A stretch of 64,000 nucleotides of DNA. Source: a virus. How positions within the stretch are numbered: position 1 is the first letter of the stretch; each line of letters starts with the position of its first letter. Where the stretch lies: positions 12,430 to 76,429 of the IMG/VR virus record IMGVR_UViG_3300025133_000069; one strand, given 5' to 3'. The notes under the pieces were generated by a model. It worked only from the letters and a program-made list of their open reading frames with translations. It was not told the DNA's origin and did not search any database. The position numbers were made by a program, and so were the translations under genes. Below, piece after piece: positions 1 through 64,000 of this stretch.

Positions 1-582
1 GATGCCGTGGGTCGTCCCACTCCTAAAGGTGAGGCTGTCTTAAAAAGCAAAAAGTCATTTTCTACAAGTCTTCGAGGCGCGCCCCTTATGGCACTAGACT
101 TATCTTTGAGATTAGAATTTGCAGGCCCAGAAGTAGAAGAGAAGGCCATGGCCGTCTTTGAATGGGGTCGAGATACCGCTATATGGACAGCTATCGGGGC
201 TGCATCGACCGCTGTCGTTGGTGCTGCATCTCCTGGTGTATTAGCTGGTATGATTATTTCTTGTATGGTTGATCCGACATGTCACCCACCAAAATCGCGA
301 AAGGAAGCGCATAGAGAAAAAATAAAAACATCAGAAGCTGGTATCGATGCTGCAATTGATATGTGTAGAAAATCTGGAATGGTGCCTGATCCTTTAAATC
401 CCCGGGGCTTAAAATATCGTTCGGGCAAACCTATAGGTGGTGTAGAGTGTGTGACACCCGAAGAAGCTGAAGAAAGAAAGAAAGAATTACCTTGCTGGGA
501 GCGTCCAGAAGGTTGTAGTCATTTGGAATCTGTTAGAGAAAATAAATCAGTTCATAAAATCAAAATTAAATTGTTAAAATAA
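1..582 (+). CDS. 3' part of a hypothetical (probable virion cargo) protein with a hydrophobic segment and basic C-terminal tail
   Basis: Frame is open from base 1, so 5'-truncated. Hydrophobic stretch TAIWTAIGAASTAVVGAASPGVLAGMIISC. Tail VRENKSVHKIKIKLLK resembles that of 29758..32013. Confidence 0.7.
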   Translation, partial: DAVGRPTPKGEAVLKSKKSFSTSLRGAPLMALDLSLRLEFAGPEVEEKAMAVFEWGRDTAIWTAIGAASTAVVGAASPGVLAGMIISCMVDPTCHPPKSRKEAHREKIKTSEAGIDAAIDMCRKSGMVPDPLNPRGLKYRSGKPIGGVECVTPEEAEERKKELPCWERPEGCSHLESVRENKSVHKIKIKLLK

Positions 583-618
583 GGCAGAAAGTCTTTTGAG
601 GGTTTATAACATTTACTT

Positions 619-628
619 ACTATTTAAT
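619..628 (+). promoter_or_regulatory. putative phage late promoter motif ACTATTTAAT
   Basis: Same motif recurs just upstream of starts at 12914, 19036, 19673, 28152 and 29240. Confidence 0.5.
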
Positions 629-655
629 ATTAGCCTCTTTTGAAAGGGAAAAAAT

Positions 656-1123
656 ATGAAAATTACAAAAAGACAACTTCAACGAATTATTAAAGAAGAA
701 CTTGAAAAAGTTTTGAAAGAAGCCGAAAAAGGTTGGGCCGGCGGAATAGGTGATATTATCCGTCGTGGTCTCGAAGAACTTATAAAAATAGCACAAGGAT
801 TGACTCAGGCACTTAAAGCAGCATGTGCACAAAAAGATTTAATTTTAATGGCGGTTAACAATCCAAAGATGATTAAATTAATTGTTAGTACTGCTAACCC
901 AGCAGAGGCCGCGGCTGCAATTACTCTAGCTGCACAGGAGGCCGGCATTCCCGTACCGGGAGACGCGACGAAGGCTTTGACTATGGTGATTACAGAAATG
1001 AAGAAAGATACATTTTTCTGGGATCAGCTTGTAAAAGCCATGAAAGATGAAAGTGTACGTAAAACAGTAGTGGCCACTATTTCAGCAGCGTGCCCGAAAC
1101 CAACGACGGAGCCGGTACCATAA
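656..1123 (+). CDS. leader-tagged hypothetical protein (MKITKRQLQRIIKEEL)
   Basis: 155-aa ORF; N-terminal leader shared with 26448, 27163 and 27545. Confidence 0.85.
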   Translation: MKITKRQLQRIIKEELEKVLKEAEKGWAGGIGDIIRRGLEELIKIAQGLTQALKAACAQKDLILMAVNNPKMIKLIVSTANPAEAAAAITLAAQEAGIPVPGDATKALTMVITEMKKDTFFWDQLVKAMKDESVRKTVVATISAACPKPTTEPVP

Positions 1124-1151
1124 AAATAATCATTTTATAAAGGAGCAAAAA

Positions 1152-1427
1152 ATGAAAGTTACCAAAAATTACCTTAGACGATTAATTGAACAAGAATTAA
1201 GAAATATACATGAAGATGATGATGATCCTCTCTCTGCTGAGCCTGGTGGTCTCGGTGGTCTCGGTGGTGAGAAACCTTCATTACCGCCTGATGCTGGTGG
1301 GGTGGCTGAGCCAGAAACAGCAGAAGCAATGTTAGAGAAGGTTCATGCAGATCTTGAAAGGTGGTTGGGAGGCCATGGCGGCGATGTTTCACCAAGTACA
1401 GATGTAGAAGACGAAGACGAATTTTAA
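1152..1427 (+). CDS. leader-tagged small acidic protein (MKVTKNYLRRLIEQEL)
   Basis: AAGGAG RBS; leader motif; short GGTGGTCTC tandem repeat inside. Confidence 0.8.
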   Translation: MKVTKNYLRRLIEQELRNIHEDDDDPLSAEPGGLGGLGGEKPSLPPDAGGVAEPETAEAMLEKVHADLERWLGGHGGDVSPSTDVEDEDEF

Positions 1428-1433
1428 ATCAGT

Positions 1434-1745
1434 TCACCACCAACATTCTGAACTGATATATTCCCATTCACATGTATCCCAATAAAAGCACCACTCATAT
1501 TCACAAATCCAGGAATCTGAATGTTCTTGCTTCCAAACACAGCATTCCGCATTTGAATATGAATCGCAATAGCGCATGCCTGTTTCTAAAGGCAGAGGAT
1601 CATACATGCAATAGTCTACCACTATTGCAGCCTCTTCGTAATAAACTGGCGTATTATCATCAGGATCTGAGGGGACTAGTCTCAGAGTGCAGCTTGTTGC
1701 TAACAAACTTAGCATGCCTAGCATGCAAATAAATAAATTTTTCAT
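1434..1745 (-). CDS. putative Cys/Trp-rich lipoprotein
   Basis: Signal peptide with lipobox-like LATSC; Cys-rich mature part. Confidence 0.6.
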   Translation of the reverse strand: MKNLFICMLGMLSLLATSCTLRLVPSDPDDNTPVYYEEAAIVVDYCMYDPLPLETGMRYCDSYSNAECCVWKQEHSDSWICEYEWCFYWDTCEWEYISSECWW

Positions 1746-1803
1746 ACTATCAATATAATAACAGTTTAGAAAGAATTAACTAATTATTTATGAGAACACC
1801 AAT

Positions 1804-2565
1804 ATGAAATTATTATTCGAAAGCTGGCGTCAATTTATATCTGAAGAAGAATCACCGCGAATTATCGCTATTGGTGACAGTATTACAGCGATGAAAGGAT
1901 CTTATATTGATCTCTTGGGCGGCGAGAAGTTTGCTAAAGGAGGACAGACAAGCAGACAGCGTATACTTTTTAATAAAGTTAAAGATGCTACAGCTGGAAG
2001 GTCTGATTATCCAGATTATATAATTCTTTTTATGGGTACTAATAATATTGGTGCTGGCGATAGACGTTATGGTGCTAGATTCGCCAAGCCAGAAGACGAG
2101 AATCCAAAATTCGTTAGTGAGTTAATAGCTGATTTAGGGAAATATTATGGTTGGGCCAAAACTGGCTGTGCGTTTGAAGGGAAGACGTCAAGAGAAACGA
2201 AATGTATTCCACAAGACCATTCAGCTACAGTTATTGTATTGCCATTGTTTCCTGCTTATGATTATTGGTTTAAACGATATAATACGTTGAACGAGAAGAA
2301 GAAGATAAGGTATGCTGGTTGGGAACCTAATTTAATGATGAAAAATTTAAATAAAGTTAATCAAGCGATCGCTGAAATATCAGATATACCTATAAGCAAT
2401 GAATCAATGTTAGAAGTTGCTGTTAACTGGAAGGATGACGGAAGTGGTTTGGTAGGAAAAAACATCCAAGAACAATACAGAGGAAGAAAAGGCAATGATT
2501 ATATTCATCCCAACAAAGCAGGTCATGCAGCATTAAAAGCCCTAATTAAAGAGAGGCTGTTTTAA
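1804..2565 (+). CDS. SGNH/GDSL-family hydrolase with N-terminal leader
   Basis: Block I AIGDSIT, block III GTNN, block V DYIHP; leader MKLLFESWRQFISEE. Confidence 0.8.
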   Translation: MKLLFESWRQFISEEESPRIIAIGDSITAMKGSYIDLLGGEKFAKGGQTSRQRILFNKVKDATAGRSDYPDYIILFMGTNNIGAGDRRYGARFAKPEDENPKFVSELIADLGKYYGWAKTGCAFEGKTSRETKCIPQDHSATVIVLPLFPAYDYWFKRYNTLNEKKKIRYAGWEPNLMMKNLNKVNQAIAEISDIPISNESMLEVAVNWKDDGSGLVGKNIQEQYRGRKGNDYIHPNKAGHAALKALIKERLF

Positions 2566-2572
2566 TAATAAT

Positions 2573-5500
2573 ATGAAAAAAAGAACTATCACCAAATCTC
2601 AATTAGAAAATGTCATCTCTGAACGCTTGACTGGTCTATTGCAGGAAGAAAAAATAATTCCTGTAAAGAAAAGAACTATCACTAAGTCCCAATTAGAGAG
2701 CGTTATATCCGAACGTTTAACAAATCTCTTAAAAGAATCGAATCCTGTATTCAAAAATCCCGCCACAGGGCGTGTGAGGGGTGGGCGCACTGTGACGTCG
2801 GCCCGTGGCCTGGAGTTCGTCGAGGCTCACCTGACACACAGAGGGATTGCGCGCGGGCTCCAATTCGGAGTTAGTACAGAGGGACCACCCGAACAGTATT
2901 ATTTAAAGGGTAATAATCCCAAAGATTGGCATTGGCCAACTTTAACGAATCGTGATTATGAAAAAGCGCTGCAGGCGGCCCATGACTTCCTGGGCTTCGA
3001 ACCAATGCATGGAGAGGTTGGTCCCCATGGGGAGAAGCGCCGGATGATGCTCGCTGAAATGAGTTCGAAACAATATTGGACAAGAGTTGCAGCATTACAG
3101 GATAAATATGAAAAGATATTACGTGAACACTTTGAAAAACATCCACTTGTTATTAAAGATCCAGTTCTCCGTCTCGGGAAAACGGCGCCGAGCAAAGCTG
3201 CCAAGCGCGCGGCGAGGAGAAGACTTGCTAAGGCGGGGCTCGCAATTGAGAAGCCGGCATATCATGCAGCGCGAACAGGGGCTGAGCAGCTACCAGCGGT
3301 TAAACCGGGCCGCGGCCAACCAGCCAGCAAAGCTGAAATAAAGAAGATGACAATTCCCGAACTAAAAGCTAAGCTGACGGGTATGGATGAAACGACACTT
3401 GCAAAACATCAATTGTCAGCAGAAGAAATAGTTAATGAAAGAATTAAACGAATGTCTTTTGGCAGAGCAATAATTCAAGCAGATTCAGAGTGGATTGCAA
3501 CAAACTTTATGAAAACAAAAGTGCCTGTTATACCACCATTCTTTGAATTAATGAAACTTGAATCTGAATGGAAAATACGTGAATTTTATCGCGTCATGGG
3601 GAGCCGCGGTCAGCGGAAGGGACGTTTGGATCTGCGGCCGGGTGATATTCTTGAAAATAAAGTAGAAACGCTTCGAGACGCTATGCGTTGGCTTAGTGGA
3701 ATGGAAGAGATACCAGGGATGAAGGCCGGGATGACTGGAGAAAAATCCGCCATTGAATTAAGGAAAGAAATTTGGAAAGGTAATATATCTGGTGAGTTAG
3801 AAGAAACAAAGCGTCAAGATCGCCATGGCGCGCACAGGAGCGAAATAGAAAAACAGTTACACACACTTGAGAAGCAAACGAATGCACTTGAAAAAGAGCT
3901 GGGGTATAAGAAGGGTAAAATATGGGAAGAATTATTATTAGACTATAAAGAAACACCGGTAATAGAGAAAGAAACAAGAGGAGAGCGTCGAAAAAGAGGA
4001 TATCCAGAAAAGAAAGAAAAAAAAGGCACGCCCCAAGCAAAAAAGAAACTTCCAAGAAGAGTACGTACACTTGAACAACCAGGATGGCGTTATAGATCAG
4101 ACCTGAGATTTCACGCCACGGCTCCGACTGCCTCCCCTAGAGAAATGTGGTCACCAACTTTGCAACGCTCTCCTTCAGCTGAGCCTTCAATGCCTGGTAA
4201 AAGGTATTTTGGAAACGAACAATTCCAGATAATGACAGCCTTACGTTCTTTAGGTGATCCTATAATTTTACCAGATGAACTTTGGAATAATTTATATGGA
4301 GAAGGACCAATTTGGGGTGTTAAACTTCTAGGTACCCCGACGGAGCCGGTCCTGCGCGAAGAAGGATTATTTGGTAGATTTCCCAGTGGCCGCGGCTTGC
4401 CTGAAGAAATAATATCAGATTTAACATTTTGGAAAGATAATACGATATCAGAAAGTAAAGTTCGAGAACGTTTCAAACGTCTGCCTGAAGTGTTTGGTAC
4501 TTTAAGAGACCTTCGGATTGCGGCGCCACAGGCCTGGCTCCCGAAAAAAATTGCAGATGTAGTATCTCCCAGGGGTCGTGACCCGGGTAGGTATGTTACC
4601 GATAAAATAATAAATGAATTTATTGATGCGTATTCTTTGAACTTGGGAACAACAGGAACTTCTGATATTCTTATTAGTGAAGATGGAACTATAAGATTTC
4701 TTGATAAAAAAGGCCGTCTGTCCCCCACAAAAAAATTGACACGAGGGAAGAATTTATTACAAGGTAAATTACTAGAAGAAGTCGCAGATCTCATTGAAGA
4801 ATTACATAAAGAAAGTGTAGCCAAAATAACAAGAGAAGAAGTTGTAAAAGCAACCCCAAGAGAAGGTGACCACCTTCATTACCGTATTAACTTGGAGCGC
4901 GAACAGAGAGTCCGACCGACCTGGGGGGCAGGCGAGACGTTTGAGAGCAGGTATCCCGGTGGGAGCGCGCATCCGCCGCGAACTGATCGAGGTGCTGGTA
5001 TGCGTCCCAAATGGGAAAGATGGCATATAGGTGAACAGTATGTTCCAGATCTATTTCATGGAGAACGATTTGATATCGAAGGCACCACGGTCGGCGACCG
5101 GTCGTCGCGCCTGCAGCAGCTTTTGGCAATGCGAGGAGAAGATTCTGTTTGGGATGCTAAGCCATTAGAAAATTTCAAAAATGACCCACGTCTCGGGAAA
5201 CAACCTATAGGCCCCGATGGTAGGCCGATGGACTCCAACGCGTGGCATGATCAAGTGGTTTACCATTGGCCAGAGGAGGTGGCGGCCCGAAGAGCTCTGC
5301 GGGGCGCGGCTATAAACATGCGTAATAAGATACGTTATAGAGATGGGATCCCCCCGACGTCGGGGGGACGGCTCGTGATTGGTGCCAACTTACTTGAAGA
5401 AGCCAAGTTTGGACCAAGAGATATGAAATTAAAAGATGGCACAATTATATTCTTAGAAGATTATCTAATGCTAAAAGAAGGCGAGGGTATCTTGATGGGA

Positions 5501-8500
5501 GAATATGGGAAAAGATATGTTTATCCTATCCCCGTCAAAGCAAGGGAACACCACCCGGGAACCCAGCGTTGGGCAGAAAAAAACCTTCCCGATACTCCGT
5601 TGGCCCGGGCAAGGGCCCGGGCTATAGCCATAATAGGAGCAAATGCGTATGAAGGCGTTTATATGCCCTCCGGACCGTCTGGCGAAGGATCCCGTGTGGG
5701 CAACGCCTGGTACTTCGAGTCTGGCATGGAATCGTCGGTGTGGGAAACGAACCCTAACTGGATTGCGATTGAAGGTGATTCAACGTGGATGCACCAAGGC
5801 CAAATTGATAGGATTAAAAAACATATATTGGGAACTGAAAATGGTACGGCAAGATGGAATAGAGTAGAAAGGGATGTAGTACACTGGTTAAAGGATGGCA
5901 TACCAAGTTATATAAAAGAAGAGTGGGTTGAAACAAATAAAAAAATCATCTACCTCCACCGGCGCCGGCTGAGCACGGCGTACGGTCCGGACGTGGATCG
6001 TGGGCGCGTGAGACGCGAAGTTGTGAAACTGATCGGGGAGATAGAGAAGGGTGAGGGTCCAGGTGTCTTACGAGGCGCACAGATCAGTCCTATGACTCCC
6101 ACGTGGAAGGCACCGAATGGAGCATTGATCCACGCAGGATTTCGAGATGATATGTACGAACTTTTGGAACTATATGATCTTGAAAGTTCACATAAAATAG
6201 AAAAAGAGATTTTAACGCAAAAAGCATATAGTGACGCAATAAAAAATATGGAAAGACGTTGGCTTACTAATAACTTCAAAGAACAATCTGTATATTTTGG
6301 TGGTCAATCGCGAGCGGAGAAGAGTTTGGGGCGTGCGAGGTTTGAGGTTACCTTGAGCCCTGAGGCGCGTATTCTGTGGGTATTGCAAGATAGAGATTTA
6401 TTAGAAATTATAGAATTTATGAATGAAAATCCAGGGGAGCGTGTTTTCATACCTAGAATAGTACAACATTATTGGGGATCAGTTAGTACTTATCCTACAG
6501 GAAGAGCACTGCCAGAAGAAATATTAAATGATGTGAGGCTTTTAATCCATGATAAAATGACATCTGTTGAAGATGCCTTGCTACACACTGAACGGCGATG
6601 GGGTGGCGGCAAAACTACAAAAGAATGGAAGAACGATAAATTATGGGAAGAATATGTTAGAGAAAATATGCGCCTTGGAAGTAGGGGGTTTGGAGTTTGG
6701 CAAAAGGGTATTTGGGATCCCGAGACCGGTGATCCTGTATATGATGAGAAGGGTAAACAGAAATTTCGGCTAGAAGAAATTCATGATGAAGGCAAAGCTA
6801 AAAGAATAAAGAAGATTAATGAAGCAAGAGCGGAGAGACGGCGCGCAGCGGCGGAGAGACGGCGCCCGTCGCCCCAATCGCCGCGCCTCGACGTGACGTC
6901 CGGGCGTGGACTCGTACCTTCGGGTTTGCACGCGGAGCCCGTGCCCGGGTTTGGCGCGAGGTCTAATATAGTTTTGGCGACCGGCGAAATTGTGTCGGTA
7001 AATGTTGAATGGGCCCGGGAGTGGATTGAATCTGAATTATGGAAAAAATTAAACCCTGGTCGCGTGGAACCGCTCCTTAACCCCGTGGGGGAAGTGGAAA
7101 AAATGTATAATCAGCTTCTTCTTTATCCTGATTTGCCTGAGGGGGCAGCAAGAGTAGTACTCACTAACAAAGCTATAGCGGTTGAAGAACAAGTGTTGAT
7201 CAATTTGATGCAAGGCCATACGAGCAGAGAATTTCACTTATTAGAATTTGAAAAGATTCTACGTCGGGAAATGATTCCACAAGTAGAAGCTGGAAAAATT
7301 TCGCCGGCTAAAGCTGATGCTTTGGCGGCGAGATTGTCGCGACAGGCATGGGAAAAAGGCCTGAATCGTCATATAATCCAATTGGAAATTCGAGCGCGGT
7401 CGGAAGCTGGAGCGTATGAAAGTGCAGAAGCATTAATGGCAAGAATTAATAATTCTGGCAATATACCTCCTTCTGTAAAGAAGGCTCTTAAGGGGGTTAA
7501 AAAAACTTTGCCTCCAGCAATGTTTATTTTGATAGGATACGGCATGTGGGAGATTTGGTATGATCCTGGAGCTGATCTTACCGATGATGATACAGTTTTT
7601 GAAAAAATTAGGCAGACTTCAATTCTGTTGGATCCAACAATTTTTGGTGTTCAAGCAGTTACAGGTGTTGTTGACATATTATATGAAGACAATCCAGAAT
7701 GGCGCTGGGATGATCCGTGGCATCTTATTCCTGGACATATTCTTTGGAGTCGACTTGGCAAAATACGTGAACCGGAAGAAGCAAAACGAAAAAGTAGAGA
7801 ACACGCAGAGGCCGGCAAGGGCGTCCTCGATTGGGTTAGCAGGTATCGACCATGGTGGGGACAGCCGACAGGTCGAACGTTTGGAGGTGAGCATGCGCCT
7901 GGCGGGGCACATGTCCTGGGCCAGCATGATCGCTATGGTGGTATATCACCAGGTACATTAAAATTCTGTTTAGACCAACCAGATGATGGATGGTGTAAAG
8001 AATATGCACCAAATATATGGCCAGAATTTTGTTTGCAATATCCTGAGAGCGCAGAATGTAAAGATATCAAAGAGAAGATTAAGAATTATCGACAAGATAT
8101 ATTTGACAGATTTATGGATCCAATTAAAGAAAAAGCGCTAGAAGAATTAATAGGTGAACCATTTGAGCTTCCAGAAGATATATGTAAAGATGCAAAAGGA
8201 AGTACAGAAGAAGAGAAAAAGAAAGATTGTAAACGTCTTAAAAATTTAGCGTTCAAGCAACATCTTATGAAAGGTGTTTTTAAACAAATAGAACAAGATA
8301 AGGAACTCACACCTAAACGAGCATTTAAAAAACTATTAGATGAATGGACGTCTATGACCCTTGAAGGATGTAAAGATATTCCTGGCAATCCATGTAAAGC
8401 TGGATCTACCACATTACCCTTTAAGGATTGGGATGCCCGCGCGGCCAAAAAGAGATTGCCTAAACCTGTAGCTGAATTAGGACCTGAAGAAGAATTTGAA

Positions 8501-8860
8501 ATGACTTTCGAACCAGATCCAATGGTGCCTCAAGATTATGATCCTGATACAGGGAAACCGAAAGCTAGACCTAAACCATCAGAATATGATCCAAAGGGCA
8601 AGGAACAAATGAAACGTAGAAGACAAAGCATACAAAAATATAAAGAAGCAACAGTCAGAACGTTGGTTAAACGCATGTTAACAGGCGTTCGTGGAGCAGA
8701 GAGGGAAAAGAGAATAAAGCAAATAAAAGATTTGCAAAAAATTGACTTACCGTGGGATATGAAATGGCCAAGTAAACAGAGGTCCGTAAAAGAAAATCTT
8801 AATCTAGATATTGCAGAAATCGCAAAAATAATAATTGAAGAAACTAAAAAACTTTTCTAA
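2573..8860 (+). CDS. giant (2095 aa) leader-tagged hypothetical protein with GC-mosaic body
   Basis: Uninterrupted ORF; duplicated leader KKRTITKSQLExVISERLTxLLxE; hydrophobic helix near 7510-7560; no recognisable catalytic domain. Confidence 0.8.
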   Translation: MKKRTITKSQLENVISERLTGLLQEEKIIPVKKRTITKSQLESVISERLTNLLKESNPVFKNPATGRVRGGRTVTSARGLEFVEAHLTHRGIARGLQFGVSTEGPPEQYYLKGNNPKDWHWPTLTNRDYEKALQAAHDFLGFEPMHGEVGPHGEKRRMMLAEMSSKQYWTRVAALQDKYEKILREHFEKHPLVIKDPVLRLGKTAPSKAAKRAARRRLAKAGLAIEKPAYHAARTGAEQLPAVKPGRGQPASKAEIKKMTIPELKAKLTGMDETTLAKHQLSAEEIVNERIKRMSFGRAIIQADSEWIATNFMKTKVPVIPPFFELMKLESEWKIREFYRVMGSRGQRKGRLDLRPGDILENKVETLRDAMRWLSGMEEIPGMKAGMTGEKSAIELRKEIWKGNISGELEETKRQDRHGAHRSEIEKQLHTLEKQTNALEKELGYKKGKIWEELLLDYKETPVIEKETRGERRKRGYPEKKEKKGTPQAKKKLPRRVRTLEQPGWRYRSDLRFHATAPTASPREMWSPTLQRSPSAEPSMPGKRYFGNEQFQIMTALRSLGDPIILPDELWNNLYGEGPIWGVKLLGTPTEPVLREEGLFGRFPSGRGLPEEIISDLTFWKDNTISESKVRERFKRLPEVFGTLRDLRIAAPQAWLPKKIADVVSPRGRDPGRYVTDKIINEFIDAYSLNLGTTGTSDILISEDGTIRFLDKKGRLSPTKKLTRGKNLLQGKLLEEVADLIEELHKESVAKITREEVVKATPREGDHLHYRINLEREQRVRPTWGAGETFESRYPGGSAHPPRTDRGAGMRPKWERWHIGEQYVPDLFHGERFDIEGTTVGDRSSRLQQLLAMRGEDSVWDAKPLENFKNDPRLGKQPIGPDGRPMDSNAWHDQVVYHWPEEVAARRALRGAAINMRNKIRYRDGIPPTSGGRLVIGANLLEEAKFGPRDMKLKDGTIIFLEDYLMLKEGEGILMGEYGKRYVYPIPVKAREHHPGTQRWAEKNLPDTPLARARARAIAIIGANAYEGVYMPSGPSGEGSRVGNAWYFESGMESSVWETNPNWIAIEGDSTWMHQGQIDRIKKHILGTENGTARWNRVERDVVHWLKDGIPSYIKEEWVETNKKIIYLHRRRLSTAYGPDVDRGRVRREVVKLIGEIEKGEGPGVLRGAQISPMTPTWKAPNGALIHAGFRDDMYELLELYDLESSHKIEKEILTQKAYSDAIKNMERRWLTNNFKEQSVYFGGQSRAEKSLGRARFEVTLSPEARILWVLQDRDLLEIIEFMNENPGERVFIPRIVQHYWGSVSTYPTGRALPEEILNDVRLLIHDKMTSVEDALLHTERRWGGGKTTKEWKNDKLWEEYVRENMRLGSRGFGVWQKGIWDPETGDPVYDEKGKQKFRLEEIHDEGKAKRIKKINEARAERRRAAAERRRPSPQSPRLDVTSGRGLVPSGLHAEPVPGFGARSNIVLATGEIVSVNVEWAREWIESELWKKLNPGRVEPLLNPVGEVEKMYNQLLLYPDLPEGAARVVLTNKAIAVEEQVLINLMQGHTSREFHLLEFEKILRREMIPQVEAGKISPAKADALAARLSRQAWEKGLNRHIIQLEIRARSEAGAYESAEALMARINNSGNIPPSVKKALKGVKKTLPPAMFILIGYGMWEIWYDPGADLTDDDTVFEKIRQTSILLDPTIFGVQAVTGVVDILYEDNPEWRWDDPWHLIPGHILWSRLGKIREPEEAKRKSREHAEAGKGVLDWVSRYRPWWGQPTGRTFGGEHAPGGAHVLGQHDRYGGISPGTLKFCLDQPDDGWCKEYAPNIWPEFCLQYPESAECKDIKEKIKNYRQDIFDRFMDPIKEKALEELIGEPFELPEDICKDAKGSTEEEKKKDCKRLKNLAFKQHLMKGVFKQIEQDKELTPKRAFKKLLDEWTSMTLEGCKDIPGNPCKAGSTTLPFKDWDARAAKKRLPKPVAELGPEEEFEMTFEPDPMVPQDYDPDTGKPKARPKPSEYDPKGKEQMKRRRQSIQKYKEATVRTLVKRMLTGVRGAEREKRIKQIKDLQKIDLPWDMKWPSKQRSVKENLNLDIAEIAKIIIEETKKLF

Positions 8861-8883
8861 TTATAAGTCATGGAGGTTTTAAA

Positions 8884-8973
8884 ATGGATAAAGTACTAAC
8901 TGCCCTTAAAAAACATTGGTGGGTTGTTCCTGCTGTTGTCGCAGCTGCCGTTGTTGTAAATCATTGTTTATAG
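8884..8973 (+). CDS. small membrane peptide MDKVLTALKKHWWVVPAVVAAAVVVNHCL
   Basis: GGAGG RBS at 8872; single hydrophobic helix; below the ORF-track length cutoff. Confidence 0.6.
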   Translation: MDKVLTALKKHWWVVPAVVAAAVVVNHCL

Positions 8974-8982
8974 GAAACTACT

Positions 8983-9159
8983 ATGTGTTTAATTTGTACA
9001 CAAATCATACAAGATAAATTGACAGTTAAAGAAGCTCGCCACAACCTTGGTGAACTTTATCTTAATATGGATAAAGAACATATCCATGAAGTTTTAAAAC
9101 TTATTTGGCAGAAAGAAGACGAGGAATATGAATCTTTAAGTGATGTTGGTTCGGACTAG
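8983..9159 (+). CDS. small hypothetical protein (MCLIC..., 58 aa)
   Basis: ATG follows the previous stop; N-terminal CxxC; fills the gap to the convergent gene. Confidence 0.6.
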   Translation: MCLICTQIIQDKLTVKEARHNLGELYLNMDKEHIHEVLKLIWQKEDEEYESLSDVGSD

Positions 9160-9455
9160 CTCATTACTTTCAACACTGTCCACAAATGTCTTACGGCTTT
9201 GTTATCAAAATAGAGGTAGGCGCCCTCTGGGAGCACCTCTACCGACCTAATACCCTTGCGGCATCTTTTGATGGCGTTACATAGATCAGAATTTGTTGCA
9301 TAGAAGCAGACAACTCCTTCTTCTTTTACTTCTCTCTTGTTTCTTGTAACGATTGTTTCACAATCCGAATCTCCTGCCAAATTAAAATAACGTTCGCATA
9401 GCATATCGAGTGTTTCTTCAAATTTTGGACTTGAACGAGAAATCTTTTTTGTCAT
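9156..9455 (-). CDS. hypothetical protein
   Basis: 99-aa ORF with AAGGA RBS on the minus strand. Confidence 0.65.
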   Translation of the reverse strand: MTKKISRSSPKFEETLDMLCERYFNLAGDSDCETIVTRNKREVKEEGVVCFYATNSDLCNAIKRCRKGIRSVEVLPEGAYLYFDNKAVRHLWTVLKVMS

Positions 9456-9519
9456 ATTGATTTTTCCTTAACGAAAATAAAATTTTATTGTACCTTTAAT
9501 GTAGGTACTAGTTATTAGT

Positions 9520-9612
9520 ATGGAAACAGTTTTATTAGTGGCAGCAATGTTCTCAGTTTTTTTTATGGGAATCATAATTGGAATAATCGTAGGAGCGGCA
9601 ATTTATAAATGA
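9520..9612 (+). CDS. small membrane peptide METVLLVAAMFSVFFMGIIIGIIVGAAIYK
   Basis: ACTAGTTATT motif at 9507; stop overlaps the next start (ATGA). Confidence 0.55.
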   Translation: METVLLVAAMFSVFFMGIIIGIIVGAAIYK

Positions 9613-9905
9613 AAATAGGTTTTCGAAAATACGACGATGGTTTAAAAAATAAAATCTTTCTTGATAATAAACTTATCGGTGAAGTAGGACTAAACATTTG
9701 GAATCAAAAATGGAAGATGACTCCATATTTTAGTTTTAGTCCGATGGAACAAGGAATTTTATATTCTGAATATGGATCCTGTTATAAAGCAGGGAAAGCT
9801 TTAGTAAAATTATATTCTGATACTTATATGGTATTTGAAGAAGACGATTTAGATGATACGCAAGAGATAGATATGAGGAGTATAATTAAACGTCGTCGTC
9901 CGTGA
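9609..9905 (+). CDS. hypothetical protein
   Basis: 98-aa ORF translationally coupled to its neighbours. Confidence 0.7.
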   Translation: MKIGFRKYDDGLKNKIFLDNKLIGEVGLNIWNQKWKMTPYFSFSPMEQGILYSEYGSCYKAGKALVKLYSDTYMVFEEDDLDDTQEIDMRSIIKRRRP

Positions 9906-9916
9906 GGATTCAAAGT

Positions 9917-11812
9917 ATGAAAAAAATAGCGCTAGCTTTTATGATATTTACTTTTTTGCAAATCGGTTGCAGCAATGTAGAACAAGGAGCTGGTTCTAAT
10001 GATTTAGATGTTGCGGAAGATATCTCTGAAGATGTACACAAAGAAGAAATAGTTATTGTACCTTGGGAAGAAGAGGAACCCGAACCAGATCCAGAATGTA
10101 TTGACTGTGCAATGTATTTCTGTCCTCCATTAGATGCAATTTGGAGAAAAGAAATATGCATGAATATATGCGATGATCCTCCTACACTTTACTCTGAATC
10201 TGAATGCATACAATATATGGAGTGTGATCCAACGCAATATCTTATTGACGAAGTTGAATGTATGACTGAAGATGGATATCCTGGTACCCAAGAAAAGGTT
10301 TGTAATAAAGGGTTAATACAATATACAGACTGTACTACTGCCTGTGAAGAAGAGTTGTGTAATTATGAAGACGACGACTGTGACGGTGAGATTGACGAAG
10401 GACAATTAAACGACTGTAACGAATGTGGGATTGTTCCTACAGAAGAATGTAATGGCGTCGATGATAATTGTGATGGGGATACAGACGAAGATTTAATTCA
10501 ACCCTGCATCACAGCATGCGGTGCGGGATATGAAATGTGTTATGAGGGCAATTGGATATCTTGTACGGCGCCGCCGGAGAGTGATGAGATATGTGATGGC
10601 TTGGACAATGATTGTGATGGTCAAATAGACGAAAACTTAGATTGTGTATGTACCATACAAGATATTGGAGTGTTGTTTCCATGTCAAGATGATCCTCTTA
10701 TATGTGGTCAAGGATATAAAACTTGTCAGTGTTTAGACCCTGATTGTATAGATCTTGTAATGACAGAATGTTATGCTTTGTGTTACTGGGCGCCTTCTGG
10801 CGATCCAAACGCTGTTTGTGACCCACTGATTGGTATGGAATTAGCACAGGAAAAATGTAATAATTTTGATGATAATTGTAATCAAGAGATTGATGAAGAT
10901 CTTTATGGCGCTTGCTACACAGGGCCAGAAGGCACCCTTATGGTTGGTATTTGTGTTCCTGGAGAGATGACTTGTGATGCTGGGACTTGGGGAAATTATG
11001 ATGAGGAAAATTTTATTCCATATTATTGTAAAGATGAAATAGTACCTCAAGATGAAATATGTAATGGATTAGATGATGATTGTGACGGTATAGCAGACTG
11101 GGGTGAAGAGATGAAAGAGACCGATGTCCTCTTCATCGTTGATTGGTCTGGATCGATGGGTGATGAGATGAGCGCTGTTATGATAGCATTAAATCAGTTT
11201 GCACAAAATTTCAGCGATGAGGATGTTATTAAGTGGGCATTTATGCGGGGCCCAGTGGCCGTGTTACCTTCAACTTATGATGAACGTTTGGAGCTAATAC
11301 AAGATTTAATTGGATTTTCTGATTATTTAGTTTCATTAGCTGGAATGGATACCAGCATGCAATCAATGAGTACTGCTTACGAGATGTTATTGGACGCGAT
11401 TTATATATCAGTCCATAATATAACAGCTACGTTACCACAACCTATCTCCAATTTTGTTTGGCCCGGGGCAGCTAACTTTGGTACAAGTGTAATTGAATCG
11501 GAGCCTCCATTACAAAATTTCGATATCAGTTGGCGTTCGGGGGCTGATCGCATCATCATTGTTTTTAGTGACGAAGTACCGCAAAGTTATTTAGAACCAA
11601 ATTTAAGTATAGAAGAAGTCAAAACAGCTGTTTCCGGGACACCTCAACTTAAATTATTTACATTTTCTAGGACGTCCGGGTCGTCCCAGTGGGAAGATAT
11701 AGCTGTTGCCGGCAATGGCGCTTGGTACAAACTTACAAATAATCCTACAGAAATGTATGCTAGCTTAATGGAAATTCTTGATGAAATATGTAAAGGTGAT
11801 ACAAATGAATAA
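9917..11812 (+). CDS. lipoprotein with MopE-related Cys/Asp repeats and C-terminal vWA domain
   Basis: Lipobox LQIGC; repeats ELCNYEDDDCDGEIDE, EECNGVDDNCDGDTDE, EICDGLDNDCDGQIDE, EKCNNFDDNCNQEIDE, EICNGLDDDCDG; MIDAS motif DWSGSM and later FSDE. Likely start is the ATG at 9917 (track gives 9902). Confidence 0.85.
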   Translation: MKKIALAFMIFTFLQIGCSNVEQGAGSNDLDVAEDISEDVHKEEIVIVPWEEEEPEPDPECIDCAMYFCPPLDAIWRKEICMNICDDPPTLYSESECIQYMECDPTQYLIDEVECMTEDGYPGTQEKVCNKGLIQYTDCTTACEEELCNYEDDDCDGEIDEGQLNDCNECGIVPTEECNGVDDNCDGDTDEDLIQPCITACGAGYEMCYEGNWISCTAPPESDEICDGLDNDCDGQIDENLDCVCTIQDIGVLFPCQDDPLICGQGYKTCQCLDPDCIDLVMTECYALCYWAPSGDPNAVCDPLIGMELAQEKCNNFDDNCNQEIDEDLYGACYTGPEGTLMVGICVPGEMTCDAGTWGNYDEENFIPYYCKDEIVPQDEICNGLDDDCDGIADWGEEMKETDVLFIVDWSGSMGDEMSAVMIALNQFAQNFSDEDVIKWAFMRGPVAVLPSTYDERLELIQDLIGFSDYLVSLAGMDTSMQSMSTAYEMLLDAIYISVHNITATLPQPISNFVWPGAANFGTSVIESEPPLQNFDISWRSGADRIIIVFSDEVPQSYLEPNLSIEEVKTAVSGTPQLKLFTFSRTSGSSQWEDIAVAGNGAWYKLTNNPTEMYASLMEILDEICKGDTNE

Positions 11813-12032
11813 AGTTGATGAATTAGAAGAAGAGATTGAAAAATTAGAAGAGTTAATAACAAAAGCTAAAAAAGAAAACGCAGAGCTTAAAGATGAGGTC
11901 GATTCGCTTTGGTCAATGATGGATGAAATAACAAAATCTGATATTGAAAATTTTTCTCATATTCTAGAAGATCTGAAAGCTGATATTATTACAAAGACGC
12001 TGATGATAACAAAGAAAGTAGCAGACTGTTAA
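11805..12032 (+). CDS. small coiled-coil hypothetical protein
   Basis: AAGGTG RBS, ATG at 11805; heptad-like E/K/L pattern. Confidence 0.7.
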   Translation: MNKVDELEEEIEKLEELITKAKKENAELKDEVDSLWSMMDEITKSDIENFSHILEDLKADIITKTLMITKKVADC

Positions 12033-12044
12033 GAGGAAGAATGT

Positions 12045-12650
12045 TTGTTTAAAAAAATAGTAATATTATTATCTATATTTTCCTGTTTTACATGTTCAGG
12101 CCATGGCCCTGGTGTTTTTTTATTAAATGAGAATAAACCTATTTATAAACGTTCAGTATGTGATCCAGAAAAATCTTTTCCTCAAATGATTATAATTCCT
12201 TTTTTTGAGAACGCTTCTCAGGTCGTACCGAATTGTCAAACATATCCCAAACATGAAACTACTTTGGCTTTATTTGTTTTTTATCATAATTGGACTGAAT
12301 ATTTTGGTGATAGTAATTACGCTGTTAGAGGAATGCTTGAGAAGGTTATGATTCAGTGGGGTACTGATAAGAGGGTTAGTAAAAGAGGTTATAACCTCAA
12401 AGGAAAACCTTTTGAAAATCGCAATATTATAGGACGAGTTGAATCTGATACCATGACTTGGGTTTGGCAAGGTTATCATCATAGAATTTCACAAAGTGCT
12501 TTGTTTCATGAATTAGTTCATTTAGCATTGCGTGCCAAGTATGGCACTGCAGATCCAGACCACGAAGGTTCGAAATATCGTGGATGGACGCCGGCCCACT
12601 CTGCAATGATCGTTGAATCTAAACAAATGTTATCTGCCTTTAATTTATAG
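12045..12650 (+). CDS. secreted/lipoprotein zinc metallopeptidase-like protein
   Basis: Signal peptide; HExxH motif LFHELVHLAL. Confidence 0.6.
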   Translation: MFKKIVILLSIFSCFTCSGHGPGVFLLNENKPIYKRSVCDPEKSFPQMIIIPFFENASQVVPNCQTYPKHETTLALFVFYHNWTEYFGDSNYAVRGMLEKVMIQWGTDKRVSKRGYNLKGKPFENRNIIGRVESDTMTWVWQGYHHRISQSALFHELVHLALRAKYGTADPDHEGSKYRGWTPAHSAMIVESKQMLSAFNL

Positions 12651-12662
12651 GAGGGTTTATGA

Positions 12663-12908
12663 TTGAAATATTTTATTAGTTTTACTATTTTCCTTTTTAT
12701 TTTTTTAAATGCGACTGCTACTGTCGCCAAACAGCCTAAATCTAAATTTTATGATTTTAATGAACAGATTATTGATGGCGAAGTAAAAAAACCGACGACC
12801 CTCTACACAAATGCCAGACAACAAGTAAAATTTGATCGACTTATGAAACTAAAAAAAAGTTTTTTACCAAAATTATTTGCTACTGCCAAAGAAAGAGTTT
12901 TCAAATAA
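12663..12908 (+). CDS. secreted peptide resembling myxobacterial gliding-motility protein CglF/GltF
   Basis: Signal peptide, then YDFNEQIIDGEVKKPTTLY...RQQVKFDRLMKLKKSFLPKL, matching the recalled CglF pattern DF..IxG..KP...Y..R...F..L....F.P.L. Confidence 0.6.
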   Translation: MKYFISFTIFLFIFLNATATVAKQPKSKFYDFNEQIIDGEVKKPTTLYTNARQQVKFDRLMKLKKSFLPKLFATAKERVFK

Positions 12909-12913
12909 GAAAA

Positions 12914-12923
12914 ACTATTTATA
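12914..12923 (+). promoter_or_regulatory. putative late promoter motif ACTATTTATA
   Basis: Recurrent motif ending 17 nt upstream of the ATG at 12941. Confidence 0.5.
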
Positions 12924-12940
12924 TAGATCTGGAGCGTAAA

Positions 12941-15112
12941 ATGAAATCATATCACGATAATTGGCGTAATTTTTTAACAGAGGCGACCCCAATAAGACAA
13001 GACGATGGCGGTCCTGTCATGGTGGATAGTAGTTCGCTAGAGGAAGGCAGATATACTGCTGAAGCCTTGACGAGAGTGGCCGAAGACACAGGGGTTAACC
13101 CAGCCTGGCTATGGGGCTTAATGGGCGCGGAATCAGGCGGCGGTAGAGGTAAATTTAGAGGTGGAAAATGTCAGGCGCGCGCATTCAATAATTATTTGCT
13201 TAAAGATCGCTGGGTGACGTACGAAAGTGGAAAGCGCGTTTTTAAAAGAGGCTATACCACCATATATAATGAAGATATTAAAGCCGTAAGAAATGCCGGC
13301 GTGAGAACTCGTGGTCAAACTTATGGTGATTCTCGCAAAGATCGATCTGCCGATTCACAGTTTCATAAATGTTTTAAAGTTGCGCCCAAGAGCGCAATTG
13401 CGGTTGCTGCCTGGGGCGCCAATCAAGTAATGGGTTTCAACATTAAAGAAATGTGGGAAAATGACCCACAAGGCTTCTATGATCGATGGTATGGTAACAA
13501 TGGAGCAAACCAGTGTGCGATGAGTGAAGAAGCAAGTAGGGTTTATAATGCAGCGCCGCGGCGGAATGCGAAGCTTCAGAGATACTCTAATAATGCTGTT
13601 TTTGGGGGAATCAATGGTGCATATAGAAGTTGGCAGAGCATTGTACAAATATATCATGGGTCATCGCCCGGAAGTGAAAAAAATACAAGATATGTAAGTT
13701 CGGCCAGAAAAGCAGCAAAACAATTTATAGCAAAGTTCCCCAACCAGATGAGACAGTGGTGGAAAGATCGTGGCAAAAGCGAAGAAGAAATCAATACTTT
13801 TTTCAGAAGATGGAGGGTTAATCCCGGCGAGGCCTCAGTTGCAACACCAGCTTCTCCAGAATTGCCAATTGAGCCTGTATCAGAAATCAAACATAGAAAA
13901 ATTCTTGTAATTGGTGATTCCAACACAGCTCGTATGAAAGCAGCTCTAACCCAAAAATATGGCGGGGATCCAAATACTGAAATAAAAGTTTGGGGCAGGG
14001 GTGTTGAAGATGGTGTGGCTACAACGACGAAATATATCTATAAAAATATAAAAGATCCAAATTCTAAATTAAAAAAACTCATTAATAACTTTAATCCAAC
14101 TCATATTGTTATAGGTTCATTAGGTGGAAATGATTGGGCATATGCTTGTCCCGGTCGAGAAGAGACACTACAAAGTTATATTAAAAATTATGTAAAACCA
14201 CTTATGATATATATTAAAGCGCACAATGGATCATGGGGGGGTTTACCGCCGGCTGGGCCGGAGGCGACAAGAAAGTGTAAAGGTAAGTCTATACTTTTTC
14301 AACCAATGAGGGCTAAAATTAATGATAGATATAAACAAGTTGCAGAAGACATAGGCTTAGAATATCGCGATGTTATAGGTTCAGGCTTTTTCAATCCTCC
14401 AGGTGATAAATATCATATTCCACAAAAAAAGTGGATAGACTATTTTAAAGATAATACTCTTGTGAGAAAAAAAATAAAAAAGAAATTCCCATTACGTTTA
14501 GATGTACCTGGTACAATTGTAGTTAAAACACATCCTCCACATGGAACTTCATGGGAAAGACCCTTCCCAGAAAAAGGATTACCATGGGGCATGAAGTGGC
14601 CTGAAGATCAAATCAACTTAGATATATCACAAATAGATGATTTCGAAGTAGCTTGTCATTTCTGGAACAATCCTGAACATGAAAGTTTCTGGGGTTTTAC
14701 AAATTATAAAAAGAAAGGTATGATTCTTAACAGAGAAGATCCATATGGTGAGATCCATGATGCGATAGAGGAATTATGGGAAGAGGCGATCGCTAGTGTA
14801 ACTGAAGATTGCCCTGAAGGTACAAACTGCCGCGTTGATACAACTCCCTGGGTCACTAAACAAATTAACAAACGTATTAAAAGAGGTGATTTAGAAAGTC
14901 CCGTAATTACTCATTGGAAGACAGAAGATATTATTGAACTTTTTAATAAAACAAGAAGTCGTTATCCAACACGCTGGAAGCCTTGGTTTAAAGCAGGAAT
15001 GTGTGATGGCGACTATGAATCAAAAATTAAAAGTCTTCTCGACCAAGAAGAAATAGAAGAGAGAGAAAGAGAAAAACACCGAAAACTATTCCGGCGTATG
15101 ATGAACCGATAA
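12941..15112 (+). CDS. leader-tagged N-acetylmuramidase-like (DUF3380 type) + SGNH multidomain protein
   Basis: Leader MKSYHDNWRNFLTE; muramidase-like AESGG...AAWGANQVMGFN...YHG; SGNH motifs ILVIGDSN, SLGGND, DKYH. Confidence 0.7.
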   Translation: MKSYHDNWRNFLTEATPIRQDDGGPVMVDSSSLEEGRYTAEALTRVAEDTGVNPAWLWGLMGAESGGGRGKFRGGKCQARAFNNYLLKDRWVTYESGKRVFKRGYTTIYNEDIKAVRNAGVRTRGQTYGDSRKDRSADSQFHKCFKVAPKSAIAVAAWGANQVMGFNIKEMWENDPQGFYDRWYGNNGANQCAMSEEASRVYNAAPRRNAKLQRYSNNAVFGGINGAYRSWQSIVQIYHGSSPGSEKNTRYVSSARKAAKQFIAKFPNQMRQWWKDRGKSEEEINTFFRRWRVNPGEASVATPASPELPIEPVSEIKHRKILVIGDSNTARMKAALTQKYGGDPNTEIKVWGRGVEDGVATTTKYIYKNIKDPNSKLKKLINNFNPTHIVIGSLGGNDWAYACPGREETLQSYIKNYVKPLMIYIKAHNGSWGGLPPAGPEATRKCKGKSILFQPMRAKINDRYKQVAEDIGLEYRDVIGSGFFNPPGDKYHIPQKKWIDYFKDNTLVRKKIKKKFPLRLDVPGTIVVKTHPPHGTSWERPFPEKGLPWGMKWPEDQINLDISQIDDFEVACHFWNNPEHESFWGFTNYKKKGMILNREDPYGEIHDAIEELWEEAIASVTEDCPEGTNCRVDTTPWVTKQINKRIKRGDLESPVITHWKTEDIIELFNKTRSRYPTRWKPWFKAGMCDGDYESKIKSLLDQEEIEEREREKHRKLFRRMMNR

Positions 15113-15117
15113 AGCAT

Positions 15118-15705
15118 ATGACACGTAAAAAGAAACAAATTGATGAACAGATTCAGGGTTCAAATAGATCAAGACCGGGCAGCGCCATGGCTTCTTTTGA
15201 ACAGCCAAATGAGCCATGGATGGAACCATGGGACGATTTTAAAAGTGATGCGCAAGAACCAAGTAGTGGTAGCATAATGAAAATTGTCTTACACAGGAAT
15301 GGCTTTTGTTTATTTCTTCGTAATGAGCAGGGTTTGGATTTACCGGGGGGCCATATGGAAAGGGATGATTTTACTAAGATTGAGGCGCTCAGGAGAGAGG
15401 TTCTTGAAGAGACTGGTTTAACACTTTCAACTGATGATCGTGATATAGTTGAACTATTTGGTTTAGAACTAGCACATCCTAGAAAGCACTATTATGTGGG
15501 CCCGTTGCCGGGCGGCAAGTGTCACGCAAGCGGGGAACACATAGGAGGTTGTGAAGAAGTTAGATTAGAAGATGTAGAAAATAGGGACGATATTTCTGCA
15601 GAATATAAAGAAGTTATACGTAAAGTACTAAATACAATTGTAGATAGAAGTGGTGACGACCTTCAACCCTTTGCCCCGGGCGTTGGTTTAATGGGAAAGC
15701 GTTAA
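15118..15705 (+). CDS. NUDIX hydrolase
   Basis: Nudix box LPGGHMERDDFTKIEALRREVLEETGL. Confidence 0.85.
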   Translation: MTRKKKQIDEQIQGSNRSRPGSAMASFEQPNEPWMEPWDDFKSDAQEPSSGSIMKIVLHRNGFCLFLRNEQGLDLPGGHMERDDFTKIEALRREVLEETGLTLSTDDRDIVELFGLELAHPRKHYYVGPLPGGKCHASGEHIGGCEEVRLEDVENRDDISAEYKEVIRKVLNTIVDRSGDDLQPFAPGVGLMGKR

Positions 15706-15706
15706 T

Positions 15707-17977
15707 ATGAAAAATTTAATTAAAGAAAACTTACTGGCTGTTAGTAACAAAACTTACCTTAAAGAAAATTTATTGGCTGTTAATAAAGAAACTGCCGATC
15801 TTCTTCTTGAAGTACAACTTGACGCAGAACAACAGGAATGGCGTAAAAAAATAAATGCTATGGCTCCACCAGATGTGGTGAAAGGAGGCAATGGCTCGCT
15901 TACGGAACCGCAATGGAAACAAGCAAGAAGGATGGTCTATAAAAAGGACTGGGAAGGAATAAAAAAGATAATTGAGAGGGGAACGTTCCAGAAAAATGTA
16001 CCTGGTGCGGCTGCAACATACAAAGGCGGCGCGGTTAAGCAGTGTCCAAAAGGAGAATTTAGGTCAGGAGGTGAATGTGTTAAACTTCCTCCAATTAAAA
16101 GTTTCGCGGACGCGGACGCGGTGGATGCTTACGTGAAAAGAGTAGGGCGCCGGCCGTCCTTTATATTCTTAAAATCATTAAAAAAAGTTTATAGATGGGA
16201 TGAGGAAGCAAAGAAATGGACTGAGGCTCCTCAGCTCACAGCTGCTGTTGCAGCGGACCCAGCTGTTGTTTCAGCTCCTGCTGCTGCACCGACAGCAGCA
16301 GCAGATATCCAAAAGAACTTTATTAAAAAATGCGGACCAGGGAGCAAAGAACATGGCACTCCGGTGTGTAACCAACTTAATAAATTGACAGCGCTGTGGT
16401 CCGTGCATGCCTTCGACTTCACCCATGTGAAGGACGGGGCCATATATAGAAAAGGCTTAGCAGACTTTGATCAAACTTTAGGAACTCATGGCCATATAAA
16501 AGCTGCACAACTTCTTGCAAGCCTGTTTAAGGAAGGAGAAGCTAAAAACAAAGCAAATGCAATTTTAGAAGAAATTGGAACAATTCCAATTGCTGCTGCT
16601 CCGACAGCTGAGCCTGCCGATAAAGGCGAATTAATAGGAGTTCCTCTTCTAGGTTATCAGTTTAAATCAGATGAACCTTGGAAAGTAGAGAAATTGGAAA
16701 TTTGGAATAGGCCGGATACAAAGAATAGAGAAGGCAAGATTGTTAAAAAAGGAATTAATTTGCTTAAATATGGGGGCGCCGAATTTTCTTTAGATTCTCA
16801 TTTGAAAGAAACAATGGGCTTTGCTTCTTGGGCAGCTTATAAAGGACTTAATAAAGAAGATCTTAAAAATAGAAATATCAAACCTTTCCATCTTGTCTTT
16901 ATCTTTTTGGAGTATAGAAAGAATAAGAGAGCGGAAGCCGGAGAATTTATTTCTATAAATCTTAATGAGCCTAATATCGTTGAGAGAGACAAGATCGTAG
17001 CGAACCGAATTCATCAAACTAGATTAAAATTTAAAGATTTAGTGAACACAGAAATTCTTGATGGCTATACCAATCATAAAACAATAAAAGATATAGTAAG
17101 AATGCACTTTGAGGGAGCAGATACAGTTCAATTTACTATCGGTGGTGGTGGCACAATACAAATTCCCAAATCGGCGAAGGCGGCCTTTGATCCAGAGGGC
17201 GGAAAAGGTAGTTATTTTACTCGTGCTGAGTTGACACTAGCTAAAAGAATCGGTATCAGTGCTATTCCGGTGAAGGGGGAAGTTACGCCTGGGACGCCGG
17301 TCGGTAAAGGGCCCGAAGCGCCGGTGCTCGGGCCGCCTGCGCAGGATACCCCGCCAGGCGAGCAGCCCGGGCCCGACGAGGAACCCAAGGCCGACGAGGA
17401 ACCCAAGGCCGACGAGGAACCCAAGGCCGACGAGGAGCCCTCAGAAGGGAAACCAATATTAGAGGATACTCCTTATATGAAGGCAAGAGAAATAGTTAAG
17501 AGCAATACTAGAGAGACGGCAAAGAAGTCTAAGTTAAGAAAAATTGTTAACAGCCTGGCACCTCGATTTCTTGGAGGAGATACCGATAAAAAAGTTAAAG
17601 GAGGCAGAGGCTGGTTTACAGAAAAGGACTGGAGATTGGCGAGGCGAGCGCTTAAGCGCAACAAATTCAAGGAAGTAGCTCAGCTTATTCTTGACAGGGC
17701 TCAAACTGGTTCCGAGAATTCAGGTCCTTCGATGGACAATCTCTATGACCAAGCCAAAGATGAAGCAAAAAGATTATTAAGAGATAAACCGGTTCCGGCG
17801 AGCTGGTACTCTGACGATGACGAGGACGAGGAGGCAGAGTGGGGAGTTGTGCCTGACCCACGGATGGTGGGGAGAATGTTGCTCGCAATAAAAGATAAAG
17901 ATGATATTTATAGAATGCCCGAGCCAGGATGGAAGTGGCTGAATTCGGAGAAAAAGGAGAAAGTAGTAAAGAGATAA
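15707..17977 (+). CDS. leader-tagged hypothetical protein with internally repeated domain and Pro/Ala/Glu linkers
   Basis: 756 aa; N-terminal KENLLAV twice then LLLE; DEEPKA repeats. Confidence 0.8.
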   Translation: MKNLIKENLLAVSNKTYLKENLLAVNKETADLLLEVQLDAEQQEWRKKINAMAPPDVVKGGNGSLTEPQWKQARRMVYKKDWEGIKKIIERGTFQKNVPGAAATYKGGAVKQCPKGEFRSGGECVKLPPIKSFADADAVDAYVKRVGRRPSFIFLKSLKKVYRWDEEAKKWTEAPQLTAAVAADPAVVSAPAAAPTAAADIQKNFIKKCGPGSKEHGTPVCNQLNKLTALWSVHAFDFTHVKDGAIYRKGLADFDQTLGTHGHIKAAQLLASLFKEGEAKNKANAILEEIGTIPIAAAPTAEPADKGELIGVPLLGYQFKSDEPWKVEKLEIWNRPDTKNREGKIVKKGINLLKYGGAEFSLDSHLKETMGFASWAAYKGLNKEDLKNRNIKPFHLVFIFLEYRKNKRAEAGEFISINLNEPNIVERDKIVANRIHQTRLKFKDLVNTEILDGYTNHKTIKDIVRMHFEGADTVQFTIGGGGTIQIPKSAKAAFDPEGGKGSYFTRAELTLAKRIGISAIPVKGEVTPGTPVGKGPEAPVLGPPAQDTPPGEQPGPDEEPKADEEPKADEEPKADEEPSEGKPILEDTPYMKAREIVKSNTRETAKKSKLRKIVNSLAPRFLGGDTDKKVKGGRGWFTEKDWRLARRALKRNKFKEVAQLILDRAQTGSENSGPSMDNLYDQAKDEAKRLLRDKPVPASWYSDDDEDEEAEWGVVPDPRMVGRMLLAIKDKDDIYRMPEPGWKWLNSEKKEKVVKR
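17373..17436 (+). repeat. 18-bp tandem repeat CCGACGAGGAACCCAAGG x3.5 (DEEPKA)
   Basis: Exact copies at 17373, 17391, 17409; partial copy at 17427. Confidence 0.95.
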
Positions 17978-17980
17978 ATT

Positions 17981-18835
17981 ATGAGTTGGAGAATAAACAG
18001 ATATAATAAAAAATCTTCAAAACGTTTTGGTTGGCATCCAAATTGGTTTGGTGCTTTCTTGGAAGATTTTAATGATCACTTAACTAAAGCAATCATATCT
18101 TTTCAAGAAAGACATGAAATCAAAGTTGATGGATTGGTTGGCCCTCAAACGTTTAGAAGAATATTAACATCTCGACCAGAAGAAGTCAAGCAAAAAAATC
18201 ATATTTTAATTAATGGTTTGAACGTTGCAATCGATTGGGATGTTAAAATCGATCTAATGAAGCCTAGTTGTTACAGACATCATAACTATGTTAGAAAACC
18301 AAATATGATTGTAACTCATTGGGATGCAACAACTTCTGCTGCAAAATGCAGGAGAGTTTTAGAGGCAAGAAATATTTCATCACACTTTTGTATTGATAAC
18401 GATGGCATCATTTATCAATATGTTGATACAAATAATACTGCCTGGCATGCACGAGGTGTGAACAAATATGCAATAGGTATTGATTTTAGTAATGCCTATT
18501 ACTTAAAATATCAAGATAGGTATACTTCACACATGGGTTTGAACACGAGACCTGTCTGCAATAGCAGCACCGTCCATGGCGTAAAACTGAAACCGCATTT
18601 AGGATATTACCCTGTGCAGATCGAAGCTTACAAAAAACTAGTAAAAGTTTTATGCAACCATTACGACATTCCTTTGCAGGTTCCTGTCGATGAAGATAAT
18701 AAGTTACTTACAAAAGTTCACAAAGAATCATCGAAAGGTAAATTCAAAGGTATCGTTTGTCATTATCACCTTACAAGAAATAAGATTGATTGTGCAGGAT
18801 TGGAATTAAAACGAATTATCGATTCGCTTTGCTGA
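17981..18835 (+). CDS. N-acetylmuramoyl-L-alanine amidase (endolysin) with peptidoglycan-binding domain
   Basis: PG-binding motif FQERHEIKVDGLVGPQT; Amidase_2 motifs IVTHWD, SSHFCID, AWHA, CHYH...KIDC. Confidence 0.9.
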   Translation: MSWRINRYNKKSSKRFGWHPNWFGAFLEDFNDHLTKAIISFQERHEIKVDGLVGPQTFRRILTSRPEEVKQKNHILINGLNVAIDWDVKIDLMKPSCYRHHNYVRKPNMIVTHWDATTSAAKCRRVLEARNISSHFCIDNDGIIYQYVDTNNTAWHARGVNKYAIGIDFSNAYYLKYQDRYTSHMGLNTRPVCNSSTVHGVKLKPHLGYYPVQIEAYKKLVKVLCNHYDIPLQVPVDEDNKLLTKVHKESSKGKFKGIVCHYHLTRNKIDCAGLELKRIIDSLC

Positions 18836-19019
18836 TTACTTCTATCTTTTTTGGTTGAAGAATATTATGTACAGCGAACCTTTGAGCTATTTTTTTATTA
18901 AGCCAGAATACCTCAATGTCTTTTGTCGCCCACTTCCTTTTAACCAATCCAATAGGTTTCTCTAATAATTTGGACATCCCTTTTAAAGTAACGAGATCTC
19001 CCACTTGTATTTCTGTCAT
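18816..19019 (-). CDS. small SH3/KOW-like hypothetical protein
   Basis: IQVGDLVTLK...IGLVKR pattern, common in phage small proteins. Confidence 0.55.
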   Translation of the reverse strand: MTEIQVGDLVTLKGMSKLLEKPIGLVKRKWATKDIEVFWLNKKIAQRFAVHNILQPKKIEVISKANR

Positions 19020-19071
19020 ATTAAGATTATTCCGTACTATTTAAAAATAGCATGCTGGAGCTAATTTAAAT

Positions 19072-19278
19072 ATGTTTTGTAATAAAAAAGTTTTTAGTAA
19101 ATTTCTATTATTTTCGATAATATTGTTACTGTCTAGTTTTTGTTGCAATGCTATTTTTGTTTCTGCCTCACCCCCCAAACATACAACGACTTCTTTAGAA
19201 AAAAGAGTAAATGTTGAAGTTCAACAGCGAACTATAATTCAAAACCTAAGACGTATTGAAGATAAGTTGGATCGTTAA
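19072..19278 (+). CDS. small secreted/membrane protein with coiled-coil tail
   Basis: Signal-like N-terminus; ACTATTTA motif at 19036. Confidence 0.55.
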   Translation: MFCNKKVFSKFLLFSIILLLSSFCCNAIFVSASPPKHTTTSLEKRVNVEVQQRTIIQNLRRIEDKLDR

Positions 19279-19282
19279 AAAC

Positions 19283-19513
19283 ATGGCAAATAATATTAAT
19301 TTTCAAAGTGTTAAAGATTGGATTACCTTTAGTATTGCAGTGGTCGCTTGTGTTACTGCTACAATATTTTGGGTTCAAACTTCTCATGATTCAGAATTGG
19401 CTCGAATTGATACCAAGGTGGAAAAAATTCAAGAGCAAATTGATAAAATTCGCGATAATAACAACGAGATCTTACGCATCATTGGTCGCTTAGAGGGCAA
19501 GATTGATGGCTAA
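19283..19513 (+). CDS. single-TM coiled-coil protein (possible lysis accessory)
   Basis: TM segment ITFSIAVVACVTATIFWV followed by heptads; close to the endolysin. Function inferred. Confidence 0.55.
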   Translation: MANNINFQSVKDWITFSIAVVACVTATIFWVQTSHDSELARIDTKVEKIQEQIDKIRDNNNEILRIIGRLEGKIDG

Positions 19514-19615
19514 TCAGTTCCAGGCCAATACGTAAAGAAGCAGAATTATCGGTGCGCCGATGACAACTGCCAATGTCCAGAAAATTCCCTTTGCAATACC
19601 TTTTATAATACTCAT
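19514..19615 (-). CDS. small membrane peptide MSIIKGIAKGIFWTLAVVIGAPIILLLYVLAWN
   Basis: GGAGG RBS on the minus strand at 19624-19628; hydrophobic 33-aa product. Confidence 0.6.
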   Translation of the reverse strand: MSIIKGIAKGIFWTLAVVIGAPIILLLYVLAWN

Positions 19616-19672
19616 ATTGTTATCCTCCATATTTATAATATAAATACATTGATGTATAAGTTAAAATTAATA

Positions 19673-19682
19673 ACTATTTAAT
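19673..19682 (+). promoter_or_regulatory. putative late promoter motif ACTATTTAAT
   Basis: Recurrent motif upstream of AAGGAG and the ATG at 19702. Confidence 0.5.
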
Positions 19683-19701
19683 ATGTAAAAAGGAGAAAAA
19701 A

Positions 19702-20640
19702 ATGAAAGTTGATGGTATCTTACAGATTAACGATGAATTAAATTCAATTCTTTGGAAAAATGAACAACTTTCTCCTATAGTTCATGGTAGATTATTAGAA
19801 ATTGCTGAAAATTTCTTTTCTAAACTTGATTTAGGGGTTGATTTAGAAGATATCACAATTACCGGGTCTATGGCAAATTATAATTGGACTAAATATTCGG
19901 ATATAGATCTTCATATTGTAATCGACTTTTCAGAAATTGATGATAATAGAGAACTTGTAAGAGAATTTTTTAGCTCTAAAACATCTAATTGGAATAAAAA
20001 TCATAATATTTCATTTTTTGGACATGAAATTGAAATTTATGTACAAAATCTTAATGAAAAACACTTCTCAACTGGAGTGTATTCCCTGTTAAATAACGAA
20101 TGGAGTATTGTACCAACCAAGGTTGATCCAAAAGTCGATGTAGAGATGGTGAAAAGAAAAGCGAACTCTCTTATTGACATGATTGAACGCGCAGAAGACA
20201 TGTACCTTGACAGGGATTATAGCGATGCTTATGATTTCTCATTAAGATTGATAGAGAGAATCAAAAAGTTTCGACAATCAGGACTAGAGGGTGTAGGGGA
20301 GTACTCGAATGAAAACCTGACCTTTAAATACCTAAGGAATCACAAATATACCGACATCCTTTTTGGCATCCGAAACAACTCTTACGACAGAATGATGTCT
20401 TTAGACGGCGATCATGATAGAAAATTCAAAATTTTCATACAAAAAGAAGATGCTCCGGAAGAATCTGGGTTTCATAGGCTTAATGAGATAGGAAAGTTTC
20501 AAAAATCAGTGAGAAGAAGGCACATGCGTCAGAAAAAACGATTATTAAGGCGCGGACCACAAAATCCTGGGGGCGCCTTTCCGAAAAAGCCTAGTTATAA
20601 GAGATCAAAGTCCTCGCCGGCGGGTTTTGGAGGGACTTAA
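19702..20640 (+). CDS. Pol-beta-superfamily nucleotidyltransferase (large-phage type)
   Basis: ITGSMANYNWTKYSDIDLH carries the GS...DxD motif; third acidic residue in EIEIYVQ; basic C-terminal tail. Confidence 0.8.
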   Translation: MKVDGILQINDELNSILWKNEQLSPIVHGRLLEIAENFFSKLDLGVDLEDITITGSMANYNWTKYSDIDLHIVIDFSEIDDNRELVREFFSSKTSNWNKNHNISFFGHEIEIYVQNLNEKHFSTGVYSLLNNEWSIVPTKVDPKVDVEMVKRKANSLIDMIERAEDMYLDRDYSDAYDFSLRLIERIKKFRQSGLEGVGEYSNENLTFKYLRNHKYTDILFGIRNNSYDRMMSLDGDHDRKFKIFIQKEDAPEESGFHRLNEIGKFQKSVRRRHMRQKKRLLRRGPQNPGGAFPKKPSYKRSKSSPAGFGGT

Positions 20641-20699
20641 AATGAAAATTTCCAAAAAATTGGCTAAAAATCACTTTTTAAGCAAAATTGGAGCTAAAA

Positions 20700-21860
20700 A
20701 TGTTTAAAATTATTGGAAATGAACAAAATTTTCCAGAATTTCATCAATTTTATGAATTGGGCAACAAATTTGTGCCTTTTGCACAAAAAAAGCTTGGTTT
20801 TGATAAGCCAGTTGACATTGATTTGGTCTCAGACCCGGAAAATGCCAAAGATCCCCTTGGAAAGACGGCTTATTATGACCCAAGCATGATGAAAATCACT
20901 TTATTTGTCGATAAACGGCATGTAAAAGATATTTTGCGGTCTTTATCACATGAACTCGTTCATCATGCTCAAAATTGCCGAGGAGAGTTCAATAAAGGCC
21001 ACGATCTCGGTGAAGGGTCATTTTCAACGAATAAAGAGCTTCAAAGGCTAGAACTTGAAGCATATGCTAAAGGAAATGGTGATATTGTGCGTAGATTTGA
21101 AGATTTACAAAAAGAATCAAGAAAGGAGGTTTCAGAAATGAAATTAGAAGAAAATAAAAAAGAAATTATTAATGAAAAGTTCGAATGGCCGTTTCGAAGT
21201 CGGTGGTGGGATAATCTTATTGGTAAACTCATGAAATGGATGAGAAAAAGATCAGAACAGTTAAAAAAAGCATCCGATGAAGAAAAAGAGGCCGAGGTGC
21301 AAAGAACTCTAAATGAAATAGAGATAAAATATAGAATAGAACTTAATCTACCGGGGAAGCCAAACACACAGTCGTACCGGTACGAAAAAACTTTTCAAGA
21401 GAAACCAAAGGTTTATAGTGAGCCTATAAAACCTGAACGACGGGGGCGGGAACCAGAAAGTAAATACGAGAAAGTAGTGCCTGAATCAATAGATCATTTT
21501 GTGGAATCGATTCTAAATGAACTAAACTATTTACCTAAGCAAGATATTCTAAAGGAGAATAATGATATGTCAGTAAAAGAAGAAGGAAAAGGGCCGCATC
21601 CTGGTTTAACCTGTGCAGAAGCGCACAAAGGAACTCCTTGTCCAAGTGAAGATGTAGTTGAAGAAGGCGCCCCCACTTGTCCGGACGGTAAAGAGCCCGA
21701 ACTAGGCGATGATGGCCATCCGACGGGTAGATGTGTGAAGAGAAGACAAATGGATGCTCCTATGGGCGAAAATATTGAAGAAGAAGTCAATGAAAATTGG
21801 CGTTTTGCTAACAAAGATCAACTTCTATTTGAAGAATTAGTCAAAAAATGGACTAAATAA
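20700..21860 (+). CDS. HExxH zinc-metallopeptidase-like protein fused to acidic Cys-containing segments
   Basis: LSHELVHHAQ...ELEAY. GGAG RBS favours the ATG at 20700; two internal in-frame RBS+ATG sites. Confidence 0.7.
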   Translation: MFKIIGNEQNFPEFHQFYELGNKFVPFAQKKLGFDKPVDIDLVSDPENAKDPLGKTAYYDPSMMKITLFVDKRHVKDILRSLSHELVHHAQNCRGEFNKGHDLGEGSFSTNKELQRLELEAYAKGNGDIVRRFEDLQKESRKEVSEMKLEENKKEIINEKFEWPFRSRWWDNLIGKLMKWMRKRSEQLKKASDEEKEAEVQRTLNEIEIKYRIELNLPGKPNTQSYRYEKTFQEKPKVYSEPIKPERRGREPESKYEKVVPESIDHFVESILNELNYLPKQDILKENNDMSVKEEGKGPHPGLTCAEAHKGTPCPSEDVVEEGAPTCPDGKEPELGDDGHPTGRCVKRRQMDAPMGENIEEEVNENWRFANKDQLLFEELVKKWTK

Positions 21861-21869
21861 GGGGTAGTT

Positions 21870-24728
21870 ATGGGCGGTTCAGCTGGACATATGGCGCATC
21901 CCTTTGATTGCCGCGAGGTAAGAAATGGTCAAGATTTAATCAATTTTTATATAAAAGCGATTAGTAATATACCTCTTTATCAAGGAGAGATGTCTCGTGA
22001 TGATTGGTTAGCTGATTTTGGTGGTGTTAACCCTTCTTCAGTTAAATTTGATGGGGTTAATGCCTCTTTTCGTCTTGAAAAGACTAACACTCCTGCAGGG
22101 TTCATGTTTGTGCACGATCGTGGCGCGGCAAGTGACAAATCTGATGTTGGAAAAATAGATTATAAGGGTATCACCTCTGATAATGCTCACGAGCGGTTTC
22201 CAAGTAAGCCTTTTGAACCAGAAACGAACGAACAAGGCGAACAAGTTTGTCCAGAAGATGCTGAAATTGTTAACGTTGATGGAAAAATGATGTGTTCAAA
22301 ACAACACGGCATGATTCATGTTGTGGAGATAATGTCTAAGATATTAAACCATGATTTAATGAAAGTCAAACCCTATATTGAAGCGCTTGGTATATTTGAG
22401 AATGGTATCGGGCCCGAAGGTGTTACTTTTAATGCAGAGTTTTATTCAAATGAGGATCCGGAAAAAGATATTAAATCAATTAAAAATGTAACTGATTACA
22501 ACCAAAATTTTATTGCTATTCACAATTTACAAGATTTTCACACTGAAGAGAAGGTTTCAGCAAGAGGGAAAGTGGCTACTAGCCGTAAAACTAGAGGGTA
22601 TTATTGGCAAACGCAAGAAGAATTACAGCAATTATTTGATCAGAAAGATCAACTGCAAGCTCAAAGACAAGATACAGTTGAAATTGATACACTAATAGGT
22701 GAAAAAAACCAAGATCTTTATAGAAGACAAAATGAACACCAAGAAATTATCAATAAGTTCGCCGAAGCTTTAGCAGATAACGCAAATGCTTTGGATCTTC
22801 CGTTTAACGTACATACACAAGTTGGTTTACAATTCAAAGAAGGTTTAACAAGAGAAATCGTTATTAGAAGAATTGAAGAAGCTCTAGAAACTAAAGTTCC
22901 TTACAATTATGAGAAAATAGATGATAATACAAGTATAGGCCCCACTGCAATTAATGAACAAACTAATGAAGTAGAGCCTAGAAAATTAGGGGATCTTTTA
23001 TTGCAGATAAAAGAAAATCCGGCGCATGCGGCATATTTTCCTGATGAGTTTAAAAAAACTAAAAAAGACGGTACACGAAAACCAGAATTAGCGGCTATTA
23101 AGGTAAGTTCAGACTTTAGTAAACGACATGCGAGTCCATCAGGCAAATTATTAAACACCAAACAAAGTGCTTTTGCAGTAAAACTCTATACGGATATTAT
23201 AGTTGATGGACCACATACTGGCATCGGAGTCGGAGATGTTGCTGGAGATGCAGATAAGAGTTTTGAAGCAATTAACAGTGCGGTAATATTATGGCATGCA
23301 GTAAGATTACTTGGCAATGTTTTAAAAGAGTCTGTTTTATCTAAAGTCGACTTTGGATTGCCAATGTCAGAACAAGAAGGAATTGTTATACAATCAGAAA
23401 AAATGTGTGATGGGATTCCATTTAAGTTTACAGGTGAATTTATTGTTCAAGGCCGAGAATCTCCACATAGAAAAGATGCACCTCCACAAATAAATGAAGT
23501 TAAATTAAAATATGGTGAGTTATTAGAAAGATTTGTAGTTGAGCAAGAAGATGTTCCTGCTGAAGAAAAACGAACACAGTACGTAGTTCTCGTTCCAGGT
23601 GGTTTTAAACCTCCAACTGGTGGCCATTATTCAATGATTCGACAATATGAAGAGAGACCAGACGTCGCAAAAGTGATTGTTGTTACTGGGTTTAAACCCA
23701 GAACAGGTCAAGGCATGACTATTACTTATCAACAAAGTAAAGCTATTTTTGATTTATATGGTGGTTTTGGAGATAAAGTAGAATTTAGAGATCAGGGGCC
23801 ATGGCCGACGCCAATGAGAACTTGTTATGAGCTTATGAATGATGAAAGATTTATATCTGAATTCCACGGTGCAGTTTTTGCTTTAGGCGCTAGCGACAAA
23901 GATGATGACGAAGCAAGAATTGGTGAATTTGCAAATTATTTTCAAAACAATCCAACGAAAACCGGTGTGCAAGTTGCTAGCGCAGGTCCCGCTAAAGCTC
24001 TCGAAGTACGTGGAGAGGCAGCTAGTGCTTCCCGTATGAGAAAAGCCTTTATTGAAGGAGATTGGGAACTTTTTAAGGAACTATTACCAGATGATAATTT
24101 TTATGATGACGTCGTCCAAATTTTGAATGGCCAGGTAACAAATATTGTACTCGGCCAAGGGGAGGAACAAGTGAATGAAAATTTTTTTTCAGCGGACTCC
24201 CTATTTTCTCTGGTTGATGATGTCTTATTAGAATATGCATGTAAGAGCGGTAAAAAGTGGACAGTATGTAGTCATGAAACCAAAAAGGTAATTCCAACAG
24301 CAGGCAAATTTTCTTCTAAGGGAGCCGCAAAAAAAAGAGCTGCGCAAATGCATGCACATTCTAATCAAGAAAGCTTAAAACAAAAAGAAAAGAACGTTAT
24401 ACTTACCGAAAGGGAAGATGAGGCACTTAACGTTATGTTAAACAAGATGGTCCAAGACGCTTTAAAAAATAAAACAATAACTAATTTACCTGAATTCATT
24501 AAAAGCCTTACAGGAGACGCTGTTGAAGCGGTATTAGCTCAATTTCAAAATATCGCACCAGAAGAAGTAACAGGAACAGAAGAACCAACAGTTGTAAGTC
24601 AGATAGCAGAAGAAGAACCATTAGAAGAAATATCAGCCATGGGCGCAGGTGGCGCTGGTGGGGGTGCTGTTGAAGGCGCCGGGGGAGGATGGATTAATGA
24701 CAAAAAAAGAATTAATGCAGGAATTTAA
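21870..24728 (+). CDS. large-phage MGGxAGHMxHPFD (DUF6267-like) protein fused to a cytidylyltransferase-like (HIGH) domain
   Basis: N-terminal MGGSAGHMAHPFD, SVKFDG, EGIVI...FKFTGEF; PGGFKPPTGGH and SASRMRK motifs. Confidence 0.7.
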   Translation: MGGSAGHMAHPFDCREVRNGQDLINFYIKAISNIPLYQGEMSRDDWLADFGGVNPSSVKFDGVNASFRLEKTNTPAGFMFVHDRGAASDKSDVGKIDYKGITSDNAHERFPSKPFEPETNEQGEQVCPEDAEIVNVDGKMMCSKQHGMIHVVEIMSKILNHDLMKVKPYIEALGIFENGIGPEGVTFNAEFYSNEDPEKDIKSIKNVTDYNQNFIAIHNLQDFHTEEKVSARGKVATSRKTRGYYWQTQEELQQLFDQKDQLQAQRQDTVEIDTLIGEKNQDLYRRQNEHQEIINKFAEALADNANALDLPFNVHTQVGLQFKEGLTREIVIRRIEEALETKVPYNYEKIDDNTSIGPTAINEQTNEVEPRKLGDLLLQIKENPAHAAYFPDEFKKTKKDGTRKPELAAIKVSSDFSKRHASPSGKLLNTKQSAFAVKLYTDIIVDGPHTGIGVGDVAGDADKSFEAINSAVILWHAVRLLGNVLKESVLSKVDFGLPMSEQEGIVIQSEKMCDGIPFKFTGEFIVQGRESPHRKDAPPQINEVKLKYGELLERFVVEQEDVPAEEKRTQYVVLVPGGFKPPTGGHYSMIRQYEERPDVAKVIVVTGFKPRTGQGMTITYQQSKAIFDLYGGFGDKVEFRDQGPWPTPMRTCYELMNDERFISEFHGAVFALGASDKDDDEARIGEFANYFQNNPTKTGVQVASAGPAKALEVRGEAASASRMRKAFIEGDWELFKELLPDDNFYDDVVQILNGQVTNIVLGQGEEQVNENFFSADSLFSLVDDVLLEYACKSGKKWTVCSHETKKVIPTAGKFSSKGAAKKRAAQMHAHSNQESLKQKEKNVILTEREDEALNVMLNKMVQDALKNKTITNLPEFIKSLTGDAVEAVLAQFQNIAPEEVTGTEEPTVVSQIAEEEPLEEISAMGAGGAGGGAVEGAGGGWINDKKRINAGI

Positions 24729-25614
24729 ATTACGAAGATTAATTCGTGGTGCAATTAAAATCCGAGAACGAAAATTAAAAACGCAAGATCTCAATAAATT
24801 AGAAGATGAACAGAAGCTTCGTAAAATAGTACGTTATTTTCTAAAAGAAGCAAAAGATGTTGATGCGTCAACAAATCCTGTTGGTTATGGTTCAACAGCT
24901 TTAAACGCGGTAGCAACTGCTTTTAACGATATTCTTAAAACTGTCAAAGAGGGATTTCGCTTTTTGGAAGAGCCAGAAGAAAGAGAATCTTTTAGAATCC
25001 ATACTTTAGAAAAAATGAAAAGTATTCTTGATCACCTAGAAGCATTAGATTTTCAAGGCGCCGAAGCAGCGGAAGGGGGAGTTGTAGGTGAAGATAGCAT
25101 TGCTGAGCAAGAAAGAGATGAAGAAAAAATAGAAATTGATATTGAGAAAGTTGATGATCCGGATGCGAGAATAATTCCAGATTTTGAGAAAGAAAGGTAT
25201 ACTCCAGATGAAGAAACAGATGAAGAAACAGAAAAAAAAGAATTTGGAGAGTTTTCTATTTCTGAGTTGGACGTAACTGGAGCGAGAAAAGCTTTTGAGA
25301 TGTTTAATAATTCAAATATACAAGATACCATTACTAAAAATAGAAAAACTATTGAAGATAAGCCGGGCGCAGCAAAAGAATATAGAGAGTTTGTTTTATA
25401 TAATATAGATTTGTGGTTATTGACTTATGAAGAAGAATATGCCAAGGAACTTGGGCAAGAACCAGCGTTCACAGAGACAATTATGGACAGGCCAGAATCT
25501 GCTGTTGAAATAGGTAAAGGTAGACAATACGGCCCTCCAGGAGCTGGAGAGGTAGCAGCTGGCATGGAAGAACCTACTGAGGCAGAGGAAGGTTTGCCTC
25601 CGTTAGGGATGTAA
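24697..25614 (+). CDS. acidic hypothetical protein with LRxxIR/LKE leader-like repeats
   Basis: GGAGG RBS, ATG at 24697; EFKLRRLIRGAI and EQKLRKIVRYFLKE. Confidence 0.75.
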   Translation: MTKKELMQEFKLRRLIRGAIKIRERKLKTQDLNKLEDEQKLRKIVRYFLKEAKDVDASTNPVGYGSTALNAVATAFNDILKTVKEGFRFLEEPEERESFRIHTLEKMKSILDHLEALDFQGAEAAEGGVVGEDSIAEQERDEEKIEIDIEKVDDPDARIIPDFEKERYTPDEETDEETEKKEFGEFSISELDVTGARKAFEMFNNSNIQDTITKNRKTIEDKPGAAKEYREFVLYNIDLWLLTYEEEYAKELGQEPAFTETIMDRPESAVEIGKGRQYGPPGAGEVAAGMEEPTEAEEGLPPLGM

Positions 25615-26094
25615 ATGTTAACTTTCTTATCCTATGTTTCTGCTATAGTTTGTGCAATCTTATATTCCAATATAGTAGAATGGCTGGCGCATAAGCATTT
25701 TTTGCATGGCTTTGGCAAAAGCAAAAGTAGCATATGGTCTTTTCATTGGCACCAACATCATAAAAAAGCAAGAAAAAATGATTTCTATGATGAAGATTAT
25801 TTAGATGGATGGGTTGGTGCACCTTTAAGAGAGAAAATTGGATTGTTTTCTTTACTGGTCCTTCATTCTCCTTTACTTTTTACAGCACCTGTATTTTATA
25901 TAACTTTGGTTCTATGTTCTATTAGATACTATAGAATTCATAAATATGCTCATTTATTTCCTAGTTGGGGAAAAGTTTATTTAAGATGTCATTATGATCA
26001 CCATATGGGTAAAAATCAAGATGCCAATTGGGGCGTTACAACAAGTTGGGTTGATAAATTACTTGGCACGAGAATAGAATATGTGGGAGAGTAA
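25615..26094 (+). CDS. fatty-acid hydroxylase/sterol desaturase superfamily membrane protein
   Basis: His boxes HKHFLH, HWHQHH, HKYAH, HYDHH and NWGV; hydrophobic helices. Confidence 0.8.
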   Translation: MLTFLSYVSAIVCAILYSNIVEWLAHKHFLHGFGKSKSSIWSFHWHQHHKKARKNDFYDEDYLDGWVGAPLREKIGLFSLLVLHSPLLFTAPVFYITLVLCSIRYYRIHKYAHLFPSWGKVYLRCHYDHHMGKNQDANWGVTTSWVDKLLGTRIEYVGE

Positions 26095-26443
26095 AAGAAG
26101 CAGATTTAAGAGGCCTGATCATGATTATTATAGTATTGCAAATAAACTGAAAGCTGAAGGCAAAATCAATGAAAAATTTGAAATTATGCTTTCATCTCTT
26201 ACTTTAGAAGAAATAATAGGTCTGAGATTGGAGCTAGCTGCTAAGTCTGTTAATTATAAGCTTTATGGCTTAAATATTTGGAGTTCTGTTCCAAATATGG
26301 TACGAGATGGTATATTAAAATATGTGTATTCTGCAGCTCGTACAAAAGGAGAAATGGCTAGTTTTTTGGGTATAGATAAAAATACACTCAAAAGATTGCT
26401 CAAGAAATATGATATTACTAATTATTTTAGTAAAGAGGGGTAA
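26081..26443 (+). CDS. protein with C-terminal Fis-like helix-turn-helix
   Basis: TKGEMASFLGIDKNTLKRLLKKY. Confidence 0.65.
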   Translation: MWESKRSRFKRPDHDYYSIANKLKAEGKINEKFEIMLSSLTLEEIIGLRLELAAKSVNYKLYGLNIWSSVPNMVRDGILKYVYSAARTKGEMASFLGIDKNTLKRLLKKYDITNYFSKEG

Positions 26444-26447
26444 TTTC

Positions 26448-27146
26448 ATGAAAATAACAAAATCACAATTAAAACAAATTATTAAAGAAGAACTGAAAAG
26501 TGTTTTAAGTGAACAATTGCCACGTCGCTCGGCTGAGCGCCGGCGACAAGACCGCGAGAAGTTTAAAAAGTGTCTTAAGACTTTCAATCCTGAAAAAGAA
26601 GGTACTAATTTTTCGTATGAAAATATAGCTTTAAATCTTAAAATGGCTTTAATCCTTAATGATCTTAGAACATCGACGAACAGCGGAAAATCTCTCAAAA
26701 AATGGAAAATTGATCCGTTAATAAGTTTAAATCCCGGGCATGTTGAAGAAATTAAAGAACGTTATATAGAAATGCGTTGTCAGGATCCTGATCAGAGTCC
26801 TGCTAGAGTTCGAAGAAGGGCTGGTGCAATTGGTGGCGATAGTAGCTTTTTTAGGGACCAGAGCAGTGGCCTGGGTGCTGGCGTGCGGCGATTTCATAAG
26901 GGCCCGCTGTCGCGCGGGTCCATAACTAATATTTTTGATGGTTTTGGGGATCCCGGCGGATATTCGCCTTTGAGAGATGAGCTTAACGATCTTCTAGAAA
27001 AAACAGGTGCATGGAAAAAAATGCGCATGGATGACCCTGTACGTAAACAATATAAAAATTGGATTCAAACAAGATTAGGGCGATGTGAAAAGGGGGGTGG
27101 AAAAACCCTCCCAGATGGTAGTTGTTCGAAAGATGTAGTGCATTAA
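26448..27146 (+). CDS. leader-tagged cassette protein 1 (MKITKSQLKQIIKEEL)
   Basis: ACTAATTATT at 26417 and GAGGGG RBS put the start at 26448, not 26409. Confidence 0.85.
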   Translation: MKITKSQLKQIIKEELKSVLSEQLPRRSAERRRQDREKFKKCLKTFNPEKEGTNFSYENIALNLKMALILNDLRTSTNSGKSLKKWKIDPLISLNPGHVEEIKERYIEMRCQDPDQSPARVRRRAGAIGGDSSFFRDQSSGLGAGVRRFHKGPLSRGSITNIFDGFGDPGGYSPLRDELNDLLEKTGAWKKMRMDDPVRKQYKNWIQTRLGRCEKGGGKTLPDGSCSKDVVH

Positions 27147-27162
27147 CAATGGAGGTGAACTA

Positions 27163-27525
27163 ATGAAAATCACAAAATCACAATTAAAACAAATTATTAA
27201 AGAAGAGCTGGAAAGTGTTAAGATACACGAGCGGAAGGCGAAAGCAGGAGAGGAATACGGTGACTTCGTCGTCGTCAAAACAGTCGACGGGGGTACAGCC
27301 GCGGTCCGCAAGGATGTTTATAAATATTTTGGCCCTATTTCTACTATACTTCCGACTGACACGCTTATGAATGCTTTAGAACAGGCTATGAAAAAAAATA
27401 ATATTCCTTTAGATATCGTCGGTTCCGGGGTTGGTAGAATAGGTGCGGACTCGGGCGGCAGATTCACGTTTAAATTTAGTGTAGATCTCGAACCTGCCAA
27501 ACTGCCGGCCCCAGAAGAAAAATAA
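27163..27525 (+). CDS. leader-tagged cassette protein 2
   Basis: GGAGGT RBS; leader near-identical in DNA to 26448 and 27545. Confidence 0.85.
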   Translation: MKITKSQLKQIIKEELESVKIHERKAKAGEEYGDFVVVKTVDGGTAAVRKDVYKYFGPISTILPTDTLMNALEQAMKKNNIPLDIVGSGVGRIGADSGGRFTFKFSVDLEPAKLPAPEEK

Positions 27526-27544
27526 ACAATACGGGGATAAACTA

Positions 27545-27799
27545 ATGAAAATCACAAAATCACAATTAAAACAAATTATTAAAGAAGAGATGGAAAGTGT
27601 CTTAAAAGAACAAGAGGTGCTGCGAGGGGCGAGAATAACGAAGAAGAAACAAGACGGGGACTATTGGATTGTAACTGTGTGTCTAAGAGACACTTGTGCA
27701 GAAGGAAAAGCAAAAGGAGCTACTACCAGCATCGCGATCCGCGCGGCCGAGCAGAAGGCCCGGACTAATTTGTTAAAGAAACTAAAGGGAAATGACTAA
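27545..27799 (+). CDS. leader-tagged cassette protein 3
   Basis: Leader near-identical in DNA to 27163; unrelated body. Confidence 0.85.
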   Translation: MKITKSQLKQIIKEEMESVLKEQEVLRGARITKKKQDGDYWIVTVCLRDTCAEGKAKGATTSIAIRAAEQKARTNLLKKLKGND

Positions 27800-27802
27800 T
27801 AC

Positions 27803-28151
27803 GGGGGTGAACTGGTATCGACTGAGTATTGAAAATATAACGTGCAAGGCTGTGATGAGTGAAGGCACAGCATAAAACACTCAAAATTTAAACGCCAACG
27901 ATAACGTTGAGTTTGATTACGCCCTAGCGGCGTAGTCATGGGGAATGACGAGAGCCTTATTAACCAAAGACTGTTCATCGATGGTTTTCTTCGGAAAGTA
28001 GATGTAAGAGGGTTTTTCCAAGTTAGGCCCATAGGATAAACTTGGTGGTGCGCGGTGCGAGTTTGTCAGAGTTCATAAACTGACTAACCTTGTGAATGAC
28101 GTTGTATTAGAAATATTCAGGACCCGGGTTCGACTCCCGGCACCTCCACCA
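27803..28151 (+). ncRNA. ssrA: tmRNA, tag peptide (A)ANDNVEFDYALAA encoded at 27894-27935
   Basis: 5' GGGGGTG pairs with 3' CACCTCC-ACCA with a G3:U alanine wobble; T-arm CCGGG-TTCGACT-CCCGG; tag ORF ends in ALAA-stop. Confidence 0.95.
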
Positions 28152-29255
28152 ACTATTTAATAATATGCAGAAACTATTTGAAAATTGGCGGAGATTCGTA
28201 GAAGAAGACAATAAAGCTTTAGAATCTAAAATACGCGCGGCATTAGCTGAAGAAGGCGGCGCTGCTGATATGGAAACATTGAAAGAGTATACTGGAGCGA
28301 CCGAGGAAGAAATCAAATCTGCCATGGGGGATTGGGAGGGCATAGAAGAGCATCCGGGATCGTCTGACTTTAGAAAAAATATTTTATTAGAAGGCCAACG
28401 CGAAAATCTTCCAGAATGGTTTAAAGAGTGGCTTGGGGATTTTCTAGAAAAAGATTTAGATGCACCTGGCGCGAAAGAATATTTTCGTAATAGGTCGGCA
28501 CCTATGCCGCCGGCGACGGATCTTGAAGGATATCGTGGAAGAGGAGGAGGCTTCCCCGCGCGATGGGACCGACCGCCGATTCCGCCGATCCACGCGAGTA
28601 GCACGGGCCGGCAGGCGCCGCATTTGGATCTGCAGGGCCGGCCAAAGGCGCCGGGCGAGCAGAGGTGGCGGCGATGGGCTGACCGAGCGCTCGGGCTTCC
28701 ACCTCATCCTGAACCTGTCGCCGGTGCTGGCCATCGCGCAGTGCCTGCTAGCCGGCGAGAGCTTCGATCTGCGCACAACAAGAACAAAAGTAGATTAGTA
28801 AATGATATTAGAAGAGAAGCCACGATTATAGAAAAAGCTGTTCCAAGACGTCCCGGGGCCTTTAAACAATTTTTGCAAAAAGCTAGGAATATTCCATTTT
28901 TAGGTAATTTTTTCAAACTTGCACTTCTTGGGTATGTAGGTACTGATATTCTAACTAGAGCTGATAATGCGTATGCTAGCCAGGGAGTAATAGGAGTATC
29001 TAAAACTATAGCAGAAGAAAGTCTTTTATTTTTACCTAGCTATATAGAAATAAGCTTAATAGCTTCTGCGTTGGAAGAGGCATTCCCAGATATTGTGTTC
29101 CCAGGAAAATGGAAACGTGATAAATATTGGAAGTCTTCAAAATATGATGTTGAAGATTATCCCGGTGGATCAGAAGAAGAAACACCTGAAGAAGACGTGG
29201 GGCCTCTACCAGATGTATAATAGAGATAACGTGACACCAACTATTTATTAATATG
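28147..29255 (+). repeat. 21-bp direct repeat CACCAACTATTTA(A/T)TAATATG at 28147 and 29235
   Basis: One mismatch; comprises the tmRNA 3' CACCA, the promoter motif and an ATG. Confidence 0.8.
28165..29220 (+). CDS. leader-tagged hypothetical protein with GC-rich central patch and hydrophobic C-terminal helices
   Basis: Leader MQKLFENWRRFVEE; EEGGAA motif; GC-rich ~28490-28775; IPFLGNFFKLALLGYVG. Confidence 0.8.
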   Translation: MQKLFENWRRFVEEDNKALESKIRAALAEEGGAADMETLKEYTGATEEEIKSAMGDWEGIEEHPGSSDFRKNILLEGQRENLPEWFKEWLGDFLEKDLDAPGAKEYFRNRSAPMPPATDLEGYRGRGGGFPARWDRPPIPPIHASSTGRQAPHLDLQGRPKAPGEQRWRRWADRALGLPPHPEPVAGAGHRAVPASRRELRSAHNKNKSRLVNDIRREATIIEKAVPRRPGAFKQFLQKARNIPFLGNFFKLALLGYVGTDILTRADNAYASQGVIGVSKTIAEESLLFLPSYIEISLIASALEEAFPDIVFPGKWKRDKYWKSSKYDVEDYPGGSEEETPEEDVGPLPDV

Positions 29256-29405
29256 AAACTTGATTTTAAAACACTAATTACTTTACTAACTATAGCGGCT
29301 ACTTTAGGTGGATTTTATTATACAACACAAGCAAGATTAGATAGTCTAGAGCAAGAAGTTACAAAATTGCAAAAACAAGTTAAAAGGGTAACTAGGAAAA
29401 AGTAA
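29253..29405 (+). CDS. small single-TM coiled-coil protein (MKLDFKTLITLLTIAATLGGFYY...)
   Basis: 50 aa; preceded by ACTATTTATT; stop abuts the next ATG. Confidence 0.65.
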   Translation: MKLDFKTLITLLTIAATLGGFYYTTQARLDSLEQEVTKLQKQVKRVTRKK

Positions 29406-29723
29406 ATGAAGAATTTATTCGAAAATTGGCAAAATTATTTACAAGAAGATAGTGAAGAAAAAACGGATAAACCAAAAGTAGTATGTAACTGTCTTTGTAC
29501 TGATTGTATTTTTAATAAAAGTGAACAATGTATAACTGAAGAAATTAATCTAGATTTTGCACAAACGAAACAAGGTAAATGGATATGTGAATGTTTGACT
29601 TATGAGGTTGATGAAGGAAAAGAAAAAGGCCCAGAAGATTCTACTGTGCGTGGAAGAGAAGAAGTAGATGAATCTGCTTGGTCAGGTTCTGGACCGTTAA
29701 AAGAACCAATTGAAGAAATGTGA
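29406..29723 (+). CDS. leader-tagged small Cys-rich protein
   Basis: Leader MKNLFENWQNYLQE; CNCLCTDC..N...C...CECLTY (possibly DUF1540-like). Confidence 0.75.
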   Translation: MKNLFENWQNYLQEDSEEKTDKPKVVCNCLCTDCIFNKSEQCITEEINLDFAQTKQGKWICECLTYEVDEGKEKGPEDSTVRGREEVDESAWSGSGPLKEPIEEM

Positions 29724-29757
29724 CCAGACAATGATTCCTAGTTAAGGATATTTATTA

Positions 29758-32013
29758 ATGAAAGAAATATATGAAAATTGGAGATTGTTTACTGAAGCAG
29801 CAGATCCTTTAAGTGACGCCGAAATTGTTAAAGCGTTTCAAAAACTAGATATTGTTGCTGATATAGATCTGCCATCGGCCGATGCGCCGGAAGAGGTCTG
29901 GGGGAGATACGGGCGCTCGGGGACCCCGGAAGCTCGCGAAGAACTTTCCCGTGTTGCCCGACGTTTTTTAGATCAAGGAACACCAAAAATAAGAATTCTT
30001 GAACTAGCACATCGCAGTGGACTTCGTCGATGGTTATTAAAAGATCTTGCAACGGAACTTGGTGTGCCACTGGAGGCGCTTCAGACTCGTCAGTTTGCCG
30101 ACGACAAGGTGATGCCCAAGAGCAAGCGCGCAAAAAGACGGCGAAGGAAGGGCCTGTCAAAAAAGGAGATGTTGCGTCTTCCTGATATAGAGGATCCTTT
30201 TTTTGATATACCAGAAGCAGAGAGAGAATACTTAGAAGTATTACATGGGGCGCCAGGTGAAGCGCCCGATGGATGGATTCGAGCGGGAAGTCCTTCACAT
30301 ATGACACAGGATCCTGGTCGGTTTTTGGAAACGATACGAAGGGATGTAGCAGATCTTTCTGGCGGTAGCAATCTTTTTAATCCCGATGAAGATTACCTTT
30401 ATTATAATTATAAGACTAAAAAGATTGCCATTGCTAAAGCACATCCAGAAGTTAGAGGAATAATTGTGCTACCAGATAATATAAGATGGGATTATAATAC
30501 TGGAAGATGGTCTGGTACTGTCAGTATAGAGACGTTAACAGATTGGGTGCCTGAATATATACCAAAAGAACACAATCCTCTTTGGACAGGCGCAGTTGAT
30601 ACGCGTATCAATATGCCTGAAGTTCATGAACCTAGGCCAGGTTGGGGACGTGGTCCGGAGCTGGATCACCTGGATGATCCTGGGTCGAAAAGATGGACAG
30701 AAGTCAAAGAGAGATATGTCCCTAAAGATTATGAAGTCGGAGATAGTTATGAGACGGAGGCTCAAAGAAATGAACGTCTTATCAGAAATGAAGAACTAGG
30801 TCCAGAGCATGCAAGACTTGCACAAGACGAGCGCGCACGTGCCGAACTGCTGGCGGAGCAATCTCTAGATGATTCCAGGCTTCGAGCCAGTTTAGATAAA
30901 AAAGAAAAAAAACTTTTTAATAAAAGCTTCAAGAAGTTTGTTAAAAAAACCAAAGATGTCGGTCAAGCTGAGAGCATGGCCCTCCAGGCTATTCGTACAA
31001 GAAGAAAGCTAATAGCTGATTTAGAAAAGATGCCATTTCTTCCAAAGAGTATGAAAACGTTGATCTCGATGGGCAAACGAACACTCCTGATTTTAGCAAT
31101 TATACTCACGCTCTCAGGGGTCTGGATAGCTATAGATTGGAAGAGTTTCATGAAGTACGGTCCGCCGGGGTGGATTGCGTTTCTACTTGGAGCCGTATGG
31201 GAAGCGATAGTTGGCATAGAATGGAGCACGTGGGTACAATCAAATGGTGTTAAACCACCTGAAACTCTTGAAGAAATGAAAGCAATGTTAGATCGCGAAT
31301 TGCATCCAGATCAAAAAGCAGAACTTAGAGATATAGCACTAGCAGGTATAGGCACTAGTCTCACAGTAGGTTTAGTTGATCTTGCTGATGTAACCGCTAC
31401 CATACAAGTAGAAGAAGCGCTTAAGGATTTTCGATTCAAATGGTCTCTATGGAATGCACAGATTGGTAGAGAAAACAAAAAATTCATGATCCTCGATCCG
31501 AAAGATTATCATCGCAGCGAGGTGATCGCTTCTCCAACCGCTAAAGATCCACGTGGTTTTACAACACCTGATAAAACAACAGAACTTAAATTACAATGTG
31601 CAGAACATCAAAGATTTAAAATTAGAACTTTACCTAGAGTCAAAGATATGGTACGTCTTGGAATTGTCCCTACTCCAGAACTGATCGATCTGGCTAGTAA
31701 GGTTGGTTATCGTTATGAAGGTAGCAACGCTGATGGTTCTCCAGCTTGGAGAGGTATACCTCCGGATAGCCCGGGCGCTAAATCCTGCAAAGAATTAGCA
31801 AAGAGAGGTATACCGGTGCCTGTACCAGGTAAATGGATGGGGCCTGAAGATCCGATAAGATCTACACCTGGACCTAGGCCAGAAGACACACGATTGCATG
31901 AAAACATTAAACATAAAGTAATTAAATTAAAAATTTTAAAAGAACGTAAAGTAGCTGAACATAAAGTAATTAAATTGAAAATTATAAAAGAACGTAAGAA
32001 ATATAAGAAATAA
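29758..32013 (+). CDS. leader-tagged hypothetical protein with TM hairpin and duplicated basic tail
   Basis: Leader MKEIYENWRLFTE; TM segments LLILAIILTLSGVWIAI and GWIAFLLGAVWEAIVG; tail HKVIKLKI(L/I)KERK twice. Confidence 0.8.
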   Translation: MKEIYENWRLFTEAADPLSDAEIVKAFQKLDIVADIDLPSADAPEEVWGRYGRSGTPEAREELSRVARRFLDQGTPKIRILELAHRSGLRRWLLKDLATELGVPLEALQTRQFADDKVMPKSKRAKRRRRKGLSKKEMLRLPDIEDPFFDIPEAEREYLEVLHGAPGEAPDGWIRAGSPSHMTQDPGRFLETIRRDVADLSGGSNLFNPDEDYLYYNYKTKKIAIAKAHPEVRGIIVLPDNIRWDYNTGRWSGTVSIETLTDWVPEYIPKEHNPLWTGAVDTRINMPEVHEPRPGWGRGPELDHLDDPGSKRWTEVKERYVPKDYEVGDSYETEAQRNERLIRNEELGPEHARLAQDERARAELLAEQSLDDSRLRASLDKKEKKLFNKSFKKFVKKTKDVGQAESMALQAIRTRRKLIADLEKMPFLPKSMKTLISMGKRTLLILAIILTLSGVWIAIDWKSFMKYGPPGWIAFLLGAVWEAIVGIEWSTWVQSNGVKPPETLEEMKAMLDRELHPDQKAELRDIALAGIGTSLTVGLVDLADVTATIQVEEALKDFRFKWSLWNAQIGRENKKFMILDPKDYHRSEVIASPTAKDPRGFTTPDKTTELKLQCAEHQRFKIRTLPRVKDMVRLGIVPTPELIDLASKVGYRYEGSNADGSPAWRGIPPDSPGAKSCKELAKRGIPVPVPGKWMGPEDPIRSTPGPRPEDTRLHENIKHKVIKLKILKERKVAEHKVIKLKIIKERKKYKK
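31910..31997 (+). repeat. 48-bp-period duplication encoding HKVIKLKIxKERK
   Basis: Copies start at 31910 and 31958. Confidence 0.85.
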
Positions 32014-32095
32014 ATTTAACTATTATATATAATGTATTTATAATAGTCATTAAGCAAGTGAGCAGACTTGCTTTACTATTATAAGGAAAAGAAGA

Positions 32096-32257
32096 ATGGC
32101 AGTAAAGGAAAATTCTGAGAAAATTGAAAAACTACAAAGTAGAGTCAATAAATTAGTAGATGAAGTATTTGTACTTAATAATAATGTAGCTACTTTCAAA
32201 GTAGCAGTGGCTGAAGATATTAAGCAAGTACTTAAAGCTATTAGAGAAAAGAAATAA
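32096..32257 (+). CDS. small coiled-coil protein (MAVKENSEKIEKL..., 53 aa)
   Basis: AAGGA RBS; TAATG overlap with the next gene. Confidence 0.65.
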   Translation: MAVKENSEKIEKLQSRVNKLVDEVFVLNNNVATFKVAVAEDIKQVLKAIREKK

Positions 32258-32535
32258 TGACCACTGGTAAACTCTGGAAGAATGAATCATATCATTCCAG
32301 CTTCGAAGATGCTGATATTAAAAGAAATAAATTAATTGTAAATTGGTCTGAAGACGAAAAGCATAAAGGTATGCAAGTCAAGGTTAAAGCTTTGTCAGAA
32401 GGTCGTTTCGTTGTAAAAACTAGGTTACATCCAGATTTCGAAGAAAAGAAGGAGAATAAGAAACGTGGGAAAAATCGCAAGAGAAATAAAAAAAATCCAG
32501 ACACAAGAATGTTTGACGCTTCCTCAGGTGTTTGA
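32257..32535 (+). CDS. hypothetical protein, basic C-terminus
   Basis: 92-aa ORF coupled to the upstream gene. Confidence 0.7.
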   Translation: MTTGKLWKNESYHSSFEDADIKRNKLIVNWSEDEKHKGMQVKVKALSEGRFVVKTRLHPDFEEKKENKKRGKNRKRNKKNPDTRMFDASSGV

Positions 32536-32635
32536 GAAGTATCCTCATTTAGCTAGTCTTCAATATGAAGAATTAAATGAGGAATCTCAATTGAATGAAG
32601 AGTCAAATAAACAAATTCAACTTTTGTTGGATTGA
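32465..32635 (+). CDS. small hypothetical protein (MGKIAREIKKIQ...QLLLD)
   Basis: AAGGAG RBS with GTG start; overlaps the 3' end of the previous ORF. Confidence 0.5.
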   Translation: MGKIAREIKKIQTQECLTLPQVFEKYPHLASLQYEELNEESQLNEESNKQIQLLLD

Positions 32636-32654
32636 TTAAGAAAGGAGGTTTTCT

Positions 32655-32738
32655 ATGGAAAGCTTAGTAGTCCTTGTTTGCGTAGGCGTCTGTGGCGCTG
32701 TCGTAGGCTGGGTATTAGCTAAAAAGAATGTTCTTTAG
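32655..32738 (+). CDS. small membrane peptide MESLVVLVCVGVCGAVVGWVLAKKNVL
   Basis: Strong AAAGGAGG RBS; followed by a terminator. Confidence 0.65.
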   Translation: MESLVVLVCVGVCGAVVGWVLAKKNVL

Positions 32739-32750
32739 CTAATTTTGTAT

Positions 32751-32787
32751 GACCCCCCAATGGTTAATATCTTTGGGGGGTCTTTTT
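32751..32787 (+). terminator. rho-independent terminator
   Basis: 10-bp stem GACCCCCCAA/TTGGGGGGTC with 12-nt loop, followed by TTTTT. Confidence 0.85.
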
Positions 32788-32788
32788 A

Positions 32789-32828
32789 TTTACCTTTTAA
32801 AAAAACGAGCTTATTATTATAGTATAAT
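32789..32828 (+). promoter_or_regulatory. possible sigma70-type promoter for the tRNA-purA unit
   Basis: TTTACC-N17-TATTAT, plus TATAAT at 32823, just after the terminator. Confidence 0.35.
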
Positions 32829-32831
32829 TAA

Positions 32832-32907
32832 TGGCCCGTAGCTCAGAGGTTAGAGCACCATTCTTATAAAGTGGGAGTCCCGGGTTCAAGTCCCGGCGGG
32901 CCGACCA
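32832..32907 (+). tRNA. tRNA-Ile (anticodon UAU)
   Basis: Cloverleaf with D-arm TAGCTCAG..GG, anticodon arm CCATT-CTTATAA-AGTGG, T-loop TTCAAGT and encoded CCA. Confidence 0.9.
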
Positions 32908-32923
32908 CACAAAAGGAAAAAAA

Positions 32924-33940
32924 ATGATTGCAGATATTGTTGTTGGATTACAGCATGGAGACGAAGCAAAAGGAAAAGTGACTCACCATCTTTGTTCAGA
33001 AGGTGGCTATACACATGTATTGAGATTTAATGGCGGTGGAAATGCTGGCCATACCATTTATCATAATGGTCGCAAGTTTGTAACACACTATATTCCAGCA
33101 GGTGTTTTTTATGGTATTAAAAGCATTATTGGAAGTGGATGTGTATTAAATATTCAGCATTTCTTCGAAGAGGTAGAAGAACTAAGAAAAGCAGATATTG
33201 ATACATCTTTAATTAAAATAGCTAAAAATTGTCATATTATTACCAGTGATCATCTAAGTGAAGACAATAAAGATAAAAAAATTGGTACAACAAAAAGAGG
33301 CAATGGACCAGCTTATCGTAACAAATACAATCGTACAGGTTATCAAGCAAAAGATACTGTTGAATTACAACCATTTTTGATCGATCTTTATGACGAATTT
33401 TTTAATAATGAAAACGAGGTTAAGATCTTATGTGAGGGTGCTCAGGGATTTGAGCTTGATATTGATTGGGGTGACTATCCATATGTTACTTCTAGTCATT
33501 GTACATCTGCCAGCGCGCTGTTGAACAGTATCCCCGCATCTGCAGTTAGAAATATTTGGGGTGTTGGAAAAGTATATGATACATATGTGGGAACAAAACA
33601 TTTTGAGCCAAATGATGATGTATTCAATAAAATTAGAGAAGTTGGCGAAGAATATGGAGCAACGACCGGCCGTAACCGACAATGCAACTGGTTGGATATT
33701 AATCGACTGATTAAATCTATTAATATTAATGGTATTACCCACTTGGTGTTGAACAAGGTTGATGTATTAGAAAAAATTGGTGTTCATGCTTTATATGATC
33801 AGGAGAGGACACTTAAATTTAATGACGGCGCCGACATGCGGGCCTATATTTTAGGGCGCTTAGAGACACCAGATCTTCTTAGCGAATTACAAGAAGTATA
33901 TTTTTCTGGTAATAAAAATAACTTAAACATGCCCTCTTAG
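32924..33940 (+). CDS. purA: adenylosuccinate synthetase (short type)
   Basis: GDEAKGK, RFNGGGNAGHT, GTTKRGNGPAY, EGAQG, YPYVTSS, GATTGRNR, NKVD. Confidence 0.95.
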   Translation: MIADIVVGLQHGDEAKGKVTHHLCSEGGYTHVLRFNGGGNAGHTIYHNGRKFVTHYIPAGVFYGIKSIIGSGCVLNIQHFFEEVEELRKADIDTSLIKIAKNCHIITSDHLSEDNKDKKIGTTKRGNGPAYRNKYNRTGYQAKDTVELQPFLIDLYDEFFNNENEVKILCEGAQGFELDIDWGDYPYVTSSHCTSASALLNSIPASAVRNIWGVGKVYDTYVGTKHFEPNDDVFNKIREVGEEYGATTGRNRQCNWLDINRLIKSININGITHLVLNKVDVLEKIGVHALYDQERTLKFNDGADMRAYILGRLETPDLLSELQEVYFSGNKNNLNMPS

Positions 33941-34006
33941 CTCAGTTGGTAGAGCATCGGACTCTTAATCCGCAGGTCGTAGGTTCGATCCCTACAGGGG
34001 GTACCA
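33931..34006 (+). tRNA. tRNA-Lys (anticodon CUU)
   Basis: GCCCTCT/AGGGGGT acceptor stem, anticodon loop CT-CTT-AA, GGTTCGATCC T-arm, CCA end. Confidence 0.9.
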
Positions 34007-34013
34007 CACACAG

Positions 34014-34343
34014 GTGAATATGAATTATAAATTAAAAAAAGATGAATACCTTTCTTCCAAAAAATATGTCTGGAAAGAAGGGGTATGCCTAGGACATATA
34101 TATTCAGAAGTAAAAGAGAAACAAGGCATTAATTGGTCGAAATATAAACAAGATAAAACTCTTAGGATGACAGTTAATGACAGGTTGATCGTAAAGTATA
34201 ACGCGATATGTTATCCAAATGAAAGTTGTGGACAATATTCATCGTTAAAAGAAGCGATTACAGCTATTGAAAATAAACAACTAGAATTATTTGACAATTT
34301 AGAAAATTTTGATATAATTACTATTGGAAACGATAATGTCTGA
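34014..34343 (+). CDS. hypothetical protein
   Basis: 109-aa ORF between the tRNA and the methyltransferase. Confidence 0.6.
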   Translation: MNMNYKLKKDEYLSSKKYVWKEGVCLGHIYSEVKEKQGINWSKYKQDKTLRMTVNDRLIVKYNAICYPNESCGQYSSLKEAITAIENKQLELFDNLENFDIITIGNDNV

Positions 34344-34968
34344 TCGGTGGAGTATGTGGACACGCAATGTTATTGACAGATATAAAAATTGGTCTACTGA
34401 ATCAATACGGAAAGATTTGCAGAGAACCGCAAATCCCTTCGCAGTTTGCATGGAACACTGGCAAGGCGATTTCAACATTAGTACGCTCATTCGTAACGCA
34501 AATGCGTTTAACGCTAAAAAAGTTTTTTATTTGGGCAAGAGACGCTTTGATCGCCGCGGAACGGTGGGTACACATCATTATGTGGATCTTGTTTTTCTTG
34601 GTGACAATCATAACTCACTGGTAGGCCTTAAAGATGAGTATACTTTCGTTGCGATTGACAACAACGTATCAAATACGCGCAAATTGAGTGAATTTGATTG
34701 GAATATGCTACAAAAACCACCTCTTATGCTCTTTGGTGAGGAGGGAGTAGGTTTAACTAGTGAGACTTTAGCTCTGGCTGATTATACGGTAGAGGTTCCT
34801 CAATATGGTTCGGTTCGGAGTTTGAACGTAGGCACTTGTTCGGGGATATTGATGTATGATTATATGATGAATTTACAAAATTCCAAAGATTTCTGTGAGT
34901 CACAGACAAAGAAATGTGATGAAATCTGTAATGGACAGAATGAATCATCCCAACTACTTCTCCTTTAA
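34336..34968 (+). CDS. SpoU/TrmH-family (SPOUT) RNA 2'-O-methyltransferase
   Basis: NISTLIRNANAF, LFGEEGVGL, VEVPQYGSVRSLNVG. Confidence 0.9.
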   Translation: MSDRWSMWTRNVIDRYKNWSTESIRKDLQRTANPFAVCMEHWQGDFNISTLIRNANAFNAKKVFYLGKRRFDRRGTVGTHHYVDLVFLGDNHNSLVGLKDEYTFVAIDNNVSNTRKLSEFDWNMLQKPPLMLFGEEGVGLTSETLALADYTVEVPQYGSVRSLNVGTCSGILMYDYMMNLQNSKDFCESQTKKCDEICNGQNESSQLLLL

Positions 34969-35572
34969 CATTTAATACCGCTGATCCGGAAGATCCGCCA
35001 ATCACTGGAATACTATAAAACGCCCTATTATTACTTATGCCAAAAAAGAAACCTTCATATAATGGTACCATTTCGCCATCTGCTATTCCTACAGGTGCTG
35101 AAATATTGTATACTCTATCACCATATTCTGGCTTTACAGGAGATACTTCGATTGCACTCATTGGTAACTTTTCTGCGTTTAGTAGACAAACATCTAAATC
35201 TACATCATATTTTATTACATCTACATAGAATTTTTTATTATCGCGATCAATTGCTCGAAGAACAATCTTTGCACCCTCAAATGATCCTAACATGCCCTTA
35301 AATTCATCAACTTTGCAAACATGAGCTGCTGTCAAAATAACTTTACTATTATTATGGCGAATCACCATCCCAGAACCAGATGAAAATAACATGTAGGGAT
35401 CACAAAGTGCTGGGTCTTCTTCTAGCTCACAAACTTTAAATTTGACTAGTGTTTCTATTTTCACAAAAGATTTTTTAGCTGTTGTTAAATTCTTTAGAGC
35501 GTTGATTTGCAACGCGCAGCTATTTATTATGAATGAAAATAACAATATAAAAATTAAAGAAAAATATTTCAT
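34757..35572 (-). CDS. trypsin-like serine protease, lipoprotein signal
   Basis: LTAAHVC, DVCLL, GGSSGS catalytic triad motifs; signal ending INSC; ACTAGTTATA upstream on the minus strand (35579-35588). Confidence 0.9.
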   Translation of the reverse strand: MKYFSLIFILLFSFIINSCALQINALKNLTTAKKSFVKIETLVKFKVCELEEDPALCDPYMLFSSGSGMVIRHNNSKVILTAAHVCKVDEFKGMLGSFEGAKIVLRAIDRDNKKFYVDVIKYDVDLDVCLLNAEKLPMSAIEVSPVKPEYGDRVYNISAPVGIADGEMVPLYEGFFFGISNNRAFYSIPVIGGSSGSAVLNVKGEVVGMIHSVHYRFHHISLSVTHRNLWNFVNSSYNHTSISPNKCLRSNSEPNHIEEPLPYNQPELKSH

Positions 35573-35609
35573 TGTATTTATAACTAGTGGCTGAACATCT
35601 GAGAATTTT

Positions 35610-36917
35610 ATGAAAAAAATTTATATTCTTGATACAAACGTTTTTTTGACAAACGCTAAATCAATTTTTGAGTTTAAAAACAACGATATAGTCGTTCCTC
35701 TTAAGGTTCTTGACGAAATTGATAAACACAAAAAAAGACAAGATGGCGTTGGTTTAAACGCTCGTGCTGTTATTCGTACGTTGGACAACTTAAGAAGTCG
35801 AGGAAATTTGCATAAAGGCGTGCGAATCGCGAAAGGAAGAGGAATATTATTTGTAAGAGGATACGATATAGAAGATATTCCTCTTGGATGTGATTTAAAG
35901 AGCGCAGATAACGAAATTATTACAACAGCGATTACTGAACAAAAAAAGAACCTTAAAAGAAAAGTGATCGTTGTAACACGCGATATTAACATGCGTGTGA
36001 AGTGTGATTCACTTGAAATATTAACTGAAGATTATATCACTAACAAGGTTGTAACAGATCACAATAAATTATTTGCTGGATTTTCAAAACATTTAGTTGA
36101 CGATCAAATAGTTGATCATGTATACGAAGGACAAGAAGTCGTTTTTGATAAAGAAGAAGGAAAATTTAACCCAAATCAATTTTTAATGTTGGTATCTAAC
36201 GCAAATGAAAAGAAAACAGCTTTAGTAAGATTTAAAAATTACAACGTACCTTTACATAAAGTTTCTGAATATAAGAATGGCGTTTGGGGACTGAAGCCTA
36301 GAAACAAAGAACAAATGTTCGCTTTAGACGTTCTATTAGATCCAAACATACCTATCGTTACATTAGTTGGAAAAGCTGGTTGCGGTAAAACTCTTTTGGC
36401 AATTGCAGCTGGTTTAGATCAAGTATTAGACCAAGAAAGATATAAAAAATTGGTTGTGTCTAGGCCGGTGCAGCCATTAGGAAAAGATATAGGTTATCTT
36501 CCCGGGACAATGGAAGAAAAAATGAGACCATGGCTAATGCCGATCCAAGATAACTTGGATCACTTGTTAGATGGTAAAAAAGAGTCTATGTCTATGTTTT
36601 TTGAAAATGGCACTATTCAGATAGAGGCACTTACATACATCAGAGGTAGATCGATATCTAATGCATTTATTATTGTTGATGAAGCACAAAATTTAACAAT
36701 ACATGAATTAAAGACTATAATCACTAGAGTGGGTGAAAATACTAAAATAGTCCTTACAGGCGACATAGAACAAATTGATAGTGTTTATTTAGATTCAACA
36801 TCTAATGGGCTATCCTATGCAGTAGAAAAACTTAAAGCGCATGATCTATCTGGTCATATGACTTTAATAAAAGGTGAAAGATCAAAAGTAGCTACTTTAG
36901 CTTCAAGGGTGTTATAA
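35610..36917 (+). CDS. phoH: PIN-PhoH (PhoH2/YlaK-like) protein
   Basis: PIN motifs ILDTNV and VTRDINMR; Walker A GKAGCGKT; GYLPG, RGRS, DEAQN, GDIEQID. Confidence 0.95.
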   Translation: MKKIYILDTNVFLTNAKSIFEFKNNDIVVPLKVLDEIDKHKKRQDGVGLNARAVIRTLDNLRSRGNLHKGVRIAKGRGILFVRGYDIEDIPLGCDLKSADNEIITTAITEQKKNLKRKVIVVTRDINMRVKCDSLEILTEDYITNKVVTDHNKLFAGFSKHLVDDQIVDHVYEGQEVVFDKEEGKFNPNQFLMLVSNANEKKTALVRFKNYNVPLHKVSEYKNGVWGLKPRNKEQMFALDVLLDPNIPIVTLVGKAGCGKTLLAIAAGLDQVLDQERYKKLVVSRPVQPLGKDIGYLPGTMEEKMRPWLMPIQDNLDHLLDGKKESMSMFFENGTIQIEALTYIRGRSISNAFIIVDEAQNLTIHELKTIITRVGENTKIVLTGDIEQIDSVYLDSTSNGLSYAVEKLKAHDLSGHMTLIKGERSKVATLASRVL

Positions 36918-37228
36918 TGGAAATAATGAAAGCAAAGGAACTTGAAAAAAACCCAACATTAAAACAGGTAGTAGAGCCTGAAAACGATTTAAAAAATTTT
37001 TTAGTTGAATATGTTGGTGAAAAAGCAAGCCCTAACGACCAAAATGTTACGGTTGAGATGATAATTGAGACAATGGCTAATGAATTCCCAGAATTTCTTC
37101 TTGCCATGGCAGAAGAGAACTGGATTCGAGGCTATCAACAAGCACTTGACGATGTTGACCTTGGAAAAGGTATATTTGAGAAAATCGATGACAAACAGAA
37201 AAAACATTGTAAATTATGTGAAAAATAA
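36917..37228 (+). CDS. hypothetical protein
   Basis: 103 aa, TAATG-coupled to phoH. Confidence 0.75.
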   Translation: MEIMKAKELEKNPTLKQVVEPENDLKNFLVEYVGEKASPNDQNVTVEMIIETMANEFPEFLLAMAEENWIRGYQQALDDVDLGKGIFEKIDDKQKKHCKLCEK

Positions 37229-37886
37229 GAAAAATAGCCTAAAACAGCAGAAAATTGGTGATATAAGCATCTTTATAAAGGATAATATCACGAATAACGT
37301 TAAATATGAGACTGTTTTTGAGCATATTAATTTTATTTTACCTTATAAGATATTAAATTTGATTGATGTGGTGTATATTGGTGATTTTGATTTTTTTGAA
37401 CATCGAGCAATCAATGCAGTATATATGGACCGTGCTATCTATGTTTCTAATGAACAGAGTAATAAAGAAGACATGATTGACGATATAGTGCATGAAGTTG
37501 CACATGCTGTTGAAGAAACACATAAATATTTTATTTATAATGATAAATTAGTAGAAAATGAGTTTTTAGGCAAAAGAAACAAATTGGAACTAATGTTAAA
37601 CCATGAAGGGTATAATACTGATCATTTAGACTTTTTAAATCTGGCTTATGAAAAAGAGTTAGATCTTTTTTTGTATGATGAGGTAGGAAATGCAAATTTA
37701 AATAAATTAATTAATGGACTCTTCATGAGAGGATATTCAGCTGTTTCACTGAGAGAATATTTCGCTACTACTTTTGAAGAATACTATTTAGGAAATAACT
37801 TTGATGTAAAAGGAATATCACCTTTTTTATATGAAAAAATAAATTTAATAAACGAAGAACAGGAACTTAATAAAAATGAATTTTAA
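37188..37886 (+). CDS. HExxH zinc-metallopeptidase-like protein
   Basis: IVHEVAHAV...LREYFA; likely start ATG 37188. Confidence 0.7.
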   Translation: MTNRKNIVNYVKNKKNSLKQQKIGDISIFIKDNITNNVKYETVFEHINFILPYKILNLIDVVYIGDFDFFEHRAINAVYMDRAIYVSNEQSNKEDMIDDIVHEVAHAVEETHKYFIYNDKLVENEFLGKRNKLELMLNHEGYNTDHLDFLNLAYEKELDLFLYDEVGNANLNKLINGLFMRGYSAVSLREYFATTFEEYYLGNNFDVKGISPFLYEKINLINEEQELNKNEF

Positions 37887-38283
37887 TATTGATATTGATA
37901 AAGAAAAAAATGTACTTACTATTACTGTAATACTGCCAACTCGGAGAGTGGCAAAAACACCAAAAAAGAAGGTTGGTTATCGTACTATGAAAAAACTTTT
38001 AGATGAAAATTTGAAGCTTCCTAAAAATTATACTTTAGGAAAATGTATTAATCCTCATGTAACGGTTGATAATTCTCCTGATACTTCGACAAAAGCGGTT
38101 TGGAGTTTTAATCTCCTATCAGACGTAAAGCCCTCGCAGAAAAAAGTAGTCGCACCGAAAAAGACTCTCCTATCAGACGTAAAGCCCTCGAAGAAAAAAG
38201 TAGTCGCACCGAAAAAGACGGTGACAAAATCTCAACCTTCCCTGAAAAAGAAAAAAACGAAAAAGCCTGTGGAGGAAAAGTGA
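37876..38283 (+). CDS. hypothetical protein with Lys-rich repetitive tail
   Basis: 135 aa; histone-like K/P/V tail. Confidence 0.7.
   Translation: MNFNIDIDKEKNVLTITVILPTRRVAKTPKKKVGYRTMKKLLDENLKLPKNYTLGKCINPHVTVDNSPDTSTKAVWSFNLLSDVKPSQKKVVAPKKTLLSDVKPSKKKVVAPKKTVTKSQPSLKKKKTKKPVEEK
38112..38219 (+). repeat. 54-bp tandem duplication (1 mismatch)
   Basis: Copies start at 38112 and 38166, encoding LLSDVKPS(Q/K)KKVVAPKKT. Confidence 0.95.
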
Positions 38284-39059
38284 GTCATATATCTTTTTCC
38301 GAATTAAAAAACTGGAATGATTGTCCTTTTAAACATAAATTAGTATATGTTGATAAGATAAAAAAGTTTGTTGGGAATGAATACACTGCTTTTGGAAAAG
38401 CAATTCACGATACTTGTGAAAAGATGATTCTTTCTGAAACTGTAGTACCTAATTTGAGTACATTTTTCGATCTCCAATTTTTAGATGAGTTGCAAAGACT
38501 AAAAGAAGAAAATATAGAACTTAAACAAAATTTGATCAACGATATGAGAGAGCAAGGTAGTTCTTTAACCAACTTCATCCTTCCGGCGGTCAAAGAAACT
38601 TTTGTAGAATATGAAGTTATTTCAGCAGAAGAAGCGCTTTATGAAGATATAGAAAACTCTGAATTTAAATTTAAAGGGTACATTGATTTAGTCTTAAAAA
38701 CAAAAGATGGCAAATACCATATTATTGATTGGAAAACTTGTTCGTGGGGATGGGACAGGAAAAGAAAAGCGGATAGAATGACAACATATCAGCTAACTTT
38801 GTATAAGTATTATTTTGCAAAAAAGCATAATGTTGATTTGTCTAATATCGAAACTCACTTTGCTTTATTAAAAAGAACTGCCAAGAAAAACAAAGTAGAG
38901 ATATTTCGTGTAACTAGTGGACCAAAAAAAACAGAAAATGCTGTTAACTTATTGAACAAAGCGCTTTATAATATAGAACATAAGAAATATATAAAAAATC
39001 GTTTATCTTGTACACAAGGATACGGTTGCGAATTTTATAAAACAGAACATTGTAGGTAG
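38280..39059 (+). CDS. PD-(D/E)XK (Cas4/RecB-like) exonuclease
   Basis: SFSEL..W..CP, GKAIH, GYIDLV, IIDWKT, YQLTLY and a C-terminal Cys cluster. Confidence 0.9.
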   Translation: MSHISFSELKNWNDCPFKHKLVYVDKIKKFVGNEYTAFGKAIHDTCEKMILSETVVPNLSTFFDLQFLDELQRLKEENIELKQNLINDMREQGSSLTNFILPAVKETFVEYEVISAEEALYEDIENSEFKFKGYIDLVLKTKDGKYHIIDWKTCSWGWDRKRKADRMTTYQLTLYKYYFAKKHNVDLSNIETHFALLKRTAKKNKVEIFRVTSGPKKTENAVNLLNKALYNIEHKKYIKNRLSCTQGYGCEFYKTEHCR

Positions 39060-39062
39060 TAT

Positions 39063-40316
39063 ATGAAAAGACTTAAGATTTTTGTAATATCCGATCATCC
39101 TTTTTCTCCATCGGGCGTTGGTATACAGACTCGAAATATGATTGAGAACTTGCTTGAAACTGGCAAATATATATTTAGATGCTTTGGTGGAGCAATCAAA
39201 CATCAAAACTATGAGCCCCAAAAAACAGAAAAATATGGAGATGATTTAATCGTTTACCCTGTCGATGGTTACGGTAGCCAAGAAACAGTAAGATCCATGA
39301 TAAGAACGGAAAGACCAGATATGCTTTGGTTCATGACTGATCCAAGGTTTTTTCCGTGGCTTTGGGAAATAGAAGATGAAATTCGCTCGTTGATACCGAT
39401 GGTATATTATCATGTATGGGATAATTACCCATATCCAGATTTCAATGGTCAGTGGTACAATTCAACAGATGTAATAACTTGTATATCAAAAGTAACTCAT
39501 GATATAGTAAAAAATGTTGCGCCAGCAGTAGAAAGTCATTATCTCCCACATGCTGTTGCTTCTGATATATTTAAGCCTTTAAGCGAAGAAGAAATATTAG
39601 ATTTTCGAAAAACTCATGTTGGCGTTGACGAAAATAAATTTATTGTTTTTTGGAATAATCGAAACGCTCGTCGCAAACAACCAGGTACTTTGATTCATTG
39701 GTTTAAAGAGTTTTTGGAAAAAGTTGGAAAAGATAAAGCGATGCTTATAATGCATACTGATCCATCTGATCCCAATGGGCCAAACTTAACCAATATAATT
39801 GAAAATTTAGGGCTTACTGATGGCGAAGTAAAATTTTCAACTCAAAAAGTTGAATTTCATCATTTAGCCGCAATGTATAATATAGCAGATGTCACTGTTA
39901 ACATATCAGACGCAGAGGGTTTTGGTTTAGCAACACTAGAGTCTCTTTCGTGTGGAACACCAATCATTGTGACAATGACCGGAGGTTTACAAGAGCAAGT
40001 AACTGATGGAGAAGAGTGGTTCGGTGTAGGAATTGAACCAAATTCTAAAGCTGTTATAGGATCTCAAGATGTACCATATATCTATGAAGATCGAATTGGA
40101 AAAGAGGATTTTGTTAGTGCTCTTATAAAAATCTATGAGTTAAACAGACCTCAAAGAAGAGAATTTGGTCTTAAAGGCCGCGAACATGTTATAAAAAACT
40201 ATAATTTTGAAACTTATCACAAGAGATGGGATGAGCTATTACAAAATATACATGAAAAATATGGCTCTTGGGATACAAGAAAGCATTACAAAACTTGGGA
40301 GTTCACAGAGGTATAA
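39063..40316 (+). CDS. GT4-family glycosyltransferase
   Basis: RNARRK, ADVTVNISDAEGFGLATLESLSCGTP. Confidence 0.9.
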   Translation: MKRLKIFVISDHPFSPSGVGIQTRNMIENLLETGKYIFRCFGGAIKHQNYEPQKTEKYGDDLIVYPVDGYGSQETVRSMIRTERPDMLWFMTDPRFFPWLWEIEDEIRSLIPMVYYHVWDNYPYPDFNGQWYNSTDVITCISKVTHDIVKNVAPAVESHYLPHAVASDIFKPLSEEEILDFRKTHVGVDENKFIVFWNNRNARRKQPGTLIHWFKEFLEKVGKDKAMLIMHTDPSDPNGPNLTNIIENLGLTDGEVKFSTQKVEFHHLAAMYNIADVTVNISDAEGFGLATLESLSCGTPIIVTMTGGLQEQVTDGEEWFGVGIEPNSKAVIGSQDVPYIYEDRIGKEDFVSALIKIYELNRPQRREFGLKGREHVIKNYNFETYHKRWDELLQNIHEKYGSWDTRKHYKTWEFTEV

Positions 40317-40319
40317 AAT

Positions 40320-41573
40320 ATGCGAAAGAAAATACTTTTAAAAGGCCCGGTTTTAACTCAATCTGGATATGGTCATCACGCACGTACGGTTTTAAGAGCT
40401 TTACGAACACGAGAAGACCTTTTCGATATTTATATCCAAGCTATAACCTGGGGAAATTGCAGTTGGCAGTGGGAAGATTCAGAAGAAAGAAGATGGATTG
40501 ACACAATTTTGCAAAAGACTTTGGTCCATATAAAGGAGCAAGGGCATTTTGATATATCTTTACAAGTCACTATACCTAACGAGTGGGAAAAATTGGCTCC
40601 TGTAAACATTGGTATAACAGCAGGCATCGAAACTACAAAAGTGTCGTCGCAATGGATTGAAAAATCCTTTTTAATGGATAAAATCATAACCATCTCAGAA
40701 CATTCTAAATGGTCTTATGAAAGCACAGTATATCAAGCACAAGACCCAGATACTGGTCAAATTTTTGAAGCTAAATGTGAAACTCCAATAGAAGTTGTAC
40801 ATTATCCTGTGCGAAAATTTGAACCTGCTAAATTAGACTTGAATTTGTCTACTGACTTCAATTTTTTGAGCGTAGCTCAATGGAGCCCTAGGAAAAATAT
40901 TCAACAATTAATAAAATGTTTTGTTGAACAATATAAAGAAGATGAGAACGTAGGTTTAATTCTTAAACTTAATATCGCTAAAAATTCCCTAATTGATCGT
41001 ATCCATTTAAACCATCAAGTTAAAAGCTTTTTACACGAATTCTCAGAGAGAAAATGTAAAATTTATACTTTACATGGTTATATGACCGATGAAGAAATGG
41101 CTGGTTTATACAACCATCCAAAAATCAAGGCTTATGCCACAACAACACATGGCGAGGGTTTTGGTTTACCATTATTTGAAGCAGCATATTACGGCATGCC
41201 AGTTGTTGCACCCGATTGGAGTGGTCATTTAGACTTTCTTTACATGCCAAAAAAAGACAAAAAAGGTACATTTAAGAAGAAACCGATGTTTTCAAGAGTT
41301 GGATACACTCTACAACCAATTGAACCATCCTCGGTTTGGGATGGCGTTCTTCAGGCCGATTCAAAGTGGGCCATCCCAGAAGACGGCTCTCTTAAGATGG
41401 CAATGAGTGATCTGACTAACGATTATGGTAGACATGTTAAGAGAGCAAAAGAGCTTCAAAAATGGATTTGTGAAGAATTTAATGAAGAAAAACAATATGA
41501 AAACTTTATCTCCTCAATTCATGATTTCGTGGGCGATCTAGAATCTGAAGAAGCAATTAAAATCTTTTCATGA
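40320..41573 (+). CDS. GT4-family glycosyltransferase
   Basis: SGYG, PRKN, HGEGFGLPLFEAA. Confidence 0.9.
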   Translation: MRKKILLKGPVLTQSGYGHHARTVLRALRTREDLFDIYIQAITWGNCSWQWEDSEERRWIDTILQKTLVHIKEQGHFDISLQVTIPNEWEKLAPVNIGITAGIETTKVSSQWIEKSFLMDKIITISEHSKWSYESTVYQAQDPDTGQIFEAKCETPIEVVHYPVRKFEPAKLDLNLSTDFNFLSVAQWSPRKNIQQLIKCFVEQYKEDENVGLILKLNIAKNSLIDRIHLNHQVKSFLHEFSERKCKIYTLHGYMTDEEMAGLYNHPKIKAYATTTHGEGFGLPLFEAAYYGMPVVAPDWSGHLDFLYMPKKDKKGTFKKKPMFSRVGYTLQPIEPSSVWDGVLQADSKWAIPEDGSLKMAMSDLTNDYGRHVKRAKELQKWICEEFNEEKQYENFISSIHDFVGDLESEEAIKIFS

Positions 41574-43198
41574 AATTTGTTTTCATAGCTGATTTTTTTT
41601 CTAATGAAATTTGTGGAGGCGGCGAACTCAATAATCAATATTTAATTGAATCTTTGAGAAAAAAAGGCCATGAAGTTGAAGAGAAGAAATCAGTTGATGT
41701 AATATATAAATTTTTAGAAGACAATTGTGAATCTAATTTTATAATTGCTAATTTTGTACAATTAAATCCTGTATTTATACAAAAAATACAAAAATTAAAA
41801 TATATTATATATGAGCATGACCACAAATATATAAAATCTAGAAATCCGGCGTTATATCATAACTACAAAGTACCTAAAAACCAATTAATCAACGAAAACT
41901 TCTATAAAAATGCAATTTCGGTTTTTTGCCAAAGCGATTTACATGCAGAAATCGTAAATAAAAATCTTAATATAGAAAATATCAAGAATTTAAGCGGCAA
42001 CATGTGGTCTACCGAAACCCTTGATTTGCTTGAAAAACTGTCTAAAAATTCCAAAAAAGATCGTTTTTCAGTGATGGAATCTTCAATTTCACATAAAAAT
42101 ACGCCTGGTGCCGTTAGATATTGTGAATCTAAAGAAGAAGAATACCAGTTGATAAGATCTTCAGATTATTATAATTTTTTAGAGCAATTATCGGGTAATA
42201 ATAAGTTTGCTTTCTTTCCGCAAACACCAGAAACCCTATCTAGAGTATCTGTAGAGGCGCGCATGCTCAATGTTGAGGTGCATATAAATTCTAAAGTCGG
42301 CGCAGCAGGAGAGCCTTGGTTTAAACTTAAAGGCAAAAAGCTGATTGATTTTATGCGTAAGAGAAAATCTGAAATTACAAGTGCTGTTGAACACGTATTC
42401 GAAGGTGGGAAAATAACAAGGTCTTTAAAGGAAGCGCCCCTACCAAAAATTTCTTTAATTACATCTCTGTATAAAGGAGATGACCATATTGAAGCTTTTA
42501 TGAAGAATATAACGTCACAAAGCATATTTGAAGAATGTGAATTGATTATAATTAATGCTAATTCTCCTGGGAGTGAGTCAGAAGTTATAGAAAAGTATAT
42601 GAAAAAGCATTCGAATATCATATACGAGAAATTAGATAAAGATCCAGGAATCTATGGCTGTTGGAATCTAGCCATAGAAAAATCATCGGGAGAATTTATA
42701 TCTAACGCAAACTTAGATGATAGAAGATCAAAACAGCATGTTGAAATATTAGCTACGAAACTTATGAACAATCCAGATGTTGATTTGGTCTATTCGGAAT
42801 GCTTTCTAACTAAAAAAGATCATGAAAGCTATATAAATAACTCTTCTGATGGGGAAACATATCCAATAATTGATTTCTCCCCCGAAGCAATGATAAAGTG
42901 TCTACCTGGCTGTATGCCTATTTGGCGAAGATCAATGCATAAAAAAGTTGGGAATTTTAATGAAAAGTATAAATTTGCTGGCGACTGGGATATGTGGTTG
43001 CGGGCAGTTAAGAATGGTTCACGCTTTAAACGAATTGAAGGTGCCCATGGACTTTATTACTTCAATCCGAAAGGTCTGTCAACAGATAAAACGAAAGAAC
43101 ATGAAAAATATAAAGAGGAAAAAGTTGTATTTCACGAGTATGCCGAGGTATTTGGAAAAGAAAACTGCAATCGGTATAGAGAATATTTTTCACAATGA
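41570..43198 (+). CDS. two-domain glycosyltransferase (GT-B-like + GT2)
   Basis: GGGEL...ETLSRVSVEA in the N-half; ISLITSLY, GIYGCWN, NANLDD, GDWDMWLR in the C-half. Confidence 0.85.
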   Translation: MKFVFIADFFSNEICGGGELNNQYLIESLRKKGHEVEEKKSVDVIYKFLEDNCESNFIIANFVQLNPVFIQKIQKLKYIIYEHDHKYIKSRNPALYHNYKVPKNQLINENFYKNAISVFCQSDLHAEIVNKNLNIENIKNLSGNMWSTETLDLLEKLSKNSKKDRFSVMESSISHKNTPGAVRYCESKEEEYQLIRSSDYYNFLEQLSGNNKFAFFPQTPETLSRVSVEARMLNVEVHINSKVGAAGEPWFKLKGKKLIDFMRKRKSEITSAVEHVFEGGKITRSLKEAPLPKISLITSLYKGDDHIEAFMKNITSQSIFEECELIIINANSPGSESEVIEKYMKKHSNIIYEKLDKDPGIYGCWNLAIEKSSGEFISNANLDDRRSKQHVEILATKLMNNPDVDLVYSECFLTKKDHESYINNSSDGETYPIIDFSPEAMIKCLPGCMPIWRRSMHKKVGNFNEKYKFAGDWDMWLRAVKNGSRFKRIEGAHGLYYFNPKGLSTDKTKEHEKYKEEKVVFHEYAEVFGKENCNRYREYFSQ

Positions 43199-43842
43199 AA
43201 AAAATTATATCATTTAGCTTATGGGGTGATAAACCGATGTATACCATCGGCGCCATTAAAAATGCAGATTTGGCTCTGGATGTTTATCCCGATTGGATTT
43301 GTCGTTACTATGTTGGTAAGTCTGTACCAATTGATATAATTACATCGCTTGTGGAGAGAAAAAATACCGAAGTATTTGTGATGAACGAACAAGGTGACTG
43401 GACGGGAATGTTTTGGAGATTCTATCCAGCATCAGATGCTGATGTTGACATCATGATTTCTCGTGATACGGATAGTCGCTTGAACTTAAGAGAAAAAGCA
43501 GCAGTTGAAGAATGGCTAACAAGCGATAAAGATTTCCATATCATGAGAGATCATCCTCATCACGCAACAGAGATCTTGGGAGGTATGTGGGGAATACGGG
43601 GTAACAGGTTATCAAACATGAAACAAATGATTCGTGATTATACGAAGGGTGATTTTTGGCAAATTGATCAAAATTTCTTAAAAGAAAGGGTATATCCTGT
43701 TATAATAAATCATGTTTGTGTGCATGATGAATATTTTGAAAAAAAACCATTTCCAACTAAAAGAGTACCAAAAAGCTTTGTAGGCCAAGCTTATAATAAA
43801 AACGATGAAATAATGTATCCAGAGCATGCGAAGATGTTATGA
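43195..43842 (+). CDS. putative GT-A-fold glycosyltransferase
   Basis: ISFSLWG, MFWRF, SRDTDSR (DxD), MRDHP, LGGMWG, DQNFL. Confidence 0.7.
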   Translation: MKKIISFSLWGDKPMYTIGAIKNADLALDVYPDWICRYYVGKSVPIDIITSLVERKNTEVFVMNEQGDWTGMFWRFYPASDADVDIMISRDTDSRLNLREKAAVEEWLTSDKDFHIMRDHPHHATEILGGMWGIRGNRLSNMKQMIRDYTKGDFWQIDQNFLKERVYPVIINHVCVHDEYFEKKPFPTKRVPKSFVGQAYNKNDEIMYPEHAKML

Positions 43843-43857
43843 AAATAAGGAGTAATA

Positions 43858-44106
43858 ATGGGCGTAATACAAAAAATACTTTCAGTTGCGAAAATAAGTG
43901 AAAAACGAGGATCACAAGTTGAAATTGAATTAAATGAAAATGATCATCATTCTGCTCCAAAAGTAAATGGATTGGGAGGCGTTATTCATCTTCAAAACGA
44001 TGTTTGGAGGATTGAAATGTTTCTTCCTGAATTCATAGAGTTCGCCACATGTTGTGTTGAGGCAGGCCAAAAATTGAAAAAAAATAAGAATATAACAAAT
44101 GAATAA
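43858..44106 (+). CDS. small hypothetical protein, paralogous to the N-terminus of 44749
   Basis: AAGGAG RBS; IHLQ...RIEM...EFIEFATCCVEA. Confidence 0.7.
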   Translation: MGVIQKILSVAKISEKRGSQVEIELNENDHHSAPKVNGLGGVIHLQNDVWRIEMFLPEFIEFATCCVEAGQKLKKNKNITNE

Positions 44107-44728
44107 AATTCAACTAATAGAGCAGACATTTAGCGAAATAGATAAACAGTTCCAATTTATTACTTTAAGGAATTTTCATTTAATTCCTGCGCAGTCCTCT
44201 AAAAAAAATGATATAGACATATTAATATCAAAAGCTGACTCTAAAAAACTAATGAAACTTATGTCGGACATGGATTACCAAGTATTTTATGATTGGAATA
44301 CAGAATATCTTTATGGCGCCAATAGTCATATTCATTGTGTAAATGATAAAATTGATGTACATTTTGATGTAGTCCCCGGACTTTATTATAGAAGTTTGCA
44401 ACAAAGAAATTTATTTATAGGCGGATATGAAAAGCTAGAACAAAGTATGTGGGAAAACAAGAAATGTGTTGCTGAATGTTATCGATATATCCCCGCCACA
44501 GAAGATTTATTAACTCATCTTTGTTGTCATTCTATTTTTGATAAGATGGAAATAACGCAGACTTATAATGAAATGATAGAAAAATTATATGCCGACGCAG
44601 ACAAGAAAAAACTAAAAGAATTATTTTCTATAGCTTTTCATAAAGTGGCGGATCATCTAATATCTGTTGTGGAATCAGGGGATATATCACAATTAGTTAG
44701 GGAATATACTCAATACAATGATTATTAA
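44099..44728 (+). CDS. nucleotidyltransferase-like protein
   Basis: LRN...NDIDILI, later HFDV. Confidence 0.6.
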   Translation: MNKIQLIEQTFSEIDKQFQFITLRNFHLIPAQSSKKNDIDILISKADSKKLMKLMSDMDYQVFYDWNTEYLYGANSHIHCVNDKIDVHFDVVPGLYYRSLQQRNLFIGGYEKLEQSMWENKKCVAECYRYIPATEDLLTHLCCHSIFDKMEITQTYNEMIEKLYADADKKKLKELFSIAFHKVADHLISVVESGDISQLVREYTQYNDY

Positions 44729-44748
44729 AAAGTAAAAAAGGAGAAAAA

Positions 44749-45705
44749 ATGAGTACCAATACGGGTGTAATTCTTTTGGCGTCGAGGTCTAAAGGAGATT
44801 ATAGGCTTGATATAGAAGATAATATTGGAGAGGGGATTCATATCCATTATAATAATATTAGGCTTGATTACAGTATTAAAGAATTGTTAAGTTTTGCAAC
44901 TGCATGTCAGAAAGCTTTAGAAGAGTTAGGTTTCAATCAGGTGACAAATAAAAAACAAAAACTTTCAGTCTTTATTTCTGGTCAAGGCTATGTTGAAAAA
45001 GAATTTGTGGTAGAAAAATCACTAACTATATGGTCCCCTGGTCCATCATTATCAAAAAGAACTTATGAAATTTGGAAGGATTTGGACAATAATAAATATT
45101 GGGCTTTGATAAATCAACAAATAGACGCCAGAGTTACTGATAATAAAGAAGTCAATGAGGCTATATTAGAATATTCACAACAAAACAATTGGGCTATAGA
45201 AACCTATAGATTAGCATCAGATTATACTTTAACAAAATATTATGATGGATATTATCCTGTCGTTATTAACGAGCCAAGTACTTGGTTTTATAGCGCCAAA
45301 GAGTACCAAGATCGCGTTATTTCACACTATTATTCATTTGGCAATCCATATAGAACTGTGCATTATAATGACAATGGTACAGATAAAGAGTTGCCTAAAT
45401 CAGAACATGCGATTGAAAATAGGACAAAGTTTTATAATGAGGCAGTCAAACAACACCAGCAGTTTTCTGATGCAACAGATTGTTTCTTTGGAGATATACA
45501 GCCAAATAATTTTTTAGCTAATCATGATTTTAGTGACATTAAAATTATTGATGTTTGTTCAATTGAAGTCGGACACATTAAAGATTTTGTATGTCAGGGT
45601 GGAGAAGGAAAGTGGCCTCTACCAGAAAGTCGGTTCGTTGGGCCCAAATCGAACGATCATTTTTATAGAAACAAATATCACGCGCCAGGATCCAGGTCAC
45701 GATAA
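44749..45705 (+). CDS. protein with C-terminal kinase/phosphotransferase-like motif
   Basis: GDIQPNNFL...IKIIDV resembles the protein-kinase-like catalytic loop and DFG positions. Confidence 0.5.
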   Translation: MSTNTGVILLASRSKGDYRLDIEDNIGEGIHIHYNNIRLDYSIKELLSFATACQKALEELGFNQVTNKKQKLSVFISGQGYVEKEFVVEKSLTIWSPGPSLSKRTYEIWKDLDNNKYWALINQQIDARVTDNKEVNEAILEYSQQNNWAIETYRLASDYTLTKYYDGYYPVVINEPSTWFYSAKEYQDRVISHYYSFGNPYRTVHYNDNGTDKELPKSEHAIENRTKFYNEAVKQHQQFSDATDCFFGDIQPNNFLANHDFSDIKIIDVCSIEVGHIKDFVCQGGEGKWPLPESRFVGPKSNDHFYRNKYHAPGSRSR

Positions 45706-45722
45706 AAATATGGTGACATAAA

Positions 45723-45914
45723 ATGAAAGAATTATGTATACATCACCATTTAGGCTTAGGAGATCATTTTGTTTGTAATGGCCTTGTACATGAAGTTTCC
45801 AAAAAATATTCTAAAATTCATCTTCCAACAAAGATAAAGAGGTCAAACAGGGGTCTAAGTTTGAAAAGTTTCAGAGAAACGTTGATACAAAGCTTAAACA
45901 GAAAGGCCTTTTAA
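45723..45914 (+). pseudogene. N-terminal fragment of a glycosyltransferase-like gene
   Basis: HHHLGLGDHFVCNGLV start, ending after 63 aa. Confidence 0.55.
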
Positions 45915-45918
45915 GGTA

Positions 45919-46983
45919 ATGAAATTTTTTAATCTAGATTTGCATATTTCTGTTATTTCAGATATAAAATATATATTTGAAAAACTAGGTCACCAAGTCG
46001 ATAATTGGAGTATATCTGGTCATGCGCATATAATGGGCTGGCCCCAAAAAGATTTAGAACATATCAACCAAAATACTTGGAGAGATATTAATGAAAATTT
46101 AATTGAAAAATTTTATGATTCTCATAAGCAAGAACTAGAGAAATATGATGGATTTATTGTTACACATACACCTTGTTTTTCTTTGCTATATGAAAAATTT
46201 AACAAACCAATTATAACCATTGCTAGTACGAGATACGAGGATCCGTTTTCTAAAGATCGATCTCGTTGGCACGGTTTCAATTCTTATCTTAAGAAAAAGA
46301 TAGACAGCGGCATGATCATACCTGTTGCTAATAATAAATATGATAAAAAATATACAGAGCTTTTTACTAATAGACAATGGGAACACATACCTAGTCTTTG
46401 CGAATATACAAATTCAAAGTACACTGGACATAAAAAACAGTTTATTTATTCATCAAAGCTGAGAATCAATACTTCTTTTCTAGAAAATCTTCTAGAAAAG
46501 AACCTCGCCCTAGGCCAAAATTATAAATGGCAAGATCTAGCAGATTATTCTGGTATTGTTAATATACCTTATAATGCATCAACAATGTCTTTGTTCGAAC
46601 AGTATACTTCTAATATCCCCCTGTTCTTTCCTTCGCATAAGTTCCTTTCTCAGCTGAGGGAGACTTTTTTTAGAAATGGTGTTTTATCTGAACTTTCCTG
46701 GAACCAAATCCATGGCTTAGAGTCTAAATCATATATCGTTGACGATAAAAACGATCCAAATAATTTTCTAGATAATCAAATCATGATGGAGTGGGCAAAA
46801 CTTTCTGACTACTATGATCAAGAAAACATGCCGTATATACAATATTTTAATTCTTTTGATCATCTTAAGAAAATATTAAAAGATACGAATTTAGATATCG
46901 TATCACAGAAAATGAAAAAACACAATAATTTTAGAAAAGAAATGGTTTACGATAGATGGAAAACAATATTAAAAAAGCTTTAG
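45919..46983 (+). CDS. putative glycosyltransferase-like protein
   Basis: FFNLDLHISVI...IPYNASTMSLFEQY...PLFFP; located in the GT island. Confidence 0.55.
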   Translation: MKFFNLDLHISVISDIKYIFEKLGHQVDNWSISGHAHIMGWPQKDLEHINQNTWRDINENLIEKFYDSHKQELEKYDGFIVTHTPCFSLLYEKFNKPIITIASTRYEDPFSKDRSRWHGFNSYLKKKIDSGMIIPVANNKYDKKYTELFTNRQWEHIPSLCEYTNSKYTGHKKQFIYSSKLRINTSFLENLLEKNLALGQNYKWQDLADYSGIVNIPYNASTMSLFEQYTSNIPLFFPSHKFLSQLRETFFRNGVLSELSWNQIHGLESKSYIVDDKNDPNNFLDNQIMMEWAKLSDYYDQENMPYIQYFNSFDHLKKILKDTNLDIVSQKMKKHNNFRKEMVYDRWKTILKKL

Positions 46984-47204
46984 ATAAAAGAATATTAGGA
47001 AAAGTGTTAAATATTGATACAGGAATGAACTATAATATACTAGAGTTGGTAAAAATGGTAGAAGGAAAATATAAATTTATTCCTCCCCGACCGGGAGAAT
47101 CTAGAGAAACCTTAGCGGATAACAGCAAAGCAAGAGAATTTCTTTGCTGGCATCCAGAAATTAATTTAAAAAAATGGATAAAACAGGAGAAAAAACATGC
47201 TTAA
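46956..47204 (+). pseudogene. C-terminal remnant of an NAD-dependent epimerase/dehydratase
   Basis: VLNIDTG..NILELV...PRPGESRETLADNSKAREFLCWHP; no Rossmann GxxGxxG or YxxxK motif. Confidence 0.7.
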
Positions 47205-47412
47205 ATTATCAAATGAAGCCTTAGGAGCCTTAATGATGGCCTTACAAAAATCATTGCTTGAACAATCAGATATTGTTCCTGTTTTGAAAGGCTTTGATTT
47301 CAAAGTTAACGAAGAAAAAGAACTTTATATTATGAATCCTCCAATTGTTAATTATGGCAATGTTAACGAATTTGATGAAGAAGACTATCCTATCGACAGC
47401 AGCACTGATTGA
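47197..47412 (+). CDS. small hypothetical protein
   Basis: CAGGAG RBS; 71 aa. Confidence 0.7.
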   Translation: MLKLSNEALGALMMALQKSLLEQSDIVPVLKGFDFKVNEEKELYIMNPPIVNYGNVNEFDEEDYPIDSSTD

Positions 47413-47675
47413 TGCCAAAGTATCGGTATAAATGTAATAGTTGTGAGGTTACCTTTTTTAAACACCATTCTGTTTCAAATATCTTGGAAAATTGTGAGCA
47501 TTGTGGTATAGAAGGCTCTTTAAATAAGATCCCTACTAGTTTTAGAGTGACGGAAGCTTTTGATGGCAAAGTTTCGACTGGCCAAATTGTAAAAAAATCA
47601 ATTGAAGAGTTCCGTGAAGATTTAAAAGAAGAAAAGCGTCGCTTAAAAGAAAAAGAGTGGCTAGTAGATGAATAG
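47412..47675 (+). CDS. FmdB-family zinc-ribbon protein
   Basis: MPKYRYKCNSC...F...CEHCG. Confidence 0.8.
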   Translation: MPKYRYKCNSCEVTFFKHHSVSNILENCEHCGIEGSLNKIPTSFRVTEAFDGKVSTGQIVKKSIEEFREDLKEEKRRLKEKEWLVDE

Positions 47676-48069
47676 ATATATTTTAGGATTTTCATTAATT
47701 TTTAATGCAGTATTATTAATAGTATTATTTGGTTTGATTCCTTTTTTGTTATATTTAAGCGTACTTGCAAACCTCTTTTTTGTTTGGTTTGTTAAAAAAA
47801 GCCTTGATGAAGCGAGTGAGACAAAAGAAGATATGCTTTTTATTCTAGATTCAACAGAATCCTTTGCAAATCATCTAGACAAACTACATGAATTGGAGAC
47901 TTTTTATGGAGATGAAACACTACAACATTTAATCAATCACTCTAGAGAAATAATTAATAATATTGTAGATATACAAGAGAAATATTATGATGTTGAAATA
48001 GGATTAGAAACATATGACGATGATAACGAAGAAGCCCAAACGCAAGAGGAGGCCTCGGAAGAAGAATGA
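47668..48069 (+). CDS. membrane protein with acidic cytoplasmic domain
   Basis: Two N-terminal hydrophobic segments; FYGDETL motif. Confidence 0.7.
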   Translation: MNRYILGFSLIFNAVLLIVLFGLIPFLLYLSVLANLFFVWFVKKSLDEASETKEDMLFILDSTESFANHLDKLHELETFYGDETLQHLINHSREIINNIVDIQEKYYDVEIGLETYDDDNEEAQTQEEASEEE

Positions 48070-48727
48070 ATATTTTACTAAAGTACATGAAAGAGCAGTA
48101 ATAGAATATGCTTTGTCGGATGACAAGGCTGTGCGCACAAGACTTTATATTGAATTCCTCGGCCCTGCCTTCGATGAGATGGTTGATAAAATTGTTTATA
48201 CTTACAAGTTTAATAATCTTCCTAATATAGATTATTTAAAGGATGATTGTAAATTGTGGTTGATGACAATTTTAGACAAATATGATCCAAATAGAAAATC
48301 AAAAGCTTTTTCTTATTTTAGCGTCATAACTAAAAATTGGTTTATTCATAAAGTAAAGCAAAATTCTAAACGGCTAAAGAGAGATGTCCAGTATGAAGCC
48401 TTAGGCGCCGACTCAGCAAAAGAAGAATTAATAATTCATAATGAGTATGAAAGTAAGAGAGAACAAGCAGAGTTTTGGTTACACTTGTGGAGAGAGATGG
48501 ATGATTGGCAAAAATTAAAACTTAAAGACAGTGAAAGAAAAGTTTTAGATGCAATAAAGATTCTTTTTGAAAGCGTGGATGAAATTGAAATTTTTAATAA
48601 AAAAGCTATTTATCTATATATGCGAGAAATAACCGGCATGAATACTAAACAAGTGGTTAATAATTTAAATCGTATTAGGAAAAGATATAGGAATTTTAAA
48701 AGCGAATGGGAAAAGGGAAACGTATAA
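48014..48727 (+). CDS. phage sigma-factor-like protein (T4 gp55 late-sigma-like)
   Basis: YFT, KYDPNRKSKAFSYFSVITKNWFI (region 2-like); C-terminal HTH-like YLYMREITG...VVNNL. Confidence 0.7.
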   Translation: MTMITKKPKRKRRPRKKNEYFTKVHERAVIEYALSDDKAVRTRLYIEFLGPAFDEMVDKIVYTYKFNNLPNIDYLKDDCKLWLMTILDKYDPNRKSKAFSYFSVITKNWFIHKVKQNSKRLKRDVQYEALGADSAKEELIIHNEYESKREQAEFWLHLWREMDDWQKLKLKDSERKVLDAIKILFESVDEIEIFNKKAIYLYMREITGMNTKQVVNNLNRIRKRYRNFKSEWEKGNV

Positions 48728-49005
48728 GTTCAGAAGAGTATGTTCAAGAGGCAATCGTTAATATTCGCGATGATCGGGCGATCGCGTCGACTTTGCTTAT
48801 TGATCTAATGAAAGTTCTAAAAGAAGATACAACAAAACATCAATATTCAGGCCCAGTTGCCGCAAAATATTTAGAAACCCTACAAAGATCGAATGAGCAA
48901 TTAGTTAAATTGGCTTCTTTAATAGCTAAGAAAGAAGGCGCCGACAGCAGTTTGTCTTCACTTGACAAATCTGAGATATATGATCTAATAAACGAAGAAA
49001 AATGA
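48706..49005 (+). CDS. hypothetical protein
   Basis: 99-aa helical ORF coupled to the sigma-like gene. Confidence 0.7.
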   Translation: MGKGKRISSEEYVQEAIVNIRDDRAIASTLLIDLMKVLKEDTTKHQYSGPVAAKYLETLQRSNEQLVKLASLIAKKEGADSSLSSLDKSEIYDLINEEK

Positions 49006-49016
49006 GGATTGAATAG

Positions 49017-52000
49017 ATGGGAATAGATGTATGGAGCATGTTTCGCGGCTTGGACGGACCAGATTTTGATCCTCTTAACGACTTCACTTATACTGATATG
49101 TATAACGATGAAGTTCCGGCAGTTAATTTATTAGCTTCTTTGTTTACTGACCATTTTGAATATGATGTTCTTTCTGACATGGGTTCTCAATACCCCGCCG
49201 TAGTTATAAAAGTTTTATCTGGACCACAGTCAAAAACTGCAGCGCTAGGAGATCTGACATATACATCAGATCTTTTTGGTGATTCTACAGAATCCCCATC
49301 ACTGTGGCAGATGTCTTCGAAACTTAAATTAAAAGAAGGGAAGATAAGAGTACTAGCAAAAGTTCCGCCTATCCACAAGTTGGCTTATCCAAAAGATCTT
49401 GATGACGAATTTCAAATGAGTCTTTTTCCTGAATTTGTTGCTGCAAGAGATACGGAGGACGATCCATCTTTAGCTTCAATTAAGGCCGGCGCCATAGTGT
49501 GGGTTAGTTTGCCAAGTCCTAACGCTAAATTAGGTACACTTATAGGTGTTCATAGCACAAATTTTATAGCTAAAATAAAAGAAGCCAGATCAGCGTTAAC
49601 TGCTTTTACTGCAACTTGTACTCTTCCAAAAGTTTGTACACCCCAAGAAGCAAAAAACTTATATGCCGGCAATTCTTCGCATGAATATGAGTCTACTGGA
49701 CCCCCAATTAGAAAAATAAAAGGTAAAATTAAGACAGGTGTTTATGGAGATGGAACAGAACAAACAAAAACACATTTTGCCGGCTGTTTAAAAGAAGCTT
49801 CAGCTTCTTATAAATACAAACTTTCCGGTCCTGCTCCTGGGCCAAAGAATGCTTTTATGTGGGTTGGACATTTAGAAGGTAACGGAAGAGGAGATTTAGT
49901 TGATAGGCCTCCAGGTCCAGGCAGAGAAACAATTATATATGCTTCAAAAACACTTGATATCACGGAACCAATTGAAATAAAATATTATTTTCATGATATT
50001 GCAGGTTTTGGTTATTCGTGGATCCACGGCCCAGAAACGACAATTGCGGAATCTGAAAATAGTGTTATGACAGCTAACAACGATTTAAGAACAATAGCGG
50101 CAAATTTGAAAGACTTAATTCGAGCCGGCCGCAACTTTGTTCTTGTCATCCCTGAAATGCTATATTCAAGAGGTTTTGGTACTAAATTGGGAGATTCCAC
50201 AAGAATAAAAAGTTATACGAAATGTACAAGAGTTCTTCGCGGCGATGTTACAAAAACAGACCTTATCAGAACAAATCTAGAAGCTGCAGCAAACAGCAGC
50301 GCGCTTCCTGCAATTAGGGATTATTTATCTAGCGTTTCGGAAGATGCAACATCAAATTATGTAACATCGGATAGAATTCTTTCGACATTTGTTAAAAGCG
50401 GCAATTTAGGTACACTTCATAATGAAGTTATCGGTATATTGCATCAACATATATCTAAAAATCTAGAAGTCGGGTATGTTTCAATTCTGGCAGAAGGAGC
50501 AGGCGCCTTATCTTTGGCTGCTATACCAGTAGAAAGCTTAGAAAGTGTTCCTATTAACAGAATAGACTTTATTGCAAATGGGTTTGACAGATTAGATAGA
50601 TATAATTATTTCTTTGAAAGATCAGCGTCCGGCATGCCCGGAGAGTCGGCCTTTTTGCCAAATATACCTTCTCTTGTTCTCTATAACGATTTTTTACTTA
50701 AGAATGCTGATATTAATGATTTAGAATTTAATTATATTGTTAATCAAAATGCAAGTTTCAGCCCACTTGAATTCGGAAATAGCGACGGCGCAGTACACTT
50801 TTTTGATCATTTAGATAAGGGAACAGAGTTCCAAAATAATTTTAATGGTTCTGTACCCGCCGCGCAGTGGAAGTTTAATTTTTGGATTGAAAACAACGAA
50901 GCAAATCTTACTTCAATTGGATGTTATGTTGGCGGAAACAAACAGGCTGATCACGCTTTTAGCATGATTAACAATGAACTATCTGCTTTCGCAAACTTGC
51001 CTATCAAATCTGATACTGTTTCAAGAATTGGTTTGGACTCCGTACCGAACCATGCACAAAAAATCTCTGCTAAACAAAAATCAGCAGCAGTTAGCGGATA
51101 TAAAGCAAAAAGAGAGAAGCATGAAAAGAAAATAGAAAATTTTGATAAAATGTTAAATTCAATAGGGGGAGGACTAAATGATTTATGTAAAGATCCTAAA
51201 TATAAAGTTTATTGTTCACAACTTAGCCCTGAATTCTCTATATTAAAATTTGGTGAAAATTCATTATTTCATAAACGATATAAAAATTATATAAATAGCA
51301 AAACAGAAATTTCTAAATTAGACCAATTAACAGAAGGTCACATAATATTAATTGAAATTGGAAAAGATAAAAAACTTATAGATGAACGCCTTAAAGAATA
51401 TGAAGATTTACTAAAAGAATCAGAGAATGGTATTGAAGATACAAACACTATTTTAACGAGTTTACAAGTGTTTAAGCCAAGTTTCTTTACATCAGTAAAT
51501 AAACAGAAAACTTTAAGTTCCTTAGGCCATGCAACAGACCATATCGGACGTCGTCAAGGAATAGAAGAAATAATAGAGAGATTAAAAGAAAAACAGAAAT
51601 CAGCAACGCCCTCGGAATGTTCTCTTCCGGAAAGATGTAGAGTAACACCAATACCCTTAAGAGCTTTTAAAGGAGAGGGAGCTAAACTTTTAGATCCTGC
51701 TCTCTTTACCTGTTCTGGTGCGAATATCAGTGCTGTCAAAAGGTTTGATCAGTTAAGTGAGTGGATTCCTTATTATCCTAAAAAAGACAGTTTTACTTTT
51801 GATGGTGGAATGAGTGTACATGGCAAGATGTCTTCTAAAAAGGTGGATCTCAAGTCCACGATTCCAGATTATAAAACTTCTACATTCAAATATAAAACTA
51901 GAAGAGGAAGAGATGTTATAACTTTTGAACAAAGCCCTCCAGTATGGTCCTGTATCGCACCGATATTTGAAGAAGCTTGGGAAGCAGCATGTAACGCATC

Positions 52001-52715
52001 AAACTATATACCTTTTAAAGTCACAGATGGTATAAAAGATGGATATGCTGACTCTGGTGTCTTTGTATCTTCATATGGATTAACAATTAATATCGATCCG
52101 TTTATAGCACCTTTTTCAAAATCAACAATGAGCCACAGTGTATTTACTGGTGCATGGACACCCGAAATAGGAGATTACGAAAATCTTACTAGTTTAGGCG
52201 TATTCAAGTATGGTTCGGCATTTAATGCTGCTAATTTATATGAACATTTGCCTGGAGTTTTTCCAGACACGGGCCCCGGCATACGCAGGAAAATAGAAAA
52301 TTTAAATGGTAATTCTGCTCGTGGCATTCCGTCAGCAAAGGAGCCCGCTGTCGCTGAACTAGATAAATATTTGAAAAAGCACAAATTAGCTGATTTGTGC
52401 AAGGGAAATTATATTCTTCCACCAAATGCCAATCCTACATTGTGGGCAATTGTCTTTTGTGAAAAATCGGGCGCAAAGTGGGGCAATAGTCAATTTTTGA
52501 AACGAAAACAAAATGGGGGCACGTGGACGACTTCTGAGAAGAAATTTATAGCAGAAGTTTATGGTATCCCTAAACTTTTTGAAAGAATAAAAAACATTTC
52601 ATGGCCGTTGAATACTTTTGATAACCATAGTTATTTCCAATTTTGGTCAGGAAAGCCGCTTGTTACGTGGGACAGTATCAAAAAAGTGGCAGCTGCCAAA
52701 GGCATAGCTCAATAG
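49017..52715 (+). CDS. large putative baseplate/tail-associated protein with degenerate M15-peptidase-like C-terminus
   Basis: 1232 aa; OB-fold-like N-terminus (AVVIKV...GAIVWV); SSYGLTINIDP...KWG...DNHSYFQF. Confidence 0.5.
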   Translation: MGIDVWSMFRGLDGPDFDPLNDFTYTDMYNDEVPAVNLLASLFTDHFEYDVLSDMGSQYPAVVIKVLSGPQSKTAALGDLTYTSDLFGDSTESPSLWQMSSKLKLKEGKIRVLAKVPPIHKLAYPKDLDDEFQMSLFPEFVAARDTEDDPSLASIKAGAIVWVSLPSPNAKLGTLIGVHSTNFIAKIKEARSALTAFTATCTLPKVCTPQEAKNLYAGNSSHEYESTGPPIRKIKGKIKTGVYGDGTEQTKTHFAGCLKEASASYKYKLSGPAPGPKNAFMWVGHLEGNGRGDLVDRPPGPGRETIIYASKTLDITEPIEIKYYFHDIAGFGYSWIHGPETTIAESENSVMTANNDLRTIAANLKDLIRAGRNFVLVIPEMLYSRGFGTKLGDSTRIKSYTKCTRVLRGDVTKTDLIRTNLEAAANSSALPAIRDYLSSVSEDATSNYVTSDRILSTFVKSGNLGTLHNEVIGILHQHISKNLEVGYVSILAEGAGALSLAAIPVESLESVPINRIDFIANGFDRLDRYNYFFERSASGMPGESAFLPNIPSLVLYNDFLLKNADINDLEFNYIVNQNASFSPLEFGNSDGAVHFFDHLDKGTEFQNNFNGSVPAAQWKFNFWIENNEANLTSIGCYVGGNKQADHAFSMINNELSAFANLPIKSDTVSRIGLDSVPNHAQKISAKQKSAAVSGYKAKREKHEKKIENFDKMLNSIGGGLNDLCKDPKYKVYCSQLSPEFSILKFGENSLFHKRYKNYINSKTEISKLDQLTEGHIILIEIGKDKKLIDERLKEYEDLLKESENGIEDTNTILTSLQVFKPSFFTSVNKQKTLSSLGHATDHIGRRQGIEEIIERLKEKQKSATPSECSLPERCRVTPIPLRAFKGEGAKLLDPALFTCSGANISAVKRFDQLSEWIPYYPKKDSFTFDGGMSVHGKMSSKKVDLKSTIPDYKTSTFKYKTRRGRDVITFEQSPPVWSCIAPIFEEAWEAACNASNYIPFKVTDGIKDGYADSGVFVSSYGLTINIDPFIAPFSKSTMSHSVFTGAWTPEIGDYENLTSLGVFKYGSAFNAANLYEHLPGVFPDTGPGIRRKIENLNGNSARGIPSAKEPAVAELDKYLKKHKLADLCKGNYILPPNANPTLWAIVFCEKSGAKWGNSQFLKRKQNGGTWTTSEKKFIAEVYGIPKLFERIKNISWPLNTFDNHSYFQFWSGKPLVTWDSIKKVAAAKGIAQ

Positions 52716-52724
52716 GACAAGATA

Positions 52725-54119
52725 ATGGGAACAAATGTAATAACTGATCATCAAACAGTACCGATTGCGCCTAAGGATGGCAAGCCAGGTGGTTTCAAAA
52801 CATACTATACAACTCGTGTGGTCGAGACGACCACTTCGGGAGGAGAAACAACGAAAACAGAGTTAGCTGCAGAATCAACAACAGATTACAATGAGGCTAA
52901 AGAAAATTATCAACAAGCTTTGAAAGAAAATCCCGGCGCTACTGTTAACGGAGCTTCCAGTGAAACTTCAGAACCTTTTGAAGATGGCACGGTACCAGGT
53001 CCGATCGGCGGCATGGCACCTTTAAGTTCTCCTCCAACTACTAAATTGCAAGAACCAGGGCTTCTTTCACCGCTTGATGAGTCAAACTCAGATCTCTCAA
53101 TGCTGAAGAGTTTTAACGATGAGTCAGATCTTTCTCTTGGCGGTTCCTCTTTCAGCTTATCATTATTTAAAAAAGCAGAAGACACCGGCGGACTCGGTCC
53201 GTTGGAGGAAGATATAAAGGGCCTGAACCCAGATGAAAGGGCAAAACTTGGTAATGATGGCTCATTTGGTTCTGCCCAACCGGAGGCAAGGATTAATAGA
53301 CCCCAAGCTGGCTCTGAGAAAGTAATTAGAGGACCAACTGGAAATGCATTTATAGTACTTGGAAAAGATCGAGACGGTCATGAAGCCAGCGGGTATGGAG
53401 GAAAAGCAAATACACAATGTGACGCGATTTATATATGTGCCGGTATGGGCGGAGCTAGTCCTAAACAAAGTGACAAAGATGGTGATCTTATATATACTAA
53501 TCCCAACTTTTTTGTGGATGCTGCTATGATTTATATATCCCAGAAGACTGATGCTGACACCAATTTTTCTATTGGAAAGAGAGAGAATTTTCAAAATACT
53601 GAAGGAAAATCAGGTATTGTTGTAAAAGCAGACCATGTCAGGCTCATTGGTCGCGAAAGTTTACGGTTGGTAACGAATACTGATAAAAAAAATTCACAAG
53701 GCGGAGATATTCATAGTTGGAATGGTATATGGCTTATGGCTAATAACGATGAAGACGGACTACAGCCGATACCAAAAGGCGATAATCTTGAAGATGCCCT
53801 TGACAAGATGAACGAGAATATTAGAAAATTAATCGGCATACTTCATGGTTATATTAAACGTCAACAAGATTTTAATCGAAACATCGCTACGCACGAACAT
53901 ATCGCACCATTTTTTGGAATTACGACTGCCCCCCAGGGTCCGATCCAAAACGCGTTTCTTGATAATGCAATTAAAGAGATGATGCACACAGAAAGGTCGA
54001 TATTATCACATTTAACAAACTTGGCGGGATGGAAAAATAACTTTCTTCTGCCACATGGAAGAAATACAACAAAAGCCAATCCTTCATATATAAACAGCAG
54101 ATTTAATAAAACCAACTAA
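52725..54119 (+). CDS. putative baseplate hub/spike (gp5-like C-terminal) protein
   Basis: NAFIVLGKDR...IYISQKTD...SGIVVKADHVRLIGRE beta-repeat-like region; HxH (HEH) near the C-terminus; structural gene context. Confidence 0.55.
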   Translation: MGTNVITDHQTVPIAPKDGKPGGFKTYYTTRVVETTTSGGETTKTELAAESTTDYNEAKENYQQALKENPGATVNGASSETSEPFEDGTVPGPIGGMAPLSSPPTTKLQEPGLLSPLDESNSDLSMLKSFNDESDLSLGGSSFSLSLFKKAEDTGGLGPLEEDIKGLNPDERAKLGNDGSFGSAQPEARINRPQAGSEKVIRGPTGNAFIVLGKDRDGHEASGYGGKANTQCDAIYICAGMGGASPKQSDKDGDLIYTNPNFFVDAAMIYISQKTDADTNFSIGKRENFQNTEGKSGIVVKADHVRLIGRESLRLVTNTDKKNSQGGDIHSWNGIWLMANNDEDGLQPIPKGDNLEDALDKMNENIRKLIGILHGYIKRQQDFNRNIATHEHIAPFFGITTAPQGPIQNAFLDNAIKEMMHTERSILSHLTNLAGWKNNFLLPHGRNTTKANPSYINSRFNKTN

Positions 54120-54137
54120 TTGTATTAAGGTATAAAA

Positions 54138-57100
54138 GTGTCTACTCATACTCTTCAAAATTTAAATAAACCAAATAAATCAACCGCACGTACTAAACCA
54201 TTCTTGCCGGTTAGATATTCTCCTGGTGAAAATGCCCCTAAGCTACAACTTGGCTGGGACGATGAAAGCTTTTTAATAGTAAACAATGAAGGTAAATTAG
54301 TAAACAAAAAGGAAGATTGTGATGGGATTGAAGTACCCACAGGCGTAGAGGTTGAAGTTGTTGAAATTGTAAGTGGTTTAACTGGAATATGGTATGGCTT
54401 TGTGTTTGATTCAAGTGCCGTGTCGATAGGAAAGATTAATTTATGGACAGCAGATGAAACAAAAGTATTATATGCTCGACCACATTATTTTGCAAAGCAA
54501 GAAGATGTTCTAGATTTGCCTATTTCTCGTAATTTGACCAGGAAAGACGCTTCAGAATCTAATTTTCCAGAAGGTACAAAATTAATATCGCCCGGCTCAA
54601 ACTTAAACTGGAAGAAACTTGATAAATATGATGTTAGATTAGCATATTTTAATTTTAATGAATTTAATAGAAAAAACATACCAGAAGATATTTTCTTTAT
54701 TAACAAAGAAACAATTGGCCATAGTCCGTCTTTAAGATATTCCGAAGGACTATACTATTTCATTGCTGATGATGGACAAAGAAAAACGACAGAGGAACTT
54801 GGGGTTGTAGGAGAAGAAGAAGAGGTCCAAGAAGCTGCTAAAAAAGAAGAAGCACAAATATCAATTGGACAAATAAAAGCCAAAGCTTACGATGCTTTGT
54901 TACGTTATCTAGATAAATCTGTAGAAGAAACAGCTTTGTACTCTGTTTTAAAAGAGAAATATTTTGCCAACGTTTCAGAACACGTTACAACAAGTTCCCC
55001 CAGTCCTAATAACCAAAAAGTATTATTTGCGATACCTGCAAGTTATATCGACGGGCTGCCTCCTTCTGATCTAGATTACAGATCAAATTTTGATGAAGGC
55101 CATGAACCTGATGCTCCCTTCGTAAGGGGTAGGAACTATGCTTTCTTTATAAAATTAAAGGACTTAGAAGACCAGGTAGATGACTTAGTAGGTGTCTTCG
55201 AGGATATAAAATCCAAAATAGAGGAATTCAAACAATCTGGTGGATTCATAAAGAATCCAAATAATATTGATTTTGATGTTGATCAACAAATAGAAGCTTT
55301 TAAAGCTTTCCCAGAAATAATAAATGAATTCTTAACACGTCAATCAGCAATGTATACTACTGATAACGATTTTATAGCTCAAGCAGCCGCCGAAGGGACG
55401 GATACGGGCGAGGATCATATAATTCAAATAGGTCTTAGAGACAATGGCATAGTTGGTGGAAATGTGCGCGAAACTATTTCTTATATTATATTCTCCCCGG
55501 ATAATAAATATTTATCTGAAATTGACGACACAAACCTCTTTGAGCTTGATCCTTGGCTCACTAAAGAAGAAGTAGAAGGCGCTAAGGACCCAAAAAGAAG
55601 TGGAGTTGATCTTAGGAAAGGTTTGATATGGCTAAGAAGCAAATTTGAAGGTACACAAGGGACTAGAACGCTTCATTATCTCATGGCACAGAAAAGTATA
55701 GTTAACTTTGGTGACAAGGCTGGCTCAGGGGCTGAATTAAACGAATGGATGAAATTTTTACAATCATATTCTGTACCTCCATTCTTGATACAATTAACAA
55801 AAGACAAAAGACGAGAAGAAGAAGCTGAAGAATATGATTGTGTTAAACTTATCGAAGAATTCATAAAAAAGAAATCTCCCTTAACCGCTAAAGAAAGAAA
55901 CAAGCAACAAATGGTTCTTAATTCTCCTAAATGTAGAGAGGCTTGGAAAAAAGCAAAAAAGAAAGATACATCAACAATGGATTCTTTCTTCTCTAAGCAA
56001 CGAATTATAGGTTCTTCGAAGACTGTAGGTAATATTTCAAGAAATGCCGGAGTCGACCCTCTAAAGATTCTTTATCAAAGTTTACTGGCTAATTTAAATC
56101 CAAAAGCTTTATTAGCATTATTAATGACGTGTTTGCAAAGCCGACTTGGTATTCCTTTAACTGCAGAAGCTTTATGCGAGGCGGCAATAACAAAAATAGC
56201 TGGAAGTGCTGGGCCAAAAGAATTTACAAATATAATAGTGACAGCTTTCCCGGAGTTAGAGCCTGAGCTTGGTGAATATGCTGTACAATCAGAGATAGAT
56301 TCACCGAGAGCTTCAATCGATTCGTCCGGTGAAAGAACTGTGGTTGACTTTGGTGGATCTCCAATAGCTGCCGCTACCTACTTACGCACTGCTGATTTAG
56401 CTGTTGCTAGCAGCATTAGAGAGATGGAACAAAGCGGTGTTTCAATTGATTTAACGCCTGGCACATTTACTGATGCTTTTACAGGTGGTCAGAAACCATT
56501 TATAAAAATTGACCTTGATACTCTAACAAGAAATTATCAAGAATTAGGATATTCAAAAGAAGAAGCTGACGCACTTTTAGTAAAAGATGGGTATTTAAGA
56601 CCTAATCAGGTGCAATATCAGGATAATTCTGATAAATGGATATTTTCTGAAACAAATGACAGCTATGATAGCAGTCTATATGGAAAAGTACAAAATGCTG
56701 GTAAATTTGTACAATTTTTGATAAGTCGTGTCGGGTTACAGGCCTTATGCGAAGGTATTGTAGGACCACTATTAGATATGCCCGGTGACTTTTTGGAAGA
56801 TCCAGAGGGCTTTATAGACAAAGAAAGACGAAGTCCGGATGAGAATCTTCCTTTGATATCCCTTCCTGATAGTCTTTCAACAGATGATTTAATAGGCGAT
56901 TATGGCAAACATCTTCTTGAGGTTTTTCTTGCCATGCTCGGCGCCATGCTGGGTCAAATTTTGGGCATCTTGTTGCAAGAACTTCTTGAATCTTGTTTCG
57001 AAGAAAATACCGATCTCGGCCCGGCCGGCCGGCCAAAGAATTTGAGAAGTTTACCTATACCTTCCGCAGATCTGCAAGCTGCGTTAGATTCTATAGGCTC

Positions 57101-60100
57101 TATTGGAGATTTGCCGCTTTCTGCTATAAAAGAATGGCTTAAGGATCTTGTGGATAGTCTTAGCCCAAGCCAAATTTGTGCATTGTTGAGAGGAAATGCT
57201 TCTACTTTAACTCTTTCTTTGTGTTTAGACAGAACCAGATTAAATCATCCAGAAATTTATGATGCTGGAGTTCAAAGTGGTGTTGATATAACCACAATAT
57301 TTAAAAAGGTAGGAGAAAGCATTAATTTAGATATATGCGACGCTATAGGCGTAACATTACCTTCCACAATTGACGCTTGTGACGCAACATATGATTACGA
57401 TGCTCGATGTGCTGAACTCCAAGCTACAGGGCTAACAAAAGAAGAGTGTGATAAACAGATAAAAAGAGAACTGGAAGATTTAAAAAATAAAATAATTGGT
57501 CTTGCTGGGTGGCTTTTTCCAGATATGAATCCCTTAGATGGTATGTTGGCAGAACCTTGTGGTCCTCAAGGATTTTTCGTACTGCCGCTTGCTCTTCAAG
57601 ATAGTATGCGTAGACTAACAGATGTTGTCTTGGATAATATTAAATTTAATTTATTACAGGATTTACAAGCGCTTAAATTCTTTTCACTTCCACCACGTGC
57701 TATATTGGCTTCTACCGATGTAAATGAAATGGAAAACGCTATTCAGACGTTAACTGACCAGGTTTCTCATGAACAGAAACATGCTTTCTCTATGTTTTAT
57801 ATTGGTGGAGGTGATCAATCCTTCGGCAACGGCATCGGTGGATATACAACTACTGAAGATGATTATCACATGTGTTATAGTGCTACTCGTCACTTCCTAC
57901 CTCCAGAAACAGATTTTAGAGAAGAGTTTAAAGATTTTCATGCCAATACTCCCGCCGGTCCTAAAGGCGATATGGGGATTCGTACTCATAAAAAAACGAA
58001 ACCTTTGACATTAACTAATTATGGGCCCGATGGAGGGATGTTCTTTCAAGATTTGATGTTAGGTTTTTATGATTTTCCTGAAGTAGGAATTGCTGATGAA
58101 ATAAAGAAGGTTATTGTCGAGCTCGGCTACGGCGCCTCATCCTCTTTAACCGCGCTTGAGTCCTTTGAAGAAGCACAAGGCCGCCTCGACGCAGCACAGG
58201 AAGTGTATGACGAAGCATATTGGGATTGGTATTCTGTAAATATTACACGCGAACTCCTCGAAGAAATGAGAGACCTTTTTATTAATAGTGAAGAGGGCCT
58301 CCTCCACGAGGCGGGGCAACGGTTTCTCAACAATATCGACCCGTCGTCCGGCGGCCTCGCCGGCCGTACGGGCTTAAGCGTCATGTTAATCTATGGTCTT
58401 TCATACTGGAATCCTTTATACTTGGTTAATTTAGTTGCTGGATGGTGGGATGCTTTAGAGGGCGCCTGGCAAGACTTGCGCAGCCTTGTTGATAGCGATT
58501 TCAGAGCGCGAAATCTCTACCGCGAGAAGCTTTTCCGAATAGATGTTGCAAAAAGGGATCTCCAACCCCCGATCGACGTACTCCTTGGAAAAGAGCTGGT
58601 CCTCCTCACCAGCATGCACACGAAGACGGCCGAATTAGATGCAGCAAAAGCAACTTTTCAGGTTTTTGTTGATAAAATTGTTCCGGAAATCAAAAAACGA
58701 GTTGAAAATATTCCAATGCCGATGAATGTAGAAAAATTCTTATTTACAACAGAACTTTTTGAGCTTTGGCTCCGCCGCGGCTTTCACTATGATCCAGGTG
58801 ACTCGGAGGCCGGCGAGGATATAATGTTGAAGATTGACCCTGAGGAGGGCGATCTCACCTATTCCACCGGCGCGCCCGCAACTGCTGGTATTTTTCCTTT
58901 TGGTATCGGATATGAATGTTTAGATCCACTGGCTGGTAACATAGACCTGGAACAACCCAAAGTGGAAAGTCATAGAAAACCATTTAATTTACATCATCGT
59001 CTTACGAATAACATATATTTTCCTCTTCTTGGCGCACCACCTTCGAATCCGGCTGATCACCACCGAGGTGGCCTCAACGGCATCGTTGCTTATGATAACT
59101 CCGACGCTCGGTGGCGCCATATGTTCCGAATGTTCACCGGGATAAAAGAGCCAGCTCATTTGTGGACTAGCACCACCGCGGTCGCCTCCGGCCCGGGCGA
59201 GTCCACAAAGGGACTTGGAATCGGCCTCAACTGGGCTGTACATCCTGGCGACAGATTATGTCAAATAAGCCCGGGCATAAAATATTTAGCAGAGTTAGCT
59301 GATAATGATAATATGAACAAGAAGCATAATATTTTTGAAGCTTTTGTACATTTAGGCTTTGCTGAAGCATGCGGCTTAACTAGAAAAAGAGTAAGAGCTT
59401 TATATCCAAAACTTACAGGAGGTGCTAACGCGATAGAAGGAGTTATCTGCCAATACACTGATTACACTTTTCCTCATCTGTTAACAGCAGATATTCTTGT
59501 AGAGATTACAGATGTCCATAAATTAGTTCAAATGTTGTTTCAGGACGATCGTATCAGCGCCTGGGCGGACCGCCTAGGCGAAAATTACACTCAAGAGCAC
59601 ACAGAAAGTCGCGCCAAGCGCCAGTACTATTTAGCCTCAAGCGCACTCGAATGGCCAAAAGACGCAAAGACCCCGCCTGAAGTACTAAGATTTTTAGTTA
59701 AAAGAACTGCATCCGAACTCGACGCGCTCGTGGCCGGGTTTGGACTGGCTAGCGATCTGGAATTGAGAGAAGAAGAAGATCTTGAAAGCAAGATAGAAGA
59801 GGCAACCGATGCATTACAAGCTTGGGATCTTAACGCGTTAGACCCATATGTCCTGGAAGGCGCAATACAAGTATTACCCCTCACAATCTCTGGCACTGAC
59901 ATACATGCAGCTGATGACGCTCTGTGGGGCGAAGACTCGGAGTCACGTGGCTACGGCCGCTGGATGCCGGGATATGTTCCTGTATTTGGAGTAATTAAAA
60001 AGTATGTTAGAGATCCAGATAATCCATGGGAACAAAATGTAAATGATTTGGTATGTGCAACTAGCTTAGATGATAGAAAGGTTAACCCAGAACTACATGC

Positions 60101-63100
60101 TTATTTATCAGACGACTCAATTATTCCAGAAGTTTTTGATAATAGAAGTGATGATAATCTTTTAACTTTATTACGTCAGGCTTCAAACAAGCTTAATTCT
60201 GCGTCTTATTTGAATTTCAATCCTAGCTTCTTAAGATATGATCTTCCTTTAACTGAAGTTATCTCATCTAATACTAAAGCTCGCGACCAGGTAAAAGGAA
60301 TTTTCGAAATTTTTAAAAATGCTCAGATTGGTACCGCCGGCGGCCCAGAAATTGCTGCTGCTCTTGATAAACTACCAACTATCACTTTAAATAATTCTTT
60401 AATGTACCAGAATACGCTAACGCCGCTAGAAAGCACAAATAAAGTTCAAGAAAATAATTTAAAAGATGTCTCAAAATTGGTTAAGGGTAAAATCTCGCCT
60501 GAACACCATCCAAACACCGGTGAACTCGGCGTATCGAGAGGTCTAGACCTAGATTCTTGGATATCCGAGGGTATCTATAATTTCAACTTTCAAACTGATT
60601 ATGATTCAGACATCCAAGAATTATTATCCAATATAGGTTTAAATTCTTCTAAAGATATTACAACTTTGTTGTCTGATAAAAAAATAAGTTCGTTAGTAGA
60701 AAATAATTCAAAAGCTGTGATTTTTAGTCAACTTTTGACATATAAATTGAAAAATTTATTAAATCAATATTCTAATGAAGAAAATACATCTCCTGCCACA
60801 GCTAAAGAAGATCTATTAAAACATGTTTCAACGATACTCTCTTCTCACGGTTATACTTCATTACAATTTGCTTATTCAAACCAAATGTTTATTAAATTAA
60901 AGAATTCGCGACTTCAGTGCAGAAGATATTTAAAGAAATTATGGAATAAAATACTTAAAACCCCGCTAGAAGATTTTCTTGATGATACGGGCATAGGATG
61001 TACGGAAGAATTTAATCAGCATCCTGAAACTAGAAGAACAGAGACAGACTTTTTTGATTTGGACGTTGTCAAACCAAAAATAATGGAATTTTATAAAAAT
61101 TCAATTTGTCGAGATGTATATGACGACTCTCCTTCGGGCCAAAACGCTGTTAAAAATTCCTTGGTTGAAGGATGCATAATACTTTTAGTGAAGATCTTCA
61201 CATTAGAGATGTGTTTAGCTAGCGTTATCAGCTGGGATAGCTTTGATGTCGGTGACATTTTCAATGACCAAACAATGGTAAAAATAATTGTAGCCAATAT
61301 GAAGAAAGAGATAACTGATTTTGAGAATCTTATAGGATATGCCAACGATATTGTCAAAAAAAGGGAAAATATAGAGGATCACGAAACTTTTCTATTGTTA
61401 AACAAGATTAGTTCAATTGAGTATCTTATTGGAAAAGAAAGCGAGAATATATCCAAAATTATTAAATCTATGTTTAACAATAGTGAGCCTCTTGGCACAG
61501 AATTAGATTTAGATATTACTTTATCTTCGGATGAGAAGGCATATTGGACTCCGGAAGAAAAGATACTATATAAGACTATAGCTGATTTTACTGATCATGA
61601 ATACATTGTCGATGCAAGACTTACAAATAACATTTATACTATGAACTATTCTGCCGGAGAACAGACTCCAGGCAAATTTAACCATAAGAATAATATGGAA
61701 GCGAAGGCAGAAGCCTATTGGAAACACCACAGTCAGACTACTGATTTATTTGGTATGCGTAAAAAGACAAAGAATAATGAACCTCCGATACAAAAATTAT
61801 CACTCTATTCTTTGCCGATGACTTATCATGGCAATGAAGAATTGACTGATTCTGTTTGGCCAAATAAATGGGAAATGAATGACCCGGGCCAACCCAATGT
61901 GGTAAGAGAAGAATATAAAGAGTATGAAGATAACTATCACCTTCCAGCAAGCAAGCTAGGTATCGCAAGAGATAATCAAAATTGTTATGAAATGCTTTTT
62001 TCAAATGCAATTAATAGAAAGTTGGGCAATATTACATTTGAACCTTACGTAAAGATTGTCGATGCAACCGCGGCTGACTTGAAGGGCTTATCAGTGGATG
62101 CACAAGATATCCCCGACGACCCCCTCGACCCATGTGACGCTTTGGAGGTCTTGCAAATTCCTCTAGACCTACCTTTGCCCTTCTTAGGATATTATAGAAA
62201 CGAAAATAATGTGTTTGGATGCAAGATTTTTGGTTATGTGCCTTTAGACGTCTGGTCCTATTTTTATAATTTTGTATTCTTAAAAAAGGTAATGAGCAAC
62301 TCAACTTATAAGAAAGTATTTGAGAAATATGGGATTAAACCGTTTTTCAAAGAAATAAAATTTGGAATTCGCATGGTTTACTCTGCCACGGGCATCGATC
62401 GGAACGACAACGGCGAGCTGTCGTCGCTCGTCGGCAGCTACGCGGGTGTTCACGCCGGCGACGCGTACAATGAATTACCTTTAGCAACTTTTGATAGTGA
62501 AAAGCTTCAAAGTATAGAAGATTTAGTTGGCAGTGAAAATCTAAAAAGAGTTAAATCAATTTATAATTTTAGACGAAGCACAAATAGGGCAGAAAAATTA
62601 ACATATAAGCGGAGCGATAACGGACATACAATAGCAACCGTGGTCGACGGTGTAATCACCTGGGCTGACCAGGACGCCGCGCACTGGACAAGCAATATCA
62701 TCACCCAGCAAGCGACCTTCCAGGAATGCGAAGACGTGACGTCCGAAGAGGTCGTCGACACCGTCAGTATGAACATCGGCGGCGAAGAGTGGGATAGCCA
62801 GGTGACCGTCACCACAACGGAGGAGAAGTGCTTAACAAAATTCACCGAACTCGGCGAACTCTGGAATAACACGGATCCTGCTTTCCTCGATATACTAGTT
62901 GATAACGACGAACTTAAAAGGCAGTCGTCGCTGACAGGTTTTAAAACAAGACCGGAACTACAAATTCCTATTATCGAAGTTGAAAAAAACTTGGATTTGT
63001 TGCCAGGTGGTTTTAAATTTGATGACGGCGATTTAATTCCATATGAAGAAATGGGCTATTATTCTGCAAACTCTCCGAAAATTAAAGATTTTGTCAGCGA

Positions 63101-64000
63101 TATCGACAGCCCAACATATATTAAAGATATCGCCGACCTTGTTGAGGTTGTTGATGATAAACTCGTTTATGGAGAAACAATAAAGAGCGTAATCAATAAC
63201 CCAACTCAGTTCTTTTATAAAAATCTTGCAAACGACCTTCTTTCAGAAATGAAAGAGACGCCAGAATTTAGATTAATGTTTGACCATTTATTCCCAATGC
63301 GTCGATACATGACTTTGGCATTTATGTATGCTGGTGACGGATTATCTAAATTTATTCCAGAGCCGACAGAAATATTGGATGAAACGAAGAAAGCAATTCT
63401 TAATACCCTTAAATCATTATTTGAATCTGGTGATTTTGTATATGATCCTGATCAGGGACAAGAGTACCTCCAAAATGCTATGACCTTCGGCGCCAAATTC
63501 GGCACAAGAGGTAAATCTCCTGATACAACAAAAATGATTTTAAAGATAATTCTTATGACTCCTTTATTAATTTTAAAGGGCTTCGTGGAAATTACAGATC
63601 CGGCTATCATGACAGCCAAGGCAATTATTGATATTTCTGTAGCTATTACTTCTGCAGTTATTAGCGGCGTGGAACAAGGCCTCAGAGCTTCTAAGAATGT
63701 TGCAGAAAGTGCGAAAGCGAATGCTGACATGGCACTGAGTCAAGCTGCCATCGCTGCGAAGGTAGCCGCAACACCGGCCCTTGCGGCATGGAATAAATTA
63801 GCTAAAGACACTAAAAACCACTTCACCCCTGGCTCCGATCCCAAACTGGAGCAGGAAGTGATGTTGCCACCATCGACCACTATGGGTGAAGAAGGCGCGG
63901 AGGCATCAGTACTGCAGGAAGCTCTCGAAGGCCAGGGAACCGACGAGCCCGGGCAATCTTGCGGTGACGACGGCGCAGCACCTTGTTGCGGTGACGAAGG
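54138..64000 (+). CDS. giant (>3,280 aa) probable virion structural protein, 3'-truncated by the window end
   Basis: GTG start after AAGG. Frame reads open wherever checked (start, 62640-62880, 63480-63630, final codons), and the track lists no terminated long ORF in this frame. Confidence 0.8.
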   Translation, partial: MSTHTLQNLNKPNKSTARTKPFLPVRYSPGENAPKLQLGWDDESFLIVNNEGKLVNKKEDCDGIEVPTGVEVEVVEIVSGLTGIWYGFVFDSSAVSIGKINLWTADETKVLYARPHYFAKQEDVLDLPISRNLTRKDASESNFPEGTKLISPGSNLNWKKLDKYDVRLAYFNFNEFNRKNIPEDIFFINKETIGHSPSLRYSEGLYYFIADDGQRKTTEELGVVGEEEEVQEAAKKEEAQISIGQIKAKAYDALLRYLDKSVEETALYSVLKEKYFANVSEHVTTSSPSPNNQKVLFAIPASYIDGLPPSDLDYRSNFDEGHEPDAPFVRGRNYAFFIKLKDLEDQVDDLVGVFEDIKSKIEEFKQSGGFIKNPNNIDFDVDQQIEAFKAFPEIINEFLTRQSAMYTTDNDFIAQAAAEGTDTGEDHIIQIGLRDNGIVGGNVRETISYIIFSPDNKYLSEIDDTNLFELDPWLTKEEVEGAKDPKRSGVDLRKGLIWLRSKFEGTQGTRTLHYLMAQKSIVNFGDKAGSGAELNEWMKFLQSYSVPPFLIQLTKDKRREEEAEEYDCVKLIEEFIKKKSPLTAKERNKQQMVLNSPKCREAWKKAKKKDTSTMDSFFSKQRIIGSSKTVGNISRNAGVDPLKILYQSLLANLNPKALLALLMTCLQSRLGIPLTAEALCEAAITKIAGSAGPKEFTNIIVTAFPELEPELGEYAVQSEIDSPRASIDSSGERTVVDFGGSPIAAATYLRTADLAVASSIREMEQSGVSIDLTPGTFTDAFTGGQKPFIKIDLDTLTRNYQELGYSKEEADALLVKDGYLRPNQVQYQDNSDKWIFSETNDSYDSSLYGKVQNAGKFVQFLISRVGLQALCEGIVGPLLDMPGDFLEDPEGFIDKERRSPDENLPLISLPDSLSTDDLIGDYGKHLLEVFLAMLGAMLGQILGILLQELLESCFEENTDLGPAGRPKNLRSLPIPSADLQAALDSIGSIGDLPLSAIKEWLKDLVDSLSPSQICALLRGNASTLTLSLCLDRTRLNHPEIYDAGVQSGVDITTIFKKVGESINLDICDAIGVTLPSTIDACDATYDYDARCAELQATGLTKEECDKQIKRELEDLKNKIIGLAGWLFPDMNPLDGMLAEPCGPQGFFVLPLALQDSMRRLTDVVLDNIKFNLLQDLQALKFFSLPPRAILASTDVNEMENAIQTLTDQVSHEQKHAFSMFYIGGGDQSFGNGIGGYTTTEDDYHMCYSATRHFLPPETDFREEFKDFHANTPAGPKGDMGIRTHKKTKPLTLTNYGPDGGMFFQDLMLGFYDFPEVGIADEIKKVIVELGYGASSSLTALESFEEAQGRLDAAQEVYDEAYWDWYSVNITRELLEEMRDLFINSEEGLLHEAGQRFLNNIDPSSGGLAGRTGLSVMLIYGLSYWNPLYLVNLVAGWWDALEGAWQDLRSLVDSDFRARNLYREKLFRIDVAKRDLQPPIDVLLGKELVLLTSMHTKTAELDAAKATFQVFVDKIVPEIKKRVENIPMPMNVEKFLFTTELFELWLRRGFHYDPGDSEAGEDIMLKIDPEEGDLTYSTGAPATAGIFPFGIGYECLDPLAGNIDLEQPKVESHRKPFNLHHRLTNNIYFPLLGAPPSNPADHHRGGLNGIVAYDNSDARWRHMFRMFTGIKEPAHLWTSTTAVASGPGESTKGLGIGLNWAVHPGDRLCQISPGIKYLAELADNDNMNKKHNIFEAFVHLGFAEACGLTRKRVRALYPKLTGGANAIEGVICQYTDYTFPHLLTADILVEITDVHKLVQMLFQDDRISAWADRLGENYTQEHTESRAKRQYYLASSALEWPKDAKTPPEVLRFLVKRTASELDALVAGFGLASDLELREEEDLESKIEEATDALQAWDLNALDPYVLEGAIQVLPLTISGTDIHAADDALWGEDSESRGYGRWMPGYVPVFGVIKKYVRDPDNPWEQNVNDLVCATSLDDRKVNPELHAYLSDDSIIPEVFDNRSDDNLLTLLRQASNKLNSASYLNFNPSFLRYDLPLTEVISSNTKARDQVKGIFEIFKNAQIGTAGGPEIAAALDKLPTITLNNSLMYQNTLTPLESTNKVQENNLKDVSKLVKGKISPEHHPNTGELGVSRGLDLDSWISEGIYNFNFQTDYDSDIQELLSNIGLNSSKDITTLLSDKKISSLVENNSKAVIFSQLLTYKLKNLLNQYSNEENTSPATAKEDLLKHVSTILSSHGYTSLQFAYSNQMFIKLKNSRLQCRRYLKKLWNKILKTPLEDFLDDTGIGCTEEFNQHPETRRTETDFFDLDVVKPKIMEFYKNSICRDVYDDSPSGQNAVKNSLVEGCIILLVKIFTLEMCLASVISWDSFDVGDIFNDQTMVKIIVANMKKEITDFENLIGYANDIVKKRENIEDHETFLLLNKISSIEYLIGKESENISKIIKSMFNNSEPLGTELDLDITLSSDEKAYWTPEEKILYKTIADFTDHEYIVDARLTNNIYTMNYSAGEQTPGKFNHKNNMEAKAEAYWKHHSQTTDLFGMRKKTKNNEPPIQKLSLYSLPMTYHGNEELTDSVWPNKWEMNDPGQPNVVREEYKEYEDNYHLPASKLGIARDNQNCYEMLFSNAINRKLGNITFEPYVKIVDATAADLKGLSVDAQDIPDDPLDPCDALEVLQIPLDLPLPFLGYYRNENNVFGCKIFGYVPLDVWSYFYNFVFLKKVMSNSTYKKVFEKYGIKPFFKEIKFGIRMVYSATGIDRNDNGELSSLVGSYAGVHAGDAYNELPLATFDSEKLQSIEDLVGSENLKRVKSIYNFRRSTNRAEKLTYKRSDNGHTIATVVDGVITWADQDAAHWTSNIITQQATFQECEDVTSEEVVDTVSMNIGGEEWDSQVTVTTTEEKCLTKFTELGELWNNTDPAFLDILVDNDELKRQSSLTGFKTRPELQIPIIEVEKNLDLLPGGFKFDDGDLIPYEEMGYYSANSPKIKDFVSDIDSPTYIKDIADLVEVVDDKLVYGETIKSVINNPTQFFYKNLANDLLSEMKETPEFRLMFDHLFPMRRYMTLAFMYAGDGLSKFIPEPTEILDETKKAILNTLKSLFESGDFVYDPDQGQEYLQNAMTFGAKFGTRGKSPDTTKMILKIILMTPLLILKGFVEITDPAIMTAKAIIDISVAITSAVISGVEQGLRASKNVAESAKANADMALSQAAIAAKVAATPALAAWNKLAKDTKNHFTPGSDPKLEQEVMLPPSTTMGEEGAEASVLQEALEGQGTDEPGQSCGDDGAAPCCGDE

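Follow-up and report, generated by a model that had tools for sequence, protein, structure and literature searches.

What might two short peptides be doing at the N-termini of a series of otherwise unrelated proteins encoded by a single phage? The locus that raises this question belongs to an uncultured marine T4-type phage, known from a 76.4-kb contig that comprises about 42% of a roughly 180-kb genome; the window analyzed here is a 64,000-nt stretch of that contig (G000:C1:12430-76429). The first-pass annotation had listed leaders of two types, A and B, in this window. All of those that it named (six type A and five type B) were found where it had placed them, and the set was extended to 16 tagged genes on the contig, nine of type A and seven of type B, which occupy approximately 28% of the fragment. 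Their products are 84 to 2095 aa long. Eleven of these genes lie entirely inside the window, and the other five start upstream of it on the same contig (Table 1). A predicted promoter-like box is located upstream of nine tagged genes. Most likely, the tags direct their proteins to the phage head and are cut off afterwards, similarly to the capsid-targeting sequence (CTS) of T4, as the sequence data considered below suggest.

Table 1. Tagged genes of the contig (window coordinates unless marked as genome coordinates) and their matches to the environmental tag profiles.
Feature	Position	Leader	Strand	Profile E-value	Predicted leader end and other features
Type A variant tagged gene	genome 5831 (start), upstream of window		+		
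Type B tagged gene	genome 6618 (start), upstream of window		+		
Type A tagged gene	genome 8016 (start), upstream of window		+		
Type A tagged gene	genome 9832 (start), upstream of window		+		
Type B tagged gene, 633 aa, 3' part	1..582; starts at genome 11110		+	6.7e-5 (type B)	L-S-E, residue 18
Type A tagged gene, 155 aa	656..1123	656-721	+	6.8e-12	candidate sites I-K-E14 and L-K-E22
Type A tagged gene, 91 aa	1152..1427	1152-1214	+	7.9e-6	I-H-E21, then acidic run
Type B tagged GDSL/SGNH esterase-lipase, 253 aa	1804..2565	1804-1845	+	7.9e-8 (type B)	I-S-E14; 5-residue gap, then first strand of catalytic domain; PF00657, E 3.6e-8, domain from residue 20
Tagged giant protein, 2095 aa	2573..8860	2573-2647, 2666-2740	+	type A by eye	tandem leaders, residues 1-25 and 32-56, both ending L-x-E
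Type B variant tagged protein, 723 aa	12941..15112	12941-12982	+	0.16	F-L-T-E, then A, cf. T4 gp23 cleavage site; muramidase-like segment, PF11860, E 2.8e-4, below cut-off
Type A tagged gene, 232 aa	26448..27146	26448-26513	+	3.9e-13	
Type A tagged gene, 120 aa	27163..27525	27163-27231	+	1.9e-12	
Type A tagged gene, 84 aa	27545..27799	27545-27610	+	1.5e-12	
Type B tagged gene, 351 aa	28165..29220	28165-28206	+	4.9e-7	
Type B tagged Cys-rich gene, 105 aa	29406..29723	29406-29447	+	9.2e-7	
Type B variant tagged gene, 751 aa	29758..32013	29758-29796	+	1.5	

The type A and type B profiles were built from environmental copies alone, the phage's own genome being left out. These profiles, derived from other phages, recognise leaders of the contig. 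Type A genes of the contig match at E-values from 4e-13 to 1e-3, and five type B genes at 8e-8 to 7e-5, the remaining two (genes 12941 and 29758; genes are named by their starts in the window) being weaker variants. Gene 2573 yields no match to the type A profile at E <= 10, its first residues deviating from the type A start. Two more genes, at 15707 and 24697, which had been described as weaker variants, were rejected as tagged genes, since neither of them matches either profile at E <= 10.

A loose pattern lacking the initial Met has 13 matches on the contig, all 13 directly after a start Met and all on the plus strand. The purA-to-sigma genes contain no motif matches, nor do any replication or metabolic genes, in agreement with the earlier statement that metabolic genes carry no leader. 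The cargo bodies were also correctly described as unrelated: in the all-against-all BLASTP comparison with the leaders removed, the best E-value is 0.019 over 25 residues. The leaders had further been called amphipathic, which holds to a modest extent (helical hydrophobic moment against shuffled sequences, p ~0.04 for type B and 0.07-0.2 for type A).

Charged residues are found along the whole length of the leaders (mean hydrophobicity approximately -0.4 to 0.04), and the hydrophobic core of Sec and lipoprotein signal peptides is absent. It is very unlikely that the tags are secretion signals or leader peptides of ribosomally made modified peptides (RiPP). RiPP precursor arrays do look similar to small tagged genes that follow one another in tandem and combine a conserved leader with a hypervariable rest, but the tagged proteins are as long as 2095 aa on this contig and 900 aa elsewhere, folded enzymes are among them, the leaders have no double-Gly site, and no modifying-enzyme family is found on the contig by Pfam scans.

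The leaders had been described as Glu-terminated, and indeed all 16 leaders of the contig have a predicted end of the form hydrophobic-x-Glu, with the environmental logos showing the same. In particular, the type A logo is conserved up to Glu22, and 65% of copies have [LIVM]-x-E ending at positions 20-24, versus 2-12% in control windows taken from these proteins. Conservation of type B stops at Glu14, with mostly L, I or V in position 12 (the search pattern had fixed both positions 12 and 14). Past the boundary there is a variable stretch with no conserved residue and mild enrichment in G, D, E and P. At the sequence level, the putative leader end is the pattern of cleavage sites of gp21, the T4 prohead protease: the 10-residue N-terminal leaders of T4 IPII and IPIII end with I-A-E, while the propeptides of gp24 and gp23 end with L-R-E (residue 10) and L-T-E (residue 65), respectively (propeptide lengths from PMC9958956). 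The likeness to the T4 CTS is in pattern only, comprising the Met-Lys start, an aromatic/hydrophobic pair and the hydrophobic-x-Glu end, and T4 IPII and IPIII match neither the type A nor the type B profile at E <= 10.

The same boundary bears on the possibility that the tag is an uncleaved docking peptide for another virion site (capsid surface, neck or tail), like the anchors of tailspikes. The modular architecture is alike, and structural modules are located near tagged genes. Still, we regard this explanation as unlikely, as known anchor modules have about 100 residues compared to 14-22 in the tags, conservation ends exactly at the protease-type hydrophobic-x-Glu, followed by the variable stretch, and an 84-aa cargo and enzymes are unlike fibres.

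Both tags are widespread in uncultured viruses, with at least 120 loci for type A and at least 120 for type B among the IMG/VR viral contigs. Complete genomes contain 6-16 tag copies, which in each case lie on a single strand, and the controls yield no matches. In 596 Gb of cellular genomes only eight contigs match, every one from metagenome bins. Among cultured phages checked, none has either tag; in particular, the tag patterns are absent from T4, Flavobacterium phage immuto, S-RSM4, P-RSM6, Mel-JY01 and RM378. A tblastn search with one tagged protein and with the leader alone against 50,697 GenBank phage records returned nothing, and the uncultured huge phage LR756508 has one pattern match with two mismatches. 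A literature search covering the tag string and internal proteins of marine T4-like phages yielded no description of either tag.

Selection acts on the peptide, as can be seen from 177 environmental copies in which the residues do not change but the synonymous codons vary freely, all Ile codons and six Leu codons being in use at invariant residues. On the contig, in contrast, the first 45 nt of the tandem genes 26448, 27163 and 27545 are near-identical, synonymous sites included, as would be expected if the shared starts served only recombination at the DNA level or the initiation of translation and the peptide had no role. This is extremely unlikely, being contradicted by the codon usage of the environmental copies; a role in recombination may add to selection on the peptide, but cannot replace it.

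A gp21-like protease, whose presence had been proposed as a check, is indeed encoded in this lineage (Peptidase_S77, E 5.6e-33 in G006 and 4.5e-35 in the complete relative G041). G006 is syntenic with the fragment, sharing a 1232-aa protein at 62% identity, and in the complete genome G041 the protease occurs together with gp23 and with both tags. The count, which covers tag-bearing contigs only, gives 35 of 53 with the S77 protease, including all 13 of the genomes that are at least 90% complete; each of the tag-bearing contigs without it is at most 68% complete. The contig studied here (about 42% complete, with the head module missing) has no match to a gp21-family protease or a head gene. The gp23-type capsid protein was found in all eight tag-bearing genomes tested, and tagged genes adjoin the protease, inside head modules, in G053, G055 and G004. 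The nearest cultured relative shows only 42-45% identity in the protease and the capsid protein.

These associations are also relevant to the suggestion that the tag is an N-terminal helix with no virion role, through which the protein would oligomerise, be recognised by a chaperone of the phage or, once expressed in the ordinary way, reach a host structure. The peptide is short, charged and partly amphipathic, and there is a weak Cpn10 match on the contig (genome 4259-4525), both consistent with such a role; however, the exclusive link to gp21-protease genomes, the Glu-terminated boundary and the occurrence of tagged genes in head modules would all be left unexplained, making this reading decidedly unlikely.

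We consider it probable that in this distant, uncultured T4-type phage both leaders function as capsid-targeting sequences, acting as follows. The leader peptide at the N-terminus would dock the protein onto the scaffolding core during prohead building, and the gp21-family prohead protease would then cut after Glu of the hydrophobic-x-Glu at the leader end, that is, after Glu14 in type B and after Glu22 in type A, where Glu14 is a second candidate site. The mature cargo would remain in the head together with DNA, most likely entering the host at infection. Docking, cleavage, virion residence and injection are steps that we infer from these sequence patterns and genomic associations.

The presence of two tags in one genome leads to a more specific proposal, which we hold tentatively and rate as somewhat unlikely, namely, a two-channel address code with the tags docking on different partners in the prohead core by mimicking separate head proteins. 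Type A could mimic the N-terminus of a small head-module protein encoded beside the protease, and type B the protease's own N-terminal propeptide, and the phage could load two pools of cargo that differ in stoichiometry, position or ejection order. In two of five genomes, a small conserved protein of the head module weakly matches the type A core (E 0.005-0.03), and the resemblance of protease N-termini to the type B tag, as measured with the type B profile, is not significant. If the proposal is true, more than a quarter of the fragment would be an arsenal of injected effectors, including the double-tagged 2095-aa protein.

The cargo set, including the GDSL esterase-lipase and the muramidase-like protein, turns over among related phages with the tag kept. 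The tags had been regarded as portable, and this is borne out both by the occurrence of one tag on unrelated bodies and by the related phage G007, which keeps the tag with two cargo bodies replaced. In G007 the bodies differ at the position of gene 28165, while the orthologue of gene 29406 is 58% identical and has the same tag, and that of gene 29758 is 25% identical and has a type B tag. The body of gene 12941 has homologues elsewhere that carry tag variants (the same variant tag in some of them) or signal peptides, others that are untagged, and others again in which it is part of a larger protein. Gene 27545 has 5-residue words in common with 1349 metagenome proteins, of which 70 match at E <= 1, mostly along its first quarter to half; none of these 70 has a Pfam family, and only one has a source name other than 'hypothetical protein'. 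For the GDSL cargo, the word-based homologue search returned solely a near-identical fragment. Almost none of the cargo bodies could be named by Pfam, PHROGs and PDB sequence searches and one ESM Atlas look-up, and the 2095-aa product of gene 2573 has no Pfam or PDB relative.

The closest precedent is the T4 CTS, together with the diverse internal proteins of T-even phages (PMC3012670, PMC9026906). In T4, replacing the P1 Glu by Asp prevents processing while leaving targeting intact (PMC9026906). In both systems a short N-terminal leader, removed by gp21 from IPI, IPII, IPIII and Alt in T4 and predicted to be removed by the protease here, ends with hydrophobic-x-Glu and is common to otherwise unrelated, non-essential and fast-turning-over proteins. 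Both lineages encode a gp21-family protease and a gp23-type capsid protein, and in both the leader-coding DNA is near-identical in neighbouring genes. On the other hand, the leaders described here have other sequences and are longer (14 and 22 residues versus 10), two tag classes are present in one genome, and 16 cargo genes are found in 42% of the genome, compared to 3-4 in T4. The predicted cargo, which includes enzymes, reaches 2095 aa, above any known T4 internal protein, and one cargo is double-tagged in tandem; moreover, these phages are uncultured.

In the giant phages phiKZ, 201phi2-1 and SPN3US, ejection and inner-body proteins have N-terminal propeptides, which a related protease cleaves after Glu and which are believed to direct the proteins to the prohead; the SPN3US paralogues gp53 and gp54 have an identical 15-residue N-terminus (PMC5694885). 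Unlike the tags, these propeptides mostly have 80-130 residues or more, are common to paralogues rather than to unrelated proteins, and have a cleavage motif with a small P3 residue (A, S or G). Encapsulin cargo-loading peptides are likewise short and portable, directing unrelated enzymes into an HK97-fold shell, but they are usually C-terminal and kept on, function with no scaffold or protease, and serve a cellular compartment rather than a virion. On the best reading of the sequences, what is new here would be two tag classes of a T4-type capsid-targeting system.

The internal proteins of T4 include anti-restriction and host-takeover factors, and to our knowledge the CTS principle has been demonstrated experimentally only in T-even phages so far. 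If the proposed function is true, this principle would extend, with larger sets of cargo, to an abundant and deeply branching part of the T4 superfamily, and a motif of 14 or 22 residues would suffice to spot head-carried, probably injected proteins of T4-type phages in the ocean. Many unnamed metagenome proteins with no Pfam family would become defined, searchable candidates for early effectors, and the tags would be new natural protein-packaging tags for phage-based delivery.

All leaders listed in the first-pass annotation are present in the ORF translation of the window, which spans positions 12430-76429 of one viral contig of 76,429 bp (42% complete according to CheckV). Upstream of the window the same contig carries five further tagged genes (see the table), so that nine type A and seven type B genes are found on it; these encode 7259 residues in all and take up about 28% of its length. 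Type A tags start with MKITK, have IIKEE at residues 11-15 and extend to about residue 22; type B tags start with Met-Lys, have the LFENW core at residues 4-8 and end with Glu14. The motif pattern without the Met requirement yields 13 matches on the contig, all on the plus strand and all directly after a start Met. The purA-to-sigma block contains none of them, consistent with the initial claim that the metabolic genes of this block lack leaders.

The profile scan proposed in that annotation was done with profiles made from environmental copies only. Type A genes of the contig are matched with E-values from 4e-13 to 1e-3, except the gene at 2573, which shows no match to the type A profile and is assigned to this class by eye. 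Five type B genes are matched (E from 8e-8 to 7e-5), and according to the environmental profile 12941 and 29758 are weaker type B variants. The "weaker variants" listed at 15707 and 24697 did not hold up, showing no match with these profiles. The 2095-aa protein bears a double tag; similarly, a further type A-like stretch lies inside the 590-aa type A protein (residues 258-270), an arrangement which suggests fusion of two tagged genes.

As had been stated, the bodies of the tagged proteins are unrelated: with leaders removed they show no pairwise similarity (best E 0.019 over 25 residues). Few bodies can be named, among them a complete GDSL/SGNH domain, which begins 5 residues past a type B tag, and a weak muramidase-like segment in a 723-aa tagged protein. 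The word-based search with the 84-aa tagged protein retrieved 1349 metagenome proteins with common 5-residue words, 70 of them at E <= 1; none of these belongs to a Pfam family, and for only one does the source give a name beyond 'hypothetical protein'.

Two uncultured phage genomes, G006 and G007, are syntenic with the window (type B block, purA, phoH, glycosyltransferases, sigma factor, 1232-aa and 464-aa proteins, giant ORF), with identity of 62% and 54%. The syntenic block of G007 contains four type B genes, two being orthologues of 29406 (58% identity) and 29758 (25% identity), and the likeness of the other two to the present genome is confined to the first 11-18 residues. This shows directly that cargo has been replaced. 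Proteins homologous to the 12941 body have the same tag variant, other short N-termini, signal peptides or no N-terminal addition, and are also embedded in proteins of 1100-1500 aa. The first 45 nt of the three tandem genes at 26448-27799 are nearly identical, the same picture of a conserved start as in T-even internal-protein loci, where the capsid-targeting sequence (CTS) is the sole conserved part (PMC3012670, PMC9026906).

The tags are widespread among uncultured phages. Degenerate DNA patterns identify at least 120 loci in IMG/VR for each type; among the matches listed, 2-5 tandem copies per locus are common, and type B genes are also present at 10 type A loci. Five complete genomes have 7, 12, 6, 11 and 16 tagged genes, the copies within each genome being confined to one strand, and the reversed-pattern control gave no matches there. 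Just eight contigs match in 596 Gb of genome sequence from bacteria and archaea, all of metagenome-bin origin and looking like mis-binned phage contigs. Two of them, NHDW01000006.1 (305.8 kb; stretches L265, L270, L272; bin Methylococcaceae TMED69; six type A tags) and PBIO01000025.1 (101.4 kb; L266, L269; bin Halobacteriovorax sp. SP2999; five type A tags), are probably mis-binned phage, and hence provide no evidence of the host. Codons of the invariant residues vary freely (for Ile all three are in use, for Leu six), and therefore selection acts on the peptide rather than on an RNA or DNA element, which a role of the tag as a DNA handle only fails to explain.

Type A positions 16-32 were left free by the search pattern, and beyond it [LI] at 16, [VLI] at 19, L at 20 and E at 22 are conserved. 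After E22 conservation falls to the background level, with mild enrichment of G, D, E and P only. Of the type A copies, 65% have an [LIVM]-x-E motif with its end at positions 20-24; for control windows taken from these proteins the figure is 2-12%. In type B, Glu14 is the last conserved position, preceded by [LI] at 12, and all 16 leaders of the present contig have a hydrophobic-x-Glu-type end. The 12941 leader ends with F-L-T-E followed by A. In T4, the N-terminus of IPII and IPIII is MKTYQEFIAE followed by A, gp24 has an L-R-E end at residue 10, and gp23 an F-L-T-E end at residue 65, all known cleavage points of the gp21 prohead protease (propeptide lengths according to PMC9958956). In the T4 CTS, residues 4 and 7 serve targeting, and residues 8 and 10 processing (PMC9026906).

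Peptidase_S77, the gp21 family, was found in 5/5, 21/32 and 9/16 of the tag-bearing contigs tested, including 13/13 of those at least 90% complete; each contig lacking it is at most 68% complete. A gp23-type capsid protein is present in all eight tag-bearing genomes tested. The gp21-like protease expected elsewhere was indeed found in G006, where tail genes, terminase, portal and protease lie beyond the syntenic stretch, and in the complete G041; neither it nor a gp23-type capsid gene was found on the present 42%-complete contig. In G041 (180.7 kb), whose head module is arranged as in G006, both tags occur together with the protease and gp23, and the 1232-aa protein has a full-length homologue there (31% identity). 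None of the nearest cultured phages has the tags; these are Flavobacterium phage immuto, Mel-JY01 and RM378, whose protease or capsid protein is 42-52% identical. Protease N-termini of the clade (KLL[RK]EY[FY]) and of T4 gp21 (LLIE, then TW; gene 21 in L139), which cleaves itself after residue 9 (PMC9958956), loosely resemble the type B tag start, the profile match being not significant.

In other genomes tags adjoin the head genes: a type A tag is on the gene directly 3' of the protease (G055), a type B gene is immediately upstream of it (G053), and the capsid gene is followed by three type A genes (G004). Downstream of the protease, all head modules examined encode a small protein (120-148 aa), conserved but matching no named family. 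The LKQ[LI]IK core of type A recurs in its N-terminus, a weak similarity (E 0.005-0.03 for two genomes out of five), and the protein could be the core partner or the ancestor of the type A tag. A ribosomal protein S21-like gene (PHROG 21469, E 6e-8) also lies inside the head module, with counterparts in L274, L275, L276 and L128.

The ACTA[ATG]TTA box occurs on the contig 20 times on the plus strand (17 within the window) and three times on the minus strand, 12-37 nt upstream of nine tagged genes and a few untagged ones. Several boxes are just 12-13 nt before ATG, a spacing that points to 5' leaders of these genes being very short or missing. A phage-borne tmRNA (tag ANDNVEFDYALAA) separates the type A from the type B cassette, and its start is also found at the matching place in G007. 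The giant ORF (>3286 aa, no Pfam family) continues past the contig end; its homologue in G006 and G007 has 3199 aa, with tail-like genes after it. The sole sizeable minus-strand gene, for a trypsin-like peptidase that has a lipoprotein-type signal, is untagged, and so is a Cys-rich lipoprotein with MopE-type repeats between cargo blocks.

Coordinates of features (L numbers, stretches with own coordinates; L145, genome coordinates of the present contig)
Feature	Position	Strand
Type A variant tagged gene	genome 5831	
Tagged gene	genome 6618	
Type A tagged protein, 590 aa	genome 8016-9788 (L145)	
Tagged gene	genome 9832	
Tagged gene	genome 11110, end at window 582	
ACTA[ATG]TTA box, examples	window 619, 1779, 12914, 26417, 28152, 29240	+
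Cys-rich lipoprotein	window 9902-11812	
tmRNA	window 27803-28151	
tRNA-Ile(TAT)	window 32832-32907	
tRNA-Lys(CTT)	window 33931-34006	
Trypsin-like peptidase	window 34757-35572	-
Giant ORF	window 54138-64000	
Clade protease	L128:1426-2043; L274:5758-6393; L275:5835-6488	
Small head-module protein	L140:4815-5201; L141:4393-4839; L128:2045-2419; L274:6394-6756; L275:7548-7967	
S21-like gene	L140:5198-5479	

Three other explanations are less likely as well: a virion anchor that stays uncleaved, a helix with a role outside the virion, and a RiPP or secretion leader. Like the DNA handle, each of these leaves unexplained the link to the protease, the boundary at Glu or the codon usage. Judging by sequence, the tags are best explained as a T4-type capsid-targeting system, in which the tag would dock the protein on the prohead core and be removed by the gp21-family protease, the cargo would reside in the head and, probably, be injected. 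We found no description of these tags in the literature; the capsid-targeting principle is already known, and a review has suggested that T4-like phages may use the CTS generally (PMC9026906).

Follow-up and report, generated by a model that had tools for sequence, protein, structure and literature searches.

The GC-rich patches that punctuate the 2095-aa gene P0001, and certain other genes in the 64,000-nucleotide window of phage DNA analysed here, are best read as phage-native sequence that was gained in frame, in a lineage-specific manner, by the predicted coil or linker stretches of leader-tagged virion "cargo" proteins and of one giant ORF. The pattern is real at synonymous sites, and in dinucleotide signature, G>C skew and palindrome excess the patches are phage-like, not host-like. 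As to how such additions arise, we tentatively favor a model in which linker sequence that is GC-rich and prone to form hairpins is born within the phage itself and then decays.

GC-rich tracts in P0001

P0001 encodes an ORFan with a duplicated N-terminal leader, a body predicted to be mostly helical and a conserved Cys-rich C-terminal part. It has no match in Pfam or PHROG, only about 5 relatives among 1.84e9 protein representatives, and a predicted fold of low confidence (mean pLDDT 41). The initial annotation had described sharp, in-frame GC-rich tracts in this gene, and all eight that it listed are GC-rich (58-69% GC, GC3 0.56-0.88) relative to their 60-nt flanks (GC 0.30-0.48), with the frame unbroken:

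2761-2870: GC 0.68, GC3 0.69
3170-3330: GC 0.64, GC3 0.57
4895-5010: GC 0.66, GC3 0.58
5080-5130: GC 0.67, GC3 0.88
5545-5750: GC 0.58, GC3 0.57
5955-6100: GC 0.62, GC3 0.62
6830-6990: GC 0.69, GC3 0.72
7805-7935: GC 0.63, GC3 0.56

Patch borders were set by an unsupervised 2-state HMM, which recovered these tracts. The features of the gene are as follows, with identities and gaps relative to the homolog P0002 and all GC patches called by the HMM:

2573-8860, + strand: P0001, 2095-aa ORFan gene holding the patches, an unbroken ORF
2576-2737, + strand: tandem type-A leader in two copies (KKRTITKSQLE..ISERLT), AT-rich; direct repeat D7, 72 nt, 74% identity
2759-3056, + strand: GC patch 1, GC 0.57; 24% identity, 24% gaps
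3161-3328, + strand: GC patch 2, GC 0.64, largely missing from P0002; 75% gaps
4894-5386, + strand: GC patch 3, GC 0.56, predicted coil; 18% identity, 33% gaps
5349-5368, strandless: perfect 20-nt palindrome TCCCCCCGACGTCGGGGGGA within patch 3; self-reverse BLAST match, E=2.6e-6
5530-5801, + strand: GC patch 4, GC 0.57; includes GGCCCGGGC twice (5602, 5614)
5953-6138, + strand: GC patch 5, GC 0.62; 78% gapped
6824-7024, + strand: GC patch 6, GC 0.66, GC1/2/3 = 0.69/0.63/0.67
7802-7941, + strand: GC patch 7, GC 0.64; linker of variable length that reaches its maximum in this phage

Pure amino-acid composition was rejected as the source of this variation, as the spread of GC3 goes far beyond a synonymous-shuffle null. 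Across P0001, GC in 30-codon windows has an SD of 0.101 (0.055 +/- 0.004 in 1000 codon shuffles), the SD of GC3 is 0.149 (0.088 +/- 0.006, about 10 SD over the synonymous-shuffle null), and GC12 and GC3 are correlated at r = 0.62 (0.18 +/- 0.09 under synonymous shuffling); at 4-fold sites GC3 drops from 57% in the quartile of high GC12 to 28% in the lower half. Within patches GC3 is 0.56, whereas the amino-acid mix alone would give 0.30 and a context model predicts 0.315 (observed, 0.560). The elevation of GC3 marks a nucleotide-level phenomenon, and it likewise excludes a plain disordered linker with protein-level composition alone. The GC profile is flat in phoH and in two large uniform ORFs, in agreement with the earlier observation that conserved genes are comparatively uniform.

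Distribution, repeats and variability of the patches

The contig holds 31 patches, and 6744 of their 6746 nt lie within ORFs; with 14% of the contig intergenic, about 4 intergenic patches were expected and 0 were found (P ~0.008). The patches retain coding periodicity (G1 = 0.43), and the genes that bear them are almost only leader-tagged ORFs and one giant ORF (54138-63998), while enzyme genes are uniform, so that their description as a trait of cargo genes stands. Related IMG/VR phages show the same pattern. Outside P0001 the HMM placed patches as follows:

898-975, + strand: GC patch in leader-A ORF 656-1123
12978-13182, + strand: GC patch in leader-B ORF 12941-15112
17267-17449, + strand: GC patch, GC 0.72, in ORF 15707-17977; self-similarity z=27.6
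17789-17886, + strand: second GC patch in ORF 15707-17977; self-similarity z=6.7
24634-24692, + strand: short GC patch where ORFs 21870-24728 and 24649-25614 meet
26774-26921, + strand: GC patch in leader-A ORF 26409-27146
28493-28776, + strand: GC patch, GC 0.69, in leader-B ORF 28165-29220
29869-29963, + strand: GC patch in leader-B-like ORF 29758-32013
58293-59971, + strand: four-patch cluster in giant ORF 54138-63998 (58293-58632, 58768-58888, 59031-59254, 59541-59971)
62381-64000, + strand: three more patches in the giant ORF (62381-62465, 62634-62831, 63664-64000)

Clear internal duplications occur in a minority of the patches. Both micro-duplications quoted in the initial annotation exist exactly as claimed (GCGGAGAGACGGCGC at 6830 and 6851, GGCCCGGGC at 5602 and 5614); the first belongs to a 15-mer duplicated at 21-nt spacing in patch 6 (AERRRAA / AERRRPS; internal self-similarity z=8.4). 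That such duplications are frequent in patches is another matter, as short exact repeats are not significantly enriched in the patches of P0001 (4 vs 2.4, P=0.23), and among the patches as a whole they are only weakly enriched once the one tandem array, an 18-mer repeated 3.8 times at 17373-17440 with 98% identity in patch 17267-17449, is set aside (13 vs 8.7, P=0.11). Internal self-similarity exceeds z=2 in 6/30 patches and 1/29 controls, and most patches have no detectable internal repeat (median z=0.33). Short perfect palindromes show an enrichment of 2.6-5x in the patches and of 1.4-2x across the phage lineage, whereas host DNA is depleted of them (0.72-0.83x); besides the 20-nt example of patch 3, P0001 carries GGCCGCGGCC at 3308 (patch 2) and CCGGCGCCGG at 5959 (patch 5). 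No element-wide inverted repeat was found in the patches, whose RNA fold z-scores are near 0. Template switching or duplication, as proposed earlier, is thus supported weakly and in part, by the palindrome excess and the 6/30 patches with internal duplications.

Alignment to a homolog bears out the suggestion that the patches are the variable sites. Relative to P0002, the patches of P0001 have 36% gaps and 21% identity, compared with 8% and 42% outside them (Fisher p=5e-20), an indel contrast whose polarity cannot be set because all homologs belong to one clade. The patches are thus less conserved than their surroundings, and they show the low conservation and frequent indels of fast-evolving linker or loop segments. 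RVGNAWYFESGME and QPTGRTFGGEHAPGGAHV are absent from homologs of P0001, as is a 13-aa segment of patch 4 from two of them. The patches are GARP-rich, and regular secondary structure is predicted, on a poor model, for 26% of patch residues and 64% elsewhere; the accompanying difference in pLDDT (28 vs 48) is partly circular owing to alignment gaps. In patch 3 regular secondary structure falls to 0.16 and pLDDT to 24, again in a low-confidence model.

Proposed birth and decay of linker sequence and its alternatives

The model that we consider the leading candidate, though short of an even prospect, begins with new coding sequence that would be born locally, in segments that tolerate insertions, through slippage, tandem duplication and template switching over short range. 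GC-rich, hairpin-prone seeds would then proliferate, with stable misaligned intermediates and copies free of stop codons, and AT-biased point mutation of the phage would wear the new sequence down toward the ~36% GC background, such that patches of differing GC would be of differing ages. Consistent with this, the youngest segments of the giant ORF are the most GC3-rich: GC3 falls from 0.52 in private segments to 0.42 in those shared with a sister phage (0.36 in the sister itself) and to 0.28 in columns common to all three phages. However, the private segments of L146 are without GC3 enrichment (0.34 vs 0.38), which argues against birth and decay. The expanded patch 7 linker of this phage has GC3 0.45-0.55, and its short counterpart in L001 only 0.25-0.33, the background level. 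Inverted copying would be expected to flatten the G>C skew, yet the skew is uniform. Further, copying preserves composition and can amplify GC-rich seeds but cannot make them from AT-rich sequence, which leaves the first GC-rich origin unexplained. We infer both the proliferation bias of GC-rich seeds and the ultimate origin of the first of them, and an extra GC-favoring force, such as nucleic-acid stability selection or biased repair, may be needed.

Such a force could instead be the whole explanation, a rather unlikely but credible alternative in which coil segments are held GC-rich at all codon positions by nucleic-acid-level selection or GC-biased repair, possibly for local duplex or mRNA stability in the linkers of very long genes, or through a GC-adapted host tRNA pool. 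Composition would then be conserved, not sequence. This accords with the hypervariable giant-ORF block at 58293-59971, whose GC and GC3 are high in each of three phage lineages, with peaks at differing positions, at 30-60% amino-acid identity and despite AT drift expected to erase neutral GC3. The exclusively coding location of the patches, their limitation to particular gene classes, their excess of short GC palindromes, their stability among near-identical strains and their much lower absolute folding energy (-30.5 vs -18.6 kcal/mol per 102 nt) also fit. However, structure does not go beyond composition (folding z about -0.1 vs codon shuffles), and an age gradient is seen rather than constant GC3. 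The patches also retain host-rare codons (ATA 0.35, AGA 0.18, TTA 0.12, GAT 0.54), and their codon use is therefore not host-optimized. Strong GC-biased conversion is difficult to reconcile with the leaders, which look gene-converted (near-identical 80-nt starts) yet are very AT-rich, and some equally variable segments are AT-rich as well (P0001 8540-8860; giant-ORF columns ~2190-2230 and 2400-2416).

It is unlikely that the patches were captured, that is, that GC-rich host DNA or DNA of a GC-richer phage of the same host was inserted by illegitimate or homeologous recombination, with the frame kept, and partly ameliorated. The reservoir for such capture would depend on the host, and the basis for its assignment is one feature:

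27803-28151, + strand: phage tmRNA, tag ANDNVEFDYALAA, pointing to a Myxococcota-type host

Judged by the type of this tag, the host phylum is likely Myxococcota. The closest same-length tags sit in loci of 65-69% GC, although tag-bearing loci span 0.44 to 0.73 GC and the host GC itself is accordingly uncertain; myxophages range over 55-70% GC (Mx1; PMC10720576). Fragments of host DNA are stop-free across 50 codons in 25-100% of cases, depending on frame. Patch GC1 and GC2 (0.67 and 0.54) are near those of the host (0.69 and 0.49), with GC3 (0.56) about half-way, as amelioration predicts, and codon usage is ~39% shifted toward host-like. Capture would also fit the age gradient of the giant ORF, whose private segments resemble in-frame coding sequence from a genome of ~50% GC. 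However, recombination with GC-rich host DNA, as raised in the initial annotation, finds no donor: the 5 closest-tag genomes yielded nothing but chance matches in BLASTN (E>=0.04), 401 Myxococcota genomes yielded 0 matches in six frames, 1.84 billion protein representatives yielded family members only, and a donor of the giant-ORF block was found neither in IMG/VR nor among shorter proteins, although the actual host may not be among the genomes sampled. The signature of the patches argues against it as well, as by dinucleotide delta* they are closer to the phage background (0.071) than to Myxococcota DNA (0.130; host samples of equal size differ from the phage by 0.146), and their TpA o/e is 0.77, compared with 0.78 in the phage and 0.44 in the host. 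Captured fragments should be randomly oriented, yet the G>C skew is uniform, at +0.13 in patches as in the phage background, with host fragments ranging from -0.10 to +0.06. Palindromes are depleted in host DNA and enriched in patches, and capture does not predict the lack of intergenic patches.

Targeted hypermutation, by a diversity-generating retroelement or another form of mutagenic rewriting, is very improbable. The patches are hypervariable over long timescales, and a reverse transcriptase could sit outside the contig, which represents ~42% of the genome. However, RVT_1 (PF00078) had 0 matches in the contig and in 4 relatives, among them one 100%-complete genome of 186 kb, in a search that matched control genomes. 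A second, TR-like copy was found for none of the patches when they were compared with one another and with the whole contig (chance matches of 11-28 nt), in line with the earlier report that neither a reverse transcriptase nor a TR/VR pair is visible. In four strain pairs of related phages (99.94-100% identity, different metagenomes), patches differ by 0-1 SNPs and no indels, which lends no support to the proposed active local diversification, and the 31 patches are dispersed in many genes rather than gathered in one C-terminal variable region. Although the record derives from a metagenome, a chimeric assembly of AT-rich phage and GC-rich host reads can be virtually dismissed, as long reading frames are preserved across 31 patches, coding periodicity is kept, and relatives assembled independently from separate samples share identical patches.

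Comparison with known systems

Several known systems share features with the patches. Targets of diversity-generating retroelements, such as Mtd of Bordetella phage BPP-1, have stretches of hypervariable sequence, in frame, within phage genes for structure or host interaction, and the patches are likewise short, in-frame and hypervariable. They differ in lacking a reverse transcriptase and template repeat (on the contig searched) and strain-level variability (among related phages), and in being many and dispersed over many genes rather than forming a single C-terminal variable region. In the model of Lawrence and Ochman, compositionally atypical, horizontally acquired DNA is said to ameliorate; the patches resemble such DNA in keeping GC1 and GC2 with an intermediate GC3, in having the youngest segments most GC3-rich, and in having a plausible GC-rich reservoir in a Myxococcota-type host. 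However, they take up only parts of genes (60-630 nt), are in frame and do not occur outside coding sequence, the searches above gave no donor, and signature, skew and palindromes are phage-like.

The GC clusters of yeast mitochondria and the palindromic elements of Rickettsia are repeat families with a recognizable consensus, present outside genes too and tolerated in surface or loop regions. The patches are similarly GC-rich, palindrome-containing and in-frame in the coding genes of an AT-rich genome, but share no sequence (blastn-short and a repeat search gave no consensus family among the 31) and are never intergenic. Borrelia vls comprises GC-rich, G-skewed antigenic-variation cassettes in an AT-rich genome, sited in variable exposed protein segments. 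As there, the patches are variable segments in which high GC and coding-strand G>C skew, but not sequence, are conserved across lineages; in contrast to vls, the 76-kb contig holds no silent donor cassettes, the patches are mutually dissimilar, and close strains of related phages are invariant. Finally, young or orphan coding sequence that is GC-rich reportedly encodes disordered protein, high GC giving low-structure peptides rich in Gly, Ala, Arg and Pro (attributed to Basile et al. 2017), and the patches are likewise GARP-rich, predicted coil and found in ORFan genes. Whereas that account concerns whole de novo genes with GC tracking the genome, here the GC-rich sequence takes the form of segments inside AT-rich genes.

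In-frame GC-rich patches and the genes that carry them

The abrupt GC-rich tracts that the initial annotation described inside the gene for P0001, a cargo protein with a duplicated N-terminal leader, are confirmed.

2573-8860, + strand: ORF of P0001, 2095 aa

The eight tracts contain 58-69% GC against 30-48% in their 60-nt flanks and correspond to seven segments delimited in this gene by an unsupervised two-state HMM; both micro-duplications also lie exactly where they had been placed. The SD of GC in 30-codon windows is 0.101, which exceeds the codon-shuffle value (0.055 +/- 0.004) by about 12 SD. A flat GC3, named in the initial annotation as a refuting outcome, is not what is seen: along the gene GC3 varies between 0.07 and 0.77, and it reaches 0.56 in patches, where their amino-acid mix with background codon choice predicts 0.30. 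As the patches had been defined by GC, a non-circular control was run on GC12 and GC3 with synonymous shuffling, in which r(GC12,GC3) was 0.62 vs. 0.18 +/- 0.09 (maximum 0.43 in 500 shuffles) and the SD of GC3 was 0.149 vs. 0.088 +/- 0.006. When the gene is ranked by GC12, four-fold GC3 is 57% in the top quartile and 28% across the low half. This signal is absent from phoH and from the large ORFs 21870-24728 and 49017-52715, and enzyme genes are uniform in composition, as had been suggested for conserved genes. Neighbour-dependent mutation bias is not the cause, since a context model of background codons yields a patch GC3 of only 0.315.

Across the contig, the HMM delimits 31 patches that occupy 8.8% of the sequence (GC 0.59 vs. 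0.365 in the background), and 6,744 of their 6,746 nt fall inside ORFs, the intergenic share of the contig being 14%. GC is raised at every codon position (GC1/GC2/GC3 of 0.67/0.54/0.56 vs. 0.48/0.36/0.28) and patch codons still bear the mark of coding sequence (G1 = 0.43); genes overlapping in another frame are rejected, since each alternative frame has 42-122 stops over the patches. Nearly all patch-bearing ORFs start with a MKITKSQLKQIIKEEL-like or MxxLFENWRxF-like leader, joined by the giant ORF 54138-63998 (about 12 of 15 with a leader by eye; Fisher p=0.007 with a regex that under-calls leaders). The two short leader families head otherwise unrelated ORFs.

656, 1152, 1804, 2573, 12941, 26448, 27163, 27545, 28165, 29406, 29758: starts of leader-headed ORFs in the window
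5831, 6618, 8016, 9832, 11110: starts of leader-headed ORFs in locus L002

The leaders at 26448, 27163, and 27545 are near-identical in DNA over ~80 nt, and in form the leaders presumably resemble capsid-targeting propeptides, a likeness drawn from the internal proteins of T4.

The window makes up the final 64 kb of a linear virus record (76,429 nt, completeness ~42% by CheckV) with a GC of 0.385 and essentially all genes on the + strand. Judged from its recognisable genes, the record is a large tailed phage without a close cultured relative; the best match of PhoH has 40% identity.

Upstream of the window: DnaB-like helicase
Upstream of the window: ribonucleotide reductase
GDSL lipase
Muramidase-like protein
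Amidase
Adenylosuccinate synthetase
PIN-PhoH
Three glycosyltransferases

Downstream of P0001, a Cys-rich lipoprotein-like gene (9902-11812) carries repeated CxxxDxDCDxxxDE motifs (PF11617, MopE-type) and is syntenic (1971-2933) in L001, the sole metagenome locus with a P0001 homolog. A perfect-frame 54-nt tandem duplication (38112-38219; 2.0 copies, 98% identical) shortly precedes ORF 38280-39059, in AT-rich sequence.

Variable segments, age and stability

P0001 has no match in Pfam, PHROGs, or ESM-Atlas, and about five relatives, mostly fragments, were found among 5.8 billion indexed proteins and, by HMMER, 1.84 billion representatives; scans of IMG/VR and genome contigs returned none for either P0001 or P0002, its one long homolog (43% identity). 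L001 spans only the C-terminal kilobase of its homolog. Against P0002, patch residues show 36% gaps and 21% identity vs. 8% and 42% elsewhere (Fisher p=5e-20), and GC is anticorrelated with identity (rho = -0.52), which, together with the leader association, bears out the proposed link of the patches to variable sites and cargo genes. RVGNAWYFESGME (patch 5530-5801) is missing from two homologs and QPTGRTFGGEHAPGGAHV (patch 7802-7941) from P0002, while at the latter site L001, the third homolog and one with DNA, is even shorter than P0002. This short linker has raised GC (0.50) with GC3 at background (0.25-0.33); GC3 in the expanded linker of the P0001 gene is 0.45-0.55. Gly, Ala, Arg, Pro, and His are over-represented in patch peptides and Lys, Ile, Leu, and Glu under-represented, and the insertions of P0002 itself tend to be GARP-richer, not significantly (p=0.07). 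In a low-confidence AlphaFold model (mean pLDDT 41, six-sequence alignment) the patches are mostly coil, with 26% regular secondary structure vs. 64% elsewhere and a pLDDT of 28 vs. 48, the latter contrast being in part circular, given the alignment gaps at the patches. The C-terminal extension of P0001 (8540-8860, ~107 aa) is found in no homolog, all of which stop at ...DPMxPKDRNK, and is AT-rich, in contrast to the internal lineage-specific segments.

For ORF 49017-52715, a uniform structural neighbour, IMG/VR contains 19 relatives, of which two share 60% identity with it and the others ~30%, and patches are also present in these relatives of the phage. Aligned across three phages, the giant ORF is hypervariable in columns ~1490-2140, with many gaps and an identity of 0.1-0.4 vs. 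0.6-0.8 in the flanks; each of the three is rich in GC and GC3 within this block, although peak positions differ. With the distant phage L146 as outgroup, GC3 is 0.52 in segments private to this phage, 0.42 in those shared only with its sister (0.36 in the sister), and 0.28 in columns common to all three; the gradient is not seen in the private segments of L146 itself. Relatives of 99.94-100% identity from different samples have patches that match but for 0-1 SNPs, without any indel. The near-identical sets L131/L132, L146/L148/L149, and L137/L134 extend over 14-24 kb in different IMG metagenomes, and these populations are therefore widespread and genetically stable. The identity of patches in such genomes indicates slow turnover, and nothing points to an active mutator.

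Host, donors and candidate mechanisms

Three RNA genes are found in the phage.

27803-28151: phage-encoded tmRNA, tag ANDNVEFDYALAA
32832-32907: tRNA-Ile(UAU), on one side of the adenylosuccinate synthetase gene
33931-34006: tRNA-Lys(CUU), on the other side of that gene

A degenerate scan found the ANDNVE...ALAA tag type at at least 120 genome loci, nearly all Myxococcota; the closest tags of the same length (ANDNVEYDLALAA, ANDNVEHDLALAA) lie in MAG loci of 65-69% GC, and the GC of tag-bearing loci reaches as low as 0.44. The tag type suggests that this ~38% GC phage probably infects a much GC-richer host, and its pairing with a Myxococcota-type tag is a side result of interest in its own right for predicting hosts. 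ATA, the codon of tRNA-Ile(UAU), stands at 0.01 in Myxococcota proxy CDS vs. 0.39 in the phage.

These data allow a tentative model, the one we favour, in which the patches reflect home-grown birth and decay within coil segments. New in-frame sequence would emerge where coil tolerates insertion, GC-rich and hairpin-prone seeds would be preferentially amplified and remain stop-free, and AT-biased mutation would afterwards wear them down. Such a course would account for the age gradient, the phage-native signature, the excess of palindromes and duplications, and the coding-only distribution. However, it leaves the first origin of the GC-rich seeds without explanation. Maintenance of the patches by a GC-favouring force is somewhat unlikely, and would point to an unrecognised nucleic-acid-level constraint in the linkers of very long phage genes.

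It is unlikely that the patches were captured from a GC-rich donor not yet sampled. A GC-rich reservoir is plausible, as the closest tags lie in loci of 65-69% GC and myxophage Mx1 also lies far under its host in GC (55.5% vs. 68.8%; PMC10720576), and host 50-codon fragments are stop-free in 25-100% of cases, depending on frame. Patch codon use is shifted by ~39% to GC-ending codons, which is compatible with either partial amelioration or an in-situ shift; host-rare codons are retained, and host-optimised codons are thereby rejected. The period-3 GC maximum falls at codon position 1, which amelioration and in-frame constraints both favour, so that it does not separate frames of origin. However, BLASTN of the P0001 gene against the five closest-tag genomes gave chance matches only, 401 Myxococcota genomes searched as protein in six frames (stricter first filter) gave no donor, HMMER against 1.84e9 proteins returned family members only, and neither IMG/VR nor shorter proteins yielded a donor for the giant-ORF block. 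The patches are also phage-like, not host-like, in signature: their Karlin delta* is 0.071 to the phage background and 0.130 to Myxococcota loci (for host samples of the same size, 0.033 to host and 0.146 to phage), TpA o/e stands at 0.77 (phage 0.78, host 0.44), and their G>C skew of +0.13 equals that of the phage (host fragments, -0.10 to +0.06). Palindromes occur at 0.72-0.83x in host DNA, 1.4-2x in the phage lineage, and 2.6-5x in patches, including a perfect one of 20 nt at 5349-5368. The earlier proposal of recombination with GC-rich host DNA is thus not upheld. Phages often avoid palindromes; here perfect palindromes of 8-12 nt reach 1.4-2x the Markov-1 expectation in the contig and in L131, L133, L139, L140, and L146, even outside patches.

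Template switching or duplication, also proposed earlier, holds in part: an 18-mer array (x3.8, 17373-17440), the 15-mer pair at 6830 and 6851, and self-similarity (z>2) in 6/30 patches vs. 1/29 controls speak for it, but the median patch contains no repeat, and micro-duplication, significant in only ~20% of patches, is rejected as a general generator. ORF 19702-20640 has weak Pol-beta-type nucleotidyltransferase matches (PF01909, E=1.6e-4), mentioned only since untemplated or template-switching synthesis was one hypothesis considered. Mutagenic rewriting is not supported: neither the contig nor four relatives (one a complete genome) contain a reverse transcriptase, no TR-like copy is found, as had been noted for the window, and near-identical strains of related phages do not differ in their patches, which also rejects a DGR. 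A single mobile-element family (patches share no common sequence), recoding linked to homing nucleases (the contig has no HNH), and RNA structure selected over and above composition (folding z ~0 vs. codon shuffles, although absolute folding stability is higher in patches) are likewise dismissed. Relaxed constraint alone does not suffice, since AT-rich sequence also makes up 8540-8860 and several variable segments of the giant ORF.

Relation to known compositional mosaics

If birth and decay is correct, the patches would be a visible time-stamp of sequence gain in giant phage proteins. A broader and quite improbable proposal is that an AT-rich phage lineage, probably on high-GC Myxococcota, continuously generates or maintains GC- and palindrome-rich inserts in capsid-targeted, leader-tagged cargo, with neither reverse transcriptase nor donor cassette; its engine would be self-propagating expansion of GC seeds or a nucleic-acid-level function of the patches. 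If true, this would constitute an undescribed route of protein-sequence innovation in phages, and a literature search found no description of such in-frame GC patches in phages. Compositional mosaics below the scale of a gene that extend to silent sites are usually taken as the footprint of foreign DNA or of a dedicated mutator. In this phage both readings largely break down though the pattern is strong, and it is peculiar to a single gene class, the N-terminally tagged proteins and a giant virion-type ORF, and common to related phages from independent samples.

Follow-up and report, generated by a model that had tools for sequence, protein, structure and literature searches.

Directly upstream of the tmRNA gene of a marine, T4-like phage, we found an array of small leader-bearing genes in which two of the intergenic spacers closely resemble the 5' junction of the tmRNA itself. 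The homology of these two spacers, which precede cassettes 2 and 3, to that junction is established, and we consider it probable that they are worn copies of it and that the modules to which they belong are shuffled by homologous recombination. The evidence supports viewing the locus as a case of the repeat-mediated cassette shuffling known in T4-like phages, with a new element: a fragment of the tmRNA 5' end acts as the repeat and as the ribosome site, the recombination route and the Shine-Dalgarno (SD) function being inferred.

A cassette array upstream of the tmRNA gene

The stretch of DNA analysed here (the window, 64,000 nt) lies inside a 76.4-kb IMG/VR virus record (G000) that is 42% complete according to CheckV; all of the genomes compared are partial metagenome assemblies. 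Three co-oriented cassettes lie directly upstream of the tmRNA gene (Table 1). They are identical at 35 nt and in their first 15 aa, and their bodies are mutually unrelated; comparison of these bodies with Pfam, PHROGs and PDB sequences gave nothing significant. The possibility that cassette 3 is a tandem duplicate of cassette 2 was ruled out, since the bodies and 3' ends of the two are unrelated. Cassette 1 has no tmRNA-like spacer before it; its ribosome site, GAGGGG, is ordinary and falls within the last part of the anchor gene.

Table 1. Coordinates of the array, its borders and its spacers in the window
Feature	Position	Strand	Remarks
Anchor gene, 120 aa, conserved	26081..26443	+	Left border of the variable array
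Cassette 1, leader-A ORF, 232 aa	26448..27146	+	
Spacer J2, decayed copy of the tmRNA 5' junction (probable)	27147..27162	+	27151-27161 equivalent to tmRNA nt 1-11; blastn homology to L102
Cassette 2, leader-A ORF, 120 aa	27163..27525	+	
Spacer J3, decayed copy of the tmRNA 5' junction (probable)	27526..27544	+	27528-27543 identical to the junction at 14/16; blastn homology to L102
Cassette 3, leader-A ORF, 84 aa	27545..27799	+	
Genuine junction	27798..27813	+	Last bases of the cassette-3 stop codon, TAC, tmRNA nt 1-11
One-piece phage tmRNA gene	27803..28151	+	ARAGORN; Rfam RF00023; right border of the array
First leader-B ORF	28165..29220	+	Starts 13 nt past the tmRNA CCA end, behind a conserved AT-rich box

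The two borders of the array are well defined. On the right, the tmRNA matches the Rfam model over its full length (model positions 1-374; 120.9 bits, the gathering score being 47), is predicted by ARAGORN to encode a 13-residue tag peptide that ends in ALAA, and is 98-99% identical to the tmRNAs of the relatives L100 and L102 (99% in the case of L102). On the left, homologs of the anchor gene stand directly left of an array or of the tmRNA in L100, L101, L102, L103, L104, L011 and L013, and the L102 homolog shares ~80% DNA identity with that of the window.

Several features of the surroundings were also recorded. The AT-rich box, directly 3' of the tmRNA CCA (28152-28167), is conserved and is also present in L004, L106 and L009, and the ATG of the leader-B gene behind it has no Shine-Dalgarno sequence. 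Another leader-B gene, at window position -1319 (outside the window, in G000), has an upstream string near-identical to that of the AT-rich-box gene. Two genes upstream of the array, at 25615-26094, we found a membrane protein of the fatty-acid-hydroxylase family (PF04116, E 3e-10), which is present in L102 and not in L013. Phage tRNA genes for Ile(TAT) (32832-32907) and Lys(CTT) (33931-34006) lie downstream of the tmRNA region.

Similarity of the spacers to the tmRNA 5' junction

A preliminary description of this DNA had pointed to the likeness between the spacers and the tmRNA start, and the strings that it quoted are present at the positions it gave. Its two alignments also hold: 14 of the 16 aligned bases of J3 agree with the junction, and J2 aligns over 27148-27161 with a 2-nt gap, its tmRNA-equivalent part agreeing at 10 of 11 positions. 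When aligned without a gap, J2 matches the tmRNA junction at 12 of 16 positions; it lacks the AC that precedes G1 of the tmRNA, these two bases having been lost.

From base composition alone, a match of at least 14 of 16 has a probability of 1.9e-7 per site, which amounts to 0.024 expected matches over both strands of the window; for the motif GGNGGTGAACT the expectation is 0.04, and three occurrences were counted. The third match to GGNGGTGAACT, which reads GGTGGTGAACT and lies at 1431-1441 on the minus strand, overlaps the end of a lipoprotein-like ORF. It adjoins a leader-A gene without being in a start context, and we judged it to be coincidental.

Because ribosome sites are G-rich, we also built an empirical null from 554 unique SD-bearing start contexts, taken from ~95 loci of related phages. 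J3 (14 matches) and J2 (12) were the top two of the 554, with the remainder reaching 11 at most, and they were again the top two among 199 leader-A gene contexts. The likeness between spacers and junction is real, and chance is excluded by both nulls and also by relatives, since L102 and L106 have intact copies of this junction, in an identical register and ahead of the same leader. The same outlier ranks, in both sets, rule out a generic ribosome-site context. The earlier inference would have been refuted had the spacer turned up as a generic context ahead of leader genes elsewhere, and this was not the case: other leader genes, in this genome and in relatives, have ordinary AGGAG-type contexts. 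Judged by its sequence, the junction at 27798-27813 is the source from which both spacers derive.

We were not able to find a match to the locus in the INPHARED phage collection using blastn, and IMG/VR scans with spacer-plus-leader patterns and with the junction 14-mer yielded no further fragment-bearing arrays. The output of these scans consisted of look-alike ribosome sites in the unrelated L019, L020 and L191, ~80 chance matches, and tmRNAs that were already known. Arrays that bear the fragment were found only in the window, in L102, in L106 and, in a decayed form, in L004.

Junction copies in related phages

The same 20-nt tmRNA start is present on 15 IMG/VR contigs, and the sequence downstream of it places 12 of them in the same tmRNA family; L006, L008 and L016 have differing tmRNAs despite the shared start. 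AC precedes tmRNA G1 in 11 of 13 cases of the family, regardless of the upstream gene, so we count the flank of the junction as part of the tmRNA unit. Seven contigs were retrieved when metagenomes were scanned with the 25-nt junction of the window.

The metagenome contig L102 is syntenic with the window and has homologs of the genes at 21870, 24697, 25615 and 26081 at ~80% DNA identity. Between its anchor gene and its tmRNA there are ten leader cassettes, and each of the seven nearest to the tmRNA is preceded by a near-intact copy of the tmRNA 5' junction, extending to tmRNA nt 11, 12, 20 or 21. Counting the genuine tmRNA along with these seven, L102 has eight copies of tmRNA nt 1-11 or longer. 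In L106, the array of which was read only partly, one cassette is enclosed between 20-nt direct repeats, each made of six flank bases and tmRNA nt 1-14, and the GTG start codon of this cassette consists of tmRNA nt 13-14 and one further base.

In blastn comparisons, the homology of the window to the L102 modules begins exactly at 27528 and 27151 and continues into the leader. Between the two genomes, the identity of the modules is 85-94%, as compared to only ~80% for the flanking genes. When window positions 26081-27802 were compared with L102, synonymous sites in the leaders were also found to be conserved, which suggests either exchange or selection at the DNA level.

It had been proposed in the preliminary description that alleles with an empty site be sought in relatives, and such alleles do occur. 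In the window and in L009/L105, the cassette-3 3' end is followed by TAATAC and then by the tmRNA. L102 has the same cassette-3 end and TAATAC, and then tmRNA nt 1-11, a 92-codon leader-A ORF, a stop codon and the full tmRNA. Empty (window, L009) and filled (L102) sites differ by 291 nt, bounded by an 11-nt direct repeat; this last L102 repeat is without flank bases. The 3' half of cassette 3 is seen again, together with its 3' flank, in L009/L105 and L102, and the flank accompanies the junction in three genomes. For L009, only 103 nt of sequence are available upstream of the tmRNA.

The number of cassettes between the two anchors varies widely, from 0 (L011, L013, L103) through 1 (L100), 3 (window) and 4 (L101) to 10 (L102). 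In the arrays of L100, L101, L104, L007 and L018 leader cassettes shuffle without any tmRNA fragment, and the fragment is therefore not required for array variation. In several relatives that have no leader cassettes, tiny ORFs with runs of at least 5 cysteines (CCCCCGCC-like) are located immediately upstream of the tmRNA, at ~1590-1790 in L013 (oriented) and at 7183-7305 in L104, and also in L010 and L103.

A homolog of the cassette-3 body occurs in L102 (oriented) at 11264-11842, with 61% identity over 57 aa; there it follows leader B and has an extra N-terminal part of ~110 aa. Leaders and bodies are therefore exchanged independently.

The tmRNA of L009, the closest relative, is altered at its other end: within L009:9950-11760, read on the minus strand, the tmRNA ends in a different version of its last ~40 nt, and an endonuclease ORF of 182 aa (11640-11092) comes next. 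One leader-B gene is joined to a displaced copy of the old 3' end, and a second leader-B gene is preceded by the third copy of this end; the 3' junction of the tmRNA has therefore been duplicated too.

An assembly artefact was ruled out as the origin of the copies, since each junction is shorter than a sequencing read and three independent assemblies contain them. The order of the cassettes within the repeat-rich L102 could nevertheless be misassembled.

Register of the copies and possible role in translation

The copies fall into two types. In those of type 1, which share a single register, the start codon falls where tmRNA nt 13-15 would be. To this type belong J2 and J3 in the window, four copies in L102 and a fifth with a 2-nt insertion (before ORF 9716), the L106 copy, and a decayed copy before L004:5550. 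Over 19 nt, the L106 copy does not differ from the junction; the type 1 copies of L102 mainly show G>A at nt 12 and/or 13, making ATG. All four differences of J3 in the 19-nt register are G>A, including G5>A and G7>A; in J2, G3>A gives GGAGG; and six of the seven differences in the L004 copy are transitions. Such a pattern is as expected if a single founding fusion was followed by adaptation as a ribosome site.

Type 2 comprises two copies, both in L102, in which tmRNA nt 1-20 stands directly before the ATG, in one case that of a leader-A variant and in the other that of a leader-B gene. Their G-run is 16 nt from the start codon, too far for a Shine-Dalgarno sequence, and SD function therefore cannot explain all of the copies. 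The existence of both types also means that at least two founding joins are needed.

J2 and J3 lie ahead of cassettes 2 and 3 at a distance of 7 nt from the ATG, where a ribosome-binding site would be expected. With this spacing, with RNA that is unstructured and with G>A changes towards GGAGG and ATG, a Shine-Dalgarno role for the two spacers is plausible, by inference. We could detect no stable RNA structure in the spacer-plus-leader sequences, which fold worse than shuffled sequences (z +2.1 and +0.5). No terminator-like site was found between the cassettes, nor between the cassettes and the tmRNA, and promoter-like matches were not located in the spacers as a unit.

Leaders and probable cargo role

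The leaders of types A and B head many other ORFs of the window's genome. Using tblastn with cassette 3 against IMG/VR we confirmed 249 relatives and kept 79 loci, with most matches spanning only the first 20-30 residues. Both leaders end in hydrophobic-x-E (I/L/F-x-E; the comparison with the T4 motif was made by eye), as do the CTS propeptides of T4 (PMC9026906). The T4 CTS directs unrelated internal proteins into the head and is then cleaved off (PMC9026906). By analogy, the leaders look like the capsid-targeting propeptides of T4. A prohead protease of the T4 gp21 family (PF03420) was found in the relatives G002, G004 and G005, with E values of 1e-33 to 1e-35, and was not found in the window's 42%-complete record. 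The cassettes probably encode virion-packaged cargo proteins with T4 CTS-like propeptides, where the cargo role, the packaging and the cleavage are all inferred.

Proposed mechanism and alternatives

The preliminary description had advised a search for a recombinase elsewhere in the genome. We were able to find no integrase or resolvase in the available sequence: the tyrosine recombinase family PF00589 was not detected in G000 or in the relatives G001-G005 (six records of 76-158 kb, all incomplete, the 158-kb record being 87% complete), and the serine recombinase family PF00239 was not detected in G000, itself an incomplete record; a recombinase could still be encoded in the missing parts of these genomes. 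The fragment-bearing arrays have the most uniform leader DNA: per 48 nt, the leaders of the window show 2.0 differences and those of L102 6.1, compared to 6 to 11 in other arrays (8.7 to 11 in those with at least three leaders). We favour shuffling driven by homology because no recombinase was found in the sequence available and there is no structure or terminator, because the arrays hold 0-10 cassettes, and because of the identity of the modules and the uniformity of the leaders.

In the mechanism that we propose, each spacer would derive from ~5 flanking bases and tmRNA nt 1-14. The founding event would be one illegitimate join at 1-2 nt of microhomology, fusing the junction to the start codon of a leader-A ORF, so that the start codon stands in place of tmRNA nt 13-15. 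This would have given rise to a module of ~70 nt, consisting of the junction fragment and leader-coding DNA, which would now stand ahead of many cassettes. Such a module shares 16-20 nt with the tmRNA 5' end and at least 50 nt with every other leader, and ordinary recombination can therefore act on it. Phage homologous recombination or unequal crossing-over would then add, delete or swap cassettes. The partners would be two modules, or one module and the tmRNA gene, located in sister or co-infecting genomes, and the long homology of the tmRNA gene could resolve the other side of the exchange. Each event would leave a fragment of the tmRNA start as a scar. The G-run of this fragment would pair with the anti-Shine-Dalgarno sequence as it pairs with the 3' strand of the tmRNA, and for this reason could serve as a ribosome-binding site, which would then drift by G>A towards GGAGG and ATG.

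The preliminary description had inferred that the cassettes were inserted one after another at the tmRNA 5' end. One part of this stands: the spacers are duplicated junctions that arose where cassettes join the 5' end of the tmRNA, as is evident from the seven copies in L102, the 20-nt repeat in L106 and the 291-nt empty/filled pair. That the cassettes were added in succession, and beside the tmRNA each time, is not shown by the data. Loss by deletion between repeats would explain them just as well as insertion, so the polarity is unresolved, and an ordered accretion cannot be read from the data, since the window and L102 share only cassette 3. It should also be noted that efficient homologous recombination would call for longer stretches than the 11-20 nt shared here. 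We infer that small genes are gained and lost by recombination at the tmRNA 5' end.

The similarity could alternatively reflect convergence or chance, as a strong SD, GGAGGTGA, and the tmRNA acceptor strand, GGGGGTGA, both pair with CACCUCC. This accounts for a match core of 7-8 nt, and similar SD-plus-spacer strings do precede unrelated genes in the unrelated L019, L020 and L191. However, the match reaches the AC and AATAC flank as well as nt 9-14, it is an outlier among the 554 contexts, and in L102 and L106 the identity with the tmRNA junction extends over 16-26 nt, with 20 nt among them that are incapable of SD function; we regard this explanation as already refuted, with hardly any likelihood left to it. 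It is also conceivable that the fragment is a functional RNA element, such as a processing or factor-binding site or a translation enhancer, which was spread by selection and is not a scar of recombination. The (almost) perfect conservation of the seven L102 copies, next to cassette bodies that are unrelated, would agree with this. RNase P or SmpB needs a tRNA-like fold, but the 11-20 nt copied have none and the region is unstructured; the window and L004 copies decay freely at several positions, and most arrays do without the fragment. We therefore give such an element very little credence.

As an account of the founding or insertion events, repair of double-strand breaks has to be taken seriously, although we consider it unlikely. 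Here, a homing-type endonuclease would cut the tmRNA, and repair would copy a leader cassette from an ectopic or co-infecting template, starting by microhomology near tmRNA nt 11-21 and ending by annealing in the tmRNA, so that the tmRNA start is duplicated. L009 does have an endonuclease ORF (phrog_3322, E 8e-25; weaker matches to HNH families) at the 3' end of its tmRNA, whose T-arm and acceptor 3' strand are replaced and whose old 3'-end copies are displaced before two leader-B genes, and with types 1 and 2 at least two break points can be told apart. It is the 3' end of the tmRNA, however, and not the 5' end at which that endonuclease sits; a search of the window's 76-kb record for HNH genes was negative, and most copies are in one register, for which one founding event suffices. 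Site-specific capture resembling that of integrons, in which a dedicated recombinase uses the junction as an attachment site and inserts circular cassettes beside the tmRNA, would account for near-identical repeats of ~16-20 nt flanking single-gene cassettes of one orientation beside a fixed anchor. We hold it to be distinctly less credible, as neither PF00589 (in the window's record and five relatives) nor PF00239 (in the window's record) was found, no hairpin forms at the sites, the copies do not all end at the same point on the right (nt 11-14 in some, 20-21 in others), and the last L102 repeat is without flank bases. A related speculation is that the phage keeps a dedicated cassette-acquisition locus on its own tmRNA, with the junction as a reusable docking site for an unidentified nuclease or recombinase, or for programmed repair. 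Leader-tagged cargo genes from co-infecting phages would be stacked there translation-ready, in an integron-like builder of an arsenal of virion-delivered proteins; this we think improbable.

Discussion

The gain and loss of the numerous small ORFan genes of large phages is poorly understood beyond the PeSL elements, and this locus offers scars that can be read at the level of single bases. Under the homology-driven shuffling that we prefer, a conserved RNA gene would supply the docking homology, and the scar would be reused as a ribosome-binding site. The decay series may represent a rare step-by-step origin of an SD sequence and a start codon from an RNA gene, from a GTG made of tmRNA bases to ATG and then to GGAGG. 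If the tags are capsid-targeting, the array may be a fast-evolving set of proteins that is injected with the DNA, with a bearing on phage-host arms races.

Several known systems resemble parts of this locus. Like integron arrays, it consists of one-gene, promoterless, co-oriented cassettes with repeated sites and a fixed anchor; unlike them, it has no intI beside the array and no attC hairpin, and the repeat ends vary. In Islander islands, displaced fragments of tRNA or tmRNA genes mark integrated genomic islands (PMC4383910). As in these, an intact tmRNA gene and a displaced partial copy occur at the two ends of the insert, and tandem arrays can build up. Those islands, however, are kilobases in size, carry a tyrosine integrase and reside in cellular chromosomes, whereas here it is the 5' end that is duplicated, the units are single genes of 0.3-0.8 kb, and the genome is that of a lytic-type phage. 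No integrase lies inside the unit, each unit being a single ORF of 83-262 aa without a family match.

The resemblance to the internal proteins of T4 concerns the products. In both cases unrelated small proteins share a short N-terminal propeptide, which in T4 ends at a prohead-protease site and here, judged from its motif alone, may do so, and the set is poorly conserved between related phages (PMC9026906); a shared propeptide on unrelated bodies is indeed what the array shows. The leader sequences are, however, unrelated to the T4 CTS, and the genes for the T4 internal proteins are not linked by tmRNA fragments.

The PeSLs of T4-type phages, which combine an early promoter with a stem-loop terminator and undergo repeat-mediated shuffling (Arbiol et al. 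2010, PMC2839356; Comeau et al. 2014, PMC4122927), also share features with this locus. Their promoter is sigma-70-like, and circular excision products (mini-circles) are known (PMC2839356, PMC4122927). The promoter and stem-loop terminator have no counterpart at our locus, where there is no hairpin and no clear promoter. In both systems short conserved intergenic repeats surround small, mostly ORFan genes in hyperplastic regions of T4-like genomes, and the repeats bound insertions, deletions and replacements between close relatives without a dedicated recombinase; here, this is met by the 291-nt indel with its 11-nt repeat, by the 20-nt repeat of L106 and by the 0-10 cassettes between the anchors. 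Unlike in a PeSL, the repeat is a fragment of the tmRNA gene fused to leader-coding sequence, and an intact RNA gene anchors one side of the array.
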